64,000 bases of DNA. Source: Gemmatimonadota bacterium. GTDB lineage: Bacteria > Gemmatimonadota > Gemmatimonadetes > Gemmatimonadales > GWC2-71-9. The position numbers and the translations under genes were made by a program. Numbering within the stretch: position 1 is the stretch's first letter; each line of letters begins with the position of its first letter. A model generated the notes under the pieces. It ran no database searches. It had not been told where the DNA came from and saw only the letters and a program-made list of their open reading frames with translations. Below, piece after piece: positions 1-64,000 of this stretch. The DNA is taken from the NCBI GenBank assembly GCA_036679605.1, contig JAZDCZ010000085.1, positions 95,404-159,403 on the forward strand, written 5' to 3'.

Positions 1-631
1 TATCGCCGATGCCTTTGACTCCTGGAATGTTATCGGACGAGTCTCCTACCATGGCCAGATAGTCCACCACACGCTCGGGTGATACACCCAACCGCAACGG
101 GGCGTTCTCGAGGTCGATCAACTGTTCACTAACCGGAGATGGACCTCCGCGTCCGGGGTTCAAGATTAGTACGTCCTCGGATATCAGTTGATAGAAGTCC
201 TTATCACCCGACACGATTACCGCCTGGAGGTTCTGATCTACCGCCCGAGCGGCGAGAGTGCCTATAACATCGTCTGCTTCATAACCCTTTACTTCGACCA
301 AAACGATGTTGAACGCCTTGAGCAATTCTTCAATTCGTTCGATGGACCGATCGAAATCTTCCTGTAACTCATCATCGAGTTTTTGCCTGGTTGCTTTGTA
401 TTCGGGATACTTCTCGGTTCGAAAGGAGGAGCCCGCATCATGTACCCATGCCACGTATGTGGGATCATGCTGCTGGAAAAGACGGTGAAGAAAACTTGCT
501 ACACCCCAGACTGCCGAAGTGTTTTCACCGCGGCTGGTACGCAGTGGCCGACTGATCATGGCGAAGAACGCTCTATAGATCAGCGCATAACCGTCTATGA
601 GAAAAATCTTGGGTCGATCTTCGGTTTTCAT
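1..631 (-). CDS. polA: DNA polymerase I, N-terminal 5'-3' exonuclease domain (partial, runs off window start)
   Basis: Manual translation from ATG 631: MKTEDRPKIFLIDGYALIYRAFFA...YPEYKATR...GYEADDVIGTLA...SGDKDFYQL...GDSSDNIPGVKGIGD; absent from ORF track. Confidence 0.95.
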   Translation of the reverse strand, partial: MKTEDRPKIFLIDGYALIYRAFFAMISRPLRTSRGENTSAVWGVASFLHRLFQQHDPTYVAWVHDAGSSFRTEKYPEYKATRQKLDDELQEDFDRSIERIEELLKAFNIVLVEVKGYEADDVIGTLAARAVDQNLQAVIVSGDKDFYQLISEDVLILNPGRGGPSPVSEQLIDLENAPLRLGVSPERVVDYLAMVGDSSDNIPGVKGIGD

Positions 632-649
632 GGCCGACAAGAATAGTTG

Positions 650-690
650 AAAAACAAGAGCCCCGCCCAGTGTAAGCTAGCGGGCGGGGC
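650..690 (-). terminator. Rho-independent terminator downstream of cspA
   Basis: GCCCCGCCC...GGGCGGGGC stem followed by TCTTGTTTTT on minus strand. Confidence 0.7.
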
Positions 691-709
691 AGACGATCAA
701 CTCGACCAG

Positions 710-913
710 TTAAACCTGGACAACTTGGCTCGCGTTGAGTCCCCTGTCTCCCTCCTGAAGTTCAAATTCCACCTCTTGGCCCTCCTGGAGGGTCCGGAAT
801 CCATCCACTTGAATTGCTGAAAAATGTACAAATACGTCGTCGCCGCCTGACATCTGCTCAATGAATCCGTATCCCTTCGAGTCATTGAACCATTTCACCT
901 TCCCACGTGGCAT
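710..913 (-). CDS. cspA: Cold-shock protein (CspA family)
   Basis: [27 protein letters not shown]1/RNP2 motifs. Confidence 0.95.
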
Positions 914-1021
914 TTACCTGCCTCCTGTGATCGGTTGGATTGCTAGACCCATACCAGTCCACGACTACCACTCATGATTCTGCTGCACCGGGAACACACC
1001 TGTCAACCCACAACCGTGCAT

Positions 1022-3253
1022 TCAAGGCAAGCCCCGGCTGCCGGCCTCCGCCGGACCGGACGGATAGAGCGCTCGGTAGAGTTCTCTATTGCGAATAACC
1101 GTCTTTAGATAACCCCGTGTCTCGGCATAGGTTACGGCCTCCACGAAACGTACGGGATCATCGGACCCTGGAACACGAAGCCAACGCCTTACTGGAGTTC
1201 CACCAGCGTTGTAAGCCGCCAGAGCAGGGGCTATCTCGCCTTTGTAAGTGCGCAGCAGTGCCGCGAAATGCGCCACGCCCAAATGCAGATTGGCGTCCGC
1301 GACCAACAGTAGCCTCCGGTCCCATTCGATGGAAAGTCCTCGAGCCACCCCTCTACCTGTCGGCGGCATGAGCTGCATCAAACCGTGCGCGCCGGCCCTG
1401 GAGATAGCGCCGGACTTGAACGAAGATTCCTGACGGATGAGCCCGGCAACGAGGTAGGGATCTACGTCAAATTCCCGGGCCTCTGCCTCAATCAAATCAC
1501 GCAAGGGCCATGGGAAAATCACCCGAAGGACTCTGGGATGATTGAGCGTGTACGCTTGCGCAGCACGCCAACCAAGCCGAATTCCCTCCGTAGTATGCCC
1601 ACGCTTTATGAGCCCTTCAGCTAGATCCAAGAGTACGTTCGGCGGCCGGGGCCGACGCTCCATTATGGATCCGATTAGAACTTCCGCGTCCTTCTCGAAC
1701 AGCGCTTCCGTTAGCACGTCCAAGGCTGCCAAGATTTCGAGCGCCGCACGGCTCATTGGCGCTTGTCGGATCGGGTCGACCTTCAAAGGAGGCAATCCCG
1801 CTGCTGTTCTAGCGATAGTTCCGTAATAGCCAATGGAGTCGGTCCGTGCCAAGCTCGCCCAAAGCCCCGACGCCTCCAGCGTGTCACCGCCGGCTGCAAA
1901 TAGCTCGGCCATGCGATAGCTAGCTTGGTGCCTCTCTACCCCGGATCTACTGATTTCGACCTGGTACCACTGCTGGACAACTGCGGTATCTCCGGCCGCA
2001 AGTGCCCGTCTGGCCAGCCTGAAGCGTGACCTGGATGCGAAGATCGAGCGTGGCCAGCGCTCTGAAATGGCTTCGTACAATTCCTGACCGCCGCGCTGTG
2101 GCCGCGCTCGCATTTTTCGTTCAGCTACCGTATACAGTGCCTCCGCGGCACGCGCGTGCGCCGGGTGATTGTCAGCAAAATCTTCCAATGCGGCGAGACC
2201 GGCCGATACTCTACCTAACCTCAGCTGAAGTCTACCCCGGCGAAATTCGGCGGCTAACCCAGATACCCCGCCCAGTTCGATTGCGCGGCGGTACGAATTC
2301 AAAGCTTTGACACGCGAGCCGGTTTGGGCGAGGAGATCGCCCCACAACAACAGCGCCTCTGCGCTGGGAGGACCCACCTCGACAGATCGTGCAGCGAGCC
2401 CGACCGCTGCGCGCGCTCCCCTGAGCCTAAGAGTCGCCCGAGCAAGCGAGACGAATTCATCTTGGCTGCTAGGGGTCATCCGCCCCGTAAGTGCAAGCGC
2501 CTCCCGTAGGTGGACAGTATCCGGATCGCTCAACGCACCGTAAGTCAGGTTTCTAGCCCGGGCACTGTCTCCTCGTGCCAACGCCAGAACCGCGGCTCGA
2601 AGAGGTAATCCCGCTCTTACGAACATAATCGTCGCACCAGCGGTGTCTGAGGCTGCCAGCCGTAGCTCCGCGCGCGCACCCGCGGCAAGGGTGCGAGCAG
2701 CGCGCGGCACCGCAGCCAACAGCGAGAATGCGCGCGCAGTATCTGTCATGGTTCGTGCACGCCGAATCGCCAGCCAACTGCCAATCTCGGGCAAAAGGCT
2801 TGTGGCCAATCGGTATTGAGTATTGGCCGTTTCCTTTGCATTTGCATGTTCGAACGATTCGCCGGCGCGCGCGAAATAGACGCCGCGATTATGCCCCAGC
2901 GAAACTTCGGCCGCTGACACGAATAGCGTGGCCGCGCTGTCGAACCTACCCAACCTGTACTCGATCTCTCCCAGGATCGAATACAGCTCGCCCCCTAGCG
3001 CCATCCTGTCGCGATACTTCCTGAGGAGCGCACCGGCCAGTTTGGGTCTTCCCAGAACGAGTTCGAGCCGCGCAGCTCTAAGCACGTCAGCCGGGCGCGC
3101 TGAAGATTCTCCTAGCTTTGCCTCCAGGCCCACGGCCTCGTGCCACACCGCTATGTCGTTCCAGTGGGATGCATCCTGACCGATGCCACGCTGTGGGGTC
3201 AGCACCACCAATGCGTATGCCAGTGACACTGCGAGCCACTTCCGGTTGTCCAC
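1022..3253 (-). CDS. Soluble lytic transglycosylase with TPR-like N-terminal region
   Basis: C-terminal SLT motifs IRQESSF, GLMQLMP, AAYNAG, ETRGY; GTG start at 3253 chosen from upstream AGGAG (open frame extends to 3388). Confidence 0.85.
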   Translation of the reverse strand: MDNRKWLAVSLAYALVVLTPQRGIGQDASHWNDIAVWHEAVGLEAKLGESSARPADVLRAARLELVLGRPKLAGALLRKYRDRMALGGELYSILGEIEYRLGRFDSAATLFVSAAEVSLGHNRGVYFARAGESFEHANAKETANTQYRLATSLLPEIGSWLAIRRARTMTDTARAFSLLAAVPRAARTLAAGARAELRLAASDTAGATIMFVRAGLPLRAAVLALARGDSARARNLTYGALSDPDTVHLREALALTGRMTPSSQDEFVSLARATLRLRGARAAVGLAARSVEVGPPSAEALLLWGDLLAQTGSRVKALNSYRRAIELGGVSGLAAEFRRGRLQLRLGRVSAGLAALEDFADNHPAHARAAEALYTVAERKMRARPQRGGQELYEAISERWPRSIFASRSRFRLARRALAAGDTAVVQQWYQVEISRSGVERHQASYRMAELFAAGGDTLEASGLWASLARTDSIGYYGTIARTAAGLPPLKVDPIRQAPMSRAALEILAALDVLTEALFEKDAEVLIGSIMERRPRPPNVLLDLAEGLIKRGHTTEGIRLGWRAAQAYTLNHPRVLRVIFPWPLRDLIEAEAREFDVDPYLVAGLIRQESSFKSGAISRAGAHGLMQLMPPTGRGVARGLSIEWDRRLLLVADANLHLGVAHFAALLRTYKGEIAPALAAYNAGGTPVRRWLRVPGSDDPVRFVEAVTYAETRGYLKTVIRNRELYRALYPSGPAEAGSRGLP

Positions 3254-3497
3254 TATTCTCTGGGCTCCTTTGGAAACACTTTCAACAACAGCGACCAAAA
3301 CGGTCACATACTGGGGGTTTTTGCGATCCCCTATTGCTTGATACACCAAAAAGCCCTCAATCGCAAAACCACCTAGGTCATGCAGCAATTAACGTGCGCC
3401 GCAGCGGAGCTGGGGGGGGGCAAATCCAGCACAAATGTCACAATGACTACCACTGCGACTTGCAGTCGCTCCACCGGGGCTGTTACTTTCGCGCTCA

Positions 3498-4415
3498 ATG
3501 CCAGCCGAAGACCTCACCGGACAAACGATTGCGGGGTACCGCCTGCTAGAGCAGGTGGGCGAAGGTGGAACCGCGCTAGTTTACAAAGCAGAGCATCCAG
3601 ACCGTGGGATTTGTGCGCTCAAGATTCTTAAAGAACGGACGCGGAACGACCCAACCGCTGTGAAGCGCTTCCTCAGGGAAGCCGGCTACGGTGCCCGAGT
3701 TGACCATGTGTCAGTGGTGCGCACATACGAGTACGATCAAGAAGACGGCATCTATTACCTGGCCCTGGAGTGGGTCAACGGAGAGTCCCTTTCCAAGTTC
3801 GTTAAGCGCTCTGGTCGTGTGGCCCCTGAGCTGGTTGCGTATATCCTTGGACATCTGGCAGATGGTCTCCTCGCCTCGCACGCAGTCGGCATCATCCACC
3901 GGGATCTCAAACCAGAAAACATCGTCTATGATCCGGAGACGAAGATCGTCAAACTGCTCGACTTCGGGATTGCACGGGATGCTCAGGAACCTTCGTCGGA
4001 GCGTCTTACCCGAACGGGATTCTTCGTCGGTACGTTGCAGTATGTGGCCCCGGAAGCTTTGTCCGGAGAACTCGTCGGCGAAGCCGCAGACATCTATAGC
4101 GTGGCCAAGATCGCTTATTACATGCTCACCGGAGTGCATCCGCACACAGGTCGTTCACCAAGAGAGGTCTTCCAGCAACTTCTTACTCAACCACCAACTC
4201 CGCTCAACGAGGCCGTGAAGGGTCTCAAGTTCCCGCCTCAACTCGAAGCAGCGGTAATGAAGGGGCTCGAACGCCAGCCGTCTGATCGGCAATCCACTGT
4301 CGGCGAACTCGCCGACGATCTTGAGAAAGGCGCGAGAGCCGAGGCTCCGGTGGCCAAAGCAGGTGGTTTTCTAGGGGCTCTAAAATCGTTCGGCAAGAAG
4401 CGAGACAAAAACTAG
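3498..4415 (+). CDS. Stand-alone Hanks-type Ser/Thr protein kinase
   Basis: GEGG, ALK, HRDLKPEN, DFG, GTLQYVAPE. Confidence 0.9.
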   Translation: MPAEDLTGQTIAGYRLLEQVGEGGTALVYKAEHPDRGICALKILKERTRNDPTAVKRFLREAGYGARVDHVSVVRTYEYDQEDGIYYLALEWVNGESLSKFVKRSGRVAPELVAYILGHLADGLLASHAVGIIHRDLKPENIVYDPETKIVKLLDFGIARDAQEPSSERLTRTGFFVGTLQYVAPEALSGELVGEAADIYSVAKIAYYMLTGVHPHTGRSPREVFQQLLTQPPTPLNEAVKGLKFPPQLEAAVMKGLERQPSDRQSTVGELADDLEKGARAEAPVAKAGGFLGALKSFGKKRDKN

Positions 4416-4448
4416 TAGTAGTAGTTACTACTACGTAATATTTGAGCA

Positions 4449-5039
4449 GTGGGGGACCACAAAATAGATCACCATTCCGCGCTCGTGACACTACTCAGAG
4501 AGCGCTCTTACCAGGTCGGACGCTTCACCCTCGCCTCGGGTCGCAAGACCTCCCACTATGTAGATGCACGCCACACGACCATGTCCGCAGCCGGCCTGCA
4601 CCTAATAGGGCTCCTGGGGCTCGCCGAAATTCGGCGAGCCAATTGGCACCCGGCCTCGGTCGGAGGGCTCACTTTGGGCGCAGACCCATTCTCCTACGCT
4701 ATCGCCCTGGCCAGCCGACGAGACCCGCCTGAGATTGACGCCTTCACCGTGCGAAAAGAGCCGAAGGGACACGGTTTGCAACGTCAGATAGAGGGGTGCT
4801 TCGTACAACGGGAACGTGTCGTAGTACTGGAAGACGTGGTCACCACCGGCGGTTCTGCCCTCAAGGCTATTGAGATCTTGGTTGAATCAGGAGCCGACAT
4901 CGCTGGGGTACTGGCCGTTGTTGATCGGGAAGAGGGTGGAGAAAACGCCATCGAGAACGCTGGGTACGCGCTTCGCTCGCTGGTCACACTGACAGACTTG
5001 ATCGGAGGTTCCCCGGGCGATCAGCGTGAGCAGACATGA
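4449..5039 (+). CDS. pyrE: Orotate phosphoribosyltransferase
   Basis: [22 protein letters not shown] motif [13 protein letters not shown]. Confidence 0.93.
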
Positions 5040-6625
5040 CCGGAGATGAGCAACGCCGGGAAGATCTGGCGATCCTAGCCCAGAGTCAGAAGCGGCGATG
5101 GGTCATGCTGACGTTCGGTTTCTTGGCGGTTGCACTCGGCTTGATGGTCGGTTGGGTTCGAGCATCTCCTACGACCCTTGCCATGATCTTTCTTGCGGCT
5201 GCCGCTAGCAACATTCTCTTTGTCCCCATGATACGAGGGGCTGGAGATTCCAGATGGCTGGTCTTTTTGTCGGCTGTTTTCGACATCGCCATAGCCGCTC
5301 TGGTGGTCCTATTCTACAGATCGGGCGCCATGGCCACCGTGTTTCTGTTGGCTATTCTACCGTATTCAGCCAGCAGCAGGTTCAAGACTGGAGACACACT
5401 CGCTGTGGCCGCTGCACTGACCTTCTTGGTAGTGGTGAACCTCCCCCTGACTTCACAGCAACCGCGATCATTATCGGAGATTCCCTCCATACGGTATCTT
5501 GAAACCGCCACCCTGTTCTTGGTGGGAGCGGCGCTTATGCGTCTGTCCCGCCGCTTCATGCGTCGGATTGCAGATTTGCGCTCGGTCCTGGCCAACGTTG
5601 GGGCCAGGGCGTCCTTGCCTGCTGCAGTTGACTCGCCCCACGACGAACTTGGGTTGCTCGGATCTTCGTTAGATCGCCTGCTCGGCGAATTGGAGCTGGT
5701 TCGCACAACTGCGAGTCAGGCAGGCGAGGAAGTTCGTAGCTTCTCTCGAACCTTGGTCGACTCGACGCAATCCCTAACGACGGCGGCGCAAACGATCGAA
5801 TCGACCACTCGTGCACTTGCCACCGACATCGGCGAACATGGTCAGAGCACGATGACAGTTGGTACACAGGGTGATACCGCTCTGATTGGTTCAGAGTTGG
5901 GCGCCCAGGCACACATGCTAGGGGCAGACTCCGTTCGGTTGGCAGAGCTAGCCGCCAACGGGCACGATCTCTTGGAACAAGCGTCCAAGACGTTAGCCGC
6001 ACTTGGTAGCGACATTGAATCTTCGGAAACCGCAGTGAGCCTGCTCGCACAGTTGTCGAAACGAATCGAGGTATTGGCTCAAGGTTCAGGTCGAATCGCC
6101 CGCCAGACCCATGTGCTTGCTCTCAATGCCGCAATAGAATCGGCCAGGGCGGGGGACCAAGGAGAGGGGTTCGGGGTCGTGGCCGAGCAGGTGCGTAACC
6201 TAGCTGGTGAGGCTGGTATATCAGCTCGGGACATGACGGGTCTGTTGAGTGAGTTGAGAACACATGTGGAATCGGTGGCCGGGACCCTAGCTACAGACGG
6301 TGAAAAGGTGAAAACGGTGGCTCACGCCGCCACTCAAGCCAGTGGCACCATGGATGATTTACATCGACGACTCCAGCAAGCTTCCGACTTGGCCTCGCAA
6401 ACTAGAGCCGTGATCCGCACGTTGATTGACCAGAACTCAGATCTGGTCGAAACCCTGTCAGATTCTGCCGCGAACAGTCGCGCTTGGCTCGGCAAGGCGG
6501 AGACGGGATTGCAAGCGTTGTCATCTCAAGTCCAGACTTTGGAAGAACTGAACCAGCGGGCGAGCAAGCTCTCAGAAGTGGGCAGTAGGCTCCGGGCTAC
6601 CGGCCATCTCCATACCAACGACTGA
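5036..6625 (+). CDS. Methyl-accepting chemotaxis-like membrane protein
   Basis: Several N-terminal TM segments, HAMP-like DELGLL, signalling motif [34 protein letters not shown]. Confidence 0.85.
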
Positions 6626-6645
6626 CCGCCCCTCCCGCCATTTCG

Positions 6646-7503
6646 TCATCCTAAGTGCCCGAGGTAGCCCACCCCATTTTCGAGCGGATGAAAAGTTCGA
6701 AATGTGTTGCGGAAGGGAACGATCAGCCGCTCAACAAGTTCCTTGAGCGCGGATTCGAACGAAGACCTGCGACGAAACTCGCTCGCTGTTGCACCGGTCA
6801 ACGTGCGCAGATGGCGGCAGAAGCTCTGGGGTGATGAAAATTCCAGTCGGTATGCCACATCGGCGATTGAGATCCCCGGCATTTCTAGTAGAGCTGCCGC
6901 GTATGTAAGCCGGGTCGCCGCAAGATATTGTCTGGGAGAGGGAAGATCCGCCCTCAGAAACCTAGACATGAACGTGGAGGGCGCGACGTGCAGACACTCT
7001 GTGAGAGCATTGACAGTCCTGAGACCCGGTGCAAGGCGAACTATCACTTCGAAAACTTTGCGACAATCGTGGGTCGGCTGGCCTAGGGCGGGCAGTACAG
7101 CACCAAAAATTCTCGCTGCGGTCGCGGAGGTTGGTTGCGACAACAGCTCGCGGAGAAACTGCCAGCCCGCTCGACCGCTCAAATCGATCATTCTTCGCAC
7201 GCCGTAGGCTCCGAGTTCCAGCAGTCGCTCACTGCTAGCCGAATCGTGGCGTGAGACCAAAGCCACTGTCGATACTGCGGGGAATCCGTCGACGAGCGTG
7301 GCCACAGCCGGAAGATCCTCTCTGCTTACGCAACTGGGAGAGACGAACACCGCCTGGACCGGCCGCTCCCTAACCGCCCGCAGGACCTCACGTATTGTTC
7401 TCGCATGGAACGGGGAAAACCGACCCTGTGCAACTGCGTCGATACTGGCTCGGACTCCTGGTTCAATCACCGTCGCAACAGTGGTGGCATCGCAACCTGA
7501 CAC
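6646..7503 (-). CDS. AraC-family transcriptional regulator
   Basis: C-terminal SIADVAYRLEFSSPQSFCRHLRTLTGATASEFR. Confidence 0.85.
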   Translation of the reverse strand: MSGCDATTVATVIEPGVRASIDAVAQGRFSPFHARTIREVLRAVRERPVQAVFVSPSCVSREDLPAVATLVDGFPAVSTVALVSRHDSASSERLLELGAYGVRRMIDLSGRAGWQFLRELLSQPTSATAARIFGAVLPALGQPTHDCRKVFEVIVRLAPGLRTVNALTECLHVAPSTFMSRFLRADLPSPRQYLAATRLTYAAALLEMPGISIADVAYRLEFSSPQSFCRHLRTLTGATASEFRRRSSFESALKELVERLIVPFRNTFRTFHPLENGVGYLGHLG

Positions 7504-7640
7504 TCGCGAGTCGCTCCTTAGAAAGTGGTCGGCGACGACTATACGATCGCGGTATCAACCAACCATCAACCTCCAGCTCCCGGTCTCAACACAGCCTCCG
7601 TCCCTTCATCCTCAGATAGTCAAGTGGTATCTTGTGGGCG

Positions 7641-8005
7641 GTGGTGGAGCGTGACGGTCGCGGCTCGTTCCTAGAGCGGGTCGAGGAAAGTCCGAGCTCC
7701 GCAGGGCAGACTGCCAGGTAACGCCTGGGCGCCGGAAGGCGATGGACAGGGCCACAGAAAAGAAACCGCCCACCTCTCTTGGTGGGTAAGGGTGAAAAGG
7801 TGGGGTAAGAGCCCACCGCGCGGTTGGTAACAGCCGCGGCACGGTAACCCCCAGTCGGAGCAAGGCCAAATAGGCAGCGAGGCCCGGCCCGGGCCAGTGA
7901 GCTGCGGGTAGGCCGCTCGAGGTAGCGGGTGACCGCTATCCCAGATAGATGACCGTCTGTATGCCCTAGGGTATGCGAACTGGACTCGGCTTACGGCTCC
8001 ACCAC
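7641..8005 (+). ncRNA. rnpB: RNase P RNA (bacterial type A)
   Basis: GAGGAAAGTCC, GCCACAGAAA, GGTGAAA, GGTAAGAGC, GAGCAAG, CGGCTTA conserved blocks; P1 pairing GTGGTGGAGC/GCTCCACCAC. Confidence 0.95.
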
Positions 8006-8192
8006 TCCTCGCTCTGCCGATCGGCGAGGACAGCTGAAAGAGCCGTCCTGCTAGGAAATTACAAATATGACCCTGAAAGGACATGCGACATAGGGGCTGG
8101 CACCTGCTCAAGGTATCCCAGCAGCAGGGTGACATGGTCGCGGTGTTCGGCCGCACGAAGGAGGAATTGCTCTTGAAAAAAGAACTATCCCA

Positions 8193-9020
8193 TTGAGGCG
8201 GCTCGGAATCACTGCGGCGGTATGCGCGATCGTGATCGCCGGATGCAGCAGCTCGGCAAGCAACGGCCCGGCCCCTGTTGAGCGAGCGACCTATCAACCT
8301 TACAACGCCGGCTACAGAGGCATCACGGTGGGCCAAATCGAGCAAGAGTTCAACGGCCAGGTGATAGCCAACCAATTCGGGAAGGAGTACTTCGTCACGG
8401 CTGAGGTGGTCGCTGCAACCCCAACCTTGAGTGCGACGCTGGTCCTAGATTCCATTATCAACGTCCGAGGGTCCGGGTCGGCAGCTTCTGCCGAGCAAGC
8501 CCCTGCTGCCTGGGGGACAATCTTCACGGGAACGCTAGCGACCACCGGAGAGATCGTAGACTTTCACGGCAGCTCCATTGTCGCGGGGGTCGCAAAGGAG
8601 CTGGTCGACCGACTATTCAAGCAGTTCTTCCCCCGGATTCCCCGTGATGGTGCCGAGGCCGGTGCGCTCTGGACCGACACACTGGAAACCACGGCAGATG
8701 TCGGGGGAGTGAGGAGCAATGTCCATGCGGTGAACAATCACTCCGCTACCGGTTGGGTCACACACGCCGGCCGGCGTGCATTTCACATCGTCTCCGAGGC
8801 GCAGTATGTGTTTTCCGGGTCAGGCACCCAGGCAGGTCAAGAGTTCACATTGGAAGGAAAAGGGCACCGGGTCACGCACCAGTACATAGGAGCGGACGGC
8901 AGCTATCTGGGGTTCACCGCAACAGACTCTGCCCAGGCGCAGGCCAAGTTGACTCAATTGGGATTGGTCATCCCGGTGCGGCAACAACGATTTGACACTC
9001 TCACAGTGATAGCGCATTGA
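8193..9020 (+). CDS. Hypothetical lipoprotein
   Basis: Signal peptide with lipobox IAG-C; beta-rich body. Confidence 0.75.
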   Translation: MRRLGITAAVCAIVIAGCSSSASNGPAPVERATYQPYNAGYRGITVGQIEQEFNGQVIANQFGKEYFVTAEVVAATPTLSATLVLDSIINVRGSGSAASAEQAPAAWGTIFTGTLATTGEIVDFHGSSIVAGVAKELVDRLFKQFFPRIPRDGAEAGALWTDTLETTADVGGVRSNVHAVNNHSATGWVTHAGRRAFHIVSEAQYVFSGSGTQAGQEFTLEGKGHRVTHQYIGADGSYLGFTATDSAQAQAKLTQLGLVIPVRQQRFDTLTVIAH

Positions 9021-9850
9021 GGCCGTTAGTCCTTCTCTGCACAATCTGTCTATCACTGACCTCAGTGAAGGCGGGCGCCCAGGTCATTCACCCGCGATCC
9101 GCTGACTACCTCTTCACCAGCGCTGCTACCGATGCGCGGGCGCTTTGGGTCAATCCTGCAGGGCCAGCCTCGTCATCCGATGCTTCTGTATACGGTGAGT
9201 TGCTGTTCGAGCGACCGCAGTCAGATATTCGCCTGTCACAGTGGGGTTTTGGCTTTAGTTCTCGCGGATTCTCGTTTGGATACTTGAGGGATCGTGTAGG
9301 CGGAGGAATAACGAATCAAGCATACCGCATTGGCCTAGCTCGCGGATTCAGGGGTGGATCAGCCGGACTTTCAATGGGCTTCTACAAGGGAGCGTCGACC
9401 AACCGCGGTGTCGATCTCGGTGTCCGCTACACGTTCCTGCCAGCGGTCGATTTTGCTGTCGTACTTCGGAATATCGGCCAGCCGCTCATTCGCACCGAGC
9501 AGATCCCGTTCACAGGTGTAGCCGGTGTCAGCTGGACTGGTTTGACCAGCCATGTTGATCTGATGGGCGAGCTGGTAGGCGCTAATAGGATTGGGCGGTC
9601 CGGCTACGATATTTCATACCGCACCGGTGCTCGCATACAACTTGGGCGGCCGATCCCGATCATGGCTCTGGCGGCCATCGATTTCGCGAGCGATCTGGGC
9701 ATTGATCGCTTGACGATCGGAATCTCCATCGGTGGCAACAGGAAAGTACTGCTGGCTGGGACTGTTGTTCCAACTGCCGGTGCCGCGGATTTCAATCAAC
9801 TCAGCGTGACTGGCGTGGCCGTTGATCCACTTGGAAGTCAGCAGCGCTAA
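9017..9850 (+). CDS. Hypothetical exported protein, possibly outer-membrane beta-barrel
   Basis: Signal peptide, ALWVNPAG motif, alternating amphipathic strands; 4-nt overlap with upstream gene. Confidence 0.65.
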   Translation: MRPLVLLCTICLSLTSVKAGAQVIHPRSADYLFTSAATDARALWVNPAGPASSSDASVYGELLFERPQSDIRLSQWGFGFSSRGFSFGYLRDRVGGGITNQAYRIGLARGFRGGSAGLSMGFYKGASTNRGVDLGVRYTFLPAVDFAVVLRNIGQPLIRTEQIPFTGVAGVSWTGLTSHVDLMGELVGANRIGRSGYDISYRTGARIQLGRPIPIMALAAIDFASDLGIDRLTIGISIGGNRKVLLAGTVVPTAGAADFNQLSVTGVAVDPLGSQQR

Positions 9851-9874
9851 CTCGCCCTTAGCAAGTCTCCCAGC

Positions 9875-10984
9875 TCAATCTAGAAGACGTAGCGGCATCA
9901 CCAGACAGGTATAGGTTGCCGGATCATCCCAACCCACAGGCTCGACCGTTGCGGCGCGTTCCGGCGCCTTGAACGTAAGCCTAATTTCGTCTGTCGGCAT
10001 AAACTTCAGTATGTCGAGCAGATAGTTCGCGTTGAAACCGATCTCCAACTCTTCTCCCCCATAGGATATCGCGATCTCGTCAGACGCCTCTCCTAGGTCC
10101 GGAGTGCTCACTGAAAACCTCAATGAATCGCTGCCAAACGCCAGCCTCACACGATGCGTTTGGTCACTCGCTACGACACCTACCCTTCTCAATGCTGATA
10201 TGAGGGTACTCTTTTCGACCGTGGCCTCTTTATCGTTATCCTTCGGGATGACCTGCTCGTAGTTGGGGTACGGTCCCTCTATGAGACGGGTGAAGATGAG
10301 AGTCGAACTGCTCCTAAAGCCCAAGTGGTTATCGCTCCTAGCGATGTCGACTTCATCCGAGGTCCCAAACAGACGCCGGACCTGATCGAGAGCTTTTGGT
10401 GGGATTATCAGGTCGGTCGATGTGCCCCCACCGGATATCGGCACATCCATTCTTGCTAGCCTATGGCCGTTCGTTGCTACCATCCGCATATAGTCGCTAC
10501 GAAGTTCCCATAGAACGCCGTTCAGAATGGGTCGGCTCTCTTCTGTGGACGCGGCGAATGCGACGTGGTTTATGAGTTTCTGAAGATCGCTTGATGTAGC
10601 TGTCCAGCTATCCTTGAAATCGACCGGTGGGAAGGTCGGGAACTCTTCCTTGGGAATTCCGAGCAGCTTGAACTTTGAGCGGCCACATTCGAGATTGATC
10701 CGCTGTTCACCCACGCTGGTAATTCGAATCGCCGCACTGGGAAGTTCACGAACGATTTCAACCAATTTTTTAGCGGGGAGTGTAGTCGAGCCTTCCTCAT
10801 CGATCTCAGCAGGTACGACCGTGCTGACTGCAATGTCGAGGTCGGTACCAGATAACCGGACTCCTTCTTCTGAAGCTTCGACGAGAATATTCGAAAGCAC
10901 AGGGAGAGTTGTCTTTGCCGGTACACTAGCCGCTACAGCCAAAAGACCTTCCTGTAATCGTTCTCTGGTGATGGTGAACTTCAT
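9875..10984 (-). CDS. dnaN: DNA polymerase III beta sliding clamp
   Basis: MKFTI, GTDLD, ATNGHRL, RLIEGPYPNY, IGFN, LVMPLR. Confidence 0.98.
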   Translation of the reverse strand: MKFTITRERLQEGLLAVAASVPAKTTLPVLSNILVEASEEGVRLSGTDLDIAVSTVVPAEIDEEGSTTLPAKKLVEIVRELPSAAIRITSVGEQRINLECGRSKFKLLGIPKEEFPTFPPVDFKDSWTATSSDLQKLINHVAFAASTEESRPILNGVLWELRSDYMRMVATNGHRLARMDVPISGGGTSTDLIIPPKALDQVRRLFGTSDEVDIARSDNHLGFRSSSTLIFTRLIEGPYPNYEQVIPKDNDKEATVEKSTLISALRRVGVVASDQTHRVRLAFGSDSLRFSVSTPDLGEASDEIAISYGGEELEIGFNANYLLDILKFMPTDEIRLTFKAPERAATVEPVGWDDPATYTCLVMPLRLLD

Positions 10985-10989
10985 AACTC

Positions 10990-11223
10990 TTCCTGTAACA
11001 TGAAAAAGGGGGAGTAATAAACCTCTACCTCAATGATATTAATATAGTAGTACTAGTAGAGAGTCTTGAAACATGGATAGACTCCATAAAACGCTGTTGC
11101 CAATTGGGTTCTGCGCCCAAGCATCATGTGGATTATCTGTTCACGCTGTGGGCAGACAGTGGGTTACCACGCGAATCTCCATACCCTCCCACAATCATCC
11201 ACATTGTACCTCCACAAAGGTGT
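10990..11223. promoter_or_regulatory. Putative replication origin oriC (dnaA-dnaN intergenic)
   Basis: DnaA-box-like TGTGGATTA 11127-11135 and TCATCCACA 11195-11203 (1 mismatch each), weaker boxes at 11185 and 11208; AT-rich stretch with TAG-trio-like ATAGTAGTACTAGTAG at about 11044-11059. Confidence 0.75.
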
Positions 11224-12603
11224 TTACGGTGCCGCCAGTTCTTGTCGAGCGAATTCGACGCGGTCCCTGAATTGCCGATCTGATTTCATCTCTCGCTGAA
11301 CCTTGTCAAGACTGTGTATCACGGTTGAGTGATCTCGACCTCCGAAGGCCTGCCCGATCTCCACCAACTGCATGCTCAATAGATTGCGGGCCAGGTACAT
11401 GGCAACCTGACGCGGAACGGTGAGCGTCTTTGTACGAGCTTTGGAACGAAGGCCCTCGGGTGTAACTCCCCACCGTCTTGCGACCACTTCCTGCACCCGA
11501 TCTACGCTCGGAACGGCGCTCTGATCGCCAGGCCGATCGTCTCCCGCCTTTATCTTGTCGGCCAGCGCTTCGCGGGCCAGCTCGATCGATACTTCCCTGT
11601 GCTTGAGGGAGGCAAACAACAACAGCTTGATGATGCACCCCTCAAGTTCACGCACGGAACTCCTCACGTGCTCGGCAATGAACCGGATGACGTCGTCCGG
11701 CATCGTCATTTCGAGGTGATCCTGCTCAGATTTCTTGCGGAGTATCGCGATCCGATGCTCTAAGTCAGGTTGGCCGATGTCAGCCACCATTCCCCATTCA
11801 AATCGGCTGATCAGCCGGGCCTCCAGTCCTGGAATGTCCTTGGGCGGCCGGTCGGAGGTCAGGACTATTTGCTTGCCAGCCTCATGTAGTGCGTTGAAGG
11901 TGTGGAAGAACTCCTCCTGCGTCATTTCCTTGCCTTCGAGAAAATGAACGTCGTCCACGAGAAAAATATCAATGTCCTCGCGATATCTCTTGCGAAAATC
12001 GGGCATCTTACGGCCGTGGATGCTCTCGATCACGTCGTTGATGAACTGCTCGGCTCCCAGATATCGGACGGAGCTAGTCGGGTTCTGTTCCAGCACAGCG
12101 TGAGCCACCGCCTGCATGAGATGCGTCTTTCCGAGTCCAGTCGCCCCGTAAATAAAGAGAGGATTGTACGTTCGCCCGGGTGCAGCCGCGACGGCATGCG
12201 CCGCTGCTGCTGCCAACTCGTTCGATTTGCCGATCACAAACGTTCGGAACGCATAACGTTCGTTCAGCGGCCGCGTAGACTGAGGTGAGGTGGCTGGGTC
12301 AGCTATAGCCGGAGGTGCCACGAAAAAGTCCATCTGTGGGCGTTGGGCCCGTTCTGCCTGTACTTGGAAGACGACTTCCAGCGGTGCTCCCAGGACCTCT
12401 CCTGCTAGGCGCGTGAGAATGTCTGCGTGCTTTGATTCATTCCACTCGACCGCGAACTGATCCGGCGTGGCGACAATGAGCCGACCATCACTCAGAGCTA
12501 CCGGTTCCACCGGGTCTAGCCAGGTCCGAACTGTTGCATCAGGGAGAACTCGTCGCGCTTCCTTGAGTACGCGTGACCAAGTCTCTTTAACCGATAACTC
12601 CAT
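11224..12603 (-). CDS. dnaA: Chromosomal replication initiator DnaA
   Basis: YNPLFIYGATGLGKTHL, QEEFFHTFN, FGGRDHSTV; start MELSVKETW chosen. Confidence 0.98.
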   Translation of the reverse strand: MELSVKETWSRVLKEARRVLPDATVRTWLDPVEPVALSDGRLIVATPDQFAVEWNESKHADILTRLAGEVLGAPLEVVFQVQAERAQRPQMDFFVAPPAIADPATSPQSTRPLNERYAFRTFVIGKSNELAAAAAHAVAAAPGRTYNPLFIYGATGLGKTHLMQAVAHAVLEQNPTSSVRYLGAEQFINDVIESIHGRKMPDFRKRYREDIDIFLVDDVHFLEGKEMTQEEFFHTFNALHEAGKQIVLTSDRPPKDIPGLEARLISRFEWGMVADIGQPDLEHRIAILRKKSEQDHLEMTMPDDVIRFIAEHVRSSVRELEGCIIKLLLFASLKHREVSIELAREALADKIKAGDDRPGDQSAVPSVDRVQEVVARRWGVTPEGLRSKARTKTLTVPRQVAMYLARNLLSMQLVEIGQAFGGRDHSTVIHSLDKVQREMKSDRQFRDRVEFARQELAAP

Positions 12604-12728
12604 CGAGTCGATTTTCTTGGGTAGGTGTCCTAAAGGGCGAACGATTGTACCGCTCCGATGTGGAAAAGTCAACCTTGACCCAGAATACCCGGCCCGGCTA
12701 GGTTACACGGCTCGAAATAAGGGAAAAC

Positions 12729-12890
12729 ATGAAACCGACATACAGACCACGGAACCGGCGTCGCAAGAACAAACACGGTTTCAGGGCACGCATGAAAACG
12801 CGATGGGGCAGGGCGGTGTTGAGCCGCCGCCGCAAGAAGGGACGCAAGCAGTTGACGGTGCGTATCCCTACTAAGCACGCCCACGTTTGA
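12729..12890 (+). CDS. rpmH: 50S ribosomal protein L34
   Basis: Manual translation [44 protein letters not shown] (53 aa, below ORF-track cutoff). Confidence 0.97.
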
Positions 12891-13225
12891 GCACTGAGGA
12901 CTTCGGAAGGAAGCGCAGGTTGTCCAGTGGCCAGGAGATCCGGGCCATAGTTCGCAATGGACAGCGAGCCCGCACTCCGAATCTAGATATCTCTTGGCTT
13001 CCCAACGGGTTGAACCATCCACGGTGTGGTGTGGTGGTTCCCCTCTACGGTGCGACAGCAGTGGCCCGGAACAAGCTCCGGCGCCGGCTGAGAGAGATAG
13101 CTCGCCGTCGTATCCTGCCCGAGCTGGAGCCTATTGATCTTGTGCTGAGGCCGCGTTCCCACGCATACAAAGCAAAATTCGCCGACATGGCTGTAGAATT
13201 GGAGCAATGGCTGCAATCGCACTGA
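12887..13225 (+). CDS. rnpA: Ribonuclease P protein component
   Basis: [16 protein letters not shown]-type motif; position after rpmH. Confidence 0.93.
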
Positions 13226-13446
13226 GACTCTTCCGTTGGCCGCGCCAGCTGGCGAAGACCTTGATCCAACTCTACCGTCTTCTGTCTGCTCCGTTCGCCT
13301 CGCCGTGCAGGTTTTACCCAACCTGCTCGAGCTACGCGCTCGAGGCGGTCGACCGGTACGGTGCGCTGAGGGGAGCGTGGCTTGCGGCGAGGCGGATTCT
13401 GAGGTGTCATCCGTTTCATGCTGGTGGGATTGACTTAGTTCCGTGA
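13207..13446 (+). CDS. yidD: Membrane protein insertion efficiency factor
   Basis: CRFYPTCSSY, RILRCHPF. Confidence 0.95.
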   Translation: MAAIALRLFRWPRQLAKTLIQLYRLLSAPFASPCRFYPTCSSYALEAVDRYGALRGAWLAARRILRCHPFHAGGIDLVP

Positions 13447-13457
13447 ATAGCTGACTG

Positions 13458-15155
13458 ATGGACCGCAAAGTCACTTTCGCTATCGGCTTGATGTTGGTTG
13501 TGGCGATATTGCCGTCACTGCTCTTCCCACCCAAGAAGCCTCCTGTTGGCGCCGGTGGCCCCGCAGGTTTAGACAGTGCGACGCAGACGTTGCCACGAGA
13601 TACGGGGCCCACGGTCATCGACTCCAGGCCTAGCAGACAGCAACCCGCAGCAGCCCCGCCCCCTCCGGTCTTTGAAGCCGTTGCCAGCCCAACTGCAGTC
13701 GCCGAGCGTAGGGTTGTCGTCGAGTCGCCACGGTATCGCTATGAGTTCTCGACGCTGGGTGCCCGGCTTACCTCGGCTGAACTCAAGGATTATCGCTCGT
13801 TCGCGCCCGGTGACATCGGGACTGCTCAGCTCATTCCCGAGGACTCACATTTTCTCACCTACAGTCTGCTGTTCGGGAACGACACTGTGGCGCTCGGCGA
13901 CTGGACCTTCGAGCCGTCAGACACACTTGTGCAGGTGGGCGATGCTGGGGGTGAACTGAGATGGATAGCGCGAAACGGGTCGATGGAGGTGCAACTAACC
14001 CAGAAATTCAGGCCGGCGGAATTTTTCTTCGAGGTGGAGGGCCGATTCTCGGGAGCCCCCTCGACCGCTGGTTTGGTGCTCGTGAGTCTTGGCCCCCGGC
14101 TGCGGGGAATTGAGGCGGACACCGTTTGGGATTACCGCAACTATGCGATTGTAACTAAGGCGAGTTCAACCGAGCTCACGAAGTTTGGAAAGTTGACTGA
14201 AGGTGTGCGGACCTCTCTTTCGGGCCCCTTCGAGTGGGTTGCTCTCAAGTCTCGCTATTTTGTCACTTCGATCCTCACGATAGAAGATGGGGAGCCGCAG
14301 ATTGGGGGGGCGGTAGCGACCGGCGGGCCTAAGATCGGCAAATTTGCGACTCGAGCAAGTTTGTTGATTTCGCTTCCCGCCCCCGGTGGACGGTTCAGTC
14401 ACCAAGTGTTTCTCGGACCTCAGGAATTTCGCGATCTGGATGGCGTGGGCCATGATTTGGCGGACATCAACCCATACGGGTGGATATTCCGGCCGATTAT
14501 CAAGCCGGTTGCCAACTTTATAGTGCGCATTTTGATCTGGACTCACGAAACCTTGCATCTCCAATATGGCTGGGTCCTGATTCTTTTTGGAATTGCGGTG
14601 CGCGTAGTTCTCTGGCCCTTGAATCAGAAGGCCATGCGTTCGAGCATGGCAATGCAGGCGCTTCAGCCGGAGATCAAGGCGATGCAAGACCGCCACAAGA
14701 AAGAACCGCAGCGCCTGCAGCAAGAAACGATGAAGCTGTACAAACAGCACGGAGTGAATCCGCTGGGTGGGTGTTTGCCCATGTTGTTGCCGATGCCCGT
14801 GCTATTTGCGCTGTTCTTTGTGTTTAGGGAAACGATCGAGTTCCGCGGTGTCCCGTTTCTGTGGCTGCCCGATCTTTCCAGGGCGGATCCGTTGTTCGCA
14901 ATCCCGCTGCTGATGGGCGGATCGATGTTCGTGCTCTCCAAGATCGGACAGATGGGTGCTCCGCCGAATCCGCAGGCCAAGATGATGCTCTATTTCATGC
15001 CTGTCATGATGACGGTCCTTTTTCTTAAGTTCGCGGCCGGCCTCAATCTGTATTACGCCGTCAGCAACATTGCCAGCTTGCCGCAGCAGTGGATGCTTGC
15101 ACAGGAAAGACTACGGAGGGCCGGGAAGCTGGTGCGAAAGAAGCCAGATTCCTAG
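13458..15155 (+). CDS. yidC: Membrane protein insertase YidC
   Basis: LYKQHGVNPLGGCLP, FLWLPDLSRADP, GLNLYY. Confidence 0.97.
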   Translation: MDRKVTFAIGLMLVVAILPSLLFPPKKPPVGAGGPAGLDSATQTLPRDTGPTVIDSRPSRQQPAAAPPPPVFEAVASPTAVAERRVVVESPRYRYEFSTLGARLTSAELKDYRSFAPGDIGTAQLIPEDSHFLTYSLLFGNDTVALGDWTFEPSDTLVQVGDAGGELRWIARNGSMEVQLTQKFRPAEFFFEVEGRFSGAPSTAGLVLVSLGPRLRGIEADTVWDYRNYAIVTKASSTELTKFGKLTEGVRTSLSGPFEWVALKSRYFVTSILTIEDGEPQIGGAVATGGPKIGKFATRASLLISLPAPGGRFSHQVFLGPQEFRDLDGVGHDLADINPYGWIFRPIIKPVANFIVRILIWTHETLHLQYGWVLILFGIAVRVVLWPLNQKAMRSSMAMQALQPEIKAMQDRHKKEPQRLQQETMKLYKQHGVNPLGGCLPMLLPMPVLFALFFVFRETIEFRGVPFLWLPDLSRADPLFAIPLLMGGSMFVLSKIGQMGAPPNPQAKMMLYFMPVMMTVLFLKFAAGLNLYYAVSNIASLPQQWMLAQERLRRAGKLVRKKPDS

Positions 15156-15172
15156 CTTCCCACTCTTGACCC

Positions 15173-16549
15173 GTGAATAGAGGCAATGGTGTCGGCATGC
15201 TGTCTGATGTAATAGCGTCTCTCGCGACACCCCCTGGCACCTCGGCCATCGCCCTGATCAGGCTCTCTGGTCACGGCTCCTACGACGTGGCCAGCTCGGT
15301 ACTCCACCCGTTCACAGTTGATCCACCACGCACGGCGCGGCTTGCGGAAGCAGTAGACCCCAGCAGCGGTGAGCTACTAGACCGAGCATTGTACGTAACC
15401 TACCGGGCTCCCGCGTCCTACACCGGGGAAGATGCTGTCGAGGTGTCGACACACGGAGGCCTACTGGTCCCAGCTGAGGTGCTCGGAGCCTTCTTGACGG
15501 CCGGGGCGCGTCAGGCCGGTCGGGGCGAATTTACACGAAGAGCGCTGCTCAATGGGAAGATCGACCTGCTACAAGCCGAAGCCATAGGAGATTTGGTGGC
15601 GGCCACAGCTCCCGCGCAGCGACGCGCGGCGTTGAACCAGTTCGATCGCGGTCTTTCGAGTCGGATCAACGAACTCCGTAGTGGAGTGCTGGAACTCGAG
15701 TCGCTCGTGTGCTACGAGATCGACTTCCCCGAGGAGGACAGCGGACCCGTCTCGAACGAGAGAGTAGAGCGTGCCATCGCCGAGCTAGAAGATTCGTTAG
15801 CTCATTTACTGGACACTGCCAGCGAGGGACAGCGCCTCCAGGAGGGAGCCATCTGCGTAATCGCCGGGCGTCCCAATGTCGGGAAGTCTTCTCTGTTTAA
15901 CGCGCTCCTGGGCTCGGAAAGAGCGATCGTAGCCGACAAGCCAGGCACGACGCGGGATGCCATCGAAGCCGCAGCCAACTGCGGAGGGTTTCCCTTCCGG
16001 CTGATAGACACTGCTGGTCTGTGCGACACCGATGACGAGATCGAGAGTTTGGGCGTGGAGGTGAGCCGTAGGTACCTAAGGGGAGCGGACGTAGTCCTCT
16101 TCTGCGCTGAGTATGGCCAGCAGTTGACGGAAGACGAGTTGCAGTTCATTCGAGACATGTCTGCTCCAGTACTCGTCGTACGTACGAAAGCGGACCTAGG
16201 ACTGAGCGCCGATCATATCGACGATACCACGGGGGGAGTCGTCGTTTCCTCCAGAAAGGGCACGGGCCTGTCAGAGCTACGGCAGAAATTGGCGAGCCTG
16301 GGGTTCTCGCGCCTCAGTGCCGGAGGAGACGTGGTATCATGTGTAACCAGGGAACGTCACAGGGTAGCACTCGACGCGGCGCTCCGCGAGGTGGGAGCCT
16401 TTGGGTCGGCGCGTGCGTCGGGGCTCGACAGAGCTGTCGCCGCGACGCACCTGAGAGCTGCGGTCGGTGCTTTGGAGGATGTGATCGGGTTGGTGACCAC
16501 GGACGATGTCCTGGAGCGGGTGTTTACGACTTTTTGCGTGGGGAAATAA
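15173..16549 (+). CDS. mnmE: tRNA modification GTPase MnmE
   Basis: SYTGED, GRPNVGKSSL, GTTRD, DTAG, C-terminal FCVGK. Confidence 0.97.
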   Translation: MNRGNGVGMLSDVIASLATPPGTSAIALIRLSGHGSYDVASSVLHPFTVDPPRTARLAEAVDPSSGELLDRALYVTYRAPASYTGEDAVEVSTHGGLLVPAEVLGAFLTAGARQAGRGEFTRRALLNGKIDLLQAEAIGDLVAATAPAQRRAALNQFDRGLSSRINELRSGVLELESLVCYEIDFPEEDSGPVSNERVERAIAELEDSLAHLLDTASEGQRLQEGAICVIAGRPNVGKSSLFNALLGSERAIVADKPGTTRDAIEAAANCGGFPFRLIDTAGLCDTDDEIESLGVEVSRRYLRGADVVLFCAEYGQQLTEDELQFIRDMSAPVLVVRTKADLGLSADHIDDTTGGVVVSSRKGTGLSELRQKLASLGFSRLSAGGDVVSCVTRERHRVALDAALREVGAFGSARASGLDRAVAATHLRAAVGALEDVIGLVTTDDVLERVFTTFCVGK

Positions 16550-16561
16550 GAGGGGTCGGGT

Positions 16562-16792
16562 CTAGCTGGGTTGGCGCGCTTCACCTCCCTCGGACGACAG
16601 TCTCCACGCCTCATCGGCGAGCCATTCAAGCCGCTGCTGTTTGTACTCCGAGTCTTCCGGGCTGAGAACTCCACGATCACGTGATATAGTGCGCACATGG
16701 TCGATCAACTCGTCCAACACCTCCCGCAGTGCCATGTTGGAGCGACGATCGTCGTCGCTAGGAACGGAGTCGTCGTTAGTTGGCTTGTCCAG
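16562..16792 (-). CDS. Small hypothetical helical protein
   Basis: Manual translation LDKPTNDD...MALREVLDELIDHVRTISRDR...QQRLEWLADEAWRL*; GAGGAG before CTG 16792, alternative ATG 16735; fills gap downstream of the next gene. Confidence 0.65.
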   Translation of the reverse strand: MDKPTNDDSVPSDDDRRSNMALREVLDELIDHVRTISRDRGVLSPEDSEYKQQRLEWLADEAWRLSSEGGEARQPS

Positions 16793-16804
16793 TTCGGTTA
16801 CTCC

Positions 16805-17746
16805 TCACGCAGTCTGGTCGGCGGCCTTAAGCTCTGCGGCGTGGCATTCGTTGCCGCTGGCCCTAAGTGCCCGGGCGATCCCCTGCTGAGCAATAATCGC
16901 CTCTACCATTCGTAACCCCACGTAGTAGCCTGATCGTTCGGGAATGACCTTGCCGGCCACCAGACGTTGAGCAGCGCTCATGCCTCCGGATAGGTAGCGC
17001 AGCCGGTATCCCAGCCCAGTACTGCCCAATTCTGCTTTCAAGTGCTGAATCAAGAAGGAGTCGAGTTCACGCATGCGCCTATACTGGCGTCGTGCGTAAC
17101 CCAAGTATTCCCATGCATCAAACCCAGGTACGGCCCTCTTCGATGCGGCGACCGCCAAACCTTCATTTACGAGTAGTTCTTGGAGGGTGGCCCTACTACC
17201 AGTTTCCCAGTAGTCGTAGTAGCCATTCATGGATTCGACGATCGGCTTTATTTCGCTGTTGCTGTCTGGAGATCCGTAGCGCACGGTGTGCGCAATTTCG
17301 TGGGCTATCCAGAGTGGTACGAGATCTGGTTTGAGTCCCAATCCAAGCGTTTCGGGATTGGCCCGCCCGGTGAAATGCTCGAGGCACGCGAAGGCTATGC
17401 CACGGTCTCCCACGACCAACTCGGCAGCGTTGGCCCCGCCGACACCGACCATGAGATAGACGTCGAAGTCGCAGTCGATCTCAAAGATGTCCTGACAGCG
17501 TTTCATGGTCTCCTCGACGGTGCCCATGAAATCAAACTCATCGAGGACCATTTTCAGATCGCGCCGGTCGGCGTCGACCGTTCGCCGCATTACCTCTTCG
17601 GCGTGAGGACTGTCGAGATCCAGAATGTAATTATGCCAGTATGCACTCAGTACCGGTTCGTGAGCCGCGATATAGCGACGATATCCTTCAAGAGGATCCG
17701 CTGCTTCGAGGGCGGCGAAAAACTCAGGTACCAGGTTGATGAGCAT
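16805..17746 (-). CDS. Putative zinc-dependent protease (DUF2268-like)
   Basis: HEIAH zinc motif, NEGLA third ligand, GYYVG. Confidence 0.75.
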   Translation of the reverse strand: MLINLVPEFFAALEAADPLEGYRRYIAAHEPVLSAYWHNYILDLDSPHAEEVMRRTVDADRRDLKMVLDEFDFMGTVEETMKRCQDIFEIDCDFDVYLMVGVGGANAAELVVGDRGIAFACLEHFTGRANPETLGLGLKPDLVPLWIAHEIAHTVRYGSPDSNSEIKPIVESMNGYYDYWETGSRATLQELLVNEGLAVAASKRAVPGFDAWEYLGYARRQYRRMRELDSFLIQHLKAELGSTGLGYRLRYLSGGMSAAQRLVAGKVIPERSGYYVGLRMVEAIIAQQGIARALRASGNECHAAELKAADQTA

Positions 17747-17821
17747 GGAGGTGTCCCCAATGTGGGAAAGCCTGGCGAGTCTGACAACCCCTGATTCAGA
17801 ATCGGGGCCATCGGGTAGGAC

Positions 17822-18667
17822 TTAGTGGCGGCGTAGTTGGCGGCTTGCGTCGTCGAGTAGCTGTAGTTCTTGGGAAGTCAGGCTGTCGATGCCCGATTCG
17901 TTGATCTTGTCGAGTATGCGATCTACGTCGTCGGTGCTGTTGTGATGCACGTCCTTTTGCTGCGGTGACTCATGCACGTGTGTGGCCTGCCCGCGTCTTC
18001 GGAGTGGACGCACCGGCGCCGGGCGCCGGGCGATCCTAAGGTGGCCAGGTCCAACCTGGGTGCGTTGCTGCATGAGTTTTTCTCCCTTTAGGAACAAGAA
18101 CCCAAAAAGGAATCCACCCAGGTGCGCCAAGTGTGCAACGCCATCGTTAGCGTTAGACTGTGCCATCAAGAGATCGACCACCGCGAGAAATGCAACAAGC
18201 CACTTAACCTTGATAGGGACTGGGAGCGGAAACACGTAGACCGGAGCGTCCGGCCAGTTGATCGCGTATGCCAGCGCCACACCCAGCACTGCGGCCGATG
18301 CTCCGATAAAAGGCGCAACGGGCGTGAAGAGCGCGATCGCAAACGAGAATACCGCTCCGCCGATTCCGCAGGTGAAATAATACAGCGAGAATCCAGAGCT
18401 ACCCATGCGTTCCTCAACAGCGGGGCCGAAGAAAAACAGCAGGAGCATGTTGAACAGCAGATGAAAGGGCCCACCGTGGACGAACATGTAGGTGACGAAC
18501 GTCCAGAGCCTACCGCCGAGATTCGTCGGGCTAAATGCCGTCCCGTCTATGACCCACGAACCCGTGAATACCGTGATCGTCAGCAGATATACCACCGCAT
18601 TTGCGATGATGATTCCGCGGACCCATGGGGTTAGCGTGAAGGGTGACTGTCTCTGCATATAGGTCAA
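17822..18667 (-). CDS. Rhomboid-family intramembrane serine protease
   Basis: HLLFNM, GASAA, AHLAHLGG; C-terminal VDRILDKI domain. Confidence 0.92.
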   Translation of the reverse strand: MTYMQRQSPFTLTPWVRGIIIANAVVYLLTITVFTGSWVIDGTAFSPTNLGGRLWTFVTYMFVHGGPFHLLFNMLLLFFFGPAVEERMGSSGFSLYYFTCGIGGAVFSFAIALFTPVAPFIGASAAVLGVALAYAINWPDAPVYVFPLPVPIKVKWLVAFLAVVDLLMAQSNANDGVAHLAHLGGFLFGFLFLKGEKLMQQRTQVGPGHLRIARRPAPVRPLRRRGQATHVHESPQQKDVHHNSTDDVDRILDKINESGIDSLTSQELQLLDDASRQLRRH

Positions 18668-18676
18668 TCTACCGCC

Positions 18677-19702
18677 TCAACCACAGACTTTGTTCCCTGC
18701 GCCGACTCTCGTCAGCGCTGCGCGGCAAATCCGTTCGCAAAGCTCGTCGAAGGGTATTGCGACAGCCGCAGCGGATTGGGGCAGAAGGCTGGTGGCCGTC
18801 AAGCCCGGCAAAGTATTCGCTTCCAAGCATTGCGGGGTGTCAGACGAGTCGATCCTAAAATCGATTCGTGAGAAGTCTCTCAGCTTGAGACATTGATGAG
18901 CGCGAATCGCCAGAGCCGCGAGGTTCCGTTCGAGGTCGTCCGGGATTTCGGCAGGAAAGATCTCTTTGGTAAGGCCGGGCGTATACTTGCACTCGTAGTC
19001 AAAAATGGGGTGGTCAGGAATAATTTCTCCCACGGCCAGGGTACGCTCATCGAGGACTCCTACGGTAAACTCGCGGCCTTCGACGAATTGTTCCAGCATG
19101 ACCTCGTCGTCATGCTCGCGGGCCGCGTCCACCGCTGTCGGAAGCGCGGCCGGGGAAGCTACGAGGGAGAGCCCCAGAGTGGACCCGGTCTTAGAAGGTT
19201 TGACGATCAAAGGGTAGCCAAGTCGCTCGATTTCTTTCTCTGCGCAGGGCCACATTTTCCATCTTGGAGTAGGCACCTGTGCTTCCCGAAACAGGCGCTT
19301 GGCAATGTCCTTGTCCATTGCGATCGCGCTGGCGGCTGGGCCCGAACCCGTGTACGTGATGTCGGTCAGCTCCAGCAAAGCTTGTATTTCACCGCCCTCG
19401 CCCTGTCGGCCGTGGAGCAGAAGAAACACGAGGTCGGCGTCACGAAGTTCGGGCACGATAAATGACTCAACTTGCTCCCGTGTCCTCAGTGCCAATAGTT
19501 CATCCAGGCTTGGCGGTGTCGGCCCGACCTCTGCAGATAGCACTTGTGACTCGGCGTCGGGATCGAGCACTCCTATGACCGTATCGACCACGACTACTGA
19601 GTGTCCCCGATCTCGCAGAGCAGCCGTAACTTGGTGTGCGCCAGCTAGCGCGACGTTACGCTCGGCGGTAGAACCGCCGGTAAGGAGTGCAATGCGCATC
19701 AA
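18677..19702 (-). CDS. ddl: D-alanine--D-alanine ligase
   Basis: GGSTAER, LHGRQGEGG, MDKD, EANTLPGLT. Confidence 0.95.
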   Translation of the reverse strand: MMRIALLTGGSTAERNVALAGAHQVTAALRDRGHSVVVVDTVIGVLDPDAESQVLSAEVGPTPPSLDELLALRTREQVESFIVPELRDADLVFLLLHGRQGEGGEIQALLELTDITYTGSGPAASAIAMDKDIAKRLFREAQVPTPRWKMWPCAEKEIERLGYPLIVKPSKTGSTLGLSLVASPAALPTAVDAAREHDDEVMLEQFVEGREFTVGVLDERTLAVGEIIPDHPIFDYECKYTPGLTKEIFPAEIPDDLERNLAALAIRAHQCLKLRDFSRIDFRIDSSDTPQCLEANTLPGLTATSLLPQSAAAVAIPFDELCERICRAALTRVGAGNKVCG

Positions 19703-20085
19703 TCGGGCCGGTACGATACTCGGTATTCCGGCATCTCCCAGACCTCAATCTCGTGTATACGGATCGCGGGCCAGCGGTCCGCGAGATTCTCGAGGACGCG
19801 CTCATAAATCACCCGTGTAATCCGTTCCGCGGTAGGTGCGTGCTCGCGAAACGGTTCCAAGTCGTTGAGATAGGAATGGTCGAAGTCAGCAACCGCGTGC
19901 TGGACGACCTGTTCCAGGTCTCTGAAGTCGATGCCCATGCCTTTGTCGCCGAGTTCAGAGTCTTCAATTCTTACCGTCAATCGCGCGCGCCAGTTGTGCC
20001 CGTGAAATCGTTCGCACATGTCGATGCCAGGCAACGAGTGGGCAGAGGAAAAGACCGCTTCTGCGGAGAGGAGATAGTGGGCCAC
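19699..20085 (-). CDS. queD: 6-carboxytetrahydropterin synthase
   Basis: FSSAH, CERFHGHNW, DHSYLN, PTAE. Confidence 0.9.
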   Translation of the reverse strand: MAHYLLSAEAVFSSAHSLPGIDMCERFHGHNWRARLTVRIEDSELGDKGMGIDFRDLEQVVQHAVADFDHSYLNDLEPFREHAPTAERITRVIYERVLENLADRWPAIRIHEIEVWEMPEYRVSYRPD

Positions 20086-20130
20086 GGCGTCTCGGCTAAT
20101 GCAAGTGGGTCAGGTGTTGGACAGTCCCGT

Positions 20131-21519
20131 TCATCGGATCCCCGCCACCTGGCGCAACACATCGTACCGAGTGATGATGCCTGAGATTTCACCGTTTTGT
20201 TTGACCAGTGCGGCTGGAGTTTCCCTGGACAGCAACCCCGAGAAGCTGTCCAGCGGGAATTGTGCGTCTACAACCGGGTACGGAGCTTCCATCATCTCCC
20301 GCACCGGGCTGTCGAGTGACGCCTTGGACTCCATGGCTTTCGACATGAGCGCACCCTCAGAGACCGAGCCCACACACTCGCTGCCATCCAACACCGGAAG
20401 CTGTGAGACGTTGTATGTACTCATGAGGTTCAGAGCTTGTCGTACCGTCTGCGATGGCTCAACGGTAATCACTTTGGATGACGCTTCTGATTTTTGAGCC
20501 AGGAGGTCCTGAGCGGTAAGAGCCTCGGCATCGATCATTTGATTCTCATGCATCCACTCGTCGTTGAAAAGCTTTGAAAGATAACGCTCGCCCGTGTCGC
20601 ACAGCATCACCACGACGCACCCATTCGGGTCGTCGACTTCCCTTGCGACTCTAAGTGCTATTGTCACGTTTAGGCCGGTCGATCCACCCACGAACAACCC
20701 CTCCTCACGGGCCAAACGGCGCGCCATCTGAAGCGCCGCGCGATCTCCTATAGTCTCAAACTCGTCGATTACGTCGAAATGCAGGGCGTCCGGTATCTTG
20801 TCACCTCCGATGCCCTCCACCTTGTAAGGAGTTCCGCCACGTTTCTCGCGGGTGCGACTGTATTCGGCGTAGATGGATCCCTCCGGGTCCCCGGCGATGA
20901 TCCTGATGTCGGGATTTTTTTCCTTGAGGTATCTGCCGACGCCGCTCACTGTGCCACCGGTACCAGCAGAAGCGACAAAATGTGTAACGCGTCCCTCGGT
21001 TTGTTCCCAGATTTCGGGCCCCGTCGTGCGGTAGTGAGACTCGGGATTTACCTGGTTGTAAAATTGATCGGCTAGTACAGAATTCGGCGTGTTGCTCACG
21101 ATCGCCTTTGCCTTCATGACGTAGTTGTCGGGATGGTCAGCAGGCACTGCCGTGGGGGTGATGATGACCTCGGCGCCGAAAGCCTTCAGAAGCCGAACTT
21201 TTTCCTGAGACATTTTGTCCGGCATCGTGAAAATGCAGCGATAGCCCTTTAGTACCGCAGCCATCGCGAGAGCAACACCCGTGTTGCCCGAGGTGCCCTC
21301 TACAATGAGTCCGCCAGGTGAAATCTTGCCCTGCTTCTCGGCTTCCTCAATGATGGCTATTCCAATTCTATCCTTCACGGAGCCGCCCGGATTGAAAAAT
21401 TCCGCCTTACCGTAGAGAGGAGTGCTAATCCCTTTGGCCACTCGGTGCAGCCGCAGTAGAGGTGTCCAACCGATAGTGTCTAGTATCGTGTCGTATGTAT
21501 GGGGAGGCGTGGGAATCAC
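20131..21519 (-). CDS. Cystathionine beta-synthase with C-terminal CBS domains
   Basis: NPGGSVKDR, TSGNTG, GTGGT, YKVEGIG; tandem CBS pair. Confidence 0.93.
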   Translation of the reverse strand: MIPTPPHTYDTILDTIGWTPLLRLHRVAKGISTPLYGKAEFFNPGGSVKDRIGIAIIEEAEKQGKISPGGLIVEGTSGNTGVALAMAAVLKGYRCIFTMPDKMSQEKVRLLKAFGAEVIITPTAVPADHPDNYVMKAKAIVSNTPNSVLADQFYNQVNPESHYRTTGPEIWEQTEGRVTHFVASAGTGGTVSGVGRYLKEKNPDIRIIAGDPEGSIYAEYSRTREKRGGTPYKVEGIGGDKIPDALHFDVIDEFETIGDRAALQMARRLAREEGLFVGGSTGLNVTIALRVAREVDDPNGCVVVMLCDTGERYLSKLFNDEWMHENQMIDAEALTAQDLLAQKSEASSKVITVEPSQTVRQALNLMSTYNVSQLPVLDGSECVGSVSEGALMSKAMESKASLDSPVREMMEAPYPVVDAQFPLDSFSGLLSRETPAALVKQNGEISGIITRYDVLRQVAGIR

Positions 21520-21920
21520 GATTGCTCTCCGGGTGCCGATCGTGTCGGGAGTTTAAAGTGAATTGGCTGAAGGAAGAGAGTCGCCACTGGTTTACCTTTT
21601 CGACGGGCCGGAGCAAAATCCATGGAGCCAGCACCGGCTACCGCTGCCGAATCGAATGCTGCATACCCGCTACTCTCAGCGACGCGCGTCGAGTCTGATA
21701 TTATGGTCCCATCCGCCGTAATGTAGAGTCGGAGTGTGACAGAAGCCTCGACACCCTGGCGAAAAAGGTCAGTCGGATATAGAACAGGCGCATCAGGGTT
21801 TGTCAGTACTGGAAGTTCAAAGGTCGGTGCCGATACCTGGGTGGAGTCAGTTTCTCCCGCAGGCGTACCGGAACCACAGGCCACCAAGAACGAAACCCAG
21901 AGCAGCGCGATCTTATTCAC
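21516..21920 (-). CDS. TonB C-terminal domain lipoprotein
   Basis: Lipobox LVA-C; YP, ESSG, FDSAA, FAPA pattern. Confidence 0.8.
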   Translation of the reverse strand: MNKIALLWVSFLVACGSGTPAGETDSTQVSAPTFELPVLTNPDAPVLYPTDLFRQGVEASVTLRLYITADGTIISDSTRVAESSGYAAFDSAAVAGAGSMDFAPARRKGKPVATLFLQPIHFKLPTRSAPGEQS

Positions 21921-24505
21921 GGACTCTCCGTTCGCTGTTTCAATTCAGCTAGTTTGCCGAGCGCTTGTATTGGAGTCATGGAGTCAGGATCTAGTTCCTT
22001 CAGTTGCTGAATCACCGGGTGTTCTCCGGGTTTGAAGAGCGCGAGTTGACTGGCGTCGGGAGCCGGCGGCGGCAGCTTGTTTGCTACGTGGTGTCCGGAT
22101 TCCAACAGCCGTAGAATGTTGGTTGCTCGTTCTATGACTTGCTTTGGGAGACCGGCTAGCCGAGCGACGTGCACTCCATATGATCGATCGGCCCCACCCG
22201 GCTCGAGATGGTGCATGAATACGATGTTGTCCCCTACTTCCCGCACCGCCACATTGTAATTGCGGGCGTGCTGTAAAGTTTCGGTTAGCTGCGTTAGTTC
22301 GTGATAGTGTGTGGCGAAGATCGTCTTGCAGCCAACCCGATTGTGGAGGTGTTCGGTCACGGCCCAGGCAATTGCCACCCCATCGAACGTCGACGTTCCG
22401 CGCCCGATCTCGTCTAGCAGAACCAAGCTGCGATCGCTGGCTGCATGGAGTATGGCGCTGGTCTCACTCATCTCGACCATGAACGTAGATTGCCCGCGTC
22501 CGAGGTTGTCGCTGGCCCCCACGCGTGTGAATATGCGGTCGACAAGGCCAATGGTAGCCGAACTCGCTGGGACAAACGAACCCACATGCGCCAAAATCAC
22601 GACCAATCCCACCTGCCGCAGTATCGTCGACTTGCCGGCCATGTTCGGACCGGTTAAGAGCATCACGTGCCCCGAGTCGTCTAGCACGATGTCGTTGGGA
22701 ATAAACTTTCCCTGCGGTAGCATCCGCTCCACGACCGGATGACGACAGTCCCTCAATCGTAGTGCGTAATCTTCCGTTACTTCAGGTCGCACATAGTTTT
22801 CCCGAACAGCGACGTCCGCAAAAGAAGAAAAAACATCGAGTTCTGCCAGCAGCTTGGCACTGTGTTGGAGCGCCGGCACTCTTTCGCTAACGGCGTGCGA
22901 TAGTTTGTTTAGCACTGCAAGTTCACGCTCGTGAACCGTCTGCTCGGCTCCAAGCACGCGGGCCTCGTATTCTTTGAGTTCCGGCGTGACGTATCGCTCG
23001 GCGTGGGTGAGGGTTTGGCGCCGCTCATAGTCGTCGGGAACGGCATGTTGGCGCGCCTTTGTTACCTCGATGTAGTACCCGAAAACCCGGTTGTACCCAA
23101 CCTTGAGAGATGAAACACCGGTGCGTTCTCGCTCTCTCGCTTGCATGGAGGCAATGAAGCGCTTGCCTCCGTCTCTCAGTTCACGTGCCTCGTCAAGCTC
23201 CGGATCTACGCCCGATCCTATGGAATCCCCATCACCGAGTGTCATCGGAGGATTGCCGACTAAACAGCGCGATAGCTCAGCTGACAGTGCGGAGTGGAGG
23301 TCGAACTCGTTAGCGTTGCGCGTCAGTTCAGCGCTCCTATCTCTCGAGCCCAGTCCATCGAGCGCAGCCTTCACATCGGGCAGAAGTCCCAATGAATCTC
23401 GCAACGCTCCAAAGTCTCTGGGGGTTGCCCGGCCTGTGGTCGCCCGCCCGGCAAGCCGCTCGATATCGCGTACGTTCTTGAGTGCGTCATTCAGCCGCTC
23501 TCGGCCTCTGACGTCGGTCACTAGGATATCGACTGCGTCGAGGCGCCCATCGATTTTCGCAACCGTTCGTAGCGGTGCCAATAACCATTGGCGTAGCAGT
23601 CGCTTGCCCATTGGAGTAGTAGTCCGGTCCAATGCCTCCAGCAACGTACCTCCCGGGGAGTCACTTCTAAGCGGCCGTTCTAGTTCTAGGTTGCGCTTGG
23701 TCATTTCGTCTAGCGGGATCGTGCTGCCAGCTCGACGTACGCTGGGCCGTGCTACATGTGGAAGTCCGCCCGGCTGAAGCTCCATCGCATACTTGAGCAG
23801 CGCACCTGCAGCGCGTAACGCCGCGTCGTCCTTCTCGGCTATTTCGAGGCCCTCTACGCTATGTAATCCGAAGAGCTTTTCGATTTCTTCGGCCGCCAAC
23901 TTGGAATCGAACTCCCAAGCCTCGCGCTCCGTCACCATGACTCCCGACGGGAGTGAGTCGCAATCCGATTTTTCAGGAACAACGATCTCGCGCGGATCGT
24001 AACGCGTAAGTGCCGCCTCGAGATCGTGGGCTTCCACTGTCTCCAGCACGAACTCTCCGGTCGATAGATCTAGAGCTGCCAGACCGGACTCGGTGTCGGG
24101 CACCACGGCAACCAAGAAATTGTTTCTGCCACTCTCCAACCAATCGTGAGCGATTACAGCGCCGGGCGTGAGCGTCTCGACAACCTCGCGGCGAACTAGT
24201 CCCTTTGCTTGCTTGGGATCTTCCACCTGCTCGCAGATGGCGACGCGGTGCCCTCCCTCTACTAGCCTTCGGAGGTACTCCGCGGCTGCTTTGACCGGAA
24301 CTCCCGCCAACGGCACTCCAGCGGCGCCGCCGTTGTTTCGGGTGGTCAGCGTGAGTCCGAGTTCACTCGCAGCCTGCTTGGCGTCGTCGAAGAACATCTC
24401 ATAGAAGTCGCCCATGCGGAAAAACAAGATCGCATCGGAGTGCCGCGCTTTGATCTCGCGGTACTGCTTCATCAAAGGAGTATCGAGCCCCTGCGGTTTA
24501 CTCAT
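21917..24505 (-). CDS. mutS: DNA mismatch repair protein MutS
   Basis: TPLMKQY, GDFYEMF, GPNMAGKST, DEIGRGT, ATHYHEL. Confidence 0.98.
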   Translation of the reverse strand: MSKPQGLDTPLMKQYREIKARHSDAILFFRMGDFYEMFFDDAKQAASELGLTLTTRNNGGAAGVPLAGVPVKAAAEYLRRLVEGGHRVAICEQVEDPKQAKGLVRREVVETLTPGAVIAHDWLESGRNNFLVAVVPDTESGLAALDLSTGEFVLETVEAHDLEAALTRYDPREIVVPEKSDCDSLPSGVMVTEREAWEFDSKLAAEEIEKLFGLHSVEGLEIAEKDDAALRAAGALLKYAMELQPGGLPHVARPSVRRAGSTIPLDEMTKRNLELERPLRSDSPGGTLLEALDRTTTPMGKRLLRQWLLAPLRTVAKIDGRLDAVDILVTDVRGRERLNDALKNVRDIERLAGRATTGRATPRDFGALRDSLGLLPDVKAALDGLGSRDRSAELTRNANEFDLHSALSAELSRCLVGNPPMTLGDGDSIGSGVDPELDEARELRDGGKRFIASMQARERERTGVSSLKVGYNRVFGYYIEVTKARQHAVPDDYERRQTLTHAERYVTPELKEYEARVLGAEQTVHERELAVLNKLSHAVSERVPALQHSAKLLAELDVFSSFADVAVRENYVRPEVTEDYALRLRDCRHPVVERMLPQGKFIPNDIVLDDSGHVMLLTGPNMAGKSTILRQVGLVVILAHVGSFVPASSATIGLVDRIFTRVGASDNLGRGQSTFMVEMSETSAILHAASDRSLVLLDEIGRGTSTFDGVAIAWAVTEHLHNRVGCKTIFATHYHELTQLTETLQHARNYNVAVREVGDNIVFMHHLEPGGADRSYGVHVARLAGLPKQVIERATNILRLLESGHHVANKLPPPAPDASQLALFKPGEHPVIQQLKELDPDSMTPIQALGKLAELKQRTESP

Positions 24506-25371
24506 GACTCTTCCACTACGAACGGCCTGCCGCCTCTCTTGCTGCGGATTTCTCCGGCGAGTTTCTGGGCTTCTGCCTTGCGTGTAAACCGACCGACCCG
24601 GATCTTGAGCAGCCCGTCTGAGCTGTCACGTATCACGTGAGGTTCGAAGCCCAGGGACTTGAGGTCACGCATCACCTGGTCGGCCGCTGCTGCGCTGGCT
24701 ACGGCCGAAACCTGGACTGAGAAAACTGTAGTGCCGGCCGGCCGCTGAGGGGCTGGTTCGTTTGCAGCCGCTGAATCACTTAAGGCCGGAGTTTCTTGGT
24801 TCAGACAACGTTGTAGGTAGTAGCGCGCACGGTTGGATAGCTCGAAGTTCTCGCCGGCGTCCTCTCCTGCCTGGCGCAAGAGGGAGCAACCTTGCTCTGT
24901 TTCGCCAAGCTCGAACTGTGCTCGTCCCGACCAATATGCGGCCTCCGCCCGCGCTTCACTGAATGGGTAGTCAAGCAGAATACGATCGGCAGAGCGAATG
25001 GCGGACCGGAGTTCTCCACTGATGAACGACAGTTGCGCGATTCTCAGCAGGGACTTATCGGCCCACTCCGAGTTAGTGTGCTCTATGCTGACTCGTCGAT
25101 AATAGGTGAGCGCGCTGTCGGTATCACCCGCCACCAGGCCAGCCGTGTAGAGTAGTTCCGCATAGCGCGAGTCATTGGGCGAGAGCATGGCCAGGTGTGA
25201 TCGCACGAAGGCCCGCGCTGAGTCTCCCTGTCCTTCCGTGGCTAGGCGGACGGCTTCCAATTGCAGTGAATCCTGCAGCAGTGAATCTTGCTGCGCGGAG
25301 GCCGGTGGCGGTTGCATCACGCAAATTGCAGCGGTGACCAGTAATACGGGCTTGGCTAGGTTACGCATCAT
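24502..25371 (-). CDS. Exported TPR + SPOR domain protein
   Basis: Signal peptide, TPR-like helices, C-terminal FSVQV...IRVGRF. Confidence 0.8.
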   Translation of the reverse strand: MMRNLAKPVLLVTAAICVMQPPPASAQQDSLLQDSLQLEAVRLATEGQGDSARAFVRSHLAMLSPNDSRYAELLYTAGLVAGDTDSALTYYRRVSIEHTNSEWADKSLLRIAQLSFISGELRSAIRSADRILLDYPFSEARAEAAYWSGRAQFELGETEQGCSLLRQAGEDAGENFELSNRARYYLQRCLNQETPALSDSAAANEPAPQRPAGTTVFSVQVSAVASAAAADQVMRDLKSLGFEPHVIRDSSDGLLKIRVGRFTRKAEAQKLAGEIRSKRGGRPFVVEES

Positions 25372-26423
25372 GCTGCGTCCCGGGTAGTACTCATGCGAAG
25401 TAACATGGTCGACAGAATACCTCGTTCGTCGCTCAGGGTGGTTGATTTTAGCGCCAGGTCACACTCGTAGGCCGACCTGAGCGCCGCTGTGATCTCATGT
25501 GAAGTCCACCGTTCCGCGGCCTTCGCCCAGAGTGTCGCTTCCTGCTTCCAGTTACCGAGGCCCTGCGGTCGCGCCGCCCGGATAGCGTCGAACACCGCTC
25601 CTTCTATGCGGCGTGACGGCATGCTCTTTTCGGCCAGAGCGACAGCGAGCGATACACCGATGAGTGCCGGCCCTAGAGCAATCACCATGCGAACGCCATT
25701 AACGCCTGCGCCTGCCAGTACAGATTCCAACATGCCGACCGCACTGGGAATATCACGATTCAGAATTGCGCTCACCCAATCGCGTAGTGTCTCGCCACGC
25801 CGCACACCGACCAGCGCGGCCACATCTTCAGCATTCACCTCATCACCATCTGAAGCTACGGCGGAGAGTTTGTCTATTTCCATCGCCAGGTGTGACAGAT
25901 TGAACCCGACGGAACTTACGAGGTGCTCGGTGGCCTCCTCAGTCAAGGTGAAACCGGAGTTCTGGGCTCGAACGCCGATCCAGCGTCGCAGGCGAGGGTG
26001 GGTGAGTGGGCCCACCGCTACGTGGACGGCGCTCTTCGCGATTGTCTTGTGAGGTTCCTTGCCAGGTCCCTGAATCAACACCAGCACCGTTGAGGGAGAA
26101 GGATTTTCCAAGTACTGATGCACCACTTTCCAGACGCCTGCATTCTTGCGCCAGTGCTCGATACCCTTCACGACCACAACTCGCCGTTCGGCGAACATCG
26201 GCGGAGTCTCGACCAAGGCGAAGAAGCTCTCGCCGTCCAAATCGCTGGCGGACCTCACATCGAAGTTGAACTCGCGTCCCGCAGAGTCGAGTGTTTGGCT
26301 TGAGATGAGCTGGACGATCTCATCCTTGAGCAGCTCTTGATCGCCGGTCAGGTAATAGACGGATTCAGTCTGCTCTCGCCTTATTGTGCGGTGAGCCGAA
26401 TCGAAGGAGAGTGTAGCCGCCAT
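25368..26423 (-). CDS. holA: DNA polymerase III delta subunit
   Basis: VYYLTGD, PMFAERRVVVV, EIDKL, DLALKS. Confidence 0.92.
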   Translation of the reverse strand: MAATLSFDSAHRTIRREQTESVYYLTGDQELLKDEIVQLISSQTLDSAGREFNFDVRSASDLDGESFFALVETPPMFAERRVVVVKGIEHWRKNAGVWKVVHQYLENPSPSTVLVLIQGPGKEPHKTIAKSAVHVAVGPLTHPRLRRWIGVRAQNSGFTLTEEATEHLVSSVGFNLSHLAMEIDKLSAVASDGDEVNAEDVAALVGVRRGETLRDWVSAILNRDIPSAVGMLESVLAGAGVNGVRMVIALGPALIGVSLAVALAEKSMPSRRIEGAVFDAIRAARPQGLGNWKQEATLWAKAAERWTSHEITAALRSAYECDLALKSTTLSDERGILSTMLLRMSTTRDAA

Positions 26424-26453
26424 ATTAGGCGGAAAGTTACCGAAGGGGCTCGC

Positions 26454-26963
26454 CTATCGCGAGAGAGTGAGCCAGGCCTCGAACGAGGTCTCCGACGGGC
26501 CGGGCACGCGCGAGGTCGGCTCAAGTGTGGGCATCTCGGCAAATCGAGCTAGTGGAACCTGAGCGCTCCCGGTGGTGAAAGGAGGTAGCGGGCTCGCCGA
26601 CACCTGTGTGGGCGTCCCGGCCGGTCGAGGCGAAGGCCCTAGTTCGGTGATGGCAAGAGCCAGAGCGGCCAACAGCATTATGGCTACCATGATGCCGGCG
26701 GAGGGCACAGGCACTGGTTCATCGACCAGGGCCAGCCCCGTAGTTCTGGCTAGACGGCGATCTAACTGTGAGAGAAAGTGGGCGGAAGGCTCGATATCGT
26801 GCGTTGCCTTGAGCGCGATGACGCCCCGTGAGATTCGGGCGTCATACTCCATACATCGCGTGCAGCCCTCGAGATGTCGCCCAATACGGGCGCTCTGCGC
26901 CCGGTCTGCTATGAGACCGTCGCGGTGGTCGGAATAGAGTTCGAGAAATTCACTGCAGTGCAT
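26454..26963 (-). CDS. Zinc-finger (ZAS) anti-sigma factor
   Basis: HLEGCTRC HxxxCxxC motif plus TM helix; downstream of ECF sigma. Confidence 0.85.
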   Translation of the reverse strand: MHCSEFLELYSDHRDGLIADRAQSARIGRHLEGCTRCMEYDARISRGVIALKATHDIEPSAHFLSQLDRRLARTTGLALVDEPVPVPSAGIMVAIMLLAALALAITELGPSPRPAGTPTQVSASPLPPFTTGSAQVPLARFAEMPTLEPTSRVPGPSETSFEAWLTLSR

Positions 26964-26990
26964 GGCAGAAGCCTCAGGGTACTGGGCTTA

Positions 26991-27016
26991 TTACCATGCG
27001 AAATTCAGGAGGTTCC
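26991..27016 (-). promoter_or_regulatory. Putative ECF-type promoter upstream of the anti-sigma gene
   Basis: GGAAC-N17-GTAA on minus strand. Confidence 0.45.
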
Positions 27017-27102
27017 GCCCGACGGTGGTGGGGACAGAAAGCTCGGTAGTAGCTGGAACGGGCCTCTGGTACTTCCTGTCCCCCCCCGTTGTCCGTATGT
27101 AC

Positions 27103-27747
27103 CTAGTCTAGCAGCGGCGCTATCAGGTGGGCAAACCGGTTGCGAGCCCGGTTGAGCCGGCTCTTTACCGTGCCGAGGTTACAGCCTGTTATCTCCGCGA
27201 TCTCCTCGTATGTCTTGCCCTCCAGTTCCCGTAGCACGAACACCACCCTGTGATGCTCAGGGAGCTGCCGCACCGACCACTGGACCAGTTCCCTCAGGTG
27301 CCGCTTGCGGAAGACGTCGTCGGGCCGCTGGCGCTTGTCCTCAAACTCAACAGGGCGATGGTCTGCCTCCCAGTTCTTCTTGATTGTCTGAAAGAGCACT
27401 AGGGGGCTGCGGCTCCGGTTACGGAGTTCGTTCTTGGCAAGGTTCGAGGCTATGGTGTAGATCCAGGTGGAGAACTTCTTGGTTTGATCAAACCGGATCA
27501 TGTGCCGGTGCACTCTGATAAAGACCTCTTGTACGAGGTCTTCCGCACGTTCGCGGTCTCCAATGGTGCGGTAGACGAAGTTAAGCAATCTCTTCTGATA
27601 CCGGACAACCAACTCGTCGAAAGCCGTAGTCCTACCGGCTAGGTAGGCAGCAACGACCTGTGAGTCGTTGTAGGCGTCTAGGGCGGGTTGTCTCCATTGC
27701 TGCGCTGCAGCGGTCGCGGCGTGCCGTGGTTGTATAACTGCGGTCAT
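27103..27747 (-). CDS. ECF RNA polymerase sigma factor
   Basis: AEDLVQEVF, FSTWIYTIA, TYEEIA, GTVKSRLNRAR. Confidence 0.95.
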   Translation of the reverse strand: MTAVIQPRHAATAAAQQWRQPALDAYNDSQVVAAYLAGRTTAFDELVVRYQKRLLNFVYRTIGDRERAEDLVQEVFIRVHRHMIRFDQTKKFSTWIYTIASNLAKNELRNRSRSPLVLFQTIKKNWEADHRPVEFEDKRQRPDDVFRKRHLRELVQWSVRQLPEHHRVVFVLRELEGKTYEEIAEITGCNLGTVKSRLNRARNRFAHLIAPLLD

Positions 27748-27996
27748 CTGTTAGCTCCCGGGTCTCTGCTCATGCTTGTGGGGCAGACACCCTTTTTCAA
27801 ATCGGACGAAGAAAGTTCTTTAGCTCACCCTCCAAACGAGTAACCAGACAGCGTTGGCACCTTGCGGGTGCACGAAGCATACCCGGTAAATCGGCCCTCT
27901 CGGCACCGAGCTAACCAATTGATTGTGATGGTGTTACGGCGATTTCAGTGGCCCGTCCACAGGATCGGTCATTGTCCCCTCTTGGGGACGCAGAGC

Positions 27997-28551
27997 CTAG
28001 AGATTGAGTCTGAAGCCGGCTACAAAGAGCAGGGCTACGATCGACTTTCCATCGACGATTTCCCCATCTCGAATCATCTCCAGGGTGGTAGAGAACGGGC
28101 GGGTCGCTACCTCAATGAACTCGTCCGGTTCATGTCTGGCTCCGCCCACGGTGATGCCGGTGGCCAAGTAGAGGTGAATCTGCTCGTCGGTGAAACCAGG
28201 CGTGGTATAGACGGTGGTGAGGTGTTCCAAGGATTCTGCTTTGGCTCCGGTCTCTTCCAGTAGCTCACGACGCGCGCAGGCAGCAGGATCCTCGCCAGCT
28301 TCGAGCACACCCGCCGGAATCTCCCAGATCGTGTCCTCCGCGGCGTAGCGGTATTGCTTTATGAGTAGGACGCTGGGGTCTTCCGAATCGACTGACGACA
28401 AGAGCGGTACGACGGCGGAGGCTCCAGAGTGGCGTACCATTTCCAACTCCAACCTGGAACCGTCAGGTGCCGTGATGGTGTCTAGGTCTACCTTCACCAC
28501 GCGCCCGTCGTAGACGCGACGCGTACTGATGCGGTTTTCGGGTCTCGTCAT
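27997..28551 (-). CDS. NUDIX hydrolase (ADP-ribose pyrophosphatase-like)
   Basis: QYRY, Nudix box GVLEAGEDPAACARRELLEETG. Confidence 0.92.
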   Translation of the reverse strand: MTRPENRISTRRVYDGRVVKVDLDTITAPDGSRLELEMVRHSGASAVVPLLSSVDSEDPSVLLIKQYRYAAEDTIWEIPAGVLEAGEDPAACARRELLEETGAKAESLEHLTTVYTTPGFTDEQIHLYLATGITVGGARHEPDEFIEVATRPFSTTLEMIRDGEIVDGKSIVALLFVAGFRLNL

Positions 28552-28715
28552 GCCTCGCGCTCGAATACAACGGCCACACGGCCACCCTCAAGTTGTGTAA
28601 TGGACCCGAACTGCCACCCCATACGGGTGCGTTCGTTTAGTAGATCCGTGATCGTTTCTTCGTCTTCGCGTGTCCTTTGCTGCAGCGTGAGAATGGCGAC
28701 TTGGTACTGTTTCAT
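28548..28715 (-). CDS. Small protein, DUF4177-like
   Basis: Manual translation MKQYQVAIL...LLNERTRMGWQF...VVFEREA* (55 aa); GAGG RBS; ATGA overlap with NUDIX gene. Confidence 0.75.
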   Translation of the reverse strand: MKQYQVAILTLQQRTREDEETITDLLNERTRMGWQFGSITQLEGGRVAVVFEREA

Positions 28716-28726
28716 TCTGTCCTCAT

Positions 28727-29359
28727 TTACCGTGTCCCGAAGAGACGGTCTCCAGCGTCTCCCAGACCCGGTAGGATGTATCCGCGTGAATTGAGTTCTC
28801 TGTCCAGGGCGGCGGTGTAGATGCGAACCTCGGGATGTGCTTCTTCCATGCGCTTGACACCCTCGGGAGCGGCTACAAGACAGAGAAAAACGATCCGCTT
28901 ACCCCCGGCTTTTTTCAGTGCCGAAACGGCATCGACAGCCGAGCCTCCTGTTGCGAGCATGGGATCCAGTACGAATAGGATTCGGTCAGCTTCGTCACTC
29001 GGGATCTTGAAGTAGTAGTCGATCGGCTCCAAGGTGTCGTGGTCGCGATAGATCCCGATGTGGCCCACCCGCGCACTGGGTATCAGCTGGCTTATGCCCT
29101 CCACCATCCCAAGTCCTGCCCGTAGAATCGGGATCAGCACGAGCTTCTTACCGGCCACCCGCTTGCCCGACATCCGCTCGAGAGGAGTTTCCACCTCGAC
29201 CTCTTCGAGGTCAAGCGACTTAGTCGCCTCGTATGCCATGAGTGTCGCGATCTCGCTCACCAACGCTCGAAAATCACGAGTGGACGTAGTCTTGTCGCGT
29301 AGCTTTGTGATCTTGTGCTGGACCAGTGGGTGATCGACCACGGTTAGGTTTGCGTGCAT
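28727..29359 (-). CDS. upp: Uracil phosphoribosyltransferase
   Basis: [30 protein letters not shown]. Confidence 0.97.
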
Positions 29360-29439
29360 ATCCAGTCTCCCTGGCGCCAGTGTTCCGACGGCACAATTTC
29401 GCGCGGCTGCGTGCGGAAGGGAAGGTGCGGTGAAGCGAG

Positions 29440-30519
29440 TTAGTTGATGAGCAGACGGCGGGCCGCACGGCGGCCGGAATCCAGTGCGCTGTGAACCCCA
29501 GCTCCATGAACTCCAGCTCCAGCCAGCTCAATGTTGCCCAGTTTCCTAACGCGATCGACGACGCAAGTGATGCGCTGAACTATGTCGTTGCTCATGCGAT
29601 AAATGGTCTCTGGCCAGCGTGAGACCCAACCCGAGGTGGGCGGTTCGGCAAGATCCAGAACGGAGTCGAGTTCTGTTACTGCGCGGTCTATCCAAACACG
29701 GTCCGCTCCATCTATCGGGCACGCGCCTCCCGGTCGATAGAACGCCCTCAGCAGCACATAGCCGGTGGGGCAGCGGTTGGGGAACTTGGAAGAGGTAAAC
29801 GTGCATGCCTTGAAGCCGGGTGCCTCGCGTGACTGCCCGGGAATCACGTAACCGGTGGCGTCGAGCGAATGACCCACTGCCTCACTGCGAAAGGCGAGCG
29901 AGATCGTGACACTCGAAAGTGCGGGAATCGTCGGAAAAGAGAGTCCCATGGAGTGGTCGGCCCCGTCGAGTAGTGCCGCAGTGACTTGTGGTGGCGTCGC
30001 CAGAACGACTGCACTCGGTGTCATGAGATCTTCGCCGTCCGCCCGGACCACCCAGCCCTGATTGTTTGGTGCGATGCCCGTCACCGTCTTTCCAAGATTC
30101 AATTGCGTTGCTCCCAGCCCGTCGAGTAGCTTCTCGATTAGATCTCTCATTCCGGTTTCGAAGGCCACCACTCCCCTGCCCCTCAATGTTTCGTCTCCCC
30201 CCAGCCCCAACATTGCGGCAGCCGCACCCTTCGGCAGTGGCTTAAGTGACTGTCCTTCAAGGACTAAAGAGTCCAACTCTGATTGACTGACCAGTCGGTC
30301 AAGTGCTCCGATTCTGCCCAGGAACTCACGCGTTTCTGGGTCGGGGGTCACCAGGGAATCGGCTCCCAACTCCACCACATAGTTATCGCTGCGGGTTGTC
30401 TCTATCTGGCCGCCTACTCTGTCCGAGGCCTCAAAGAGTGATACTTCCAAGCCGCCACTTGAGAGTTCGTGGGCGGCGGCCAACCCTGCGAGCCCGCCAC
30501 CGATGACGGCTACATCCAT
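29440..30519 (-). CDS. hemY: HemY/CgoX-like porphyrinogen oxidase (short, 359 aa)
   Basis: GGGLAGL FAD motif, [23 protein letters not shown]; adjacent to ChdC-like gene. Confidence 0.75.
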
Positions 30520-31553
30520 CCGACAAGTATCTCTTCTCCGCTCCTCTCGACCCTATAGGTCTTGATCGGCACCTTGGCAGGAGACCCTACGGGGGTTCCC
30601 GTCGCGAGTTCGAATTTCCCTCCATGCCAAGGGCACTGAAGGATGCAGGTCTCCGGATCCACTTGTCCCTCGGAGAGCGACGCACGACCGTGGGTACAGC
30701 GGTCGCTGACTGCATAGATCTTCCCGTTCACGTTGAACAGTGCAATCGCTTCGCTGCTGAGGTAGGCTCGCTTGCTGGTACCAGGAGGCAGATCCGACAT
30801 TTTTGCCACCACCACCATGTCGCCGGAGACATCACCTGTTTCGCGGGGTCGTGTGGTCATGCTTGATCCGCCCAGAGCGTCCAGCATGTCCCACAACGAC
30901 ATCTGAACGGCGGTGAAAACGGGAGTGTCGCGTTCGGTGTAACGTGACGAGATGCTGCCGCGCAGTTCCATAACGAGATCGAGGAACTCGGCCGGGTCGT
31001 CGCCCTCGAAGGCGACAATGAACTCTTGGTCGTCCAGTCCGAACGAATACGAAGTGTTGAGACGAATCTCGGGGTACTTGCGTCCTACCGTCACGTGTTC
31101 GTTCATCGCCTCCTGGCGCTTCTCGAACGGCAGACTCCACCAATCGCGCGTTTTCACGAACGGATAGACGAACAGGTACTTGTTGTCTGCCGGCCGGACG
31201 ATTGTGCGCATGTCGCCCTCGGGATCGTCGGGAAATTCATAGATCGACTTTCGCGTCATGCCGAGGTAGCTGTAAGCGATATCGAGATGACCGCCGAGCT
31301 CTGTCGAGAACACGGCAGTTTGCAGTGCCTGGAGAGTTTCCAGTGTCTCGGCTGCATGCCACAGCAACAGATCGCAGTCGCCTCGCGTACCCATCGTGCT
31401 GTATGTGCGCAGCAACAGTCTCTGATGAAAACCGTTGAGTGTCGAGCCGAATTCTTCTTTGTGGGCGATCTGCACTGCGGCCTCGAGCCTGCGCCATGCC
31501 GGATCGACCTTTAGAAACAGGTATCTCACGAGTTGTCTTCGTTCGCTGGCCAT
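30510..31553 (-). CDS. Chlorite dismutase/ChdC(HemQ)-family protein fused to a C-terminal Rieske [2Fe-2S] domain
   Basis: YPFVK...EH...SFGLDDQEF heme-binding signature; Rieske CTH...CPWH. Confidence 0.88.
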   Translation of the reverse strand: MASERRQLVRYLFLKVDPAWRRLEAAVQIAHKEEFGSTLNGFHQRLLLRTYSTMGTRGDCDLLLWHAAETLETLQALQTAVFSTELGGHLDIAYSYLGMTRKSIYEFPDDPEGDMRTIVRPADNKYLFVYPFVKTRDWWSLPFEKRQEAMNEHVTVGRKYPEIRLNTSYSFGLDDQEFIVAFEGDDPAEFLDLVMELRGSISSRYTERDTPVFTAVQMSLWDMLDALGGSSMTTRPRETGDVSGDMVVVAKMSDLPPGTSKRAYLSSEAIALFNVNGKIYAVSDRCTHGRASLSEGQVDPETCILQCPWHGGKFELATGTPVGSPAKVPIKTYRVERSGEEILVGWM

Positions 31554-31620
31554 TACCTACTCCGGTTTTTCCATTTCGGATAGCAGCGGCTGTCTTGCGG
31601 CGCTGTCGCGTGTAACGTAA

Positions 31621-31740
31621 CAAGGCGGCAGAACAAGAGGCGGTAGGACAAGAGGCGGTAGAACTGGGTCATACCGCCCCTACCGCCGGTGTTGGGCGGG
31701 GAGGTGTGCGGTCCCGCCCTTCTTTACCGCCGGTGTTGGG
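31621..31740. repeat. Short tandem and inverted repeat cluster between ChdC gene and tRNA
   Basis: CAA(GA)GGCGG(C/T)AG(A/G)A x3 (31621-31663), inverted TACCGCC at 31672 and 31681, TACCGCCGGTGTTGGG at 31681 and 31725. Confidence 0.8.
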
Positions 31741-31765
31741 GTTGGGCTGTGGCGGGGCTGCGATG

Positions 31766-31771
31766 TATAAT
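31766..31771 (+). promoter_or_regulatory. -10 box of tRNA-Phe promoter
   Basis: Perfect TATAAT 12 nt upstream of tRNA; duplicated at 44883-44888. Confidence 0.7.
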
Positions 31772-31783
31772 TCTCCCCCTTCG

Positions 31784-31856
31784 GGCCAGGTAGCTCAGTT
31801 GGTAGAGCAGGGGACTGAAAATCCTCGTGTCGGTGGTTCAATTCCGCCCCTGGCCA
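31784..31856 (+). tRNA. tRNA-Phe(GAA), intact, CCA not encoded
   Basis: GGCCAGG/CCTGGCC acceptor stem, GCTC/GAGC D stem, CTGAAAA anticodon loop, GGTGG-TTCAATT-CCGCC T arm. Confidence 0.97.
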
Positions 31857-31860
31857 CTCC

Positions 31861-31885
31861 AGAAGCCCCGTCAGACGGGGCTTTT
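31861..31885 (+). terminator. Rho-independent terminator after tRNA-Phe
   Basis: AAGCCCCG-TCAGA-CGGGGCTTTT. Confidence 0.85.
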
Positions 31886-31926
31886 CGCTCTAGTGGCCCT
31901 GGTCTGGGGCACCCGAAAACCCTCTC

Positions 31927-31948
31927 GTGTGCATGAATGTGCATTGAA
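31927..31948 (+). repeat. TGTGC tandem direct repeat (arm-type-site-like)
   Basis: GTGTGCATGAATGTGCATTGAA; related copies 43757-43778, 45089-45110, 53659-53680, inverted partial 38927-38941. Confidence 0.8.
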
Positions 31949-31957
31949 GATTGACCT

Positions 31958-33463
31958 TCAACGTCGCCGGATTATTCGGATCCGGGACGGCGCGTTGCTC
32001 ACCCGCTTGTGAGTCTCTAACCAGCGGACAGCGGCGCTGAACGAGCTCAGCCCAGTGTTCTCGTATCCAGGGGTGCTGCCAAAGACAATCTCCATGATCC
32101 TCTGCTCGTGCAGGTCCCCCGCCACCGAGTAGGTCGAGTCGTCGTCCAGACCCCATTCGATGACACGATTCTTGGACGGGTCATCGTGAAGCTCGAACGT
32201 TGCGCGGACTCCGGCGAGGCCTACATGCGCCGATGACCGATTCCGGCGAACGTTGAACTCGATCATCCGGCGCAGCTGCAGACCCGTCAGCTGGAAGGTG
32301 TAGATGCTGTCGCATGCGAAGGCGTCGAAGAGATTCTCAACTCGGATTTCACCAGGCGCGAACTCCGGCCCGGGTCGCCACTGGTGGGCGAACCCGATAT
32401 CAGCTGCCGTGGCCCAACGGTAGACCTCCGCCGCCCAGCGGGACGCGTTCGGTAACTCTCCCTCCAAGGTGAGCGCCGTCTCAGACACGCCGATGACGTC
32501 GGCGGGAGAACGCGAAGTTTCAGACGTCAAATTGCGACATCGATCCCTCTCTGCGAGGCTGGCAGCAATGACGCTCTCGAGCGCCTTGGCCTTTGGCTCG
32601 CCGAGGAGATGGCGATTCAGCCACCGGGCGGACTCGGGTAGGTCGTTGGCTCCATGACGCCCGCCGGCAATACGAATGAGCCGCGCTTCGACACCCTTGT
32701 CCTTCAGCGCCGCCAGCATCAGCTCGGACTGCTTGAAGGGCACCACGGGGTCAGCGTCGCCGTGAATGAAGAGAAAGGGTGGGTCGTCGGGCGTCACGTA
32801 CGTAATGGGCGACGCTTCACGATAGGTTGGGTTCCCGCGCCCCGGCCGTGAGCCCAAGAATGACACGACAGCGGGGCCGTCGAGCTGGGTAAGATCCGTG
32901 GGCGCCGCTTGCGCCACCACGGCTTGGAGCTTCGCGCTCTCTCGGTTCACCGCGTCGCCGTCGGTGGCATCTCCGTCGCCGTCCATCGCGCCGAGCAAGC
33001 TGACGAGGTGAGCGCCGGATGAGTAGCCCAAGCCGCCGAGCCGGTTCGGGTCGATGCCGAACCGCTGCGCGTGATAGCGGACGAACCGCACCGCCCGCTG
33101 CACGTCCACCACCGCCGCCGGATAGCGAAACCGCGGTGCGTTGCGGTGATTGACGACGAAGACCGTATATCCAACATGGAGGAAGATCTCAGGTGCGCCG
33201 TTGCGCTTGAGCTGCCGGGCTTCGTACGTAGTCGGCCCATGCCATCCGCTTCCCCAGATCAGGATTACCCCGGCTCCGTTGGGCTCGGCAGGATGATGTA
33301 CGTCCATGAGTAGGGCGGCGCCGGAGTACATGCCGTAGACCACATTCCATTCCACACGGGCTTGCGCCGATAGTGACGGTGCCGCAAGCAGCCAGGCCAT
33401 GCACACGCAAAGCACGCACCGCAGCAGCTCACCCTGAAAGAACGAACGGTGTGAGTGTATCAT
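31958..33463 (-). CDS. Exported alpha/beta hydrolase (esterase) fused to a 5'-nucleotidase C-terminal-like domain
   Basis: GYSSG nucleophile elbow, [15 protein letters not shown]-terminal ADIGF...[10 protein letters not shown]...[11 protein letters not shown]; exact start uncertain. Confidence 0.75.
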
Positions 33464-33607
33464 GGCTCTGCTCCTGTTTCATGTTTTTGCCGACGCTGGT
33501 GTCACCCCTGTCTTGTGAACTCCACGCTCAGTGCGGCGACCAATTCCGGTTGCGTGTATGGCAACCTTCAGAGGAAGCGCGAGCGACCGAAGGCCCAACC
33601 CACAACA

Positions 33608-35155
33608 TTACTTCCGCTCCTCCTCCAACCGCAGGAACTCGGCGAACAGAAACGGATTCGCCCGATAGGGGCCGTGAAGACCGCAAACACGTCGATGTGT
33701 CACATACGTGGTCACTCCCGGAAACAGGATGGTGACCGGCTGCTCGGCAGCAATGATGGGCATGAGAACCTCGTAGAGGCTGTCCTCGACGGCCGGATCC
33801 ATCGTCTCCTGTGCTTCGTCAATTAATGCACGGACGCGGGGATTCTCGTACTGGATTGCGACTTTTCCGTTCAGCCATTCGATATCACCCGGCTGAAACG
33901 GCTCGAATCGGCCGAACGCCGACTGGAAGTCACCCGCCCGCAGCAGCCCGCGAAATCCTCCCGTCAGCGTCTGAATCTCCATCCGCACACCGATCTCTCG
34001 GAATTGCGACTGGACATACACGGCCGTTCTGGCGAGTTGAGGGGTCCCGACGAGTGCCGTGAACTCGAAGATCTCATCGCCTCGTTCGCGAACCCCGTCT
34101 TTGTCGACATCCCGCCAGCCGGCTTGATCGAGCAGGGTTCTCGCCTGGTCCTTGTCATGCGGCATCGGCGCGGGCAGGGCCCCGCGGAGATACTGCCGCT
34201 CAGTGTACACCACGTCGAGCACGGGGAAGGTCTCGGGGAGTGCCTGTATGCGATACAGCTCTACACGATCGATCGCCATCGTGAGCGCCCGGCGCACCCG
34301 AGCGTCGTCAAAACGCGGGTCGCCGTGATTCCAGAAGATGCCGACGAGGTTGCCTGCGCCCGGCCACATCTGGTGATGGATCGTGAATCGCGCATCGTCG
34401 TCGACCTTGGGCAGCGCGACGCGATCCATTGTGATGACGTCCACGTTGCCGCTCAACAGCTCTACCAAAGATGCGCTGCTGCCGAACTGGAGTACGACTC
34501 GATCGATACTCGGCTTGCCTGCGTAGTAGTCGGGATTGGCCTCGAGCTCGATCATCGTCTTGGGTATGTGCCTCACGTAGCGGTAAGGGCCATTGCCCAC
34601 CGGTCGTGTCCAGAAATCCCACTCTGCGAAGTCGGCCGGATCCATCTCGTCCAGTAGATGCTTCGGGTAATACACCATCCACCGGTCGGGAACGTCCGTA
34701 CCCGGGCGTCTGTGATAGGTGATCGTGTACGTCGTATCGTCGATCACCTCGACTGTTTGCCCCGTCGGTCTCATCAACACAGCGTCTCGGTGACTCAGGA
34801 GGTCGAACGTGAACGCGACATCATGCGCCGTAACCGGAGCACCATCGTGCCACTTGACGTCTGATCGCAACCGGATGGTCCAGGTCCGATAGTCATCGGA
34901 ATGTTCCCAACTCTGCGCCAGTCTGGGAGTCCGCTCACCACGCTCGTCCCAACTCGCCAACGGCAGAAACATCAGGAACTTCGCATAGGAATCCCACACG
35001 GGACTGAGCGCCCGCTCGTCGAATCCCGGTAAGTGCAGGGTGAGTGTCGATAGTTGATCGGTCGTGGCGTCACGACCCGACGTACAGCCCGCAGACGTTG
35101 CTAGACAGGCTGCCACAACCAAGCCCGTCGTCCAGCGAAGGGGAACCCAACACAT
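33608..35155 (-). CDS. Peptide/nickel ABC transporter substrate-binding protein (family 5), orphan
   Basis: LAQSWE, LRSDVKWHDGAPVTAHDV, PVGNGPY, VRRALTMAIDR; SAG-C lipobox; no permease nearby. Confidence 0.9.
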   Translation of the reverse strand: MCWVPLRWTTGLVVAACLATSAGCTSGRDATTDQLSTLTLHLPGFDERALSPVWDSYAKFLMFLPLASWDERGERTPRLAQSWEHSDDYRTWTIRLRSDVKWHDGAPVTAHDVAFTFDLLSHRDAVLMRPTGQTVEVIDDTTYTITYHRRPGTDVPDRWMVYYPKHLLDEMDPADFAEWDFWTRPVGNGPYRYVRHIPKTMIELEANPDYYAGKPSIDRVVLQFGSSASLVELLSGNVDVITMDRVALPKVDDDARFTIHHQMWPGAGNLVGIFWNHGDPRFDDARVRRALTMAIDRVELYRIQALPETFPVLDVVYTERQYLRGALPAPMPHDKDQARTLLDQAGWRDVDKDGVRERGDEIFEFTALVGTPQLARTAVYVQSQFREIGVRMEIQTLTGGFRGLLRAGDFQSAFGRFEPFQPGDIEWLNGKVAIQYENPRVRALIDEAQETMDPAVEDSLYEVLMPIIAAEQPVTILFPGVTTYVTHRRVCGLHGPYRANPFLFAEFLRLEEERK

Positions 35156-35330
35156 CGTCACACCCTCTGACTGGTAACGCTTGCTGTCGTGTGCATGTCC
35201 CAACGGACTGCGAGTTTTTAGCGCTGCAAGAAACGACGACAATGTGAGGCGTCTTATGATACGCTGGGTTCTCTCTTGAGGGGAAAGAATTAACATGCTT
35301 GCGGATACCAAGGTCTGCAAGAGGGACAGC

Positions 35331-35467
35331 AGTGGGGACCCGCGTTACTGCCCGCTAGATGGGACCCGTTGGGCGAAGAAAGTATACCTCTGTGCTGAGC
35401 GAGTGTGTCATAGGCCACCGTGCTTCCAGTACGTCAGCTGCGACTCTGCCAAGTGCCAGAATCCCAC
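35331..35467. repeat. 137-bp GGGACC-motif repeat, copy 1
   Basis: Closely matches 47821-47957; partial copies 38695-38732 and 62403-62460. Confidence 0.9.
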
Positions 35468-35509
35468 GTCGCTGGCCGACATGCCCATCGCGCCGTACCT
35501 TAGGCAGTT

Positions 35510-38500
35510 ATGGTTGACCTCCTGAGCCGTCTCCAAACCGCCGTCGGCGACACCTACGCCATTGAGAGAGAACTCGGTGGCGGCGGCATGTCCCGGGTCT
35601 TTCTCGCGGAGGAGACTCGGCTCGATCGCAAGGTCGTCATCAAGCTGCTTCCGCCGGAGATGGGTGCCGGCGTCAACGTTGAGCGGTTCGAGCGCGAGAT
35701 CAAGCTCGCGGCCAAGCTGCAACACCCGCACATAGTGCCACTTCTCACCGCCGGATCCGAAGGCGACTTGCTGTGGTACGTCATGCCGTACATCGAGGGC
35801 GAATCCCTGCGGGCGAAGCTTGCGCGGGAAGGCGAGCTGCCGATCGGCGACGCGGTGCGGATCCTGAAAGAAGTGCTCGACGCGTTGCAGTACGCGCACT
35901 CGCACAGGGTCGTCCATCGAGACATCAAGCCCGACAACGTGCTGTTATCCGGCAACCACGCGGTGGTGACGGACTTCGGAGTGGCGAAGGCCGTAAGCGC
36001 CTCCACGGGAGAGTCGTCGCTGACCTCGCTAGGCGTCGCGCTGGGGACGCCGGCCTACATGTCGCCCGAACAAGCCGCGGCCGATCCGCATGTCGATCAC
36101 CGCGCGGACATTTACGCTATCGGTGCCATGGCATACGAAATGTTGACCGGCCGGCCACCGTTCACTGGGACCAATGCCCAACAGGTTCTGGCGGCACATA
36201 TGACGAACGACCCCGATCCCGTCACGACGCATCGGGGGACCGTACCGCCGGCGCTGAACGAGGTCATTCTGCGTTGTCTGCACAAGAAGCCCGCCGATCG
36301 CTTCCAACGTGCCGACGAGATGATTCCGCATCTCGATGCGATCCTGACGCCGAGTGGTGGGATGACGCCAACCGGCACGCAGCCCGTCCAGGCCATCGAC
36401 TATGAGGCCCGGATTAAGCAGGCGCATCCGGTACGCGTCGCAAGTTTGTTCGGACTCGCGTCGGTGGGCGCGCTTGCGATCATCTACGTGATGATGAACG
36501 TGATCGGGCTACCAGACTGGGTGCTCTACGGAGCGATCGGCCTGCTCGTCGTCGGTCTCCCGATCATGCTCCTCACCGGGAAACGCGAACGGCAACAAGC
36601 CATTGCAACGATGACCGGTGTCCGGATGCCCACGCCGACTGGCATGCAACGCCACCTCACGTGGAGAAAGTCCACGATTGGCGGAGCGCTCGCGTTTGTT
36701 GGCCTTGCGATCGTCGTCGCCGGCTACATGGCCATGCGCGTGATAGGTATCGGACCTGTTGGGACGCTCGTTGCCAGAGGAGTCCTTGAGGCAAACGAGC
36801 GCGTCATCATTTCCGACTTCGCGAACGCTACCGACGATTCGACGCTAAGCGAAACGGTCACCGAGTTATTGCGCATCGACCTCGGGCAATCACCGATCAT
36901 CATCGTGATGAGCCGCGGGCAGGTCTCCGATGCTCTCGAGCGCATGGAACGCGATCCCGACGCCATCGTCACTTCGGAACTGGCCGAAGAAATTGCCGTC
37001 CGCGAGGGGCTCAAGGCTTATATCGATGGTGAGATCCGGTCCGTTGGACAAGAATTCGTCGTGTCCGGTCGGTTGACCGCCGTCGGTACCGGTGACGAAC
37101 TCGTGACCGCCCGAGAGACTGCTTCCGACGCTGGGGAGATCATCGACGCGGTTGACCGCCTGTCCCTCCGATTTCGTGAGCGCATCGGTGAATCGCTACG
37201 AACTGTGCGCGCGGATCCGCCGTTGGCGAACGTCACCACCGGCTCCTTAGAGGCCCTCAGGCTTTACGCGCAGGCCCAACGCCTGTCCAACCAGGGCGAC
37301 GGTCAGCGGGCGATCGCGTTGCTCGAAGAAGCGGTCGCGCGCGACACGATGTTCGCGATGGCCTACCGCTCGCTCGGGACGTTCCAGACGAACCCGCAGT
37401 TCCGGCGTCAAATGGGACTCAGCGGCGATTCGGCACTTCGCCGCGCGTACACGCTTCGCAATCGGGTTTCGGAGGTGGAACGCTATCTGATCGAAGCCAT
37501 ATATTGGTTCCGCGCGGAAAACGACCTCGAAAAGGCCGCCACCGCATACGTGGCACTGCTCGAGAATTATCCTACCAATGGGACCGCCCTCAACAACGTG
37601 GCGGTCGTCTACACCGTCATGGGACGCTTCGCCGAGCGTGACGAGATGTACTTGCGCGCGATCGCGGCCGGCACCGCACCCAATTTCTCGTATATCAACC
37701 TGATGGGCAGTCTTCGGGACCGCGGTCAGCACGGGCGGGCTGACAGTATCCTGGCACTGTTTTCCGAGCGCTTTCCTGAGAGTCCCGAGGTCCCGCTGCA
37801 GGCATCGAATCTGGCAGCCGCTAGAATGAATTGGGTCGAGTCCGCTCGAATCGCCGAAGAGGCGCGCACGACGCAACCTGCAATTGAAGTGTGGGCCAAC
37901 TTCCGACTTGGATCCCTGGCTTGGCTGCAGGGGGAGATCGCGAGGGCGAATCGTTTCTGGGAAGAAGCAATTCGCGTCGTTGCGCAGCAGCAAAGCGTAG
38001 CGTCAGACGATCGCGATTTTCGAATCGAGTTGTCACTCCTCGGGACGCAGGTCTGGTTCGCCGAGAATCCGTCCGACTACGTCGACGATATTGAGCGCCT
38101 GTGGCTGCAAAACCTCGGATTCACCGCGGACTTGCCGCCGCAAGGACGACGCCACCTACGGTTCGGCGACCTCTTTGTTCGAGCAGGCAGACCGGACCGG
38201 GCGCAGCAATTGCACAATGAGTTCATCGCCGTCCTGCCTGAGTCGGATCGCGAACGGCTCTTTTGGCGAATCACCCTTCGGCGTGACCAAGGGGACATCA
38301 TGATCGCTGACGGACGCGCACCCGAGGCAGCAGAACTCTTCAAGGCGGTGCGAAGAGATCGCTTGCAATGCACGCTCTGCGAACTCGCCGATATCGGTCA
38401 TGCGTACGACGTCGCCGGCAATACCGATTCAGCGCTTGCGTACTTCACGACGTACCTGGAAACGGAGGGCGACCGCCTAGACGACGATCAGGAATGGCTC

Positions 38501-38674
38501 GCCGCGATTCTCCGTAGATCCGGCGAGTTGCATGAAGCGCAAGGAGAGGATGGTAAAGCGGTGGAGTACTACAGCCGTTTCGTCGAACTCTGGGAGAACG
38601 CGGACCCCTTGTTGCAGGAACAGGTAAACGACGTGCGGGGGCGGATTGCGAGGTTGGTGGGGGAGAACCGGTAG
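35510..38674 (+). CDS. Ser/Thr protein kinase with TM helices and TPR-rich C-terminal region
   Basis: LGGGGMS, HRDIKPDN, DFG, GTPAYMSPE; 3 TM segments; TPR-like helices. Confidence 0.93.
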   Translation: MVDLLSRLQTAVGDTYAIERELGGGGMSRVFLAEETRLDRKVVIKLLPPEMGAGVNVERFEREIKLAAKLQHPHIVPLLTAGSEGDLLWYVMPYIEGESLRAKLAREGELPIGDAVRILKEVLDALQYAHSHRVVHRDIKPDNVLLSGNHAVVTDFGVAKAVSASTGESSLTSLGVALGTPAYMSPEQAAADPHVDHRADIYAIGAMAYEMLTGRPPFTGTNAQQVLAAHMTNDPDPVTTHRGTVPPALNEVILRCLHKKPADRFQRADEMIPHLDAILTPSGGMTPTGTQPVQAIDYEARIKQAHPVRVASLFGLASVGALAIIYVMMNVIGLPDWVLYGAIGLLVVGLPIMLLTGKRERQQAIATMTGVRMPTPTGMQRHLTWRKSTIGGALAFVGLAIVVAGYMAMRVIGIGPVGTLVARGVLEANERVIISDFANATDDSTLSETVTELLRIDLGQSPIIIVMSRGQVSDALERMERDPDAIVTSELAEEIAVREGLKAYIDGEIRSVGQEFVVSGRLTAVGTGDELVTARETASDAGEIIDAVDRLSLRFRERIGESLRTVRADPPLANVTTGSLEALRLYAQAQRLSNQGDGQRAIALLEEAVARDTMFAMAYRSLGTFQTNPQFRRQMGLSGDSALRRAYTLRNRVSEVERYLIEAIYWFRAENDLEKAATAYVALLENYPTNGTALNNVAVVYTVMGRFAERDEMYLRAIAAGTAPNFSYINLMGSLRDRGQHGRADSILALFSERFPESPEVPLQASNLAAARMNWVESARIAEEARTTQPAIEVWANFRLGSLAWLQGEIARANRFWEEAIRVVAQQQSVASDDRDFRIELSLLGTQVWFAENPSDYVDDIERLWLQNLGFTADLPPQGRRHLRFGDLFVRAGRPDRAQQLHNEFIAVLPESDRERLFWRITLRRDQGDIMIADGRAPEAAELFKAVRRDRLQCTLCELADIGHAYDVAGNTDSALAYFTTYLETEGDRLDDDQEWLAAILRRSGELHEAQGEDGKAVEYYSRFVELWENADPLLQEQVNDVRGRIARLVGENR

Positions 38675-39005
38675 AACCCTCGCCGCGCGGATCCAGATGG
38701 GACCCTTGGGCAAAGAAGGCACAATCTGAGCGGGTCCTATGGAATGGTACAGCCGGCGGGTCCTTTCTTGGGTTCGGAGAGTATGACTCGTTCAGAGGAT
38801 TGAGACGAATATCTCCCGGGTGCTTCCTTTGCTTCCGCTGGGTCTTGAGCAATTCAGGGAGTATCCGGATACGGATGTGGCCCGTCGAGACCCGCGTGAC
38901 ACAAGGGGAAAACTGCCCCAAGAAATCACATTCAAGGCACATGGGCCCGGGAGCCGCGTCCTGACGGGGCTCGCGATACGGTCAGGGGATTAGCAATCCT
39001 CTGCT

Positions 39006-39051
39006 CTAGTTCCCCACCTTCGCCTTCAACTCCTCGAAGAAGTTCTCGACC
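39006..39051 (-). repeat. Orphan 3' tail of kinase-TolB gene (VENFFEELKAKVGN*)
   Basis: 45-nt identity to gene end at 62461-62505; lies about 70 nt after the MFS stop. Confidence 0.9.
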
Positions 39052-39119
39052 AAAAGTCCACGAGAAAGAGGCCCGTGAGCGCCGCGCGAAACAGGACTCG
39101 ACGCAAGCAGCTTTATGTT

Positions 39120-40325
39120 CTACGAAGAGCCTGAAGCCTCGCCGACTACTGGAGCCGCGCGTAAACGAAACACCAAGACCATCACAAACGCCAGCGTCGT
39201 TGCCGCTACAGAGAACGGAATCGCATAACCTAGTCCCTCGCTCCCAGTGCTTTCCAAGACCGGTCCGACGAACTGAGCGACGCCGCCGCTGATTGCTCCG
39301 AGGATACCGAGTATCAGGCCCCACTCCTCCCGACGAGTTCCATGGGTGACGAGCGCCGTCACAACTATGAAGAAGCAGGCTCTTGCGATCGGCATCACGG
39401 ATAGGATTAGCCAGGATGGCACGAGCCACATCGGCAGGAGGATGCTAACGAGCGCCAGGACCAGCAGCCCTGCGCCAAGCTGCATCACGCGGATCTCACC
39501 CAACCAATCCACGAGTCGACCCAATACGACTGCTAGCATCGCCACCGAAATCACCGCGGCATAGATAGGGAAGATCGTTTGGTCGGTCGCTCCGGAACCC
39601 ACTTCCAAGTTCAGCGCGAGCACCTCACTCATGGCCATCAAGCCGAGCGCGCCCCCACAGTAGATCCACACGAGGCGTGTGATCTTCCCCCTGGGCGCAA
39701 AGACCATATCCACGATCACCTCGCGAATCGAACGCGACAAGTGGCGCTGCAGTTGCTCCTTCGAGAGGCGTGAATCGGGTAACCAGCGGAAGGCGAAACC
39801 GAGGTTGAGGAGAACGACGGCTGCTGCCAGGAGGCCGGGCGCAGCCGTGCCCAGCCCGAAAGCCAGCGATCCAAGCGGGGCCCCGATCGTGATCCCGAGT
39901 AGCAGAGCGAGCGCTAGCCATCCAAGTCCCCTGGCCCGGTCCTTGGGTTCGGTCATATCCGCTACGTAGGCGTGCAGTACTCCGATCGTCCCCATAGCGA
40001 TGCCCTGCAGCGAGAGTGACAGGAATAACATCCACACGTTCGCAGTGAGACCGAACCCGGCAAACGCGATTGCGGAGGTTCCCATACCCGCCAGATAAGG
40101 CAGGCGTCGACCACGCCGGTCGGACAAACGCCCCCAGAACGGGGCGGAGACCAACTGTGCAATAAAGAGCACAGTCATCCAGTCCGTCCCTGGGTTCCCA
40201 TCCAACCGAATGGCGTAGAACGGAATGAGCGGGAACACCATCCCTAATGCGCTCGCGTTCACAAACGCAGTCACCAACAGCACCGATAAGTGCTGGAGGG
40301 CTCCGCTCGAAGAACCTTTCGCCAT
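39120..40325 (-). CDS. MFS transporter (TetA/DHA1-like)
   Basis: Motif A GRLSDRRGRR, AYVADMT...RARGLG, about 12 TM; ATG 40325 after GGAG. Confidence 0.9.
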   Translation of the reverse strand: MAKGSSSGALQHLSVLLVTAFVNASALGMVFPLIPFYAIRLDGNPGTDWMTVLFIAQLVSAPFWGRLSDRRGRRLPYLAGMGTSAIAFAGFGLTANVWMLFLSLSLQGIAMGTIGVLHAYVADMTEPKDRARGLGWLALALLLGITIGAPLGSLAFGLGTAAPGLLAAAVVLLNLGFAFRWLPDSRLSKEQLQRHLSRSIREVIVDMVFAPRGKITRLVWIYCGGALGLMAMSEVLALNLEVGSGATDQTIFPIYAAVISVAMLAVVLGRLVDWLGEIRVMQLGAGLLVLALVSILLPMWLVPSWLILSVMPIARACFFIVVTALVTHGTRREEWGLILGILGAISGGVAQFVGPVLESTGSEGLGYAIPFSVAATTLAFVMVLVFRLRAAPVVGEASGSS

Positions 40326-40520
40326 TAGCTCACTCCGGACCGTCGCGTCCCGGTCCCCTCTCAAGCTTCGGCAAGGACATCCCCACAAGCATTGCAGCCA
40401 ACATCGGTAACCATTTCATCTGACACCCCGCTGCCGTATCGTTAAAAGGCTTTGACGCTTCTTCTCACAAAGCAGCCCGTGAAGTGAGCCAGCGGCTCAA
40501 ACGCACATATCCCTGGGGTT

Positions 40521-40643
40521 TCAGAAGCGATGCTCGGGGGTCCCAACGCGTTCGATCTTGTAGCGGTCCGCAAGGGCGGTCGAGAGCTTGGACGTGATCT
40601 CGATCATGGGGCTAAGATGCAGTGCCGAAGCTCAGAGGGCCAG
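40521..40643 (-). pseudogene. Orphan kinase 5' stub with its upstream leader
   Basis: MIEITSKLSTALADRYKIER then unrelated VGTPEHRF*; leader matches 53582-53620. Confidence 0.85.
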
Positions 40644-40694
40644 GAGAGGGCGGAAATCCTGCGGGTTAACACCTCTCCGCGATGGAGGTCCTAG

Positions 40695-40724
40695 CTAGTT
40701 CCCCACCTTCGCCTTCAACTCCTC
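40695..40724 (-). repeat. Orphan 3' tail (EELKAKVGN*)
   Basis: 30-nt identity to 62461-62490, 4 nt after the stop of kinase 40729-42996. Confidence 0.85.
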
Positions 40725-40728
40725 AAGT

Positions 40729-42996
40729 TCACGACCCCAGTGTACTCCGCTCCCATTCCACCAGTGCCTCCCACCGCGGCTTCACTTCAGCCATCAGCGC
40801 ATGGAACTCCGGCTCGGCCCTCAGGCTTTCCAGGAAGAGGGCTCCTTCACTTAGGATCGGATAGTTGATGAAGCCGTGTTCAATCGCGGTACGCAACCAG
40901 CGCAGTGCGTCGCCCTTGCGGCCGAGCAGCGCGTAGCCGTCCGCCATCATCCGACACGCGATATCGTTGTGGACGGTCTTCTCCATCTCTGGCGTGGCGA
41001 CCCGCAGGGCTTCCTCTTCATTCCCCTCCAATGCGTATTTGAGAAAGAGTGCGAAGGCACCGTGCGGATTGTCGGTGATCGCCGTGCCGACCCGGCCGAG
41101 GACCTTGGCCGCTTCGTCGGGGAACCCGGCTTCCGCGAGCGGCCAGCCTGCGTACACGTGCAACATGGAAATCTGCGGAGCCAGCGCGATCAGTCGGCGG
41201 GCAGGCGCAGCAGCCGTCTCCCTTGGACCGTATATGACTGCTAGATAGACCATGGCCAATTGGGTGCTCGAGGTCAGCGGGTCTATCTGAATCAACTTCT
41301 CGGCGTAATTACCAGTGTTACGGAGACCTGTAAAATTCGAGAACCGAATCAGCTCAGCGAGGATGTTGGGATCGTTGGGGCGAAGGGCATGGGCACGGTA
41401 TAGGTCTACGAGTGCGGACTCGGGCTGTCCACGCATCCCGGCCACGAGACCGCGAACGTAGATGGCGAGGTAGCAGTCCGGATCTATCGCGAGCGCCTGA
41501 TCCACGAGTTCCGACGCGCGGGCAAGCCCCTCGTCGGCCGGAACCACGTGCATGTTCACATGGCTCCAGTGAATACTCGCCTTGGTCGCCAGCAGAAGCG
41601 GCGAGTCGCCGACGACATCGATCGCGTCTTCGACCAAGCGTAGGGCGCGGTGCTGATCCTCCGGCGTCCAGTTGTATATCACCTGGCGTGCGCGCAGGTA
41701 GCAGTCGTAGGCGACCGGATCGTCGATTGGGCGCTCGGCGACGGCACGCTCCTCCGTGTCGGTGAGCTTCACCTTCAGGGCAGACACTATCTGCCTGGAG
41801 ATCTCCTCCTGGATCCCGAACACGTCCTCCATCGTGCCTGAGAACTTCTCGTTCCAGATTGTCGTATCGGTGCTTGCCTCTACCAGGTCGGCCGTGACGC
41901 GAAGGGCGGTCCCCGCCCTGCGCACGGTGCCGGTCACGAGGTGCGTCACACCCAGCTCCCGGCGGAGCGTCCGCGTGTCCTTCGTCGTTCGCTTCAGCAT
42001 CATCGACGAGTTACGGGAGATGACGTGTAAAGCCGATATGCGAGACAAATCCGAGATCACCTCGTCGGTGAGGCCGTCGCTGAAGTATTCATCGTCGGGA
42101 TCGGCGCTCCGGTTCTCGAAGGGCAGGACGACGATCGATCTCGCTTCTCTGTCCTGTTCCTTCCCCTCGGTCGTCAATCCTGTCGCGAAGGTGCCGGCAC
42201 TCTCATAACGGTCAACCGGCGTCTTGTTCAACGCCTTCGCCAGCGCGTTCGCGATTGATGGACTCACACTTGGCCGAGTCGTGGTAATCGGTGCTGCGGG
42301 GTCCGTGACGTGCTTGGCCATCACCGCCTGGGCGGTCGAGGCGGTGAACGGCGGGTCACCGGCCAACATCTCATACGTCACGCACGCAAGCGAGTAGACA
42401 TCGCTACGCGCATCGAGGTCCCGTTGCCCGGCGATTTGCTCGGGACTCATGTAGAACGGTGTCCCGAGCGACAATCCCGTTTCCGTGAGCCGTTCGCCGC
42501 CCGCAGCTTTGACGGCGATCGCGATGCCGAAGTCCGCCATGAGCGCCACGCCGTCCTGGAGCAGAATGTTCTCGGGCTTGATGTCGCGATGAATGACACC
42601 GCGCTTGTGCGCATAGTCGAGCGCGCCCGCGATCGCTTTAGTGATTTCGAGTGTTTCGTCGATCGATAGTTGCTTTTCGCGGTTGAGGCGATCGCGAAGT
42701 GATCCCCCGTCGACATACGGCATCACATAGAAGAGAAACGAATCGGCCTCTCCCGAATCATAGAGCTGCAGGATGTGCGGATGCTGGAGATTGGCTGTAA
42801 CGGTGACCTCGTTCAGAAAGCGCTCGCCGCCCAAGACGGCCGAGAACTCGGGCTTTAACACCTTGAGCGCGACCTTCCGCTTGTGCTTCAAGTCTTCGGC
42901 GAGGTACACGGTCGCCATCCCGCCCTCGCCGAGGTGGCGTTCGATCCGGTAGCGATCGGCGAGGGCCGTCGAGAGCCGGGACGTGATCTCGGTCAT
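40729..42996 (-). CDS. Ser/Thr protein kinase with TolB-N-like and TPR domains (cytoplasmic)
   Basis: VALK, HRDIKPEN, DFG; SIVVLPFEN...YFSDGLTDE module; TPRs. Confidence 0.93.
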   Translation of the reverse strand: MTEITSRLSTALADRYRIERHLGEGGMATVYLAEDLKHKRKVALKVLKPEFSAVLGGERFLNEVTVTANLQHPHILQLYDSGEADSFLFYVMPYVDGGSLRDRLNREKQLSIDETLEITKAIAGALDYAHKRGVIHRDIKPENILLQDGVALMADFGIAIAVKAAGGERLTETGLSLGTPFYMSPEQIAGQRDLDARSDVYSLACVTYEMLAGDPPFTASTAQAVMAKHVTDPAAPITTTRPSVSPSIANALAKALNKTPVDRYESAGTFATGLTTEGKEQDREARSIVVLPFENRSADPDDEYFSDGLTDEVISDLSRISALHVISRNSSMMLKRTTKDTRTLRRELGVTHLVTGTVRRAGTALRVTADLVEASTDTTIWNEKFSGTMEDVFGIQEEISRQIVSALKVKLTDTEERAVAERPIDDPVAYDCYLRARQVIYNWTPEDQHRALRLVEDAIDVVGDSPLLLATKASIHWSHVNMHVVPADEGLARASELVDQALAIDPDCYLAIYVRGLVAGMRGQPESALVDLYRAHALRPNDPNILAELIRFSNFTGLRNTGNYAEKLIQIDPLTSSTQLAMVYLAVIYGPRETAAAPARRLIALAPQISMLHVYAGWPLAEAGFPDEAAKVLGRVGTAITDNPHGAFALFLKYALEGNEEEALRVATPEMEKTVHNDIACRMMADGYALLGRKGDALRWLRTAIEHGFINYPILSEGALFLESLRAEPEFHALMAEVKPRWEALVEWERSTLGS

Positions 42997-43096
42997 GGAT
43001 GCCAGTCTCGGCGGGCCGGACTCAGCGAAACGCGCCGGGACATTGGGAAAGGAAAAAGTGGCCGGTCAGACGTTCTCCTTCCGCGTCGGTGAGATG

Positions 43097-43636
43097 TCAG
43101 TAGACATCGGGCTCGCCGAAGGCGTCGGGTGTCTTCCGGTGCTCAAAGTAAAAACGCTGAAGTTCAGGGGTCGTAGCGGTGAGGAGTATTTCATCGCCAA
43201 CCTCGACGTGCTCGATACCTTCGGGATCCTCCTCCAAGTATTGCTTGAGCCAGTCCGGGTTCATCGTTCGTAGTGTCGTCGTAGATCCCACCTGCTCGTC
43301 GATCCGGAAGAACACGTGAGTCGGAAGCAGCATCCCCTTCTCGTCGTCCAGTTCGACGGGGTAGACATCGAGGAACTTCGACCCACCAATACTGACCAAC
43401 TGCATGATCAACTCTCCCCGGTCGCATTCGTCGTCAATGAACTCGACTTCGTATGAAAAGAGTGGCATCTGCCCCGTGCCTGCAGTGACGATGAAAATCG
43501 CATTGGAATCTTCAGTGGTCCAGATGCCCAAGAGCGCGGGATCGAAGATGAGGTCGTCTTCACCATAGATGGGGAACACCGACGGGACGCAGCCAACAAG
43601 TAGACTGAGCGTGATAACACCGGTAATCGATTTCAT
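43097..43636 (-). CDS. Hypothetical lipoprotein
   Basis: MKSITGVITLSLLVG-C lipobox; GGAGA RBS; DPALLGIW. Confidence 0.8.
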   Translation of the reverse strand: MKSITGVITLSLLVGCVPSVFPIYGEDDLIFDPALLGIWTTEDSNAIFIVTAGTGQMPLFSYEVEFIDDECDRGELIMQLVSIGGSKFLDVYPVELDDEKGMLLPTHVFFRIDEQVGSTTTLRTMNPDWLKQYLEEDPEGIEHVEVGDEILLTATTPELQRFYFEHRKTPDAFGEPDVY

Positions 43637-43648
43637 GTGATTCTCCAA

Positions 43649-43879
43649 TCAGCGCTGCCGAGAGGTGATCTCAGTCATGGGGCTAAGATGCAGTGCCGAA
43701 GCTCAGGTGGCCAGCGATCAACCCAGTGTGCTAGGTCCCCCCAGCAATACTCCTCCGTGTGCCTCGAATGTGCACGAACTCCTGTACACTGGTGACACTA
43801 AATCGCCCATCGACTGACCGATCAGCGCCCGTTTCCGCGTCACTGGTGTACACTGGTGCCTGTTAGTACCACCCCGTAG
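43649..43879. repeat. Kinase stub (MTEITSRQR*), leader and arm segment preceding a tRNA fragment
   Basis: Collinear with about 53568-53791; contains TGTGC repeats and CACTGGTG x3. Confidence 0.85.
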
Positions 43880-43972
43880 GAGGACTGAAAATCCTCGTGT
43901 CGGTGATGGACGCCCCATCCCCGTCACCACCACCGCTCGCGTCTGCTTCGCAACCAATTCCGTCTCGGGGCA
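43880..43972 (+). pseudogene. 3' fragment of tRNA-Phe with 46-nt T-loop insert (degenerate)
   Basis: GAGGACTGAAAATCCTCGTGTCGGTGAT + insert 43908-43953 + CCAATTCCGTC. Confidence 0.85.
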
Positions 43973-43986
43973 TTCCACACTTGCCT

Positions 43987-44553
43987 TCAACCCCAAAACC
44001 GATCGAGGAGATCACCCACCCCCAACACCTCCGACCATGTATCGAGGTATGCGCGGTCCAATGTCTCGCGATTCATGACAACGAGACTCTCGACGTCCCG
44101 TCGCTGAACTTCCGATACCTCGTCGCCGAGGCGGTACCACCGCAACTTGGCGAGCAGAATATCTTCCTTGGTGACCACCCGGAGTGGCACAGCGCCACCT
44201 GGCATTACGATCTCCACCGCCCGACGCGCCGCCTCTCTATCGAATGCAGTACGAAGCGGGAACACGTCCACCTTGAGATAGGTCTGGCGGTGAATCAAGT
44301 TGAAGCTCGTCCCGGAATCGAGGGCGGCGATTGCCTGATGGAGATCTGTAATGAACTCGCCGGAGAGCCCGTCCACTAGCCCGGGGAGGTGGCGTTGCTC
44401 CAGTGCCGCAACGATGTCTACATCGTTTGTCGCTCGGAATTCACCGTGGACGCTGCTTGCCAGCGAGCCCGAGATGAAGTAGGTGACATCCTCGCGCTGG
44501 AATGCCGTTGCAACCGACTCGACGACTGCGCGCAGCTCGGATACATCGGTCAC
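43987..44553 (-). CDS. Pol-beta-superfamily nucleotidyltransferase
   Basis: GSLASSVHGEFRATNDVD (GS...DxD), KVDVF, EDILLAKL; GTG start overlaps upstream TGA. Confidence 0.8.
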   Translation of the reverse strand: MTDVSELRAVVESVATAFQREDVTYFISGSLASSVHGEFRATNDVDIVAALEQRHLPGLVDGLSGEFITDLHQAIAALDSGTSFNLIHRQTYLKVDVFPLRTAFDREAARRAVEIVMPGGAVPLRVVTKEDILLAKLRWYRLGDEVSEVQRRDVESLVVMNRETLDRAYLDTWSEVLGVGDLLDRFWG

Positions 44554-44807
44554 GGGGAGGAGAACAGCGCGGAAACTATTCGTTCGGCGATTTCCGGGCC
44601 GTACAACTGTTGAGCGAACCGCTCGACGACCGCCGAGGTCCCCAAGTGCCCAACGTGGCTGGTTGCTCCCTGCCACGCCAGATCCCGTACAAACGCGCTG
44701 AGCGCCAGAGCCCTGGTCAAACGCTCCGGAGCGGGGACGGCCGCGATGAGTTCCAAGTAACTGGATCGTGCGGCGCTGTCAGTGTCCACGGCTGGGGGCC
44801 CGTTCAT
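44550..44807 (-). CDS. Small partner protein of the nucleotidyltransferase (TA-like pair)
   Basis: 85 aa, GTGA coupling; upstream TTGACC-N17-GACACT-N5-ATG leaderless-type promoter. Confidence 0.7.
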   Translation of the reverse strand: MNGPPAVDTDSAARSSYLELIAAVPAPERLTRALALSAFVRDLAWQGATSHVGHLGTSAVVERFAQQLYGPEIAERIVSALFSSP

Positions 44808-44845
44808 GCCAAAGTGTCGCCGATCCCCGAGCGCTGGTCAACTAG

Positions 44846-45110
44846 GCCGGTGTTGGGGTTGGGAGCGGACGGGGTGCCGATGTATAATTCTCCCGCTTCG
44901 GGCCAGGTAGCTCAGTTGGTAGAGCACGGGACTGAAAATCCTCGTGTCGGTGGTGGACGCTCCCTCCCCGCCACAACCCCACTCGCGTCTGCTTCGCAAC
45001 CAATTCCGCCCCTGGCCACTCCAGAACCCTCGTCAGACGGGGCTTTTCGCTATCTGAGCCTGGTCCATCACCCCTCGAAAACCCTTTCGTGTGCATGAAT
45101 GTGCGTTGAA
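44846..45110 (+). repeat. Duplication of tRNA-Phe locus (promoter, tRNA, terminator, arm repeats)
   Basis: Collinear with 31729-31948 plus 45-nt insert. Confidence 0.9.
44901..45018 (+). pseudogene. Full-length tRNA-Phe copy interrupted by a 45-nt T-loop insert
   Basis: 73 nt tRNA + insert 44955-44999; G27C and T55C changes; TATAAT retained. Confidence 0.88.
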
Positions 45111-45112
45111 AG

Positions 45113-45167
45113 AGTACCCACCTCAGCCTTCAACTTCTCGAAGAAGTTCTCGACCACGATCAATTCG
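45113..45167 (-). repeat. Degenerate orphan kinase 3' tail (ELIVVENFFEKLKAEVG)
   Basis: Aligns to 62461-62518 with several substitutions. Confidence 0.8.
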
Positions 45168-45208
45168 CTCGCCGCCTACCCTCCGAGATTCTGTTCTGCG
45201 CTGCAATC

Positions 45209-46621
45209 TCAATCCCTGGCTCCAGTCCCAAGATGCTCTTGTAGGAATTGAACCATTCGCGGCCAATAGGCGGCGTTGGCGGCCGCCGCATCCTTAGGGT
45301 TGCCACCGAGGAGAAGAGATCCGAATCTATCGTCGGTTCTGGGAAGATTCGGGGCGCCCAGTCGGTGTCCCGCTCCCGGGTAGGCGAGGTGCTCGTATGG
45401 GAACGCGAACTCATGCGTTTCGAGCCTCCGGTAGGCGACCTCCGAGAGCAGCGTGGACGGCAAAGCCAGATCACCGACTCCCGAAATGAGGAGTACCGGC
45501 CCATTGATGCGCTCCACCGGGATCACTCCCTGCTCGAGATAACCCGGATTCACGAACCCATAGAACAAATGGCGGGTGAGAGACACGGACGTTTGGTCAA
45601 TGCAGGACCATCCTTCCTCGGCGCCCCCCGGTCTGCACTCCGCGGGCTGCTCGGAAATCAAGGCAGCCCGCAGTGTTTTGGTTAACGGCATTCTGGGGAA
45701 GCGGGGAACGGGGTCGCCGCGATAGGTAAACTGGAAACCGTTCACGCCACCGCTCTTGATCGACACGACGGCCCTGATGTCCGGAAAGCGAGAGCCGACG
45801 AGAAGCGCTACGACACCGCCGGTCGACATCCCGACCACTCCGACCCGGTCGGCGGCGACTTCCTCCTGCCGCTGCAACCAGTTGATCGCTGTCTCGAAGT
45901 ACTCGAGTGGGATTTCCGACGTGGTGCTCTCAGGCAAGCCGTCCGCGCCGCACCATTGAAGCGCGAGCGTCACGAAGCCATGCGCCGCAAGCAACGCAGC
46001 CAGGTGTTCGGGGGGACCACAAAACCCACCATGTGGGACGAGTAATGCCGGCCGTGGCGCCGACCCCGAAGGCACGAACAGCGTGCCCACCAGACCCTCC
46101 TCGTGCACCGGCCGTCGGGCGACATCGCTGTCAGCGAAAAGACGCTCCAGCGTGTCCGCCAGCATCGGCCGGCCTTCAGCTTCGGCGCTGAGGGCCACCA
46201 GGAGGGGCTCGCCCGGTTGCACAACGCCGTCGAACTGGGGGATTGGCACGTCGTCAGGCTCGTCTCGCTCAACCCGAGTCATCGCCCAAAAGAGCCCCAT
46301 GGGATCCACGGAGTCATAGGAGCCGGCGATCGGCGCCAGCTCGCTGAGATCTACGATGCCCTGGGAATCCGCCTGAAAAGTGACACTTGCTTGCCATACC
46401 GCACCACCATAATTCTGCAGTTCGCCACGCAGGGTGACTTCCTCTCCTGGCTGCAGCCCCGAGATCGTGATCCGGACCGGCTGGTCAATGACCGCTCTCC
46501 GAGGGGAGATTGCCATTTGATAGCTGGTTGGTTCTTGAGCGCTAACCTCTGAAGCCGTAACTCCGACGGTGGCGAGGAAGATTGAGGCTATCAAGAAATA
46601 ATCCGCTGTGGTTTCGGACAT
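45209..46621 (-). CDS. Acyl-CoA thioesterase/BAAT-family alpha/beta hydrolase, exported
   Basis: GSYDSVDPMGLFWAM, IPLEYFETAI, GMSTG, YPGAGH. Confidence 0.88.
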   Translation of the reverse strand: MSETTADYFLIASIFLATVGVTASEVSAQEPTSYQMAISPRRAVIDQPVRITISGLQPGEEVTLRGELQNYGGAVWQASVTFQADSQGIVDLSELAPIAGSYDSVDPMGLFWAMTRVERDEPDDVPIPQFDGVVQPGEPLLVALSAEAEGRPMLADTLERLFADSDVARRPVHEEGLVGTLFVPSGSAPRPALLVPHGGFCGPPEHLAALLAAHGFVTLALQWCGADGLPESTTSEIPLEYFETAINWLQRQEEVAADRVGVVGMSTGGVVALLVGSRFPDIRAVVSIKSGGVNGFQFTYRGDPVPRFPRMPLTKTLRAALISEQPAECRPGGAEEGWSCIDQTSVSLTRHLFYGFVNPGYLEQGVIPVERINGPVLLISGVGDLALPSTLLSEVAYRRLETHEFAFPYEHLAYPGAGHRLGAPNLPRTDDRFGSLLLGGNPKDAAAANAAYWPRMVQFLQEHLGTGARD

Positions 46622-46675
46622 AGTTTGCCTCCTTCAGGCATTTGAAGTCCCAGAGCGACCGGATACCTAGTCGAC

Positions 46676-46894
46676 CTAACGACTATCCGGGTCGGATTCG
46701 TAGTCGAGAATGTCTCCGGGTTTGCACTCGAGCGTCCTGCAAATGGCATTGAGCGTATTGAAGCGGATGCCGCGGACCTTGCCGGTCTTCAACAGCGACA
46801 TGTTGGACAGCGTGATGCCAACCTCCTCTGCCAGTTGCGTGAGCGACATTTTTCGCTGCACCAACAGCAAGTCCAAGTTCACTTTGATCGCCAT
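46676..46894 (-). CDS. XRE/YozG-type HTH regulator
   Basis: MSLTQLAEEVGITLSNMSLLKTGKVRGIRFNTL...CKPGDIL. Confidence 0.92.
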   Translation of the reverse strand: MAIKVNLDLLLVQRKMSLTQLAEEVGITLSNMSLLKTGKVRGIRFNTLNAICRTLECKPGDILDYESDPDSR

Positions 46895-46897
46895 GTC

Positions 46898-47539
46898 TCA
46901 GATGACTGCTTCGCTGTCCACGCGGTGCTCTGCCCCAAGTCGCAGCACCTCTGCCATCAGCAGAATCACGAGCGCCGTGAAGAGGTCAGCCTTGTCGAAA
47001 TGCTGGAGGTACAATCCGAAGAACCCTCGCGGCGGGATCAGTGGAAACAGCGGTTGGAGGTCCATGTACTCCAAGCTTCGGGAGAGGGCGGAAAAAGCGG
47101 CGTGGAGAACCATCAGCAGGCTGATGGTTCGAAAGCGACGTGCATTAGCCAGCGTGAGGGGCTGCTTGGCTACCAGGCTTGCGAGGATCTGTCTGAGGTT
47201 CCAAAGAATGAACGCGAAGGCACCCCATCCGATGACGACCATCCCAAGAGCGGAGACGAGATCCAGTGCGTCGCTCCTCTCGCTTGTCTGATAGTGGATG
47301 CGCGAACGATTGGTCTCGAAGTTGTAGACCGTGATGTCGGGGCTCGCCGGCTGAACTATTTCCGTCGGCAGCTTGAGCTCGACGTATACCGTGCCTTGCC
47401 GCCCACCGGGTCCGTGCGAGGTGCGTTGGCGCACCATGACGCCCAGCACGAAAGCCAGGAGGAGCAGCCAAACAATAAGCGTTACTTCGGTGATCAGTCT
47501 CAAGGCCCACGCCAACGACCGATTTCCTAGCAGCTGCAT
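46898..47539 (-). CDS. DUF2975-family membrane protein
   Basis: 4 TM, PLTLANARRF, AEVLRLGAEHRVDSEAVI terminus, directly upstream of YozG-type HTH. Confidence 0.85.
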   Translation of the reverse strand: MQLLGNRSLAWALRLITEVTLIVWLLLLAFVLGVMVRQRTSHGPGGRQGTVYVELKLPTEIVQPASPDITVYNFETNRSRIHYQTSERSDALDLVSALGMVVIGWGAFAFILWNLRQILASLVAKQPLTLANARRFRTISLLMVLHAAFSALSRSLEYMDLQPLFPLIPPRGFFGLYLQHFDKADLFTALVILLMAEVLRLGAEHRVDSEAVI

Positions 47540-47632
47540 CGAGCCATCCCCCCTGCCCTATGTAGGGTCGCAGCGTCGGTCTCCAAAGCCCCACCAACTC
47601 CTAGAACGACGTATTAGGGCGATTACTGTACT

Positions 47633-47682
47633 ACAATATATTATTATTGTCTAACATAAAATCATTGCCAATTAATAGCAAT
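47633..47682. promoter_or_regulatory. AT-rich inverted repeats, putative operator of the DUF2975-HTH operon
   Basis: ACAATA-N6-TATTGT (47633-47650) and ATTGC-N9-GCAAT (47664-47682). Confidence 0.5.
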
Positions 47683-47820
47683 ACCAGAGCCACCAGGGAG
47701 GCCGGGAGGTTCTGCGGGAGTCCCCTGTTCGTGTGCGTCCTGGGACCTCTAGATCTCCACCAATCCCTTCACCTCGCTCGCCGTCATCGAACGACGACCC
47801 CACTGAACCCGATTCCGGTC

Positions 47821-47957
47821 AGTGGGGACCAACGTCCCCCCTGTCTAGATGGGACCCATTGGGCGAAAAGACTGTACCTCTGTGCTGAGCGAGTGTGTCA
47901 TAGGCCACCATGCTTCCGGTACGTCAGCTGCGACTCTGCCAAGTGCCAGAATCCCAC
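47821..47957. repeat. 137-bp GGGACC-motif repeat, copy 2
   Basis: Closely matches 35331-35467. Confidence 0.9.
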
Positions 47958-48157
47958 CCCCATGAAACCTGCGACTAGCATCCCTATGGGATATTGAACA
48001 GGACGATTGCAAAGGACAGAGCGAAGAAGGCTAGAGCCCGAATGCGTTGCGGTCTTATTACAGCTTCAGCGGGTAGTCTTGGGGGCGTTCTACCTGCGGA
48101 TGGGACAGCCCGCCGGTTTGCTCGAGATGGCTTCTTCTCGGGAGTCGGGGATCCGAG

Positions 48158-48215
48158 CTAGTTCTCCACCTTCGCCTTCAACTCCTCGAAGAAGTTCTCG
48201 ACGACGATCAACTCG
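48158..48215 (-). repeat. Orphan kinase 3' tail (ELIVVENFFEELKAKVEN*)
   Basis: Near-identical to 62461-62518, 15 nt after the stop of kinase 48231-50927. Confidence 0.9.
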
Positions 48216-48230
48216 GGCACGTACGGGCCA

Positions 48231-50927
48231 TTACCTCCGAAGGGTGGCGTCCAGTTCGGCTAGGAAGTTATGAACGAGCACGAGGTCTACGGACGCCAAC
48301 CCGGAGGTCACCGGAAGCGCAAACAGAAAACGCTGACCGTCCGGCGACACGGCATAATAGTGGTTATCGTCGTTGGCGACCGCCGTTGTCGAAAACAACA
48401 TCCGTGGCGCGCCGACCGAGAACGTTGATGCCGTGTTGACATCCGCAACCATAACTCGCGTGCCCGACCGATAGACGAGCGCTCGCCCGTTGAGTGTCCA
48501 GAGAGGCTCGGTACCGCCGCCGTTCGAAACCTGCCACAAGCCCTCGTCGACGTTTGGGAACGGCTGGACGTACACGTTCTTGCGACCACTTGAATCAGAT
48601 GCGTAGGCCAGCCACTTCCCGTCCGGCGAAATGCGGGGCGACGTCTCCTCGTACTCCGTTGCGACAAGTTCGGTATCGGCGGTATCGCTCCCAGGTCGGA
48701 AGCCCAAGATGTCCCCGCGGCCCGCCGCCTCGTCACCGGTCCGATAGATGATCCACTGTCCGTCAGGCGACCACAGACCCTCCCAAATTGGCCTTTCGCG
48801 ATCCACTACAACCCGAGCACCCCCGCTGCCGTCCGCCCGCTGTACCCAAAGGTCCTGTGAGCCAAGTCGGTTGGAAACGAACATCAGCGAGTCACCGCGA
48901 GGGCTCCATTCGGGCCGAATGTTCTGCGTGCCTTCGAACGTGAGTCGTGAGGCGGCCCGATCAGGAAGCGGTTTCACGTAGATGTCGATTCGGCCGGACT
49001 CGTCGAGCAGATTGTAGGCGACGCGTTGTCCATCGGGCGACAAACTCATCCCACCAGTGGCGATGTACGAAACCCGCCACGTCGTGTCGGGTTCGCTGGT
49101 GGCGCCCATCCAATCGGTCCACACGAATCGCGATTCGAACACCGGTCCGTCGGAGCCCCCCCGGGGCACGTAAAGCACCGTACCGTTCAGCGCGACCTCC
49201 AGATCCGGACGAAACGTGTTAGTACCGAGCCGGACGGGTTCGAGCACGGGAACCGCGTCGCCAGTTATCGCGCGACTCGCGAGATCGAAGGGCGCCGCAA
49301 ACACGTCACCTGCAATCGTCGCATAGACGATGTGTCCTGAGGCCACGTACCACGCTGCGTTGGGTCCGACGAGCAATTCGCGCACTTCACCGGAGGTGAT
49401 GTCGAAGATGTTGAGCTGCGCGCTTTGTAGGTCCTGTGTCTGCGTGGTGAACAGCAGTGCATCCCCGCCGGGTAGGGCCGAGAGGTGGTTGAAGTACCTG
49501 TCGGAGGGGTTTTCGTAGAGGAACTCCGTCGGTCCGCCGCGCGCCGGAACTCGGTACGCGCGGGCTCCATCGAACCCCGTCGCGACGATTGTCTCATTGT
49601 CCAGCCACGTGGCGTCGTACAGCGCCGAATCCGACAGCGTGACCACCGTACCTCCCGAGCGCGCCATGCGCTTCAACCTACCGTCGTCGATGAAGGCGAT
49701 CGACTGCCCGTCGGGAGAAAACCTTGCATAAGGCAGAATCGCAGTGTTCCTTCCCGTCCGCTGTTCGAGGCGAATAGGTTGGCGCTCACCCTGCTCCTTG
49801 AGCCACAATTGCCACTCCCCTCCCTCCCCCGAATCTGGGAACACCACAGCAGACCCGTCCGGGGAAAGTGCTGCGCCATCGACGAAACCCGGCATCCGCT
49901 CCGCGCCGAACCGCGAAAGCAGAATACGCGTGTACGTAGTCGTGAGCTGCCTCTCGTTGCCAGGACGTACGACGGACCAGAGCAAGGCACCGACTACCGC
50001 ACCGGCAACGGCTGTCGCCGCAATCGCTCCCACCCACGACCGCGGCGGCGAGGATTTGGCCACACTTGCATCAATCGTTACGCCGAGGGAGAAGCCTGTG
50101 TTACCCAGTGCCTCGGCAAACTTCGCCGCCGTCTCGAACCGGTCAGCCCCCAACTTCTCGAGCGACTTGGCGAGGGCGGCAGTGACGTGAGGGGGCACCG
50201 ACTTTCGGAGCTTCGTGACCGGGTCCGCAGGTTCGGTCACGATCTTCATGATGATCGCCTGCGCCGACCCACCGATGTGCGGTGGCTCGCCCGCCAGCAT
50301 CTCATACAACACGCTCCCCAACGAGAAAATGTCCGAGCGGTGCGTAATGTCCTTCTCCGCCGTCGCCTGCTCGGGAGACATGTAGTGGGGTGTGCCAAGT
50401 GACAATCCCGTCTCGGTCATCCGTCCACCGGCTGCCGCGCTCACTGCCAACGCTATGCCGAAGTCTGCCACAACCGGGCGGCCGTCGTGCAGCAGGATGT
50501 TCTCCGGCTTGATGTCACGATGGATCACGTTGTGGCGATGCGCGTAGTCGAGTGCGTCAGCCACCTCGGTGGTGATCTTCACCGCTTCCTCGATGCCGAG
50601 TTGGGTTTCGCGGTTGAGTTTGTCCCTGAGTGTCTCGCCGTCGATGAACGGCATTACGTAATAAAGGAAAGAGTCTGCCTCGCCCGAATCGAACAGCGGC
50701 AAAATGTGGGGGTGCTGGAGGTTGGCGGTGGTGGTGATCTCCTGCACGAAGCGTTCGGCCCCAAGAACCGCAGCGAGTTCTGGTCGCAGCACCTTGACCG
50801 CGACCTTGCGCTTGTGCTTCAAGTCCTCGGCGAGGTAGACCGTCGCCATACCACCTTCACCAAGGTGGCGTTCGATCTTGTAGCGGTCCGCGAGGGCGGT
50901 CGAGAGCTTGGACGTGATCTCGGTCAC
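48231..50927 (-). CDS. Ser/Thr protein kinase, TM, TolB/PD40 beta-propeller
   Basis: VAVK, HRDIKPEN, DFG; repeated SPDG blades; GTG start overlaps upstream TGA. Confidence 0.93.
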   Translation of the reverse strand: MTEITSKLSTALADRYKIERHLGEGGMATVYLAEDLKHKRKVAVKVLRPELAAVLGAERFVQEITTTANLQHPHILPLFDSGEADSFLYYVMPFIDGETLRDKLNRETQLGIEEAVKITTEVADALDYAHRHNVIHRDIKPENILLHDGRPVVADFGIALAVSAAAGGRMTETGLSLGTPHYMSPEQATAEKDITHRSDIFSLGSVLYEMLAGEPPHIGGSAQAIIMKIVTEPADPVTKLRKSVPPHVTAALAKSLEKLGADRFETAAKFAEALGNTGFSLGVTIDASVAKSSPPRSWVGAIAATAVAGAVVGALLWSVVRPGNERQLTTTYTRILLSRFGAERMPGFVDGAALSPDGSAVVFPDSGEGGEWQLWLKEQGERQPIRLEQRTGRNTAILPYARFSPDGQSIAFIDDGRLKRMARSGGTVVTLSDSALYDATWLDNETIVATGFDGARAYRVPARGGPTEFLYENPSDRYFNHLSALPGGDALLFTTQTQDLQSAQLNIFDITSGEVRELLVGPNAAWYVASGHIVYATIAGDVFAAPFDLASRAITGDAVPVLEPVRLGTNTFRPDLEVALNGTVLYVPRGGSDGPVFESRFVWTDWMGATSEPDTTWRVSYIATGGMSLSPDGQRVAYNLLDESGRIDIYVKPLPDRAASRLTFEGTQNIRPEWSPRGDSLMFVSNRLGSQDLWVQRADGSGGARVVVDRERPIWEGLWSPDGQWIIYRTGDEAAGRGDILGFRPGSDTADTELVATEYEETSPRISPDGKWLAYASDSSGRKNVYVQPFPNVDEGLWQVSNGGGTEPLWTLNGRALVYRSGTRVMVADVNTASTFSVGAPRMLFSTTAVANDDNHYYAVSPDGQRFLFALPVTSGLASVDLVLVHNFLAELDATLRR

Positions 50928-53581
50928 CGTCCCAACGCCTTCAGTTCCTCGAGCCAATTCACCACCATCATTAGCGTCGAGGTGGAAACTCCACGCTGGA
51001 TCATCACGAAGCGTTGGTCATCGGGCGCAACGTCATACTCACGACTGGTGGGATCCGATTGAAAGCTGGACGCATCAAATAACGGTTGCACGTCCCCAAG
51101 CCGAACGACATCGCTCAGATCCACGCGACGTGAGACGAGTTCCCCTCCTGGAGTTCGGTAGAACAACTCCCGCCCACTATGCGCCCATACGGGTTCGCTT
51201 CCGCCGTCGACCGACACGCGCCACGTGTCCCCGCCTGCGTCGTGGAACTGCGTCACGAAGACCTCATCCTTGCCGAACTCTTCCCTCAACACATACGCCA
51301 CCCACCGGCCGTCCGGAGAGACCGTGGGCGCCCAAAGGACACCGCCGCCTTCAACCACGACGCGCTCCGTCGTGCCGCTGTCAGGATGCCAGGCGCGGAT
51401 ATCCACCTCTCCCACCGCACGCTCGACGTTATAGACGAGCCACCCATCGGACGACCAGATCAACGAACGGGTTCCTTTTGCTGGCGGCACCGAAAACCGT
51501 TCCGCCTGGCCACTCCCATCGGCATTTCGTTGCCACATCGTCGACGGCCATGATTCCTGGGAAATGAACGCGACCTTGCGCCCGTCTGGTCCCCATGCGG
51601 GCGACGTAAACGGTCCTCTTCCGAACGTCAACTGCGACGGCAGCCCGCCGCTCACATCTTTGGTCCACAGAGCGTCGCCTCCTGCGTTCAACACGAACAC
51701 CGCGAGGCGACTTCCGTCAGGCGAGAGGGATGGTTGAAAAAACCAGCCGCCCCATTCCGGATCGATCGGCGTGGCGTCCCCCGCACGATCGACCCAGACC
51801 ACACGACCAGTCTCCTGTTCACTACCGGGTGCATACATCAAGTGCCCGGTGTTAGAAACATCAAACAACGCAGCGCCGGCAAAATTGTCAATTCGTACGT
51901 CCCGTTGCAACACGGTGCCCGGCGCGGCAAACGCCATCGCACGCTCGTCATAGGTGGCTACCATCAGGTCACCGGTGTTGGTCACGTATGCTATGTCACC
52001 GTTCGGTAGGAATCGCCCAGTCACGGCCCGGCCCAACGAACTGACTTCTCCAGTCTCTAAGGACAAGACACCAATCTCCGTCTCATTCACCGACCGGATC
52101 CACAGCTGCATCAACACGTGGACCCCGTTCGGATGCGCATCGGGGTACTCATGGAATGATTCACCGCGACTCGTGTCCGGGATCGATACGATCTCGACGA
52201 CCCCGCCCGTTGAGGGAACACGTGTCAACCGGCGATTCCTCGTCACGTAGAGCCAATCGTCCACACTCCAATCGCCACCCCAGGGCATGACGGAATCCGT
52301 AATCAACGTCTGTATGGATCCACCAGCCACCGGAACCACGCGCAACTGGCGCGAGGCGACGAACGCCACATACTCGCCATCTGGCGAAAAGAAAGGGGCG
52401 ACTCCACCCTCGGTGCCCGGGAGCGGACGACTGGCTGGAGAGTTCAGATCGCGGACCCAGAGTTGCTGAATAGCCGTTTCGGACGTCCCGCGGCCGGGGT
52501 AGACGATTCGGGACCCGTCAGGCGCCAGCGCGAACTGTCGGTTTTGCGTCGAGAACACCCGTTCTTCTTCACCAAAGACAACGCCGACGCGCAAAACGTC
52601 CCGAGGAACGGGCCGCAACCATCCGAAGAGTGCGAGACCGACGGCAGCGAGCGCAAACACGCCGAGCACCACACTCGGACGTTGCCGCACCGCACTCGCC
52701 ACGGCGCCCACCGTCGATTTCGTCCCAGAGGACGCGGGCACCGTGAACGTGGTGTCCCCGAGAGCGTCGGCAAATGCCTCCGCGCTTCCGAACCGATCTG
52801 CAGGAAGTTTCTCCAACGCCTTCGCCGTCGCGGCCGCAACATGCGGAGGAATCGATTTCCGCAGTTCCGTGACCGACCGCGCCTCATCGGTCACGATCTT
52901 CATGATGATTTGTTGCGCTGTGGAGCCGACATGTGGCGGACTACCCGTCAACATCTCGTACAGCACACTGCCAAGCGAATAGATGTCGGAACGGCTCGTG
53001 AGATCCTTCTCGGCCGTCGCCTGCTCCGGACTCATGTAGTGCGGCGTCCCCAATGAGAGCCCAGTCTCAGTCATGCGCCCACCCGCTGCTGCACTTACCG
53101 CGAGCGCAATCCCGAAGTCCGCCACCATCGGGCGCCCCTCGTGGAGTAGGATGTTCTCCGGCTTGATGTCCCGATGGATCACGTTATGGCGATGGGCGTA
53201 GTCGAGGGCGTCCGCTACATCGCGGGTGATCTGCACGGCCTCCTCGATGCCTAGCTGCGTCTCCCTATTTAGCTTGTCGCGCAGCGTCTCACCGTCGATG
53301 TAGGGCATGACGTAGTAAAGGAAAGAGTCCGCTTCGCCCGAATCGAACAGGGGCAGAATGTGCGGGTGTTGGAGATTGGCGGTGGTTGTGATCTCCTGGA
53401 CGAACCGCTCGGCCCCGAGTACCGCCGCGAGTTCGGGGCGCAGTACCTTGACTGCCACCTTGCGCTTGTGCTTGAGATCCTCGGCGAGGTAGACGGTGGC
53501 CATGCCACCTTCACCCAAGTGGCGTTCGATCTTGTAGCGGTCGGCGAGGGCGGTCGAGAGCTTGGACGTGATCTCGGTCAT
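50924..53581 (-). CDS. Ser/Thr protein kinase, TM, TolB/PD40 beta-propeller
   Basis: MTEITSKLSTALADRY start, intact kinase motifs, SPDG repeats. Confidence 0.93.
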   Translation of the reverse strand: MTEITSKLSTALADRYKIERHLGEGGMATVYLAEDLKHKRKVAVKVLRPELAAVLGAERFVQEITTTANLQHPHILPLFDSGEADSFLYYVMPYIDGETLRDKLNRETQLGIEEAVQITRDVADALDYAHRHNVIHRDIKPENILLHEGRPMVADFGIALAVSAAAGGRMTETGLSLGTPHYMSPEQATAEKDLTSRSDIYSLGSVLYEMLTGSPPHVGSTAQQIIMKIVTDEARSVTELRKSIPPHVAAATAKALEKLPADRFGSAEAFADALGDTTFTVPASSGTKSTVGAVASAVRQRPSVVLGVFALAAVGLALFGWLRPVPRDVLRVGVVFGEEERVFSTQNRQFALAPDGSRIVYPGRGTSETAIQQLWVRDLNSPASRPLPGTEGGVAPFFSPDGEYVAFVASRQLRVVPVAGGSIQTLITDSVMPWGGDWSVDDWLYVTRNRRLTRVPSTGGVVEIVSIPDTSRGESFHEYPDAHPNGVHVLMQLWIRSVNETEIGVLSLETGEVSSLGRAVTGRFLPNGDIAYVTNTGDLMVATYDERAMAFAAPGTVLQRDVRIDNFAGAALFDVSNTGHLMYAPGSEQETGRVVWVDRAGDATPIDPEWGGWFFQPSLSPDGSRLAVFVLNAGGDALWTKDVSGGLPSQLTFGRGPFTSPAWGPDGRKVAFISQESWPSTMWQRNADGSGQAERFSVPPAKGTRSLIWSSDGWLVYNVERAVGEVDIRAWHPDSGTTERVVVEGGGVLWAPTVSPDGRWVAYVLREEFGKDEVFVTQFHDAGGDTWRVSVDGGSEPVWAHSGRELFYRTPGGELVSRRVDLSDVVRLGDVQPLFDASSFQSDPTSREYDVAPDDQRFVMIQRGVSTSTLMMVVNWLEELKALGR

Positions 53582-53791
53582 GGGGCAATAAGATGCAGTG
53601 CCGAAGCTCAAGTGGCCAGCGATCAACCCAGCGTACTAGGTCACCCGACTACTCTCTCGTGTGCGTTGAATGTGCACGAACTCCTGTACACTGGTGTCAC
53701 TGAATGACACTGAATTGCCCGCCGAACGGCCCACCAACGCCCGTTTCTGAGTCACAGCTGTACACCTGTACCTGTCAGTACCACCCCGTAG
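53582..53791. repeat. Kinase leader/promoter plus arm segment preceding tRNA fragment
   Basis: Collinear with 43679-43879; TGTGC repeats 53659-53680. Confidence 0.85.
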
Positions 53792-53883
53792 GAGGACTGA
53801 AAATCCTCGTGTCGGTGGTGGACGCCCCCTCCCTGCCACGACCCCGCCCGCGTCTGCTTCGCAATCAATTCCGCCCCTGGCCA
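53792..53883 (+). pseudogene. 3' fragment of tRNA-Phe (att-like) with clean 45-nt T-loop insert
   Basis: GAGGACTGAAAATCCTCGTGTCGGTGGT + insert 53820-53864 + TCAATTCCGCCCCTGGCCA. Confidence 0.9.
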
Positions 53884-53887
53884 TTAC

Positions 53888-53912
53888 AGAAACCCCGTCA
53901 GACGGGGTTTTT
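53888..53912 (+). terminator. Terminator homologous to the tRNA-Phe terminator
   Basis: AAACCCCG-TCAGA-CGGGGTTTTT. Confidence 0.8.
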
Positions 53913-54036
53913 CGTCTCAGTGGCTCCGCTCGAGCGCTTGGGAGATCCTAGGAAACTCTAGCCCTACTTCGGGGTTTCTATTGTCTACCTCTGATCGTGC
54001 GTAGTGTTCAAGGAGGGCTCGAGCCGGTGAGTTGCA

Positions 54037-55266
54037 ATGATTCCCATGAGATTACTTTTTGTCGCCCGGATTGCTCCGGTGTTGCTCTGCATCTCCTGTG
54101 GAGCATCGCCACAGGAGAATAACAGATCTGAAGCGCCGGCACTTCAGGAGCAGATCTCTCTTCCACCGGGGTTTCACCTCGAGGTTTGGGCGGACAACGT
54201 GGTAAGACCCCGATCGCTCGCGCTGGGAGACAGCGGTACGGTGTTCGTTGGCACGTACTTTTTCACCAAGGGTCTCACGAGCCCAGTCTACGCTCTACGT
54301 GATACCGACAACGACAATAAAGCTGACAGAGTATGGGAGATCCGAAACAACTTCGGGACGCCCAATGGCATCGATTTTCATGATGGTACGCTGTACGTGG
54401 TGGATGAGCACCGCGTATTGCGCCTTCCAAACATCGAAACGTCGCTGGACGATCCGGTTTTCGAAGAGATCTACCACGACCTTCCGTCTCGGGCCTCAAC
54501 GGATTCCGCCACGAACGTTGGCCATTGGTGGCGTTATCTGGCTTACGGCCCCGACGACAAACTCTACATTACGGTAGGGACCCGTTGGTCGCTCTTGGCG
54601 GGAGCCCATTCGGCGAACGACATCGATGACGATCCGCAGTACTCGACCATCGTCCGCATGGACCCGGACGGAAGCAACTTTGAAATATTCGCCGACGGTG
54701 TCCGCAACTCTGTGGGACTGGCGTTTCATCCTACGAGTGGCGAGCTGTGGTTCACCGATAACGGACCGAGTTGGCCGTTCGAGGATTCACGATTTTACGA
54801 CATACCGGCTGACGAGCTGAACCGCGCGCCGGAGCTAGGGCTACACTTTGGTTTTCCTTATATCCACGGCGACCTACCCGATTGGGTCAGCGGAAGCTCA
54901 GCACCCGACGGTACGATTCCGCCAGCTTACGGTTTCCTCGCCCACTCCGCCACACTTGGCTTGGAATTCTACACTAACACGACGTTTCCGCCGGAGTATC
55001 ACAACCAAATTTTCGTGGCGGAACACGGGACGGAACCGACCACACCCGCGCCACTGGCAAAACTCCATGGAGACCGCATCTCCGTAATCAAGCTCGATGA
55101 CGCCGGCAACGTTGTGAGTTACGAAGTCTTTGCCGATGGATTCAGGCTTGGCTCGAATAGCGATTACACACGCCGCCCTGTTGACCTACTGGTAATGCCG
55201 GACGGTTCCCTGTTGGTATCCGACGATCAGGCGTGGGTCATTTACAGGATTTGGTACGGCGGTTAG
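54037..55266 (+). CDS. PQQ-dependent sugar/sorbosone dehydrogenase-family lipoprotein
   Basis: LPPGFHLEVWA, GPDDKLYI, GVRNSVG, LWFTDNG, RPVD...PDGSLLVSDD. Confidence 0.9.
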   Translation: MIPMRLLFVARIAPVLLCISCGASPQENNRSEAPALQEQISLPPGFHLEVWADNVVRPRSLALGDSGTVFVGTYFFTKGLTSPVYALRDTDNDNKADRVWEIRNNFGTPNGIDFHDGTLYVVDEHRVLRLPNIETSLDDPVFEEIYHDLPSRASTDSATNVGHWWRYLAYGPDDKLYITVGTRWSLLAGAHSANDIDDDPQYSTIVRMDPDGSNFEIFADGVRNSVGLAFHPTSGELWFTDNGPSWPFEDSRFYDIPADELNRAPELGLHFGFPYIHGDLPDWVSGSSAPDGTIPPAYGFLAHSATLGLEFYTNTTFPPEYHNQIFVAEHGTEPTTPAPLAKLHGDRISVIKLDDAGNVVSYEVFADGFRLGSNSDYTRRPVDLLVMPDGSLLVSDDQAWVIYRIWYGG

Positions 55267-56072
55267 AGAGGATCCCGAGTCTGCTTATGATGCACAGCCG
55301 TGCGCGGCGGCGCCCCCGGCCCTTCATCATTCGACTCATCCCTATCCGGATCGTCGGAGCCCTCATCCCGGAGAAGCGCGATTCCAGACCCGATCAGCGG
55401 GACGAGAAACAGCACGTCCGTGACGAGCATGCTCGGCAAATTGAGGTGTCGCGCCACCTGGGGCGGGACGAACATCAGGAGCAAGAGCGCGGCCACGGCG
55501 AGAAGCACCACGCCCGTCCGTCGACGAGGCCATCGCCCGGCTAACCGCGCGAGTAAGAGGAACGGCGCGACGACAATGGAGCCCATGAGCGACCCCAGCA
55601 GAACCTCCGCCGCATTCTCTGACTCGCCGATGACGTCTTCGATGACGAAAACGGCCCAGAACGCACCGAATGTGAACAAGACCCGCGACGCCGTCTTTCG
55701 TGCCCCCCAATAGGCCAGTAGTCCGCTGAATAGCCACGTCATCCACAGGACGACCAGGATGAGCGTGATCCATTCGGCGCCGTCTTGGTTCGCGTCGCGC
55801 CACCTCAGCCCGGACACAGCGAAGACCGCCGCGAGACCTCCGATCAAGTAGGCATGGTATCCTGCCCGGTGCGCCGCTTGCCGTTGGAACTCGTCGTGAT
55901 CCTTGAGCCAGCCCAGTTCGCGGAGGATGCCCGGCCCGAACGCGCCTAGCCCCGCCACCACCAGCAGGCCCTCAGCAACGAACATCGAGCCTAGCACCCC
56001 GAGGATCACGAGCCCGCCGGCGATCAGTCCGGGAAGTGGAGGTAATCGTCTTCCCTCAGTGTGCTCAGCCAT
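55263..56072 (-). CDS. Hypothetical multi-pass membrane protein
   Basis: About 8 hydrophobic segments, DEFQR motif; coupled to upstream HTH gene. Confidence 0.8.
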
Positions 56073-56295
56073 GGTGTTCCTCCCCTTCGATTTCAAACAA
56101 CACCTCCACGGCGACGCCGAACGTTCCGGCGAGCCGTAACGCTAGGCCAACGGAAGGATTGTACCGGCCCCCCTCGATGGAGAGGATCGTCTGCCGCGTG
56201 ACACCGACCCGATCTGCCAGCTCCTGCTGGGTCATGTCGTGGAGTTGGCGTCGGTGACGCCGCACATGATTCCGGACCTCTTGCTGCGGCCTCAT
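56065..56295 (-). CDS. XRE-family HTH regulator
   Basis: [28 protein letters not shown]. Confidence 0.93.
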
Positions 56296-56301
56296 ACGGA
56301 T

Positions 56302-56342
56302 ATGTATAGAGGACTGTACATAATGTCAAGTATACTAGACAT
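56302..56342. promoter_or_regulatory. Tandem palindromic operators overlapping the XRE gene promoter
   Basis: ATGTATAGAGGACTGTACAT and ATGTCAAGTATACTAGACAT; TTGACA on minus strand. Confidence 0.65.
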
Positions 56343-56551
56343 AAAGAGTCGTTGGAAACCCAAGATCGAAGAGTTGTTTGACGTGCGACCCAGTCGTTTC
56401 CCGTGCGGCTTAAAGCGTTTGCAGGTTAAATCGCGCGGCCCCTGGGATCACTCCCAGCGTGAACTCCAAGGGACCACCAATCACCTGGGCACAGCTAACC
56501 CATTGTTACCTATTGACTTACATGCCACTTGTGGCCATCGAGCCCCTGGGG

Positions 56552-58819
56552 CTAGTCCGGCTCCCGCGTACGCCTCTTGTACCAGGGCGCATCCGCGACA
56601 CGGGTACGAAGCCCAGGGTCGATTCGCACCGCAAACGATGCCAGCTCGAACGCCAGATCCTCGCGGTCGAGGTTGGCAAGCACAAGCGCCGCATCCATTG
56701 CGTGACCTGCGAGCGGGAGACGTCCCGTAGTATCCGCGGTCTCGGCTGCCCCTTGGAGCAGCTGCGGAATGGCATTGGCGAGACGACCGTCGGGAGGCGC
56801 TCGATTGATGTTGAGCAGCAGCGTATCCAGCGCGCTAAGGAGCAGCGTCTGAGGCAGCTCGGCGGCTGAAAACGCCCACCACTGCCAGCTCGGGCGTGAC
56901 AGCGCCCCGGTCAGGGCTGCAGCGGCGACCGCGGCGACATCGTCTTCACTCACCCGTGTGCGGAGTATCGATTCCAGCAGCCCATATGCAGAGTCGGCTC
57001 GATCTAGATCTCCGTACTCCAGAAACAGCCCCACGGCCCACGATCGAGCTACAAACCCATCCCGGGGGAACCCCAGTAGTATGAGTGGCCCCTCTTGTAT
57101 CCGGCCCCCCCTCCACAACGAATCGAGGAGATTGAACGCCTCAGCGTGTCGCCGGAGCTTGCCCAGCAAGACCATCCGTCGAGCGCCGAGTCCGGTGGGA
57201 CGTGTACCCCCGAGCGACTCAGCGCGGATGAGCGCACTGAGTGCCCCGTTGAAGTCCCCATCCAATTCGTACACGGACGACGCCAACGAATGTGCCCGCG
57301 GATCTGTGGGCGCAGCAGTAAGCCACTTGTCGACCCAGGCACGGGCGACCACCCGCGCACGTGCGCGCGCGGCCAGGAGGACATCTTCGGAGATCATCTT
57401 GAGCGAGTCAACCGGATCTACTGGGATCAGCTCCATGGTGTCCCGCAGCACTGGGACGAACTGGCGATCCGCTCGAGATAGGGAAGTGACCCAGTCGATG
57501 AGCGATGCCGGCTCATTCCGCATGCCCATCAACCACGTCCAGCCAGTCCAGTAGCCACCCGCTTCGCGATAGCTCTGAGCGAGCATGACGTAGACATCCA
57601 GGCGCGCCGCGTCGAGCACGCTCACACGCTTTACCAGCCGTAGCGCTGCATTGACTGAGCCCCGCAGGCGCTCCACACCATTTACCGTCACCAGCACGGG
57701 ATCGAAGAGCTCGACCCCCGCCAGCATGCCTAGCGCCTCGGTGTCTGTCGAGTCGACGTTGATCGTGCTCTCCAACGCACGCCTGGCAGCCGGAAAGTCC
57801 GCTCGCAAGACTGCATCTATCGCCTGCACAAATTGTCGCTCACGAGGCGGGAGACGCGAGGACAACGTGACAGCGCGCCGCATGGCGCGATTAAGCTCGC
57901 TTCGTGGATCAAATATCGCAGCTGCCGCCTGCGGATCCGGATCACCAAATATCCCTATCTTCCCCATCCACGCCATCGTAACCCATGCATGTGCCAAGGC
58001 GAACGCGCTATCGAGCCGCACCGCTTCACGAGCTGCCTCCAACGCTGCGTCGACCTCCAACCGATCATAATGCGCTCGGGCGCGCAGATAGGCCTTGTAT
58101 GCGTCGAGCGACTGTGTGGTTGCACTTGCCCTGATCAAATCCGGCCGGCGTGCGAGATCTTCCGTTCCGAGGAGCCCGAACGCCACGCGCTCGAACACGG
58201 CGCGAATGTCCTCCTCAACATCCGCCTCCTCCACGGTGCGAGCCAGTTCCTGATTGGTCACCACGTCATAGGCACGGGCGCGTACCCGTACTCGACCACC
58301 GGTCTCCAGCACGTCACCGGTCACGACCGTCCAGCCGCCGGTTTCCGCTGCCATCCGACGCACGACCTCCTCGTCCATTACCTCACCGCTCGTAAGCCCA
58401 TGGCGGCGCATCGCGGGATAGAGTCGTGTCTCCGGCACCACCGAGAGCTCCTGCCACTGGCCCAGCGCATCTGTAAATAGTGCAACCGACCCGTCGATCA
58501 GCCACTCGAGTTCCGGGGTGCGAGTGAGGTTGCGGAACGGGAGCACGAGGAAACTGCGCGCGCGAACGTCTTGAGCCGGGGGTTCGTCACGAGCCACGAT
58601 GGCGGGCCGTCCTACGGCCACAGCGCATGGCGGGGGCGTGCCGTCGGCACACTGAGCAAGCAGATGAACTGGAAACACCGCTGTCAGCAGCGTCACGGCC
58701 AGCATGGCTTGAAGGGGCCGACCATAGTAGTGCATGGTCATCCTATCAGCACCAAGCTCCCGCTCAACAACATAGCGATCCGCGAGGGCGGTCGAGAGCT
58801 TGGACGTGATCTCGGTCAT
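56552..58819 (-). CDS. TolB-N-like/TPR protein carrying an in-frame kinase 5' stub but no kinase domain
   Basis: MTEITSKLSTALADRYVVERELG then signal-peptide-like segment, CADGTPPPC, FLVLPFRN, TPR-like helices. Confidence 0.8.
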   Translation of the reverse strand: MTEITSKLSTALADRYVVERELGADRMTMHYYGRPLQAMLAVTLLTAVFPVHLLAQCADGTPPPCAVAVGRPAIVARDEPPAQDVRARSFLVLPFRNLTRTPELEWLIDGSVALFTDALGQWQELSVVPETRLYPAMRRHGLTSGEVMDEEVVRRMAAETGGWTVVTGDVLETGGRVRVRARAYDVVTNQELARTVEEADVEEDIRAVFERVAFGLLGTEDLARRPDLIRASATTQSLDAYKAYLRARAHYDRLEVDAALEAAREAVRLDSAFALAHAWVTMAWMGKIGIFGDPDPQAAAAIFDPRSELNRAMRRAVTLSSRLPPRERQFVQAIDAVLRADFPAARRALESTINVDSTDTEALGMLAGVELFDPVLVTVNGVERLRGSVNAALRLVKRVSVLDAARLDVYVMLAQSYREAGGYWTGWTWLMGMRNEPASLIDWVTSLSRADRQFVPVLRDTMELIPVDPVDSLKMISEDVLLAARARARVVARAWVDKWLTAAPTDPRAHSLASSVYELDGDFNGALSALIRAESLGGTRPTGLGARRMVLLGKLRRHAEAFNLLDSLWRGGRIQEGPLILLGFPRDGFVARSWAVGLFLEYGDLDRADSAYGLLESILRTRVSEDDVAAVAAAALTGALSRPSWQWWAFSAAELPQTLLLSALDTLLLNINRAPPDGRLANAIPQLLQGAAETADTTGRLPLAGHAMDAALVLANLDREDLAFELASFAVRIDPGLRTRVADAPWYKRRTREPD

Positions 58820-59010
58820 GGGGCTAAGATGCAGTGCCGAAGCTCAGGTGGCCAGCCACGACTGCCGCTTGACGCCTCCCCGAAGTGGCCCCATATGTAT
58901 GTGAGGATCGGTCACCGTCCGACAACTCCGAGGGGGAGCACTCGCCGTGCCGAAGCACCGCTTGCAGCCCTCCTGCACGCCCGTCCCCCCCTCACTTCCC
59001 GGAGGTACCA

Positions 59011-59763
59011 ATGATTCACCGCATCTTGCAGGTCAGCCTCGTGTTGGCCCTCTTCGCGATGCCGGCTGTTGCTCAGGATGCCGGCCAAGGCGAACAAGTG
59101 TACGTCGCTTCGTTCAAAATCGGTTACGCGGACCTGGGTGACTGGATCACTTCGTATCAGGAGCATGACGTTTCAGTGCTCCAGGGGCTCCAGGAATCCG
59201 GCCTCATTGTCGGCTGGAACGTGTGGCAGCACAACACTGGTGGAGAGTACAACTGGCGCTTTGCCGTCCGTACGGACAACTGGGCGGCGTTCGCCAAATT
59301 CTGGCAGGAGTACCTCGGCCAAACCGCCGAGCTGGCCGGTGTCGGCAGCCAGCGAATCGGGCGCATGATCCAGGCGCATTACGACGAGATCTGGGACATC
59401 ACAGAAGTCAACGTGCCGGAGGGCCTGACCGCCTCGTACCTGTACGACGCGCGCTTCCAAATCGCCTTTCCAGACGTGGATGCGTGGAACGAGATGTGGG
59501 CCGAGCACGCAGCCCCGGTACTCAACCAGGCAATGAAGGATGGGCTCCTGGGTGGCTGGGTGACCGAAGGTCATAACACCGGGGGACGCTACAACTGGAA
59601 GGTGCTCTACCTCTTCGAGGAATGGGACGACATCGACGATGTTCTCGGGCGGCTGCTGGGTGCTCTGACCTCCGATCCCGAGGTGTGGAATCACATGGGT
59701 TCACTCATCGCGGCCCACGACGACGTTATCTGGGAAGCCGTACCCGATCCTGACGGTATGTAG
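59011..59763 (+). CDS. Exported hypothetical protein with two internal repeats
   Basis: GGAGG RBS, signal peptide AVA-Q, HNTGGxYNW and AHxDxIW each twice. Confidence 0.8.
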   Translation: MIHRILQVSLVLALFAMPAVAQDAGQGEQVYVASFKIGYADLGDWITSYQEHDVSVLQGLQESGLIVGWNVWQHNTGGEYNWRFAVRTDNWAAFAKFWQEYLGQTAELAGVGSQRIGRMIQAHYDEIWDITEVNVPEGLTASYLYDARFQIAFPDVDAWNEMWAEHAAPVLNQAMKDGLLGGWVTEGHNTGGRYNWKVLYLFEEWDDIDDVLGRLLGALTSDPEVWNHMGSLIAAHDDVIWEAVPDPDGM

Positions 59764-59783
59764 CGCCACGCCGGTCGGCCGGC

Positions 59784-59860
59784 GCGGTCGAGAGCTTGGA
59801 CGTGATCTCGGTCATTGGGCAATAAGATGAAGTACCGCAGCTAGGGTGGCCAGCGATCAA
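59784..59860 (-). repeat. Degenerate kinase leader plus 5' stub (MTEITSKLSTA)
   Basis: Matches about 53550-53626; abuts the stop codon of the permease gene. Confidence 0.85.
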
Positions 59861-62302
59861 TCACGAGTCGCGCAGCGCGCTCGTGGGGTCTACGGTTGTC
59901 GCGCGCCGCGCCGGCAAGTACGACGCGACGATAGTCACGACGATGAGGAGGAGTGATACGGTCGCGAACACCACCGGATCGCGCGCGTCGATCTCGAAGA
60001 GCATTCCAGTGATGAGTCGGCTCGCAGTGAACGCTCCAAGCAACCCCAGGGCAATACCGACGAGGGCTACGCGGACGCTCTGGCCGACTATCAATGCCAA
60101 GACGGCTGCTTGCGACGCACCTAACGCCATCCGAATGCCGAGTTCTCGCGTCCGTTGTGTCACAGTGTACGACACGATCCCGTAGACGCCCACACTCACA
60201 AGCATCAGCCCGAGTAGGCCGAACCCGCTGAACAACATTACGTTGAACTGTCCACCGGCCGTGGCGGCGGTGATGACCTGTCCCATCGGCCGCACGTTCG
60301 ATAGCGGTACGTCGCTGTCCAACGCGCTCACGACCTGCCTCATCTCGGGAATGATGGTCGTCGGTTCGTTCGCGGTGCGGATGGTCATCGTGAGGGCGCG
60401 CGCCACAAAGTCAGACGACGAGGGAAACTGGCCGAGCGGGAGATACATCTGCGGCCGCGGTTCTTGCCGGAGGTTGTTGTGCCGCACGTCACGCACGATG
60501 CCGATCACCGTCCGGAAGACCGTATCGATGGTCGAGCTCAAATGGAACCGTGAGCCCATTGCCTCGCCGTCGGCCCAGTAGCGCTGAGCCATCGTCTCGT
60601 TGATCACAACCACGGGTGCGGATTCATCGTGATCCGATCGGTCGTAGAGCCTCCCGTCCAACACCTGCACACCCAGTGTCTCGAAGTACCCGTCGCTCAC
60701 GATGATCCAATCTGCCCAGGGTCTCCGGCCACTGGCGAGTCGCTCTTCCTCTCTCCCCTCGATGCGTACGCCCCAATCGCCAGGCCGACTGGCAAGGGGG
60801 AGCTGGTTGGTGCCGCCGACTTCGACGACGCCGGGAAGGCCGCGCACTTCGTCGAACACCTGCCGATAGAATTGCCGGGCATCGGCGGCGGTTGGGTACG
60901 TCTGCGAGGGAAGCGAGATTCGAGCGGTGAGCACGCGATCACCATTGAAACCGGGGTCCACCGCAGTGAGACGTTGGTAGCTCTTGGCGAGAAGGCCTGC
61001 GCCAACCGCGAGCATCAAACCCACCGCGACCTCGGCGATGACCAATGTACGACGCATGCGGTGGCGCCCGATCCCGGCCGTCCCACCTCGGCCGTCCGCG
61101 CGCAGCACGTTCCCCGCCGTATCCTTCCGGAAGTGCAACACCGGTGCGAGCCCAAACACGAGTCCCGTAATCCCCGCGACTGCGATGGTGAAAGCGATTG
61201 CGCGGGGATCAACCGCGATGTCATCGATGCGCGGGATGCCCGGTGGTGCTACCACTCGCACGATGCGCAGCATCCAGGCTGCGAGTATCAACCCTGCACC
61301 CCCGCCCAACAGCCCGAGCACCACGCTTTCGGTCAGGAGCTGCCGAGCAACGCGCAACCTGGCGCCGCCGAGCGCGAGACGGATGGCCATCTCGTGTGCC
61401 CGTGACTCCGCGCGCGCGAGCAAGAGGTTCGCCACATTTACACAGGCGATCACCAACACAAGCGCAACCGACCCGAAGAGCACGAACAGCGTCGGGCGGA
61501 CTGCACCCAGAACCTCGTCGCGAACGGGCACGACAGCAGCGCGGAACGTCGGCGGAAGTGTGCCGATCGTTTCCTTGAGGCGCTGTGAGGCGATGTCCAT
61601 CTCAGCTTTTGCGTTTTGGAGCGAGATGCCATCGACAAGCCGCGCGACTACACCTAGGTAATGGATGTTCCTCGGGTCAGGTGTGGCGTTTAGTGCCAAC
61701 GGGACGAACAGTCCACTTCTGGTGCCAACGTAATCTGTCGGGAGGCGGAAATCCTCGGGCATGACGCCGATGACAGTCAAGGGACCGCCGTCGACCATGA
61801 TGCTGCTACCGACAATCTGCGGATCGCCGCCAAACCGCTCGTGCCACAGCTCGTGGCTCAGGATCACAACGTCGTCTCGCCCCCGCTCGTCCTCCTCTGC
61901 GCTGAACGCCCTTCCATTCGCGGGGAGCACGCCGAGAACCGAAAAGATCTCGGCATTGACGAATCCGGTGAGTACGCGTTCGGCTTGAAAGTCACCGGTG
62001 AGATTTGTCCACCCTTGCGTAAAGGCTGCCACGGACGCGAAAGCGTCAATCTGGGTCCGGTAGTATTCGCGCTCCAACTCCGACACGCCGATACGGTTCT
62101 CGATATCGGTGCCGTAGACCACCACGATCCGGTTCTCGTCCGGATAGCCCAACGCCTTTAGCGCGACCGTGTCGACCACGCTGAACATCGCGCCGTTGGC
62201 GCCGATGCCGAGTGCCAGGGTTGCGACGACCGCGGCGGTGAAGCCCGGGCGCTTGAGGAGTGTGCGTAGCGTATACGTCAGGTCTTGTCGGAACGATTCC
62301 AT
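59861..62302 (-). CDS. ADOP-type duplicated ABC permease (MacB/FtsX family), orphan
   Basis: QDLTYTLRTLLKRPGF, LALGIGAN, LVIACVNVANLLLAR, RTRELGIRMALGA, PARRA. Confidence 0.93.
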   Translation of the reverse strand: MESFRQDLTYTLRTLLKRPGFTAAVVATLALGIGANGAMFSVVDTVALKALGYPDENRIVVVYGTDIENRIGVSELEREYYRTQIDAFASVAAFTQGWTNLTGDFQAERVLTGFVNAEIFSVLGVLPANGRAFSAEEDERGRDDVVILSHELWHERFGGDPQIVGSSIMVDGGPLTVIGVMPEDFRLPTDYVGTRSGLFVPLALNATPDPRNIHYLGVVARLVDGISLQNAKAEMDIASQRLKETIGTLPPTFRAAVVPVRDEVLGAVRPTLFVLFGSVALVLVIACVNVANLLLARAESRAHEMAIRLALGGARLRVARQLLTESVVLGLLGGGAGLILAAWMLRIVRVVAPPGIPRIDDIAVDPRAIAFTIAVAGITGLVFGLAPVLHFRKDTAGNVLRADGRGGTAGIGRHRMRRTLVIAEVAVGLMLAVGAGLLAKSYQRLTAVDPGFNGDRVLTARISLPSQTYPTAADARQFYRQVFDEVRGLPGVVEVGGTNQLPLASRPGDWGVRIEGREEERLASGRRPWADWIIVSDGYFETLGVQVLDGRLYDRSDHDESAPVVVINETMAQRYWADGEAMGSRFHLSSTIDTVFRTVIGIVRDVRHNNLRQEPRPQMYLPLGQFPSSSDFVARALTMTIRTANEPTTIIPEMRQVVSALDSDVPLSNVRPMGQVITAATAGGQFNVMLFSGFGLLGLMLVSVGVYGIVSYTVTQRTRELGIRMALGASQAAVLALIVGQSVRVALVGIALGLLGAFTASRLITGMLFEIDARDPVVFATVSLLLIVVTIVASYLPARRATTVDPTSALRDS

Positions 62303-62402
62303 TTGTGTCTCTCGCCTTCGAAGGGCATGGTTGGACGTGACCCTTGGACTTCGGGCCCCATTTATCCCTTAGACACGGAAACGGTCGCTGGGGTTGGAAT
62401 CG

Positions 62403-62460
62403 CGCGTTGTTGCCCGCTACTTGGGACCCATTGGCGAAGAAAGCATACCGCTTGTGCGAG
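62403..62460. repeat. Partial GGGACC-motif repeat abutting kinase gene stop
   Basis: CGCGTTGTTGCCCGCTACTTGGGACCCATTGGCGAAGAAAGCATACC vs 35341-35388. Confidence 0.8.
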
Positions 62461-64000
62461 CTAGTTCCCCACCTTCGCCTTCAACTCCTCGAAGAAGTTC
62501 TCGACGATGATCAACTCGTCCAGATCAGTCTGGCCGCGCGGGGGGATCATCAAGAATCGTTGATCGTCCGGTGCGACATCGTAGAGGGCCTCAATCCCTT
62601 GCAAGGGAAACAGCACGCGACGTTCACCGATGGCGAACGTCGGTCCCGCTAGGATCTCGACAACCTCCATCTCATTCGTAGTGTTGATATAGAACAACTC
62701 GCGTCCACTGTGCGCCCACCGAGCATTCCGTCCCCCGTTTGTCGAGACCGGCCACATCGCCTCTCCGGTATTTGGAAACGGCCGGACGAACACCTCCCTG
62801 CGCCCGGATTCGTCTGAATCGTATGCCAGCCAGCGCCCGTCGGGAGACACTGCCGGGAACCGATCATTGAACTCGGAGGTGACCAACGGCACCGGCACGC
62901 TGTCGCCCAATGGGAGGCCGTAGATGTCTCGGGTCGGGGGCGCTGACCGGTACACCAGCCACTGTCCGTCTCGCGTCCAGAAGGCTTCCACAACATCGGT
63001 TTCGACGTCGATCAACACTTCGGCCATCGCACTCCCGTCGGCACGCTTGACATACACGTCGCGAGGACTCGCCCCACGATTCGAGATGAACGTTATTCCC
63101 CGTCCGTCAGGGGTCCATGTCGGACGAGTATTCGCCGTTCCCTCAAAAGTGCGCTTGGACAGCGGTCCACGATCCAGTTGCTTGATCCAGATCTGTTGCT
63201 CCGTGCCATCGTTGATACCCACGGCCGCCTGTGTGCCGTCGGGTGAAATGGACACCGACTCGAAATTCGCGGTCCATCCGGGGTCGACCTCCTCAATCGT
63301 CCCATCTCGCGCCACCCACCCCAACCGGTCGGGCTCGCCTCCACCAGTACCCGTCGCGTAGATGAGCCTCCCTCCAGTCGATATTGTAAGGTCGACGGAG
63401 CCATTGACCCGCATACTAAGGCCCTCGACCAACGCGGTCGCGTCGCCCGTGCGCGCCAATGCATTCTGATCTAACGGTGCCGCCAGGAGCGTCTGGTCTG
63501 CAGTGACATACACCAGGTGCCCAGACGCCGCGTATCGCGCGTACACCCCCCGCACCAACACCTTGTGCCGGCCGTTCGAGAGATCCACTATAGCGATGTC
63601 GCTCTCCGACTGATCAGGCCCGTACCTGACCGTAAACAGCACGCCCTTCCCATTGGGCAACGGCTCAGGAAACAAATGATCGGTCTCACCACGCGCCGAA
63701 TCGACCGTTGTCACACTTTCCAGATCACCCCCACTCGCGGGGAACCGCTGTAGTCCTTCCCCCGCAAAACCAGTCACATATAAAAAGCCATCCGGCCCCC
63801 AGCCACCCCCGAACGCCCGGATCCCGGAATCGGCAATCGTCAGAGGCGGGCCGCCACCGAGCGACATTACACGGAGCGTGACCGGGTTGAAGGTGACGAA
63901 CGCGGCCCGGCTGCCGTCTGGTGAGAAGAACGGCACACCGCCACCGGTCGTCCCCGGTACCGTAGCCGCCTCCAGCTGATCCCGGTGCCGAAGGAACAAC
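62461..64000 (-). CDS. TolB/PD40 beta-propeller C-terminal part, probably of another kinase (partial)
   Basis: Paralogous to C-termini of 48231-50927 and 50924-53581; ends ENFFEELKAKVGN*; N-terminus outside window. Confidence 0.88.
   Translation of the reverse strand, partial: LFLRHRDQLEAATVPGTTGGGVPFFSPDGSRAAFVTFNPVTLRVMSLGGGPPLTIADSGIRAFGGGWGPDGFLYVTGFAGEGLQRFPASGGDLESVTTVDSARGETDHLFPEPLPNGKGVLFTVRYGPDQSESDIAIVDLSNGRHKVLVRGVYARYAASGHLVYVTADQTLLAAPLDQNALARTGDATALVEGLSMRVNGSVDLTISTGGRLIYATGTGGGEPDRLGWVARDGTIEEVDPGWTANFESVSISPDGTQAAVGINDGTEQQIWIKQLDRGPLSKRTFEGTANTRPTWTPDGRGITFISNRGASPRDVYVKRADGSAMAEVLIDVETDVVEAFWTRDGQWLVYRSAPPTRDIYGLPLGDSVPVPLVTSEFNDRFPAVSPDGRWLAYDSDESGRREVFVRPFPNTGEAMWPVSTNGGRNARWAHSGRELFYINTTNEMEVVEILAGPTFAIGERRVLFPLQGIEALYDVAPDDQRFLMIPPRGQTDLDELIIVENFFEELKAKVGN

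Follow-up and report, generated by a model that had tools for sequence, protein, structure and literature searches.

The window analysed here is a stretch of 64,000 nt from a Gemmatimonadota genome (G000; GenBank assembly GCA_036679605.1, contig JAZDCZ010000085.1, designated C419), in which an intact tRNA-Phe(GAA) gene (31784..31857, plus strand; ARAGORN, Rfam) forms the left border of a variable region. As revealed by the comparison with relatives that the initial annotation had proposed, the orthologous locus of the sister species (G001) has different content. Next comes a Ser/Thr kinase-TPR gene of a second subfamily (35510..38674, plus strand; Pfam), with an intergenic segment of ~140 bp upstream (35330..35467), copies of which are detected by self-BLAST at 47820..47957 (88%) and 62403-62465 (83%); this segment and the tRNA-Phe copies described below are further short anchors present in the window.

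On the minus strand, two units, one corresponding to the 5' end and the other to the 3' end of a kinase gene, recur around different contents, and every unit named in the initial annotation is present. The genes that donate these units, hereinafter 5' and 3' handles, have the features of Hanks-type Ser/Thr kinases, namely a Pkinase domain combined with PD40 or TPR (Pfam). The reference for the 5' handle is an intact kinase-PD40 gene of 885 aa (50924..53581, minus strand; Pfam), and the 3' handle is referred to a kinase-TolB gene that is cut by the end of the contig at the right edge of the window and of which the PD40 part and the genuine 3' end are present (62461..63999, minus strand). All 5' units reported at 40643, 43721, 53626 and 58857 are confirmed. 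The 3' copies at 39006, 40695, 45113 and 48158 lack a gene body; the copy at 62461-62518 is the real end of the cut gene.

The first cargo gene encodes an MFS transporter (39120..40325, minus strand; PF07690) and is bracketed by both handles: an orphan 3' handle made up of the final codons of a kinase-TolB gene with their stop (39006..39052, minus strand; the junction lies within unitig 39023-40599 of run X1) and an orphan 5' handle consisting of a predicted promoter and the first 20 kinase codons (40548..40643, minus strand; 60 nt kept). It is followed by a kinase-TPR gene with the 5' codons of the family and its own upstream sequence (40729..42996, minus strand; Pfam), with an orphan 3' handle directly behind the stop (40695..40736, minus strand); a homolog on contig C214 (75% identical) bears a similar stub. 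The adjacent ORF of 179 aa (43097..43636, minus strand), initially called a lipoprotein, is lipoprotein-like but has no family match and was not found among the 300 family genomes searched. The 5' handle next to it keeps a predicted promoter and 7 codons (43657..43721, minus strand; 22 nt) and continues into an extended leader with an interrupted tRNA-Phe remnant (43722..43977, minus strand; 87% identical to 53582-53890). Beyond are a two-gene pair encoding an 85-aa protein and a weakly matching DUF6036 nucleotidyltransferase (43987..44807, minus strand; Pfam), remnants of which are located upstream of tRNA-Phe in G001, and a second tRNA-Phe copy (44901..45022, plus strand) with an insert of ~46 nt in the T-loop region and duplicated tRNA flanks.

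An orphan 3' handle with 76 nt kept (45113..45191, minus strand; within X1 unitig 44978-46865) precedes, in coordinate order, a BAAT-type acyl-CoA thioesterase (45209-46621), an HTH_26 protein (46676-46894) and a DUF2975 protein (46898-47539), all on the minus strand. The next orphan 3' handle (48158..48216, minus strand) lies behind a kinase-PD40 (TolB-like) gene whose own end differs (48231..50927, minus strand; Pfam) and whose start overlaps the stop of the upstream reference kinase by 4 nt. The predicted promoter of the latter (53582-53626, minus strand) is part of an extended leader (53582..53914, minus strand) with an interrupted tRNA-Phe remnant at 53794-53914; the same leader also stands in front of different cargo elsewhere (C214, G001 and L020). 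A GSDH-family gene (plus strand) and genes for a membrane protein and an HTH_3 protein (minus strand) occupy 54037..56295 with no adjacent handle. They are followed by an ORF of 755 aa (56552..58819, minus strand; weak TIGR04510 match only) that is fused in frame to a 5' stub comprising a predicted promoter and ~16 codons (58773..58857, minus strand; 47 nt kept). A homolog of this ORF on contig C212 (80% identical, 5' part) is located between 5' and 3' stubs; judged by eye, five relatives have no stub upstream. Finally, a 250-aa ORF with no family match (59011..59763, plus strand) lies opposite to an orphan 5' handle overlooked in the initial annotation (59772..59860, minus strand; 44 nt coding kept), and an ADOP-family permease (59861..62302, minus strand; TIGR03434 above cut-off) separates the latter from the reference 3' end. 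Pfam matches, obtained for 20 ORFs of the window, confirm the initial assignments of the MFS, BAAT, HTH_26, DUF2975 and kinase (PD40 or TPR) genes.

Kinase gene stubs across the genome

Genome-wide searches reveal that the kinase-gene stubs are by no means confined to the window: they form the largest short-repeat family in G000, with 28 orphan stubs at the 5' end and 12 at the 3' end. These counts leave out one 5' match at a contig end and two 3' matches, one weak and unrelated (C430) and the other with a longer tail, which served as a reference (C26). Handles are found on 26 contigs and also in other genera, so the single array postulated initially is not upheld. Three profiles were used (3', promoter and 5' coding), and the reversed-genome control covered the first two; the genome has 37 matches to the 3' profile and 21 to the promoter profile of the 5' handle, vs 0 and 1, respectively, in its reversed form. 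Thus, the recurrence of the stubs is not due to chance.

The bracketing of cargo by the two ends, central to the original proposal, is a minority arrangement. A 3' partner is located within 5 kb for just 5 of the 28 orphan 5' stubs, so that accretion via a single handle looks commoner than two-end replacement, and many units have the form 5' handle-cargo-5' handle. The kept coding sequence is scattered in length (21-146 nt in 5' stubs, 31-76 nt in 3' stubs), with a core of approximately codons 8-12 retained even in diverged 5' stubs. The stub opens the called downstream ORF in only 5 of the 28 cases at the 5' end. Co-orientation of cargo and stub was rejected as a sign of promoter capture: the observed frequencies (23/28 for 5' and 11/12 for 3' stubs) are not significantly above the background of 0.75 (p=0.26 and p=0.16, respectively).

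Deletions within a dispensable gene leave its ends behind, and the stubs might accordingly be products of passive decay, whereby deletions erode kinase genes located in variable islands, the 5' stub is kept as a promoter for the next gene, the 3' stub is kept as a ribosome-binding signal or is not yet lost, and the cargo moves by other means, dragging the stubs along. Longer broken kinases and frameshifted copies, which are also present, are compatible with this scenario, as are the short tRNA and nucleotidyltransferase remnants at the same locus. However, the ADOP family, which is of similar size (39 members), has no detectable stubs (0/83 ends vs 15/133 for the kinases; p=0.0006). Furthermore, truncations are bunched rather than spread along the gene: among 122 kinase starts, 86 have the whole domain, 31 end by residue 100 and 4 are at contig ends, whereas only one is truncated at residues 101-150 and none at 151-240. 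A gene start is missing behind many of the 3' stubs, which is not the pattern expected of erosion either. Silent sites are homogenised at both gene ends, with four-fold-site identity of 0.69 in codons 1-20 (20 genes; kinase body 0.35-0.57) and of 0.73 over the final 12 codons (17 genes; propeller 0.27-0.40; saturation 0.33); the genes for this profile were picked by kinase-domain protein score, given that choice by handle score is partly circular. Against exchange at the gene ends, the C-terminal motif of the kinase family is conserved at the protein level, too, across the phylum. In other paralogous families, end-only matches were detected for AAA regulators (3/24, C-terminal) and a 15-member family (1/9 and 1/16), likely reflecting unrelated proteins that share the motif, and for the C-terminus of the kinase-TPR subfamily, used as a control, there were none (0/11).

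Cassettes shared between loci and genera

The role of kinase termini as short recombination handles, suggested initially from the window, gains support from cargo that recurs between handles at more than one locus and in more than one genus, each time with different outer flanks, and from the differing content of the tRNA-Phe locus in G001. A cassette of the form stub-ABM-stub (PF03992) has a coding sequence 94-95% identical in G000, G032 and the single-contig genome G146, for which dnaA-dnaN identity is 69-71%. Between G146 and G032, the homology begins inside the 5' stub and stops inside the 3' stub, and the flanks are unrelated. The 5' stubs of this cassette are only 79% identical, as would be expected if part of each stub came from a different resident paralog. 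Given the 6.3% contamination of G000 and the further genes that its contig C154 shares with G032 at 82-85%, the G000 copy could be misbinned; the comparison of G146 with G032 is independent of that copy.

Two other units are flanked by 5' handles on both sides and are found at different loci. The FAH unit (PF01557) of contig C265 in G000 is 92% identical to its G001 counterpart over 1127 nt, in an alignment that runs from the predicted -35 box to codon 12 of the following handle. This is the highest of the 51 best matches between G001 loci and G000 (65-92%); the argument from 92% for FAH vs 72% for core genes was softened, considering that other G001-G000 genes reach 84-89%. The second unit, which we take to be RidA-like, is 95% identical between C265 and C301, with both ends in handles and different neighbours on both sides. 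The FAH and RidA-like units and another unit, presumably DUF2306-like, occur in different neighbourhoods, as single-gene cassettes in changing order. Thus, gain, loss or replacement of genes in the FAH, RidA-like and ABM comparisons is bounded by handles, and empty pairs of 5' and 3' stubs are present in G001 and G032.

None of the window's own cassettes was found with handles in other assembled genomes, with 2 candidates scored per genome. The exact promoter-plus-start pattern occurs in 1 metagenome contig and 0 genome contigs, and 6 loci in 5 other genomes have the 33-nt 3' motif with no mismatch. A link to phages was rejected, as the viral contigs searched contain no exact match to the 5' handle. 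Stub tallies in relatives refer to loci chosen by matches rather than to genome-wide rates, and some stub calls in G316, G016 and G033 may represent frameshifted or contig-end genes.

Accessory genes that lack handles likewise have counterparts of 86-92% identity in G146 and G394; thus, transfer in this group does not need handles, a finding compatible with passive decay of the kinases. Nevertheless, shared cargo that ends at handles on both sides within unrelated flanks argues against decay, which, together with the distribution of truncations and the homogenised ends, makes it an unlikely explanation of the stubs.

A proposed recombination model and its relation to known systems

The "leader" of the 5' unit recurs as described in the initial annotation but looks like a promoter for a leaderless transcript, with a predicted -10-like box 6-8 nt before the ATG. 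The -10 motif, which was defined from the same handles, is found in 21 of 56 kinases vs 26 of 2572 other genes. A candidate promoter element is thus repeated upstream of accessory genes, with the profile matches vs control given above, although a strict sigma-70 scan did not list the handles. Leaderless starts in Gemmatimonadota are not addressed in the available part of PMC10783764.

Taken together, these observations make it probable that the ends of the kinase-family genes act as short handles for homologous recombination of the RecA type, with a likely leaderless promoter, that move unrelated cargo into, out of and between kinase loci with no need of a dedicated integrase. Under this model, a rare illegitimate event inside a kinase gene would capture cargo, so that each cargo would have its own junction. 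Through the stubs, the cargo would then share homology with dozens of chromosomal sites, both in this genus and in related ones: two crossovers, one in a 5' and one in a 3' stub, would swap a resident kinase body for cargo, or for nothing, as in the empty sites, and a crossover between successive 5' handles would excise a circle that could re-enter at any 5' handle, stacking cassettes. The predicted promoter in the 5' handle would allow the incoming cassette to be expressed. The machinery is likely to be host RecA and natural transformation; comEC and dprA are present in G000 and also common in control genomes (10-11 of 14). At 40-100 nt and 80-100% identity, the handles offer little length for RecA to exchange efficiently.

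A site-specific system, in which an unlinked recombinase or annealing protein recognises the handle core, would be a true integron analogue. This possibility draws on the retention of codons 8-12 in diverged stubs, the exact conservation of the 33-nt 3' motif and the 35 Phage_integrase matches in G000 (33 over cut-off), one of which is ~7 kb from a stub cluster on contig C426. However, junctions are scattered over 21-146 nt instead of sharing the fixed crossover point of attC hairpins, and the limits of homology track handle similarity, not one fixed base. The handles fold no better than shuffled sequences (z 0.02 to -1.14, six handle strands) and Rfam identifies only tRNA, so attC-like or other folded sites were rejected; a PeSL-type terminator stem-loop was not found in the handles either. 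The initial claim that the window is free of integrases and transposases is consistent with the lack of tyrosine recombinase or reverse transcriptase matches on C419, including PF00589 for a linked IntI, up to the right edge of the window, beyond which the sequence is unseen; transposases were checked through Pfam for the 20 ORFs. These features leave a site-specific mechanism with little likelihood.

An assembly or binning artefact, with repeats misjoined or strains merged in one bin, is very improbable even though G000 is large and contaminated (6.7 Mb, 6.3%, vs 3.7 Mb in a genus mate), unitigs break inside handles and several contigs end in handles or shared cargo, given that stub-cargo junctions are contained in 100%-identical unitigs of even depth and that stubs are also present in other genomes, in a metagenome contig of unrelated origin and, not followed by the rest of a kinase, in single-contig genomes. 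The Logan unitigs of X1, which may be the source sample of the assembly, match the window with 0 differences at a depth of 15-20 and span six of its stub-cargo stretches; no X1 unitig spans the whole array, so that the concern about chimeras is answered for the junctions but not for cassette order. In two other runs, agreement with the MFS segment ends at 40349, ~200 nt short of the stub, which does not favour the model. Tandem junctions on other contigs could likewise account for the fused 3'-5' joints found in unitigs; joints in reads at 88% likeness, being dominated by kinases of other organisms, were discarded as evidence of circles. No circle or crossover product was seen among the assembled contigs and unitigs.

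The proposed recombination at kinase gene ends resembles several known systems. Integrons carry arrays of one-gene cassettes with varied cargo in changing order; the cassettes described here are arranged in a similar way but have no linked integrase, no attC-like hairpin and scattered junctions. Islands are also known to accrete site-specifically at tRNA genes, and the variable region indeed starts at tRNA-Phe and contains three further tRNA-Phe-derived copies. However, rather than being simple 3' att duplications, these copies retain the two tRNA halves on either side of a common insert, and a location at a tRNA is shown for only a minority of handle sites genome-wide.

For displacement of rhs C-terminal tips and for Neisseria mafB cassettes, the available text of PMC2935791 proposes a RecA-type circle with a single crossover. 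Shared with those systems are core stubs that derive from a multi-copy gene and vary in length, modules arranged in strings and the circle/single-crossover model; there, however, the module is the tip of the same protein, fused to the core (PMC2935791). Here, most cargo genes stand alone and are unrelated to the handle gene, handles derive from either end of that gene, and a predicted promoter comes with the 5' stub. A classic Rhs stub array is present for comparison on contig C426 of G000. No toxin tip in frame with a stub and followed by an immunity gene was identified, the cargo being transporters, enzymes and regulators. Neisseria minimal mobile elements likewise lack mobility genes and exchange their content through homologous recombination within conserved flanking sequence but, as described in the available part of PMC3787668, lie between specific conserved genes at one locus; here, the anchors are multi-copy, tens of bases long and distributed over dozens of paralogous loci on 26 contigs.

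A further parallel is with the PeSL cassettes of the T4-type phages RB49 and phi1, intergenic promoter-terminator stem-loops for which mini-circles were demonstrated, according to the available part of PMC2839356. In both cases, repeated elements, with a promoter in PeSLs and a predicted one here, lie upstream of accessory genes and no integrase is identified, and shuffling of gene-plus-handle cassettes through homologous recombination would be a further common feature; unlike PeSLs as presented there, the handles are coding ends of a chromosomal kinase family, have no significant fold, are of two kinds (5' and 3') and cross genera. No description of kinase-stub cassette handles was found in the literature searched, subscription journals being outside its scope, and a phylum-wide ecogenomics paper (PMC10581226) contains no passage on protein kinases or recombination.

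The broader interpretation, for which the odds seem even, is an integrase-free cassette network across this Gemmatimonadota family, in which the kinase family would provide genome-wide landing sites, its ends would stay near-identical across genera through constant exchange, any stub-bearing gene would be a self-expressing mobile cassette, and the handles would also swap kinase-sensor bodies, possibly aided by a dedicated short-homology recombinase. Such a network would parallel the PeSL shuffling of phages, but on the chromosome and between genera, and would be based on a family of signalling genes. It would allow promoter-linker shuffling to be tested directly in cellular organisms, a question left open in 2010 by the PeSL study, the available part of which states that there was no evidence yet of such plasticity in cellular organisms (PMC2839356). 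If the model is correct, there is a route of horizontal transfer that is invisible to island and integron finders, since annotation either overlooks the handles or labels them as gene fragments. The 33-nt 3' motif would then serve as a simple marker for tracking gene flow among marine-sediment Gemmatimonadota. For the biology of these bacteria, the model would imply that a large paralogous family with homogenised ends is a self-reinforcing insertion hotspot, and would offer a reason for the maintenance of 30-120 kinase paralogs in hypervariable arrays.

Kinase-gene ends in the window and across the genome

The repeated 5' unit (the 5' handle) consists of 36-45 nt of upstream sequence followed by the initial codons of a kinase gene, and the 3' handle of the last 10-25 codons of a kinase-PD40 gene with its stop codon. 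All units listed in the initial annotation are found in the window, along with one extra, fifth 5' copy at 59772-59860. The genome bin that contains the window, which makes up the right-hand end of its contig C419 (G000; 6.7 Mb in 434 contigs, 96.5% complete, 6.3% contaminated), encompasses 118 kinase-matching ORFs, and no other cluster of short repeats in it is as large as that of the handles, with 70 peaks spread over 23 contigs. The 5' profile yields 53 matches, 26 on whole kinases and 27 elsewhere; with one contig-end match left out and two promoter-profile finds added, the 28 measured 5' stubs, i.e., handles lacking the gene body, have coding portions of 21-146 nt (median 50). The 3' profile yields 37 matches (0 in the control), 23 attached to their own kinase genes and 14 unattached, and the 12 measured 3' stubs retain 31-76 nt (median 40). 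Tandem arrays are also present, in which the 3' end of one kinase gene runs directly into the following gene, its stop codon overlapping that gene's start codon.

Protein profiles of gene ends detect 11 stubs vs 87 attached copies for kinase-PD40 starts and 4 vs 31 for the ends. With the same method, an ADOP-like permease family of 39 members gives 0 stubs of 37 and 0 of 46 (Fisher p=0.0006 against the kinases), and the kinase-TPR C-terminus gives 0 of 11.

Several other repeats were observed in this genome. Contig C426 (1-23000) carries an Rhs core-stub array that has a recurring leader, plus a tyrosine recombinase match (7405-7920); this is a classic orphan-Rhs layout, and the contig bears kinase stubs as well. 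Arrays of attC-like repeats (18 peaks) are located on C279, C350 and C432. A dispersed intergenic family of 45-110 bp accounts for 19 peaks on 10 contigs (e.g., C154:35076-41752 and C217), with three contig-end copies adjoining an identical longer element, and two further such families of ~115-150 bp, with 6-9 copies each, are found on C165, C251 and C332, and on C319, C254 and C276, respectively.

The tRNA-Phe locus

The left half of the window is core genome (dnaA, dnaN, yidC and mutS, recognised from sequence), and variable content begins at the tRNA-Phe gene at 31784. In the sister species G001, the single genus mate compared, the orthologous tRNA-Phe has different neighbours, but next to it lie a kinase stub of 53 codons and the leader seen in the window; gene content at this locus is not identical between the relatives, consistent with the replacement of cargo (the unrelated genes at the handles) postulated in the initial annotation. 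The kinase ends are the main but not the sole homology at this locus because the window also contains three tRNA-Phe-derived copies (44901-45022, 43882-43977 and 53794-53914) and a 140-bp intergenic repeat. Together with a fourth copy (C214:38878-38971), the tRNA-Phe derivatives share a ~46-nt insert in the T-loop region, and three of the four precede a kinase leader. The 140-bp segment, located upstream of a plus-strand kinase (35330-35467), recurs as two remnants (47820-47957 and 62403-62465) and is possibly a third kind of anchor. In G001, an ORF of 2876 aa upstream of tRNA-Phe (contig L002:4883-14178) lies between two sets of nucleotidyltransferase-pair remnants; therefore, non-kinase genes also leave stubs around cargo at this locus. 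In the window, an ORF at 30510-31553, beside a HemY-like gene and present also in G001, appears by eye to be a fusion of chlorite-dismutase-like and Rieske-like domains.

Movement of cassettes and competing explanations

Cassettes with handles at both ends and unrelated flanks were identified in three cases. The first, which we take to be RidA-like, is 95% identical between contigs C265 and C301, with homology running from the -10-like box of the first handle into codon 16 of the second; beyond it, one of the two contigs has different cargo and the other a whole kinase. The FAH-family unit matches between C265 and G001 for 1127 nt at 92% identity, an alignment that begins at the -35-like box and stops in codon 12 of the following handle; it tops the 51 best matches between G001 loci and G000, but some others reach 84-89%. 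The coding part of the ABM gene is 94-95% identical among G000 and two related genomes, G032 and G146, vs 69-71% for dnaA-dnaN. In G146 and G032, a 5' stub of 41 codons lies on one side of it and a 3' stub on the other, and the two genomes' 5' stubs are 79% identical; in G000, the 5' stub is shortened. In G146, a single contig, tblastn detects no kinase continuation behind the stubs. Empty sites, with two kinase ends joined and the body gone, are found in G001 and G032, and a separate metagenome contig carries the window's leader and 49 codons ahead of cytochrome c and PQQ dehydrogenase genes.

Whole kinase-PD40 genes are likewise common to genomes (e.g., C19 and G033, 87%), as are handle-free genes in these genera (86-92%). 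For a 100-aa gene located between two kinases without a handle (C296:11448-11771), homology to the G146 and G394 copies (86-92%) stops almost exactly at its own start and stop. A search of 300 family genomes (best two candidates per genome) did not detect the window's MFS, lipoprotein-like and 755-aa cargo together with handles, and an MFS match in two other runs breaks off 200 nt short of its stub. No circles or recombinants were seen among contigs and unitigs.

Homologous exchange via the handles is the best explanation of these observations, and a likely one. The proposal of the initial annotation that kinase termini serve as recombination handles is favored by the three cases with handle-bounded ends, whereas bracketing at two ends does not hold generally: a 3' stub follows within 5 kb of only 5 of the 28 5' stubs. 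Cargo would have been captured within a kinase gene by a rare illegitimate event and afterwards disseminated by homologous recombination at the stubs, which might use two ends, replacing the kinase body, or excise a circle between successive 5' handles, followed by re-entry. The genome encodes comEC and dprA. The 5' handle has a -10-like hexamer 6-8 nt before the ATG, and its conservation sets in 17 nt upstream of this, at a -35-like hexamer; the pattern suggests a leaderless promoter. The -10-like motif, defined on these same handles, precedes 21 of 56 kinases vs 26 of 2572 other genes; a strict promoter scan missed the handles, and cargo orientation relative to the stubs shows no enrichment.

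Passive decay of kinase genes, although unlikely, is the next alternative; the short lengths of truncated kinases and the silent sites weigh against it. Among truncated kinases, 31 of 32 stop by residue 100, and isolated fragments account for 14 of 105 matches to the first 30 columns vs 0-1 in each of seven internal windows; simple deletion favours gene ends too. Silent-site identity is 0.69 in codons 1-20 vs 0.35-0.57 in the body, and the last 12 codons reach 0.73 vs 0.27-0.40 (saturation, 0.33), which fits repeated exchange at the ends or, alternatively, could reflect RNA-level constraint. A site-specific recombination system is still less probable given that the junctions are scattered, the handles contain no significant hairpin and, in agreement with the initial annotation, which reported no integrase, a search for tyrosine recombinases found no match on the window's contig. 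Unitigs of a second assembly, from run X1, which may be the source sample, match the window with no differences at a depth of 15-20 and contain the stub-cargo junctions, which are therefore real DNA, so that an assembly or binning artefact is highly improbable; the unitigs end within handles, and cassette order across these is that of the original assembler.

Relation to known systems and spread among relatives

The closest systems in their working are the shuffling of genes by PeSL elements in T4-type phages (PMC2839356) and a circle model proposed for the tips of rhs genes (PMC2935791), and the logic is shared with minimal mobile elements (PMC3787668); unlike these, the kinase handles lack, respectively, a terminator stem-loop, a toxin tip in the cargo, and single-locus flanking genes. 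In contrast to integrons, there is neither a linked integrase nor attC. The kinase-handle system is a member of none of these classes, and no description of kinase-gene stubs was found in the literature searched.

Matches to the 3' handle (E<=1e-6) are present in at least 32 of 401 genomes of the phylum, 24 of these in the same family, with the best two candidates scored per genome; the named records with exact 3' motif matches are Gemmatimonadota genomes. The 29 best-match loci comprise 23 attached copies and 6 that are stubs or partial, and the 21 loci of G031-G033 divide into 10 stubs, 7 attached copies, 2 partial ones and 2 at contig ends. Stubs are also found in chosen loci of G001, G014, G016, G021, G091, G160 and G400; the loci retrieved from G012, G013, G017, G018 and G019 contain none. 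The kinase-stub feature is real and family-wide, with a patchy distribution that is strongest in a subset of genera.

Follow-up and report, generated by a model that had tools for sequence, protein, structure and literature searches.

The window (the whole 64,000-nt stretch of Gemmatimonadota DNA analyzed here) contains one intact tRNA-Phe(GAA) gene, with housekeeping genes upstream of it, and three further tRNA-Phe-like sequences, each interrupted by an insert of 45 or 46 nt (Table 1). The coordinates given in the original prediction, and the placement of each insert directly after T54, were confirmed for all three copies. Its description of the hosts as tRNA-Phe derivatives needs qualification: copy 2 alone is a full-length gene, and copies 1 and 3 are 3' fragments. 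The copy 1 host is decayed, with a G53A change and an altered acceptor strand; the copy 2 gene, which is split by the element and also has a C27:C43 mismatch and T55C, is for these reasons considered to be decaying. Positions 43876-44925 are identical to a contig of a public run; as that run may be the source sample, the match speaks only against a corrupt assembly.

Table 1. Features of the tRNA-Phe region, in window coordinates.
Feature	Position	Strand	Remarks
Intact tRNA-Phe(GAA), working gene	31784-31857	+	ARAGORN; left end of island-like block
Short repeated-motif cluster before fragment 1	43757-43860	+	repeats at 43757, 43769, 43783, 43792, 43847
Copy 1 host: displaced 3' tRNA-Phe fragment, from anticodon stem on	43882-43972	+	
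Copy 1 twin-hairpin element	43908-43953	+	46 nt, after T54; followed by C replacing T55
Stretch between copies 1 and 2	43975-44900	+	piecewise homologous (blastn) to DNA upstream of intact tRNA-Phe in G001
TATAAT box of copy 2	44883-44888	+	inside 43975-44900 stretch
Copy 2 host: full-length tRNA-Phe gene with promoter, element-split	44901-45019	+	
Copy 2 twin-hairpin element	44955-44999	+	45 nt
Copy 2 junction bases	G 44955, A 44999	+	
Copy 2 arm A	44956-44989	+	5-bp base, C-rich loop
Copy 2 arm B	44990-44998	+	3-bp stem; minus-strand GAA triloop
Second arm-type-like repeat cluster, before fragment 3	53659-53775	+	
Copy 3 host: displaced 3' tRNA-Phe fragment, from anticodon stem on	53794-53883	+	
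Copy 3 twin-hairpin element	53820-53864	+	45 nt, between T54 and T55
Terminator-like hairpin	53890-53913	+	common to intact gene and copy 2; repeat family D9

Among the three window copies, none of 21 end columns varies, compared to 9 of 24 middle columns and one indel (Fisher p 0.002). On contig C214, a fourth tRNA-Phe copy differs at two of the six 5' bases, so the invariance originally claimed for both ends holds for the 3' 15 nt but not for the 5' end. T55 is kept in copy 3 alone, with C in its place in copies 1, 2, and C214; removal of the insert thus restores the T-loop exactly in only one of the four Phe copies.

The surroundings resemble a genomic island. The repeat block before fragment 1 recurs before copy 3 and on C214, and these clusters are putatively integrase arm-type sites; G001, with its partial homology to the stretch ahead of copy 2, is a same-genus genome. 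The partial tRNA copies lie downstream of the intact gene in direct orientation, as expected of att fragments, although this concerns the scaffold only. In tRNA-targeted islands as described in the available text of PMC9897764, displaced partial 3' copies likewise lie in the same orientation with cargo genes between; attR/attP fragments of this kind would explain the scaffold here, but those in that text are plain, without a recurrent insert at one position. Of 35 integrase matches genome-wide, none is on contigs C419 or C214, and none is left in the window. Most likely, at least six tRNA-Phe copies (in the window, on C214, and in genome G481) descend from a single insertion event in a Phe att module, which then spread and carried the element along.

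The inserts are not confined to tRNA-Phe. T-loop inserts in the source genome number 17; they measure 16-157 nt, and their hosts are fragments of ten tRNA types. The C-rich family to which the window inserts belong also occurs in Arg, Pro, Ile, Trp, Gln, Met, Leu, fMet, and Cys fragments; Ser and Cys have sister forms. Close relatives of the window insert were found in 20 of 150 genomes of the bacterial family, and 37 of 39 strong matches are in tRNA arms. A genome has no more than some two dozen copies; in the source genome, all of these but one candidate are in tRNA-derived sequence. Homologues thus occur in many other tRNA types and genomes, contrary to the refuting condition set with the original prediction, and the original suggestion of a tiny mobile or processed element under structural constraint is supported in its mobile form. 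Matches were accepted at a bit score of at least 30 plus inspection, since in the covariance model used (R1, later rebuilt as R2) the pairs were shifted by one column, so that it worked largely like a sequence profile and its E-values were inflated. Simpler searches were less informative. Strict patterns gave no match in 400 other genomes of the phylum, but such patterns miss most of the members later caught by the covariance model; the 15-nt tail with one mismatch matched 19 of 61 relatives, with no excess over a reversed control; viral contigs yielded 3 and 101 pattern matches, none in a tRNA context; and a loose junction pattern returned noise in five genomes. Judged by eye, 70 of 76 metagenome matches and 15 of 20 from a genome-contig collection were chance-like and were discarded. 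Scans of the source genome by anatomy alone were noisy (67 vs. 29 in the control; 231 vs. 182) and served only to find candidates. No published description of twin-hairpin elements in tRNA arms was found, and the family is apparently undescribed.

Nearly all members consist of two abutting hairpins: hairpin A, of about 30-35 nt with a covarying base, and hairpin B, with its short loops. In 11 rows found by tRNA homology alone, variable base positions form 21 of 22 possible Watson-Crick pairs, compared to 12 in shuffles; in a second test 87.5% of cells are paired, with 23 double changes, compared to 83% and 10.7 in shuffles and 68% or less in slid registers, although related genomes are not independent and both shuffle comparisons overstate the effect accordingly. 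Folding energy does not show structure: RNA folding of the inserts (z +0.4 to -0.9) and DNA folding of copies 2 and 3 were no better than for shuffles. The inserts can thus still be called structured, as first proposed, on the strength of covariation across the family and not of the folding of single inserts. The earlier idea of a mini-hairpin on the opposite strand is supported. Of 34 arm-B loops parsed, 25 have the form G..A on that strand, and none is GNRA or UNCG; judged by sequence, the loops fit DNA mini-hairpins, not RNA motifs. A G-quadruplex role for the C-rich loop was rejected, as only 1 of 22 inserts has four GGG runs on the minus strand. In 27 parsed matches, the junction bases are G...A in 8 and T...T in 10. 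Arm A can be identical in different hosts (36/36 nt in fMet and Lys(TTT) fragments), and arms are exchanged between elements as modules.

The insertion motif is GT^TC(A/G) in a tRNA arm, usually at T-loop positions 54/55 and also at 38/39 of tRNA-Pro GGG. In an unbiased scan of the source genome for split tRNA copies, 11 of 12 break at 54-56 and one in the Pro anticodon arm, where the site reads GGT^TCA and the element is the same; the target is therefore a motif in a tRNA arm. One Pro fragment, on contig C165, has a family member in the anticodon arm and another element in the T-loop. Target duplication amounts to nothing or to a single ambiguous T. Three mechanisms were rejected on theoretical grounds, since each predicts a second T at the right junction and none is there: crossover of the integron type at G^TT, insertion of the IS91 type at GTTC, and an IS110-type core of two bases. 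GTTCR occurs 5,559 times outside long ORFs; near-restriction to tRNA in spite of this would suit a route dependent on tRNA homology as well. The one candidate non-tRNA copy is in-frame in a Pro/Glu linker (C173:209719), where the G001 orthologue is too divergent for an empty-site comparison.

Such an insert could also be read as a tRNA intron. Group I introns in the tmRNA T-loop are reportedly the subject of a 2020 bioRxiv preprint by Williams (10.1101/2020.01.27.920355). They likewise follow a U in the T-loop, and the site here matches one of their subsites in the available text of PMC11915505, if its “position 2” is 54/55, a mapping of our own. Position -1 is always a U, provided by T54 in all three window copies; a final G precedes T55 in about 10 of the 27 relatives parsed; and removal exactly restores three full-length genes in genome G520. 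The window copies end in A, not the terminal omega G, and T55 is replaced in 13 of 27 parsed relatives, so that, unlike in the tmRNA case, the terminal G is not constant and the T-loop is often not restorable. Insertions of 45-46 nt hold no group I catalytic core; Rfam found only tRNA and one weak unrelated match in the window stretch, and no intron family at 16 other loci. The archaeal-type bulge-helix-bulge (4-bp central helix, two 3-nt bulges) has at most two of four pairs in either register. Most hosts are island-end fragments without promoters, copy 2 has its anticodon-stem mismatch, and the arm-B loops suit DNA rather than RNA. The full-length cases checked are spare: an intact tRNA-Phe is present in the window, and in G520 an intact twin of the split Leu(TAG) lies at a distance of 5.3 kb. 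A joint across the insert that appears in contigs is the intact gene. Because about half of the relatives have T55 replaced and the hosts are mostly fragments or, where full-length and checked, spare, an intron is unlikely, and the earlier suggestion of an intervening sequence in a tRNA-like RNA is not upheld; an intron removed from the T-loop, whether a shrunken group I intron or one of a new, protein-spliced kind, seems highly improbable.

Neither a transposase, integrase, nuclease, nor reverse transcriptase (RT) was found linked to the elements, and no mobilizing gene was among 122 of the 153 frames adjoining 40 loci. The HUH/RAYT-type nucleases proposed as candidates were looked for, and none was found linked to the elements. 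Y1 transposases occur in 12 of 19 carriers and 12 of 20 non-carriers, RTs in 5 of 19 and 3 of 20, and two single-contig carriers have neither. Four of the source genome's five Y1 matches were inspected; these carry other repeats, and no BLAST match to an insert lies beside them. No small GIY-YIG gene was found in the source genome or beside any element checked, and of the best 30 GIY-YIG loci of the order, one has any tRNA call. DUF559, GIY-YIG, Y1, and RT genes were rejected as movers for lack of a link to the elements. Neither a tail-only scan of the genome-contig collection nor a left-end scan of the source genome found a long form.

With moderate confidence, the inserts are a tiny non-autonomous two-hairpin insertion element targeted to GT^TC(A/G) in tRNA arms. 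They are site-specific, present in many independent tRNA types and, where checked, solely in spare tRNA sequence, with covarying bases, a near-constant arm A, and no target duplication beyond one ambiguous T. Movement is inferred from this spread over tRNA types, rather than from a filled/empty pair of one orthologous site. The element may be handled as single-stranded DNA, its minus strand presenting d(GNA) or d(GNNA) loops; an enzyme supplied in trans would read the bases at the feet of both hairpins, nick the folded tRNA arm at GT^TCR, and join the element in, often replacing T55. Insertions in the sole copy of a tRNA would be purged, and those in island-end fragments, duplicates, and extra genes would persist. 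More tentatively, this could be a new class among site-specific mobile DNAs (twin-hairpin elements of 16-157 nt), whose unrecognized single-strand enzyme reads, in any type of tRNA, an arm with GT^TCR in a stem-loop of 5 bp and 7 nt, with the ~33-nt arm as a ruler and islands locked, as a by-product, by ruined displaced tRNA halves.

Other routes to the same distribution can be imagined. In homing by repair, a nuclease would nick an intact GT^TCR arm and the break would be patched from an element-bearing tRNA arm, as single-stranded DNA or cDNA, pairing through the shared GT and CRA; the insert would destroy the site, and the junction bases would be copied along. Both junction bases do travel with the element, arms recombine between elements, and restriction to tRNA sequence is near-total. 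T-stems, however, stay tRNA-type-specific, which leaves two or three shared bases per side, and neither nuclease nor RT tracks the element, so that homing is rather unlikely. It is improbable that the insert is instead a lock selected by host or island, in which, owing to a split tRNA half at the island's far end, the tRNA rebuilt by precise excision would be a broken one; islands with a split half would be fixed, and the inserts kept for that reason. Most hosts do resemble att fragments, have repeated arm-type motifs, and lack an adjacent integrase, and copy 2, with promoter, whole gene, and insert, is the expected product of such recombination. The element nevertheless also occupies full-length genes that are extra, and one fragment has it twice; moreover, any T-arm mutation would lock equally well, leaving the conserved anatomy unexplained. 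Locking is compatible with the insertion element; an altered att site, as originally suggested, may be a consequence. Within the tRNA-Phe copies, which have flanking module sequence in common, a single neutral insertion was probably copied by later duplication; for the family as a whole this reading is already refuted and has next to no chance, given that members occupy two positions, reach at least nine further tRNA types, and show compensatory changes.

The insertion element points to an unrecognized DNA-joining activity aimed, whatever the isotype, at the motif that is most conserved in tRNA genes; its substrate is small enough for synthesis and testing. It would add a force shaping the hot spots of tRNA-targeted islands, since excision cannot regenerate a tRNA from a fragment that has been split. 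For annotation, the practical effect is that att sites and tRNA pseudogenes with such inserts escape the tools, and that the inserts may pass for new tRNA introns.

Among known systems, the REP/REPIN sequences and palindromic miniatures of IS200/IS605 are similarly short, gene-less, and hairpin-based, with no real target duplication (PMC6006769, PMC8266576); they too, as moved by RAYT (TnpA-REP) in the former case, are best read as single-stranded and served by an enzyme in trans, and a fixed short motif (here GT^TCR) without target duplication is like an IS200/IS605 miniature derivative. By the definition in PMC6006769, a REP is a short-looped stem of 7-20 bp with GT[AG]G at its foot. Here there is no such foot, GTGG arising solely at the junction of one subclass, and arm A in this class has a 3-5-bp base and a 24-nt loop; the copies are not in the hundreds per genome, and are confined to one tRNA-arm motif without a linked Y1 transposase gene. 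The main texts of both papers do not contain the word “tRNA”. Ssn nucleases recognize small DNA hairpins (SRM/NTS) strand-specifically, by sequence and shape (Chenal et al., 2025, PMC11893778), a likeness in hairpin size; the elements differ in having no small GIY-YIG gene beside them where checked, and tRNA is unmentioned in the available text of that paper. The degenerate SRM motif is in none of 17 inserts on either strand. Mitochondrial double-hairpin elements, which are organellar and thought to be mobile, have to our knowledge no fixed tRNA-arm target; they consist, like the elements described here, of two adjacent hairpins, which in the mitochondrial case are GC-rich.

The T-loop inserts are real and belong to an apparently unpublished kind of mobile DNA, miniature and palindromic, whose tRNA-arm target is unusual and for which no mover is known. 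In all three tRNA-Phe copies of the window, the originally stated insert coordinates and the position directly 3' of T54 proved correct. Copy 2 has a C27:C43 mismatch and a C in place of T55. Copies 1 and 3 start at the anticodon stem, and each is preceded by a group of short repeats, which we infer to be integrase arm-type sites. The exact 15-nt tail occurs four times in the 6.7-Mb assembly: in these copies, and in another Phe fragment, the fourth, which lies on contig C214 and carries an element with two base differences at its 5' end. The ends had been described as invariant. This is so for the three copies in the window, where none of the 21 end columns is variable but 9 of 24 in the middle are (p 0.002); once C214 is added it holds for the tail (0 of 15) but not the 5' end (2 of 6; middle, 11 of 24). 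Folding of single inserts was no better than that of shuffled sequences. A public-run contig, possibly from the source sample, matches 43876-44925 letter for letter.

Coordinates of features in the window and on other contigs (C) or retrieved loci (L)
Feature	Coordinates	Remarks
Intact tRNA-Phe(GAA)	31784-31857	
Copy 1	43882-43972	insert 43908-43953
Copy 2	44901-45019	insert 44955-44999; whole tRNA-Phe gene, own TATAAT box
Copy 3	53794-53883	insert 53820-53864
~55-nt leader and Ser/Thr kinase gene start	40605, 43676, 53580-53630, 58817, 59820	~20 more copies in genome
~50-nt gene-end module	39024, 45128, 48176, 62479	>20 more copies in genome
Candidate outside tRNA sequence	C173:209719 (L344)	39 nt, in-frame, GGT^TCG
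Tandem elements	C401:37630-37720 (L347)	one anticodon-arm site, Pro fragment
Split tRNA-Pro(GGG) 5' parts	C401:29900-30600 (L303)	two tandem copies
307-aa frame	C401:38670-39590	0.9 kb from tandem elements
Phe element, left end duplicated	L126:5962-6020	7-nt tandem duplication

The arrangement is consistent with two tandem, decayed tRNA-Phe islands, and genes for kinases, transporters and hydrolases occur around and between the copies; tRNA-targeted genomic islands with displaced tRNA fragments are treated in the accessible text of PMC9897764. No integrase was found among 17 frames scanned around the copies, and the 35 integrase matches in the genome all fall on other contigs. Copy 2 probably arrived with its flank from a relative, since the DNA ahead of it resembles, piecewise, that upstream of the intact tRNA-Phe gene in a genome of the same genus (G001). 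Named records carrying the element are labelled Gemmatimonadota and have gene types in common with the window, which points to that phylum for the window as well; a few small contigs may be foreign, given 6.3% contamination of the assembly. Two short modules also recur: the leader precedes kinases and, as stubs, unrelated genes, and the gene-end module forms the last codons of kinase or propeller genes and recurs 3' of unrelated ones, which suggests cassette-like shuffling via shared gene ends.

The elements share a common plan: GT | N, arm A (S-A-Y ... R-T-S), an abutting arm B (Y-G-C ... G-C-R), N' | C-R-A. In 14 of 15 elements from this genome arm A measures 27-35 nt, both where it forms a long hairpin and where, as in the window, five pairs close a C-rich loop; arm B is much more variable (8-123 nt). 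Covariation is seen at the base of arm A (G-C/C-G, C-G/T-A), with 21 of 22 pairs Watson-Crick against 12 in shuffles (fraction 0.00025) over 11 rows, near-identical Phe and fMet copies having been dropped. Among relatives, an alignment of 52 rows, 13 of them weak, built with a model whose pairs sat one column off, has 87.5% of cells paired and 23 double changes (shuffles, 83% and 10.7; slid registers, at most 68%); kinship of the sequences inflates both tests. The first pair of arm B is C-G in 21 cases and T-A in 17. Read on the minus strand, its short loops are GAA, GCA, GTA, GTTA or GGTA in 25 of 34 parsed cases, five of the nine exceptions being mis-parsed long-arm forms; none is GNRA or UNCG. 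Loops of the d(GNA) and d(GNNA) types are unusually stable in DNA. Arms are also exchanged: fMet and Lys(TTT) fragments have 36 of 36 nt in common, and arm B of the same Lys element matches that of a Lys(CTT) element.

Searched by tRNA homology alone, the genome yielded 17 inserts in T-loops, which measure 16-157 nt and are spread over ten tRNA types; the insert in Pro TGG arose by deletion within another repeat. A position-free scan, not exhaustive since it missed copy 1, found 12 split tRNA copies, 11 broken at 54-56 and the twelfth in the anticodon arm of tRNA-Pro(GGG). Elsewhere, a metagenome scan with both insert ends returned 76 loci, six of them (five distinct) in T-loops of Arg, Pro, Ile, Trp and Ser tRNAs and 70 apparent chance matches; a tail-only scan of genome_contigs gave 20, of which five are tRNA fragments, all from Gemmatimonadota, whose genomes on targeted search held further Phe, Cys, Ser, Gln and Trp copies. 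Having been picked by their ends, these matches are uninformative on end conservation. With a threshold of 30 bits, a model of the C-rich class matched in 20 of 150 family genomes, including one used in the seed. Of the 39 matches at or above that score, 37 could be placed in tRNA arms on visual inspection and 27 were accepted by an automated T-stem test. A corrected model (E 1e-7) matched in 3 of 71 family genomes against 0 of 79 others of the phylum. The samples behind both the family and the phylum counts may include G105 and G222, flagged as unpublished, on neither of which any positive claim is based.

A Pro(GGG) fragment (contig C165) carries a C-rich element at GGGGT^TCAGG in the anticodon arm, a site also occupied in relatives, and a second element in the T-loop; since base 52 varies among G, A and C, the target is read as GT^TCR. 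Not every GTTCR serves: of 37,416 occurrences in the genome, 5,559 are not within long ORFs and 149 belong to T-arm-like hairpins, and the sole candidate outside tRNA sequence, in a Pro/Glu-rich linker, is 85% like a Thr-fragment tail. The exact restoration of the T-loop on removal, originally described for copy 3, is no family rule: among 27 parsed matches, 13 retain T55 and another 13 have a different base there, the two junction bases varying together. Hosts are mostly tRNA fragments. In one genome (G520) the element precisely interrupts three full-length genes. An intact twin of Leu(TAG) lies at a distance of 5.3 kb; the others are extra Leu-body genes with CAC anticodons. Where redundancy was examined, the element lay in spare tRNA copies.

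On balance it seems probable that this is a non-autonomous element which would be handled as single-stranded DNA by an enzyme supplied in trans, would insert at GT^TCR within a folded tRNA arm, and would be purged from essential tRNA genes. In its working the element most resembles REP/REPIN or IS200/IS605 miniature elements (accessible text of PMC6006769 and PMC8266576). It does not pass the tests that define REP/REPIN or Ssn/SRM (accessible text of PMC11893778). With IS200/IS605 derivatives it has in common a fixed short target motif without clear target duplication, and no long form with its ends was found by a tail-only scan of genome_contigs or a left-end scan of the genome. No mover gene was found among the 122 frames scanned of 153 beside 40 loci, and Y1 transposases and reverse transcriptases do not track carriers. 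Small GIY-YIG and DUF559 genes are absent from the genome, and among the best 30 loci for small GIY-YIG genes of the order only one has any tRNA call. The 307-aa frame near the tandem elements may, judging by a motif, be an IS110-family transposase.

Repair-driven homing between tRNA arms, which the near-complete confinement to tRNA sequence would suit, is rather unlikely. A selected lock on islands is quite improbable; full-length extra genes also carry the element, and one fragment has two. An intron is very doubtful, as the inserts fail the defining tests of BHB introns and of group I introns (accessible text of PMC11915505 and Williams 2020). A single neutral event is barely credible; the covariance-model search originally proposed found homologues both outside the window and outside tRNA-Phe. 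A literature search, thin for subscription papers, found no published description of such inserts; examples could be present in supplements to the papers on tRNA, tmRNA and Ssn.

Several related arrangements were seen. In other genera (L109, L113, L114, L115; genomes G170, G285, G252, G188), duplicated tRNA-Phe ends lie 3' of the gene, the T-loop copy in G285 with a hairpin insert of unrelated sequence. Contigs C182 and C295, small and possibly from a contaminating genome, carry another intact tRNA-Phe, which differs in sequence, and a fragment that has no insert. At L303, two tandem copies of the promoter and 5' part of tRNA-Pro(GGG) stand upstream of the intact gene, and in each an 86-nt multi-hairpin of different design interrupts the anticodon-arm site. 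On C188, C212, C334, C13, C154, C401 and C426, an intact tRNA has behind it, within ~60-150 nt, a hairpin stretch and then another copy of the tRNA end from T55 on; these arrangements, some finishing in the arm-B motif, are perhaps residues of deleted islands. Finally, tRNA genes of 85-89 nt called Val(CAC) or Ala by ARAGORN occur on C88, C93, C162, C401, C91, C154 and C214 (judged by length only), in G520 (L400, L403, L407) and in G523 (L399, L401, L362); those drawn or read from the latter two have Leu-type bodies, and codon misreading could result.
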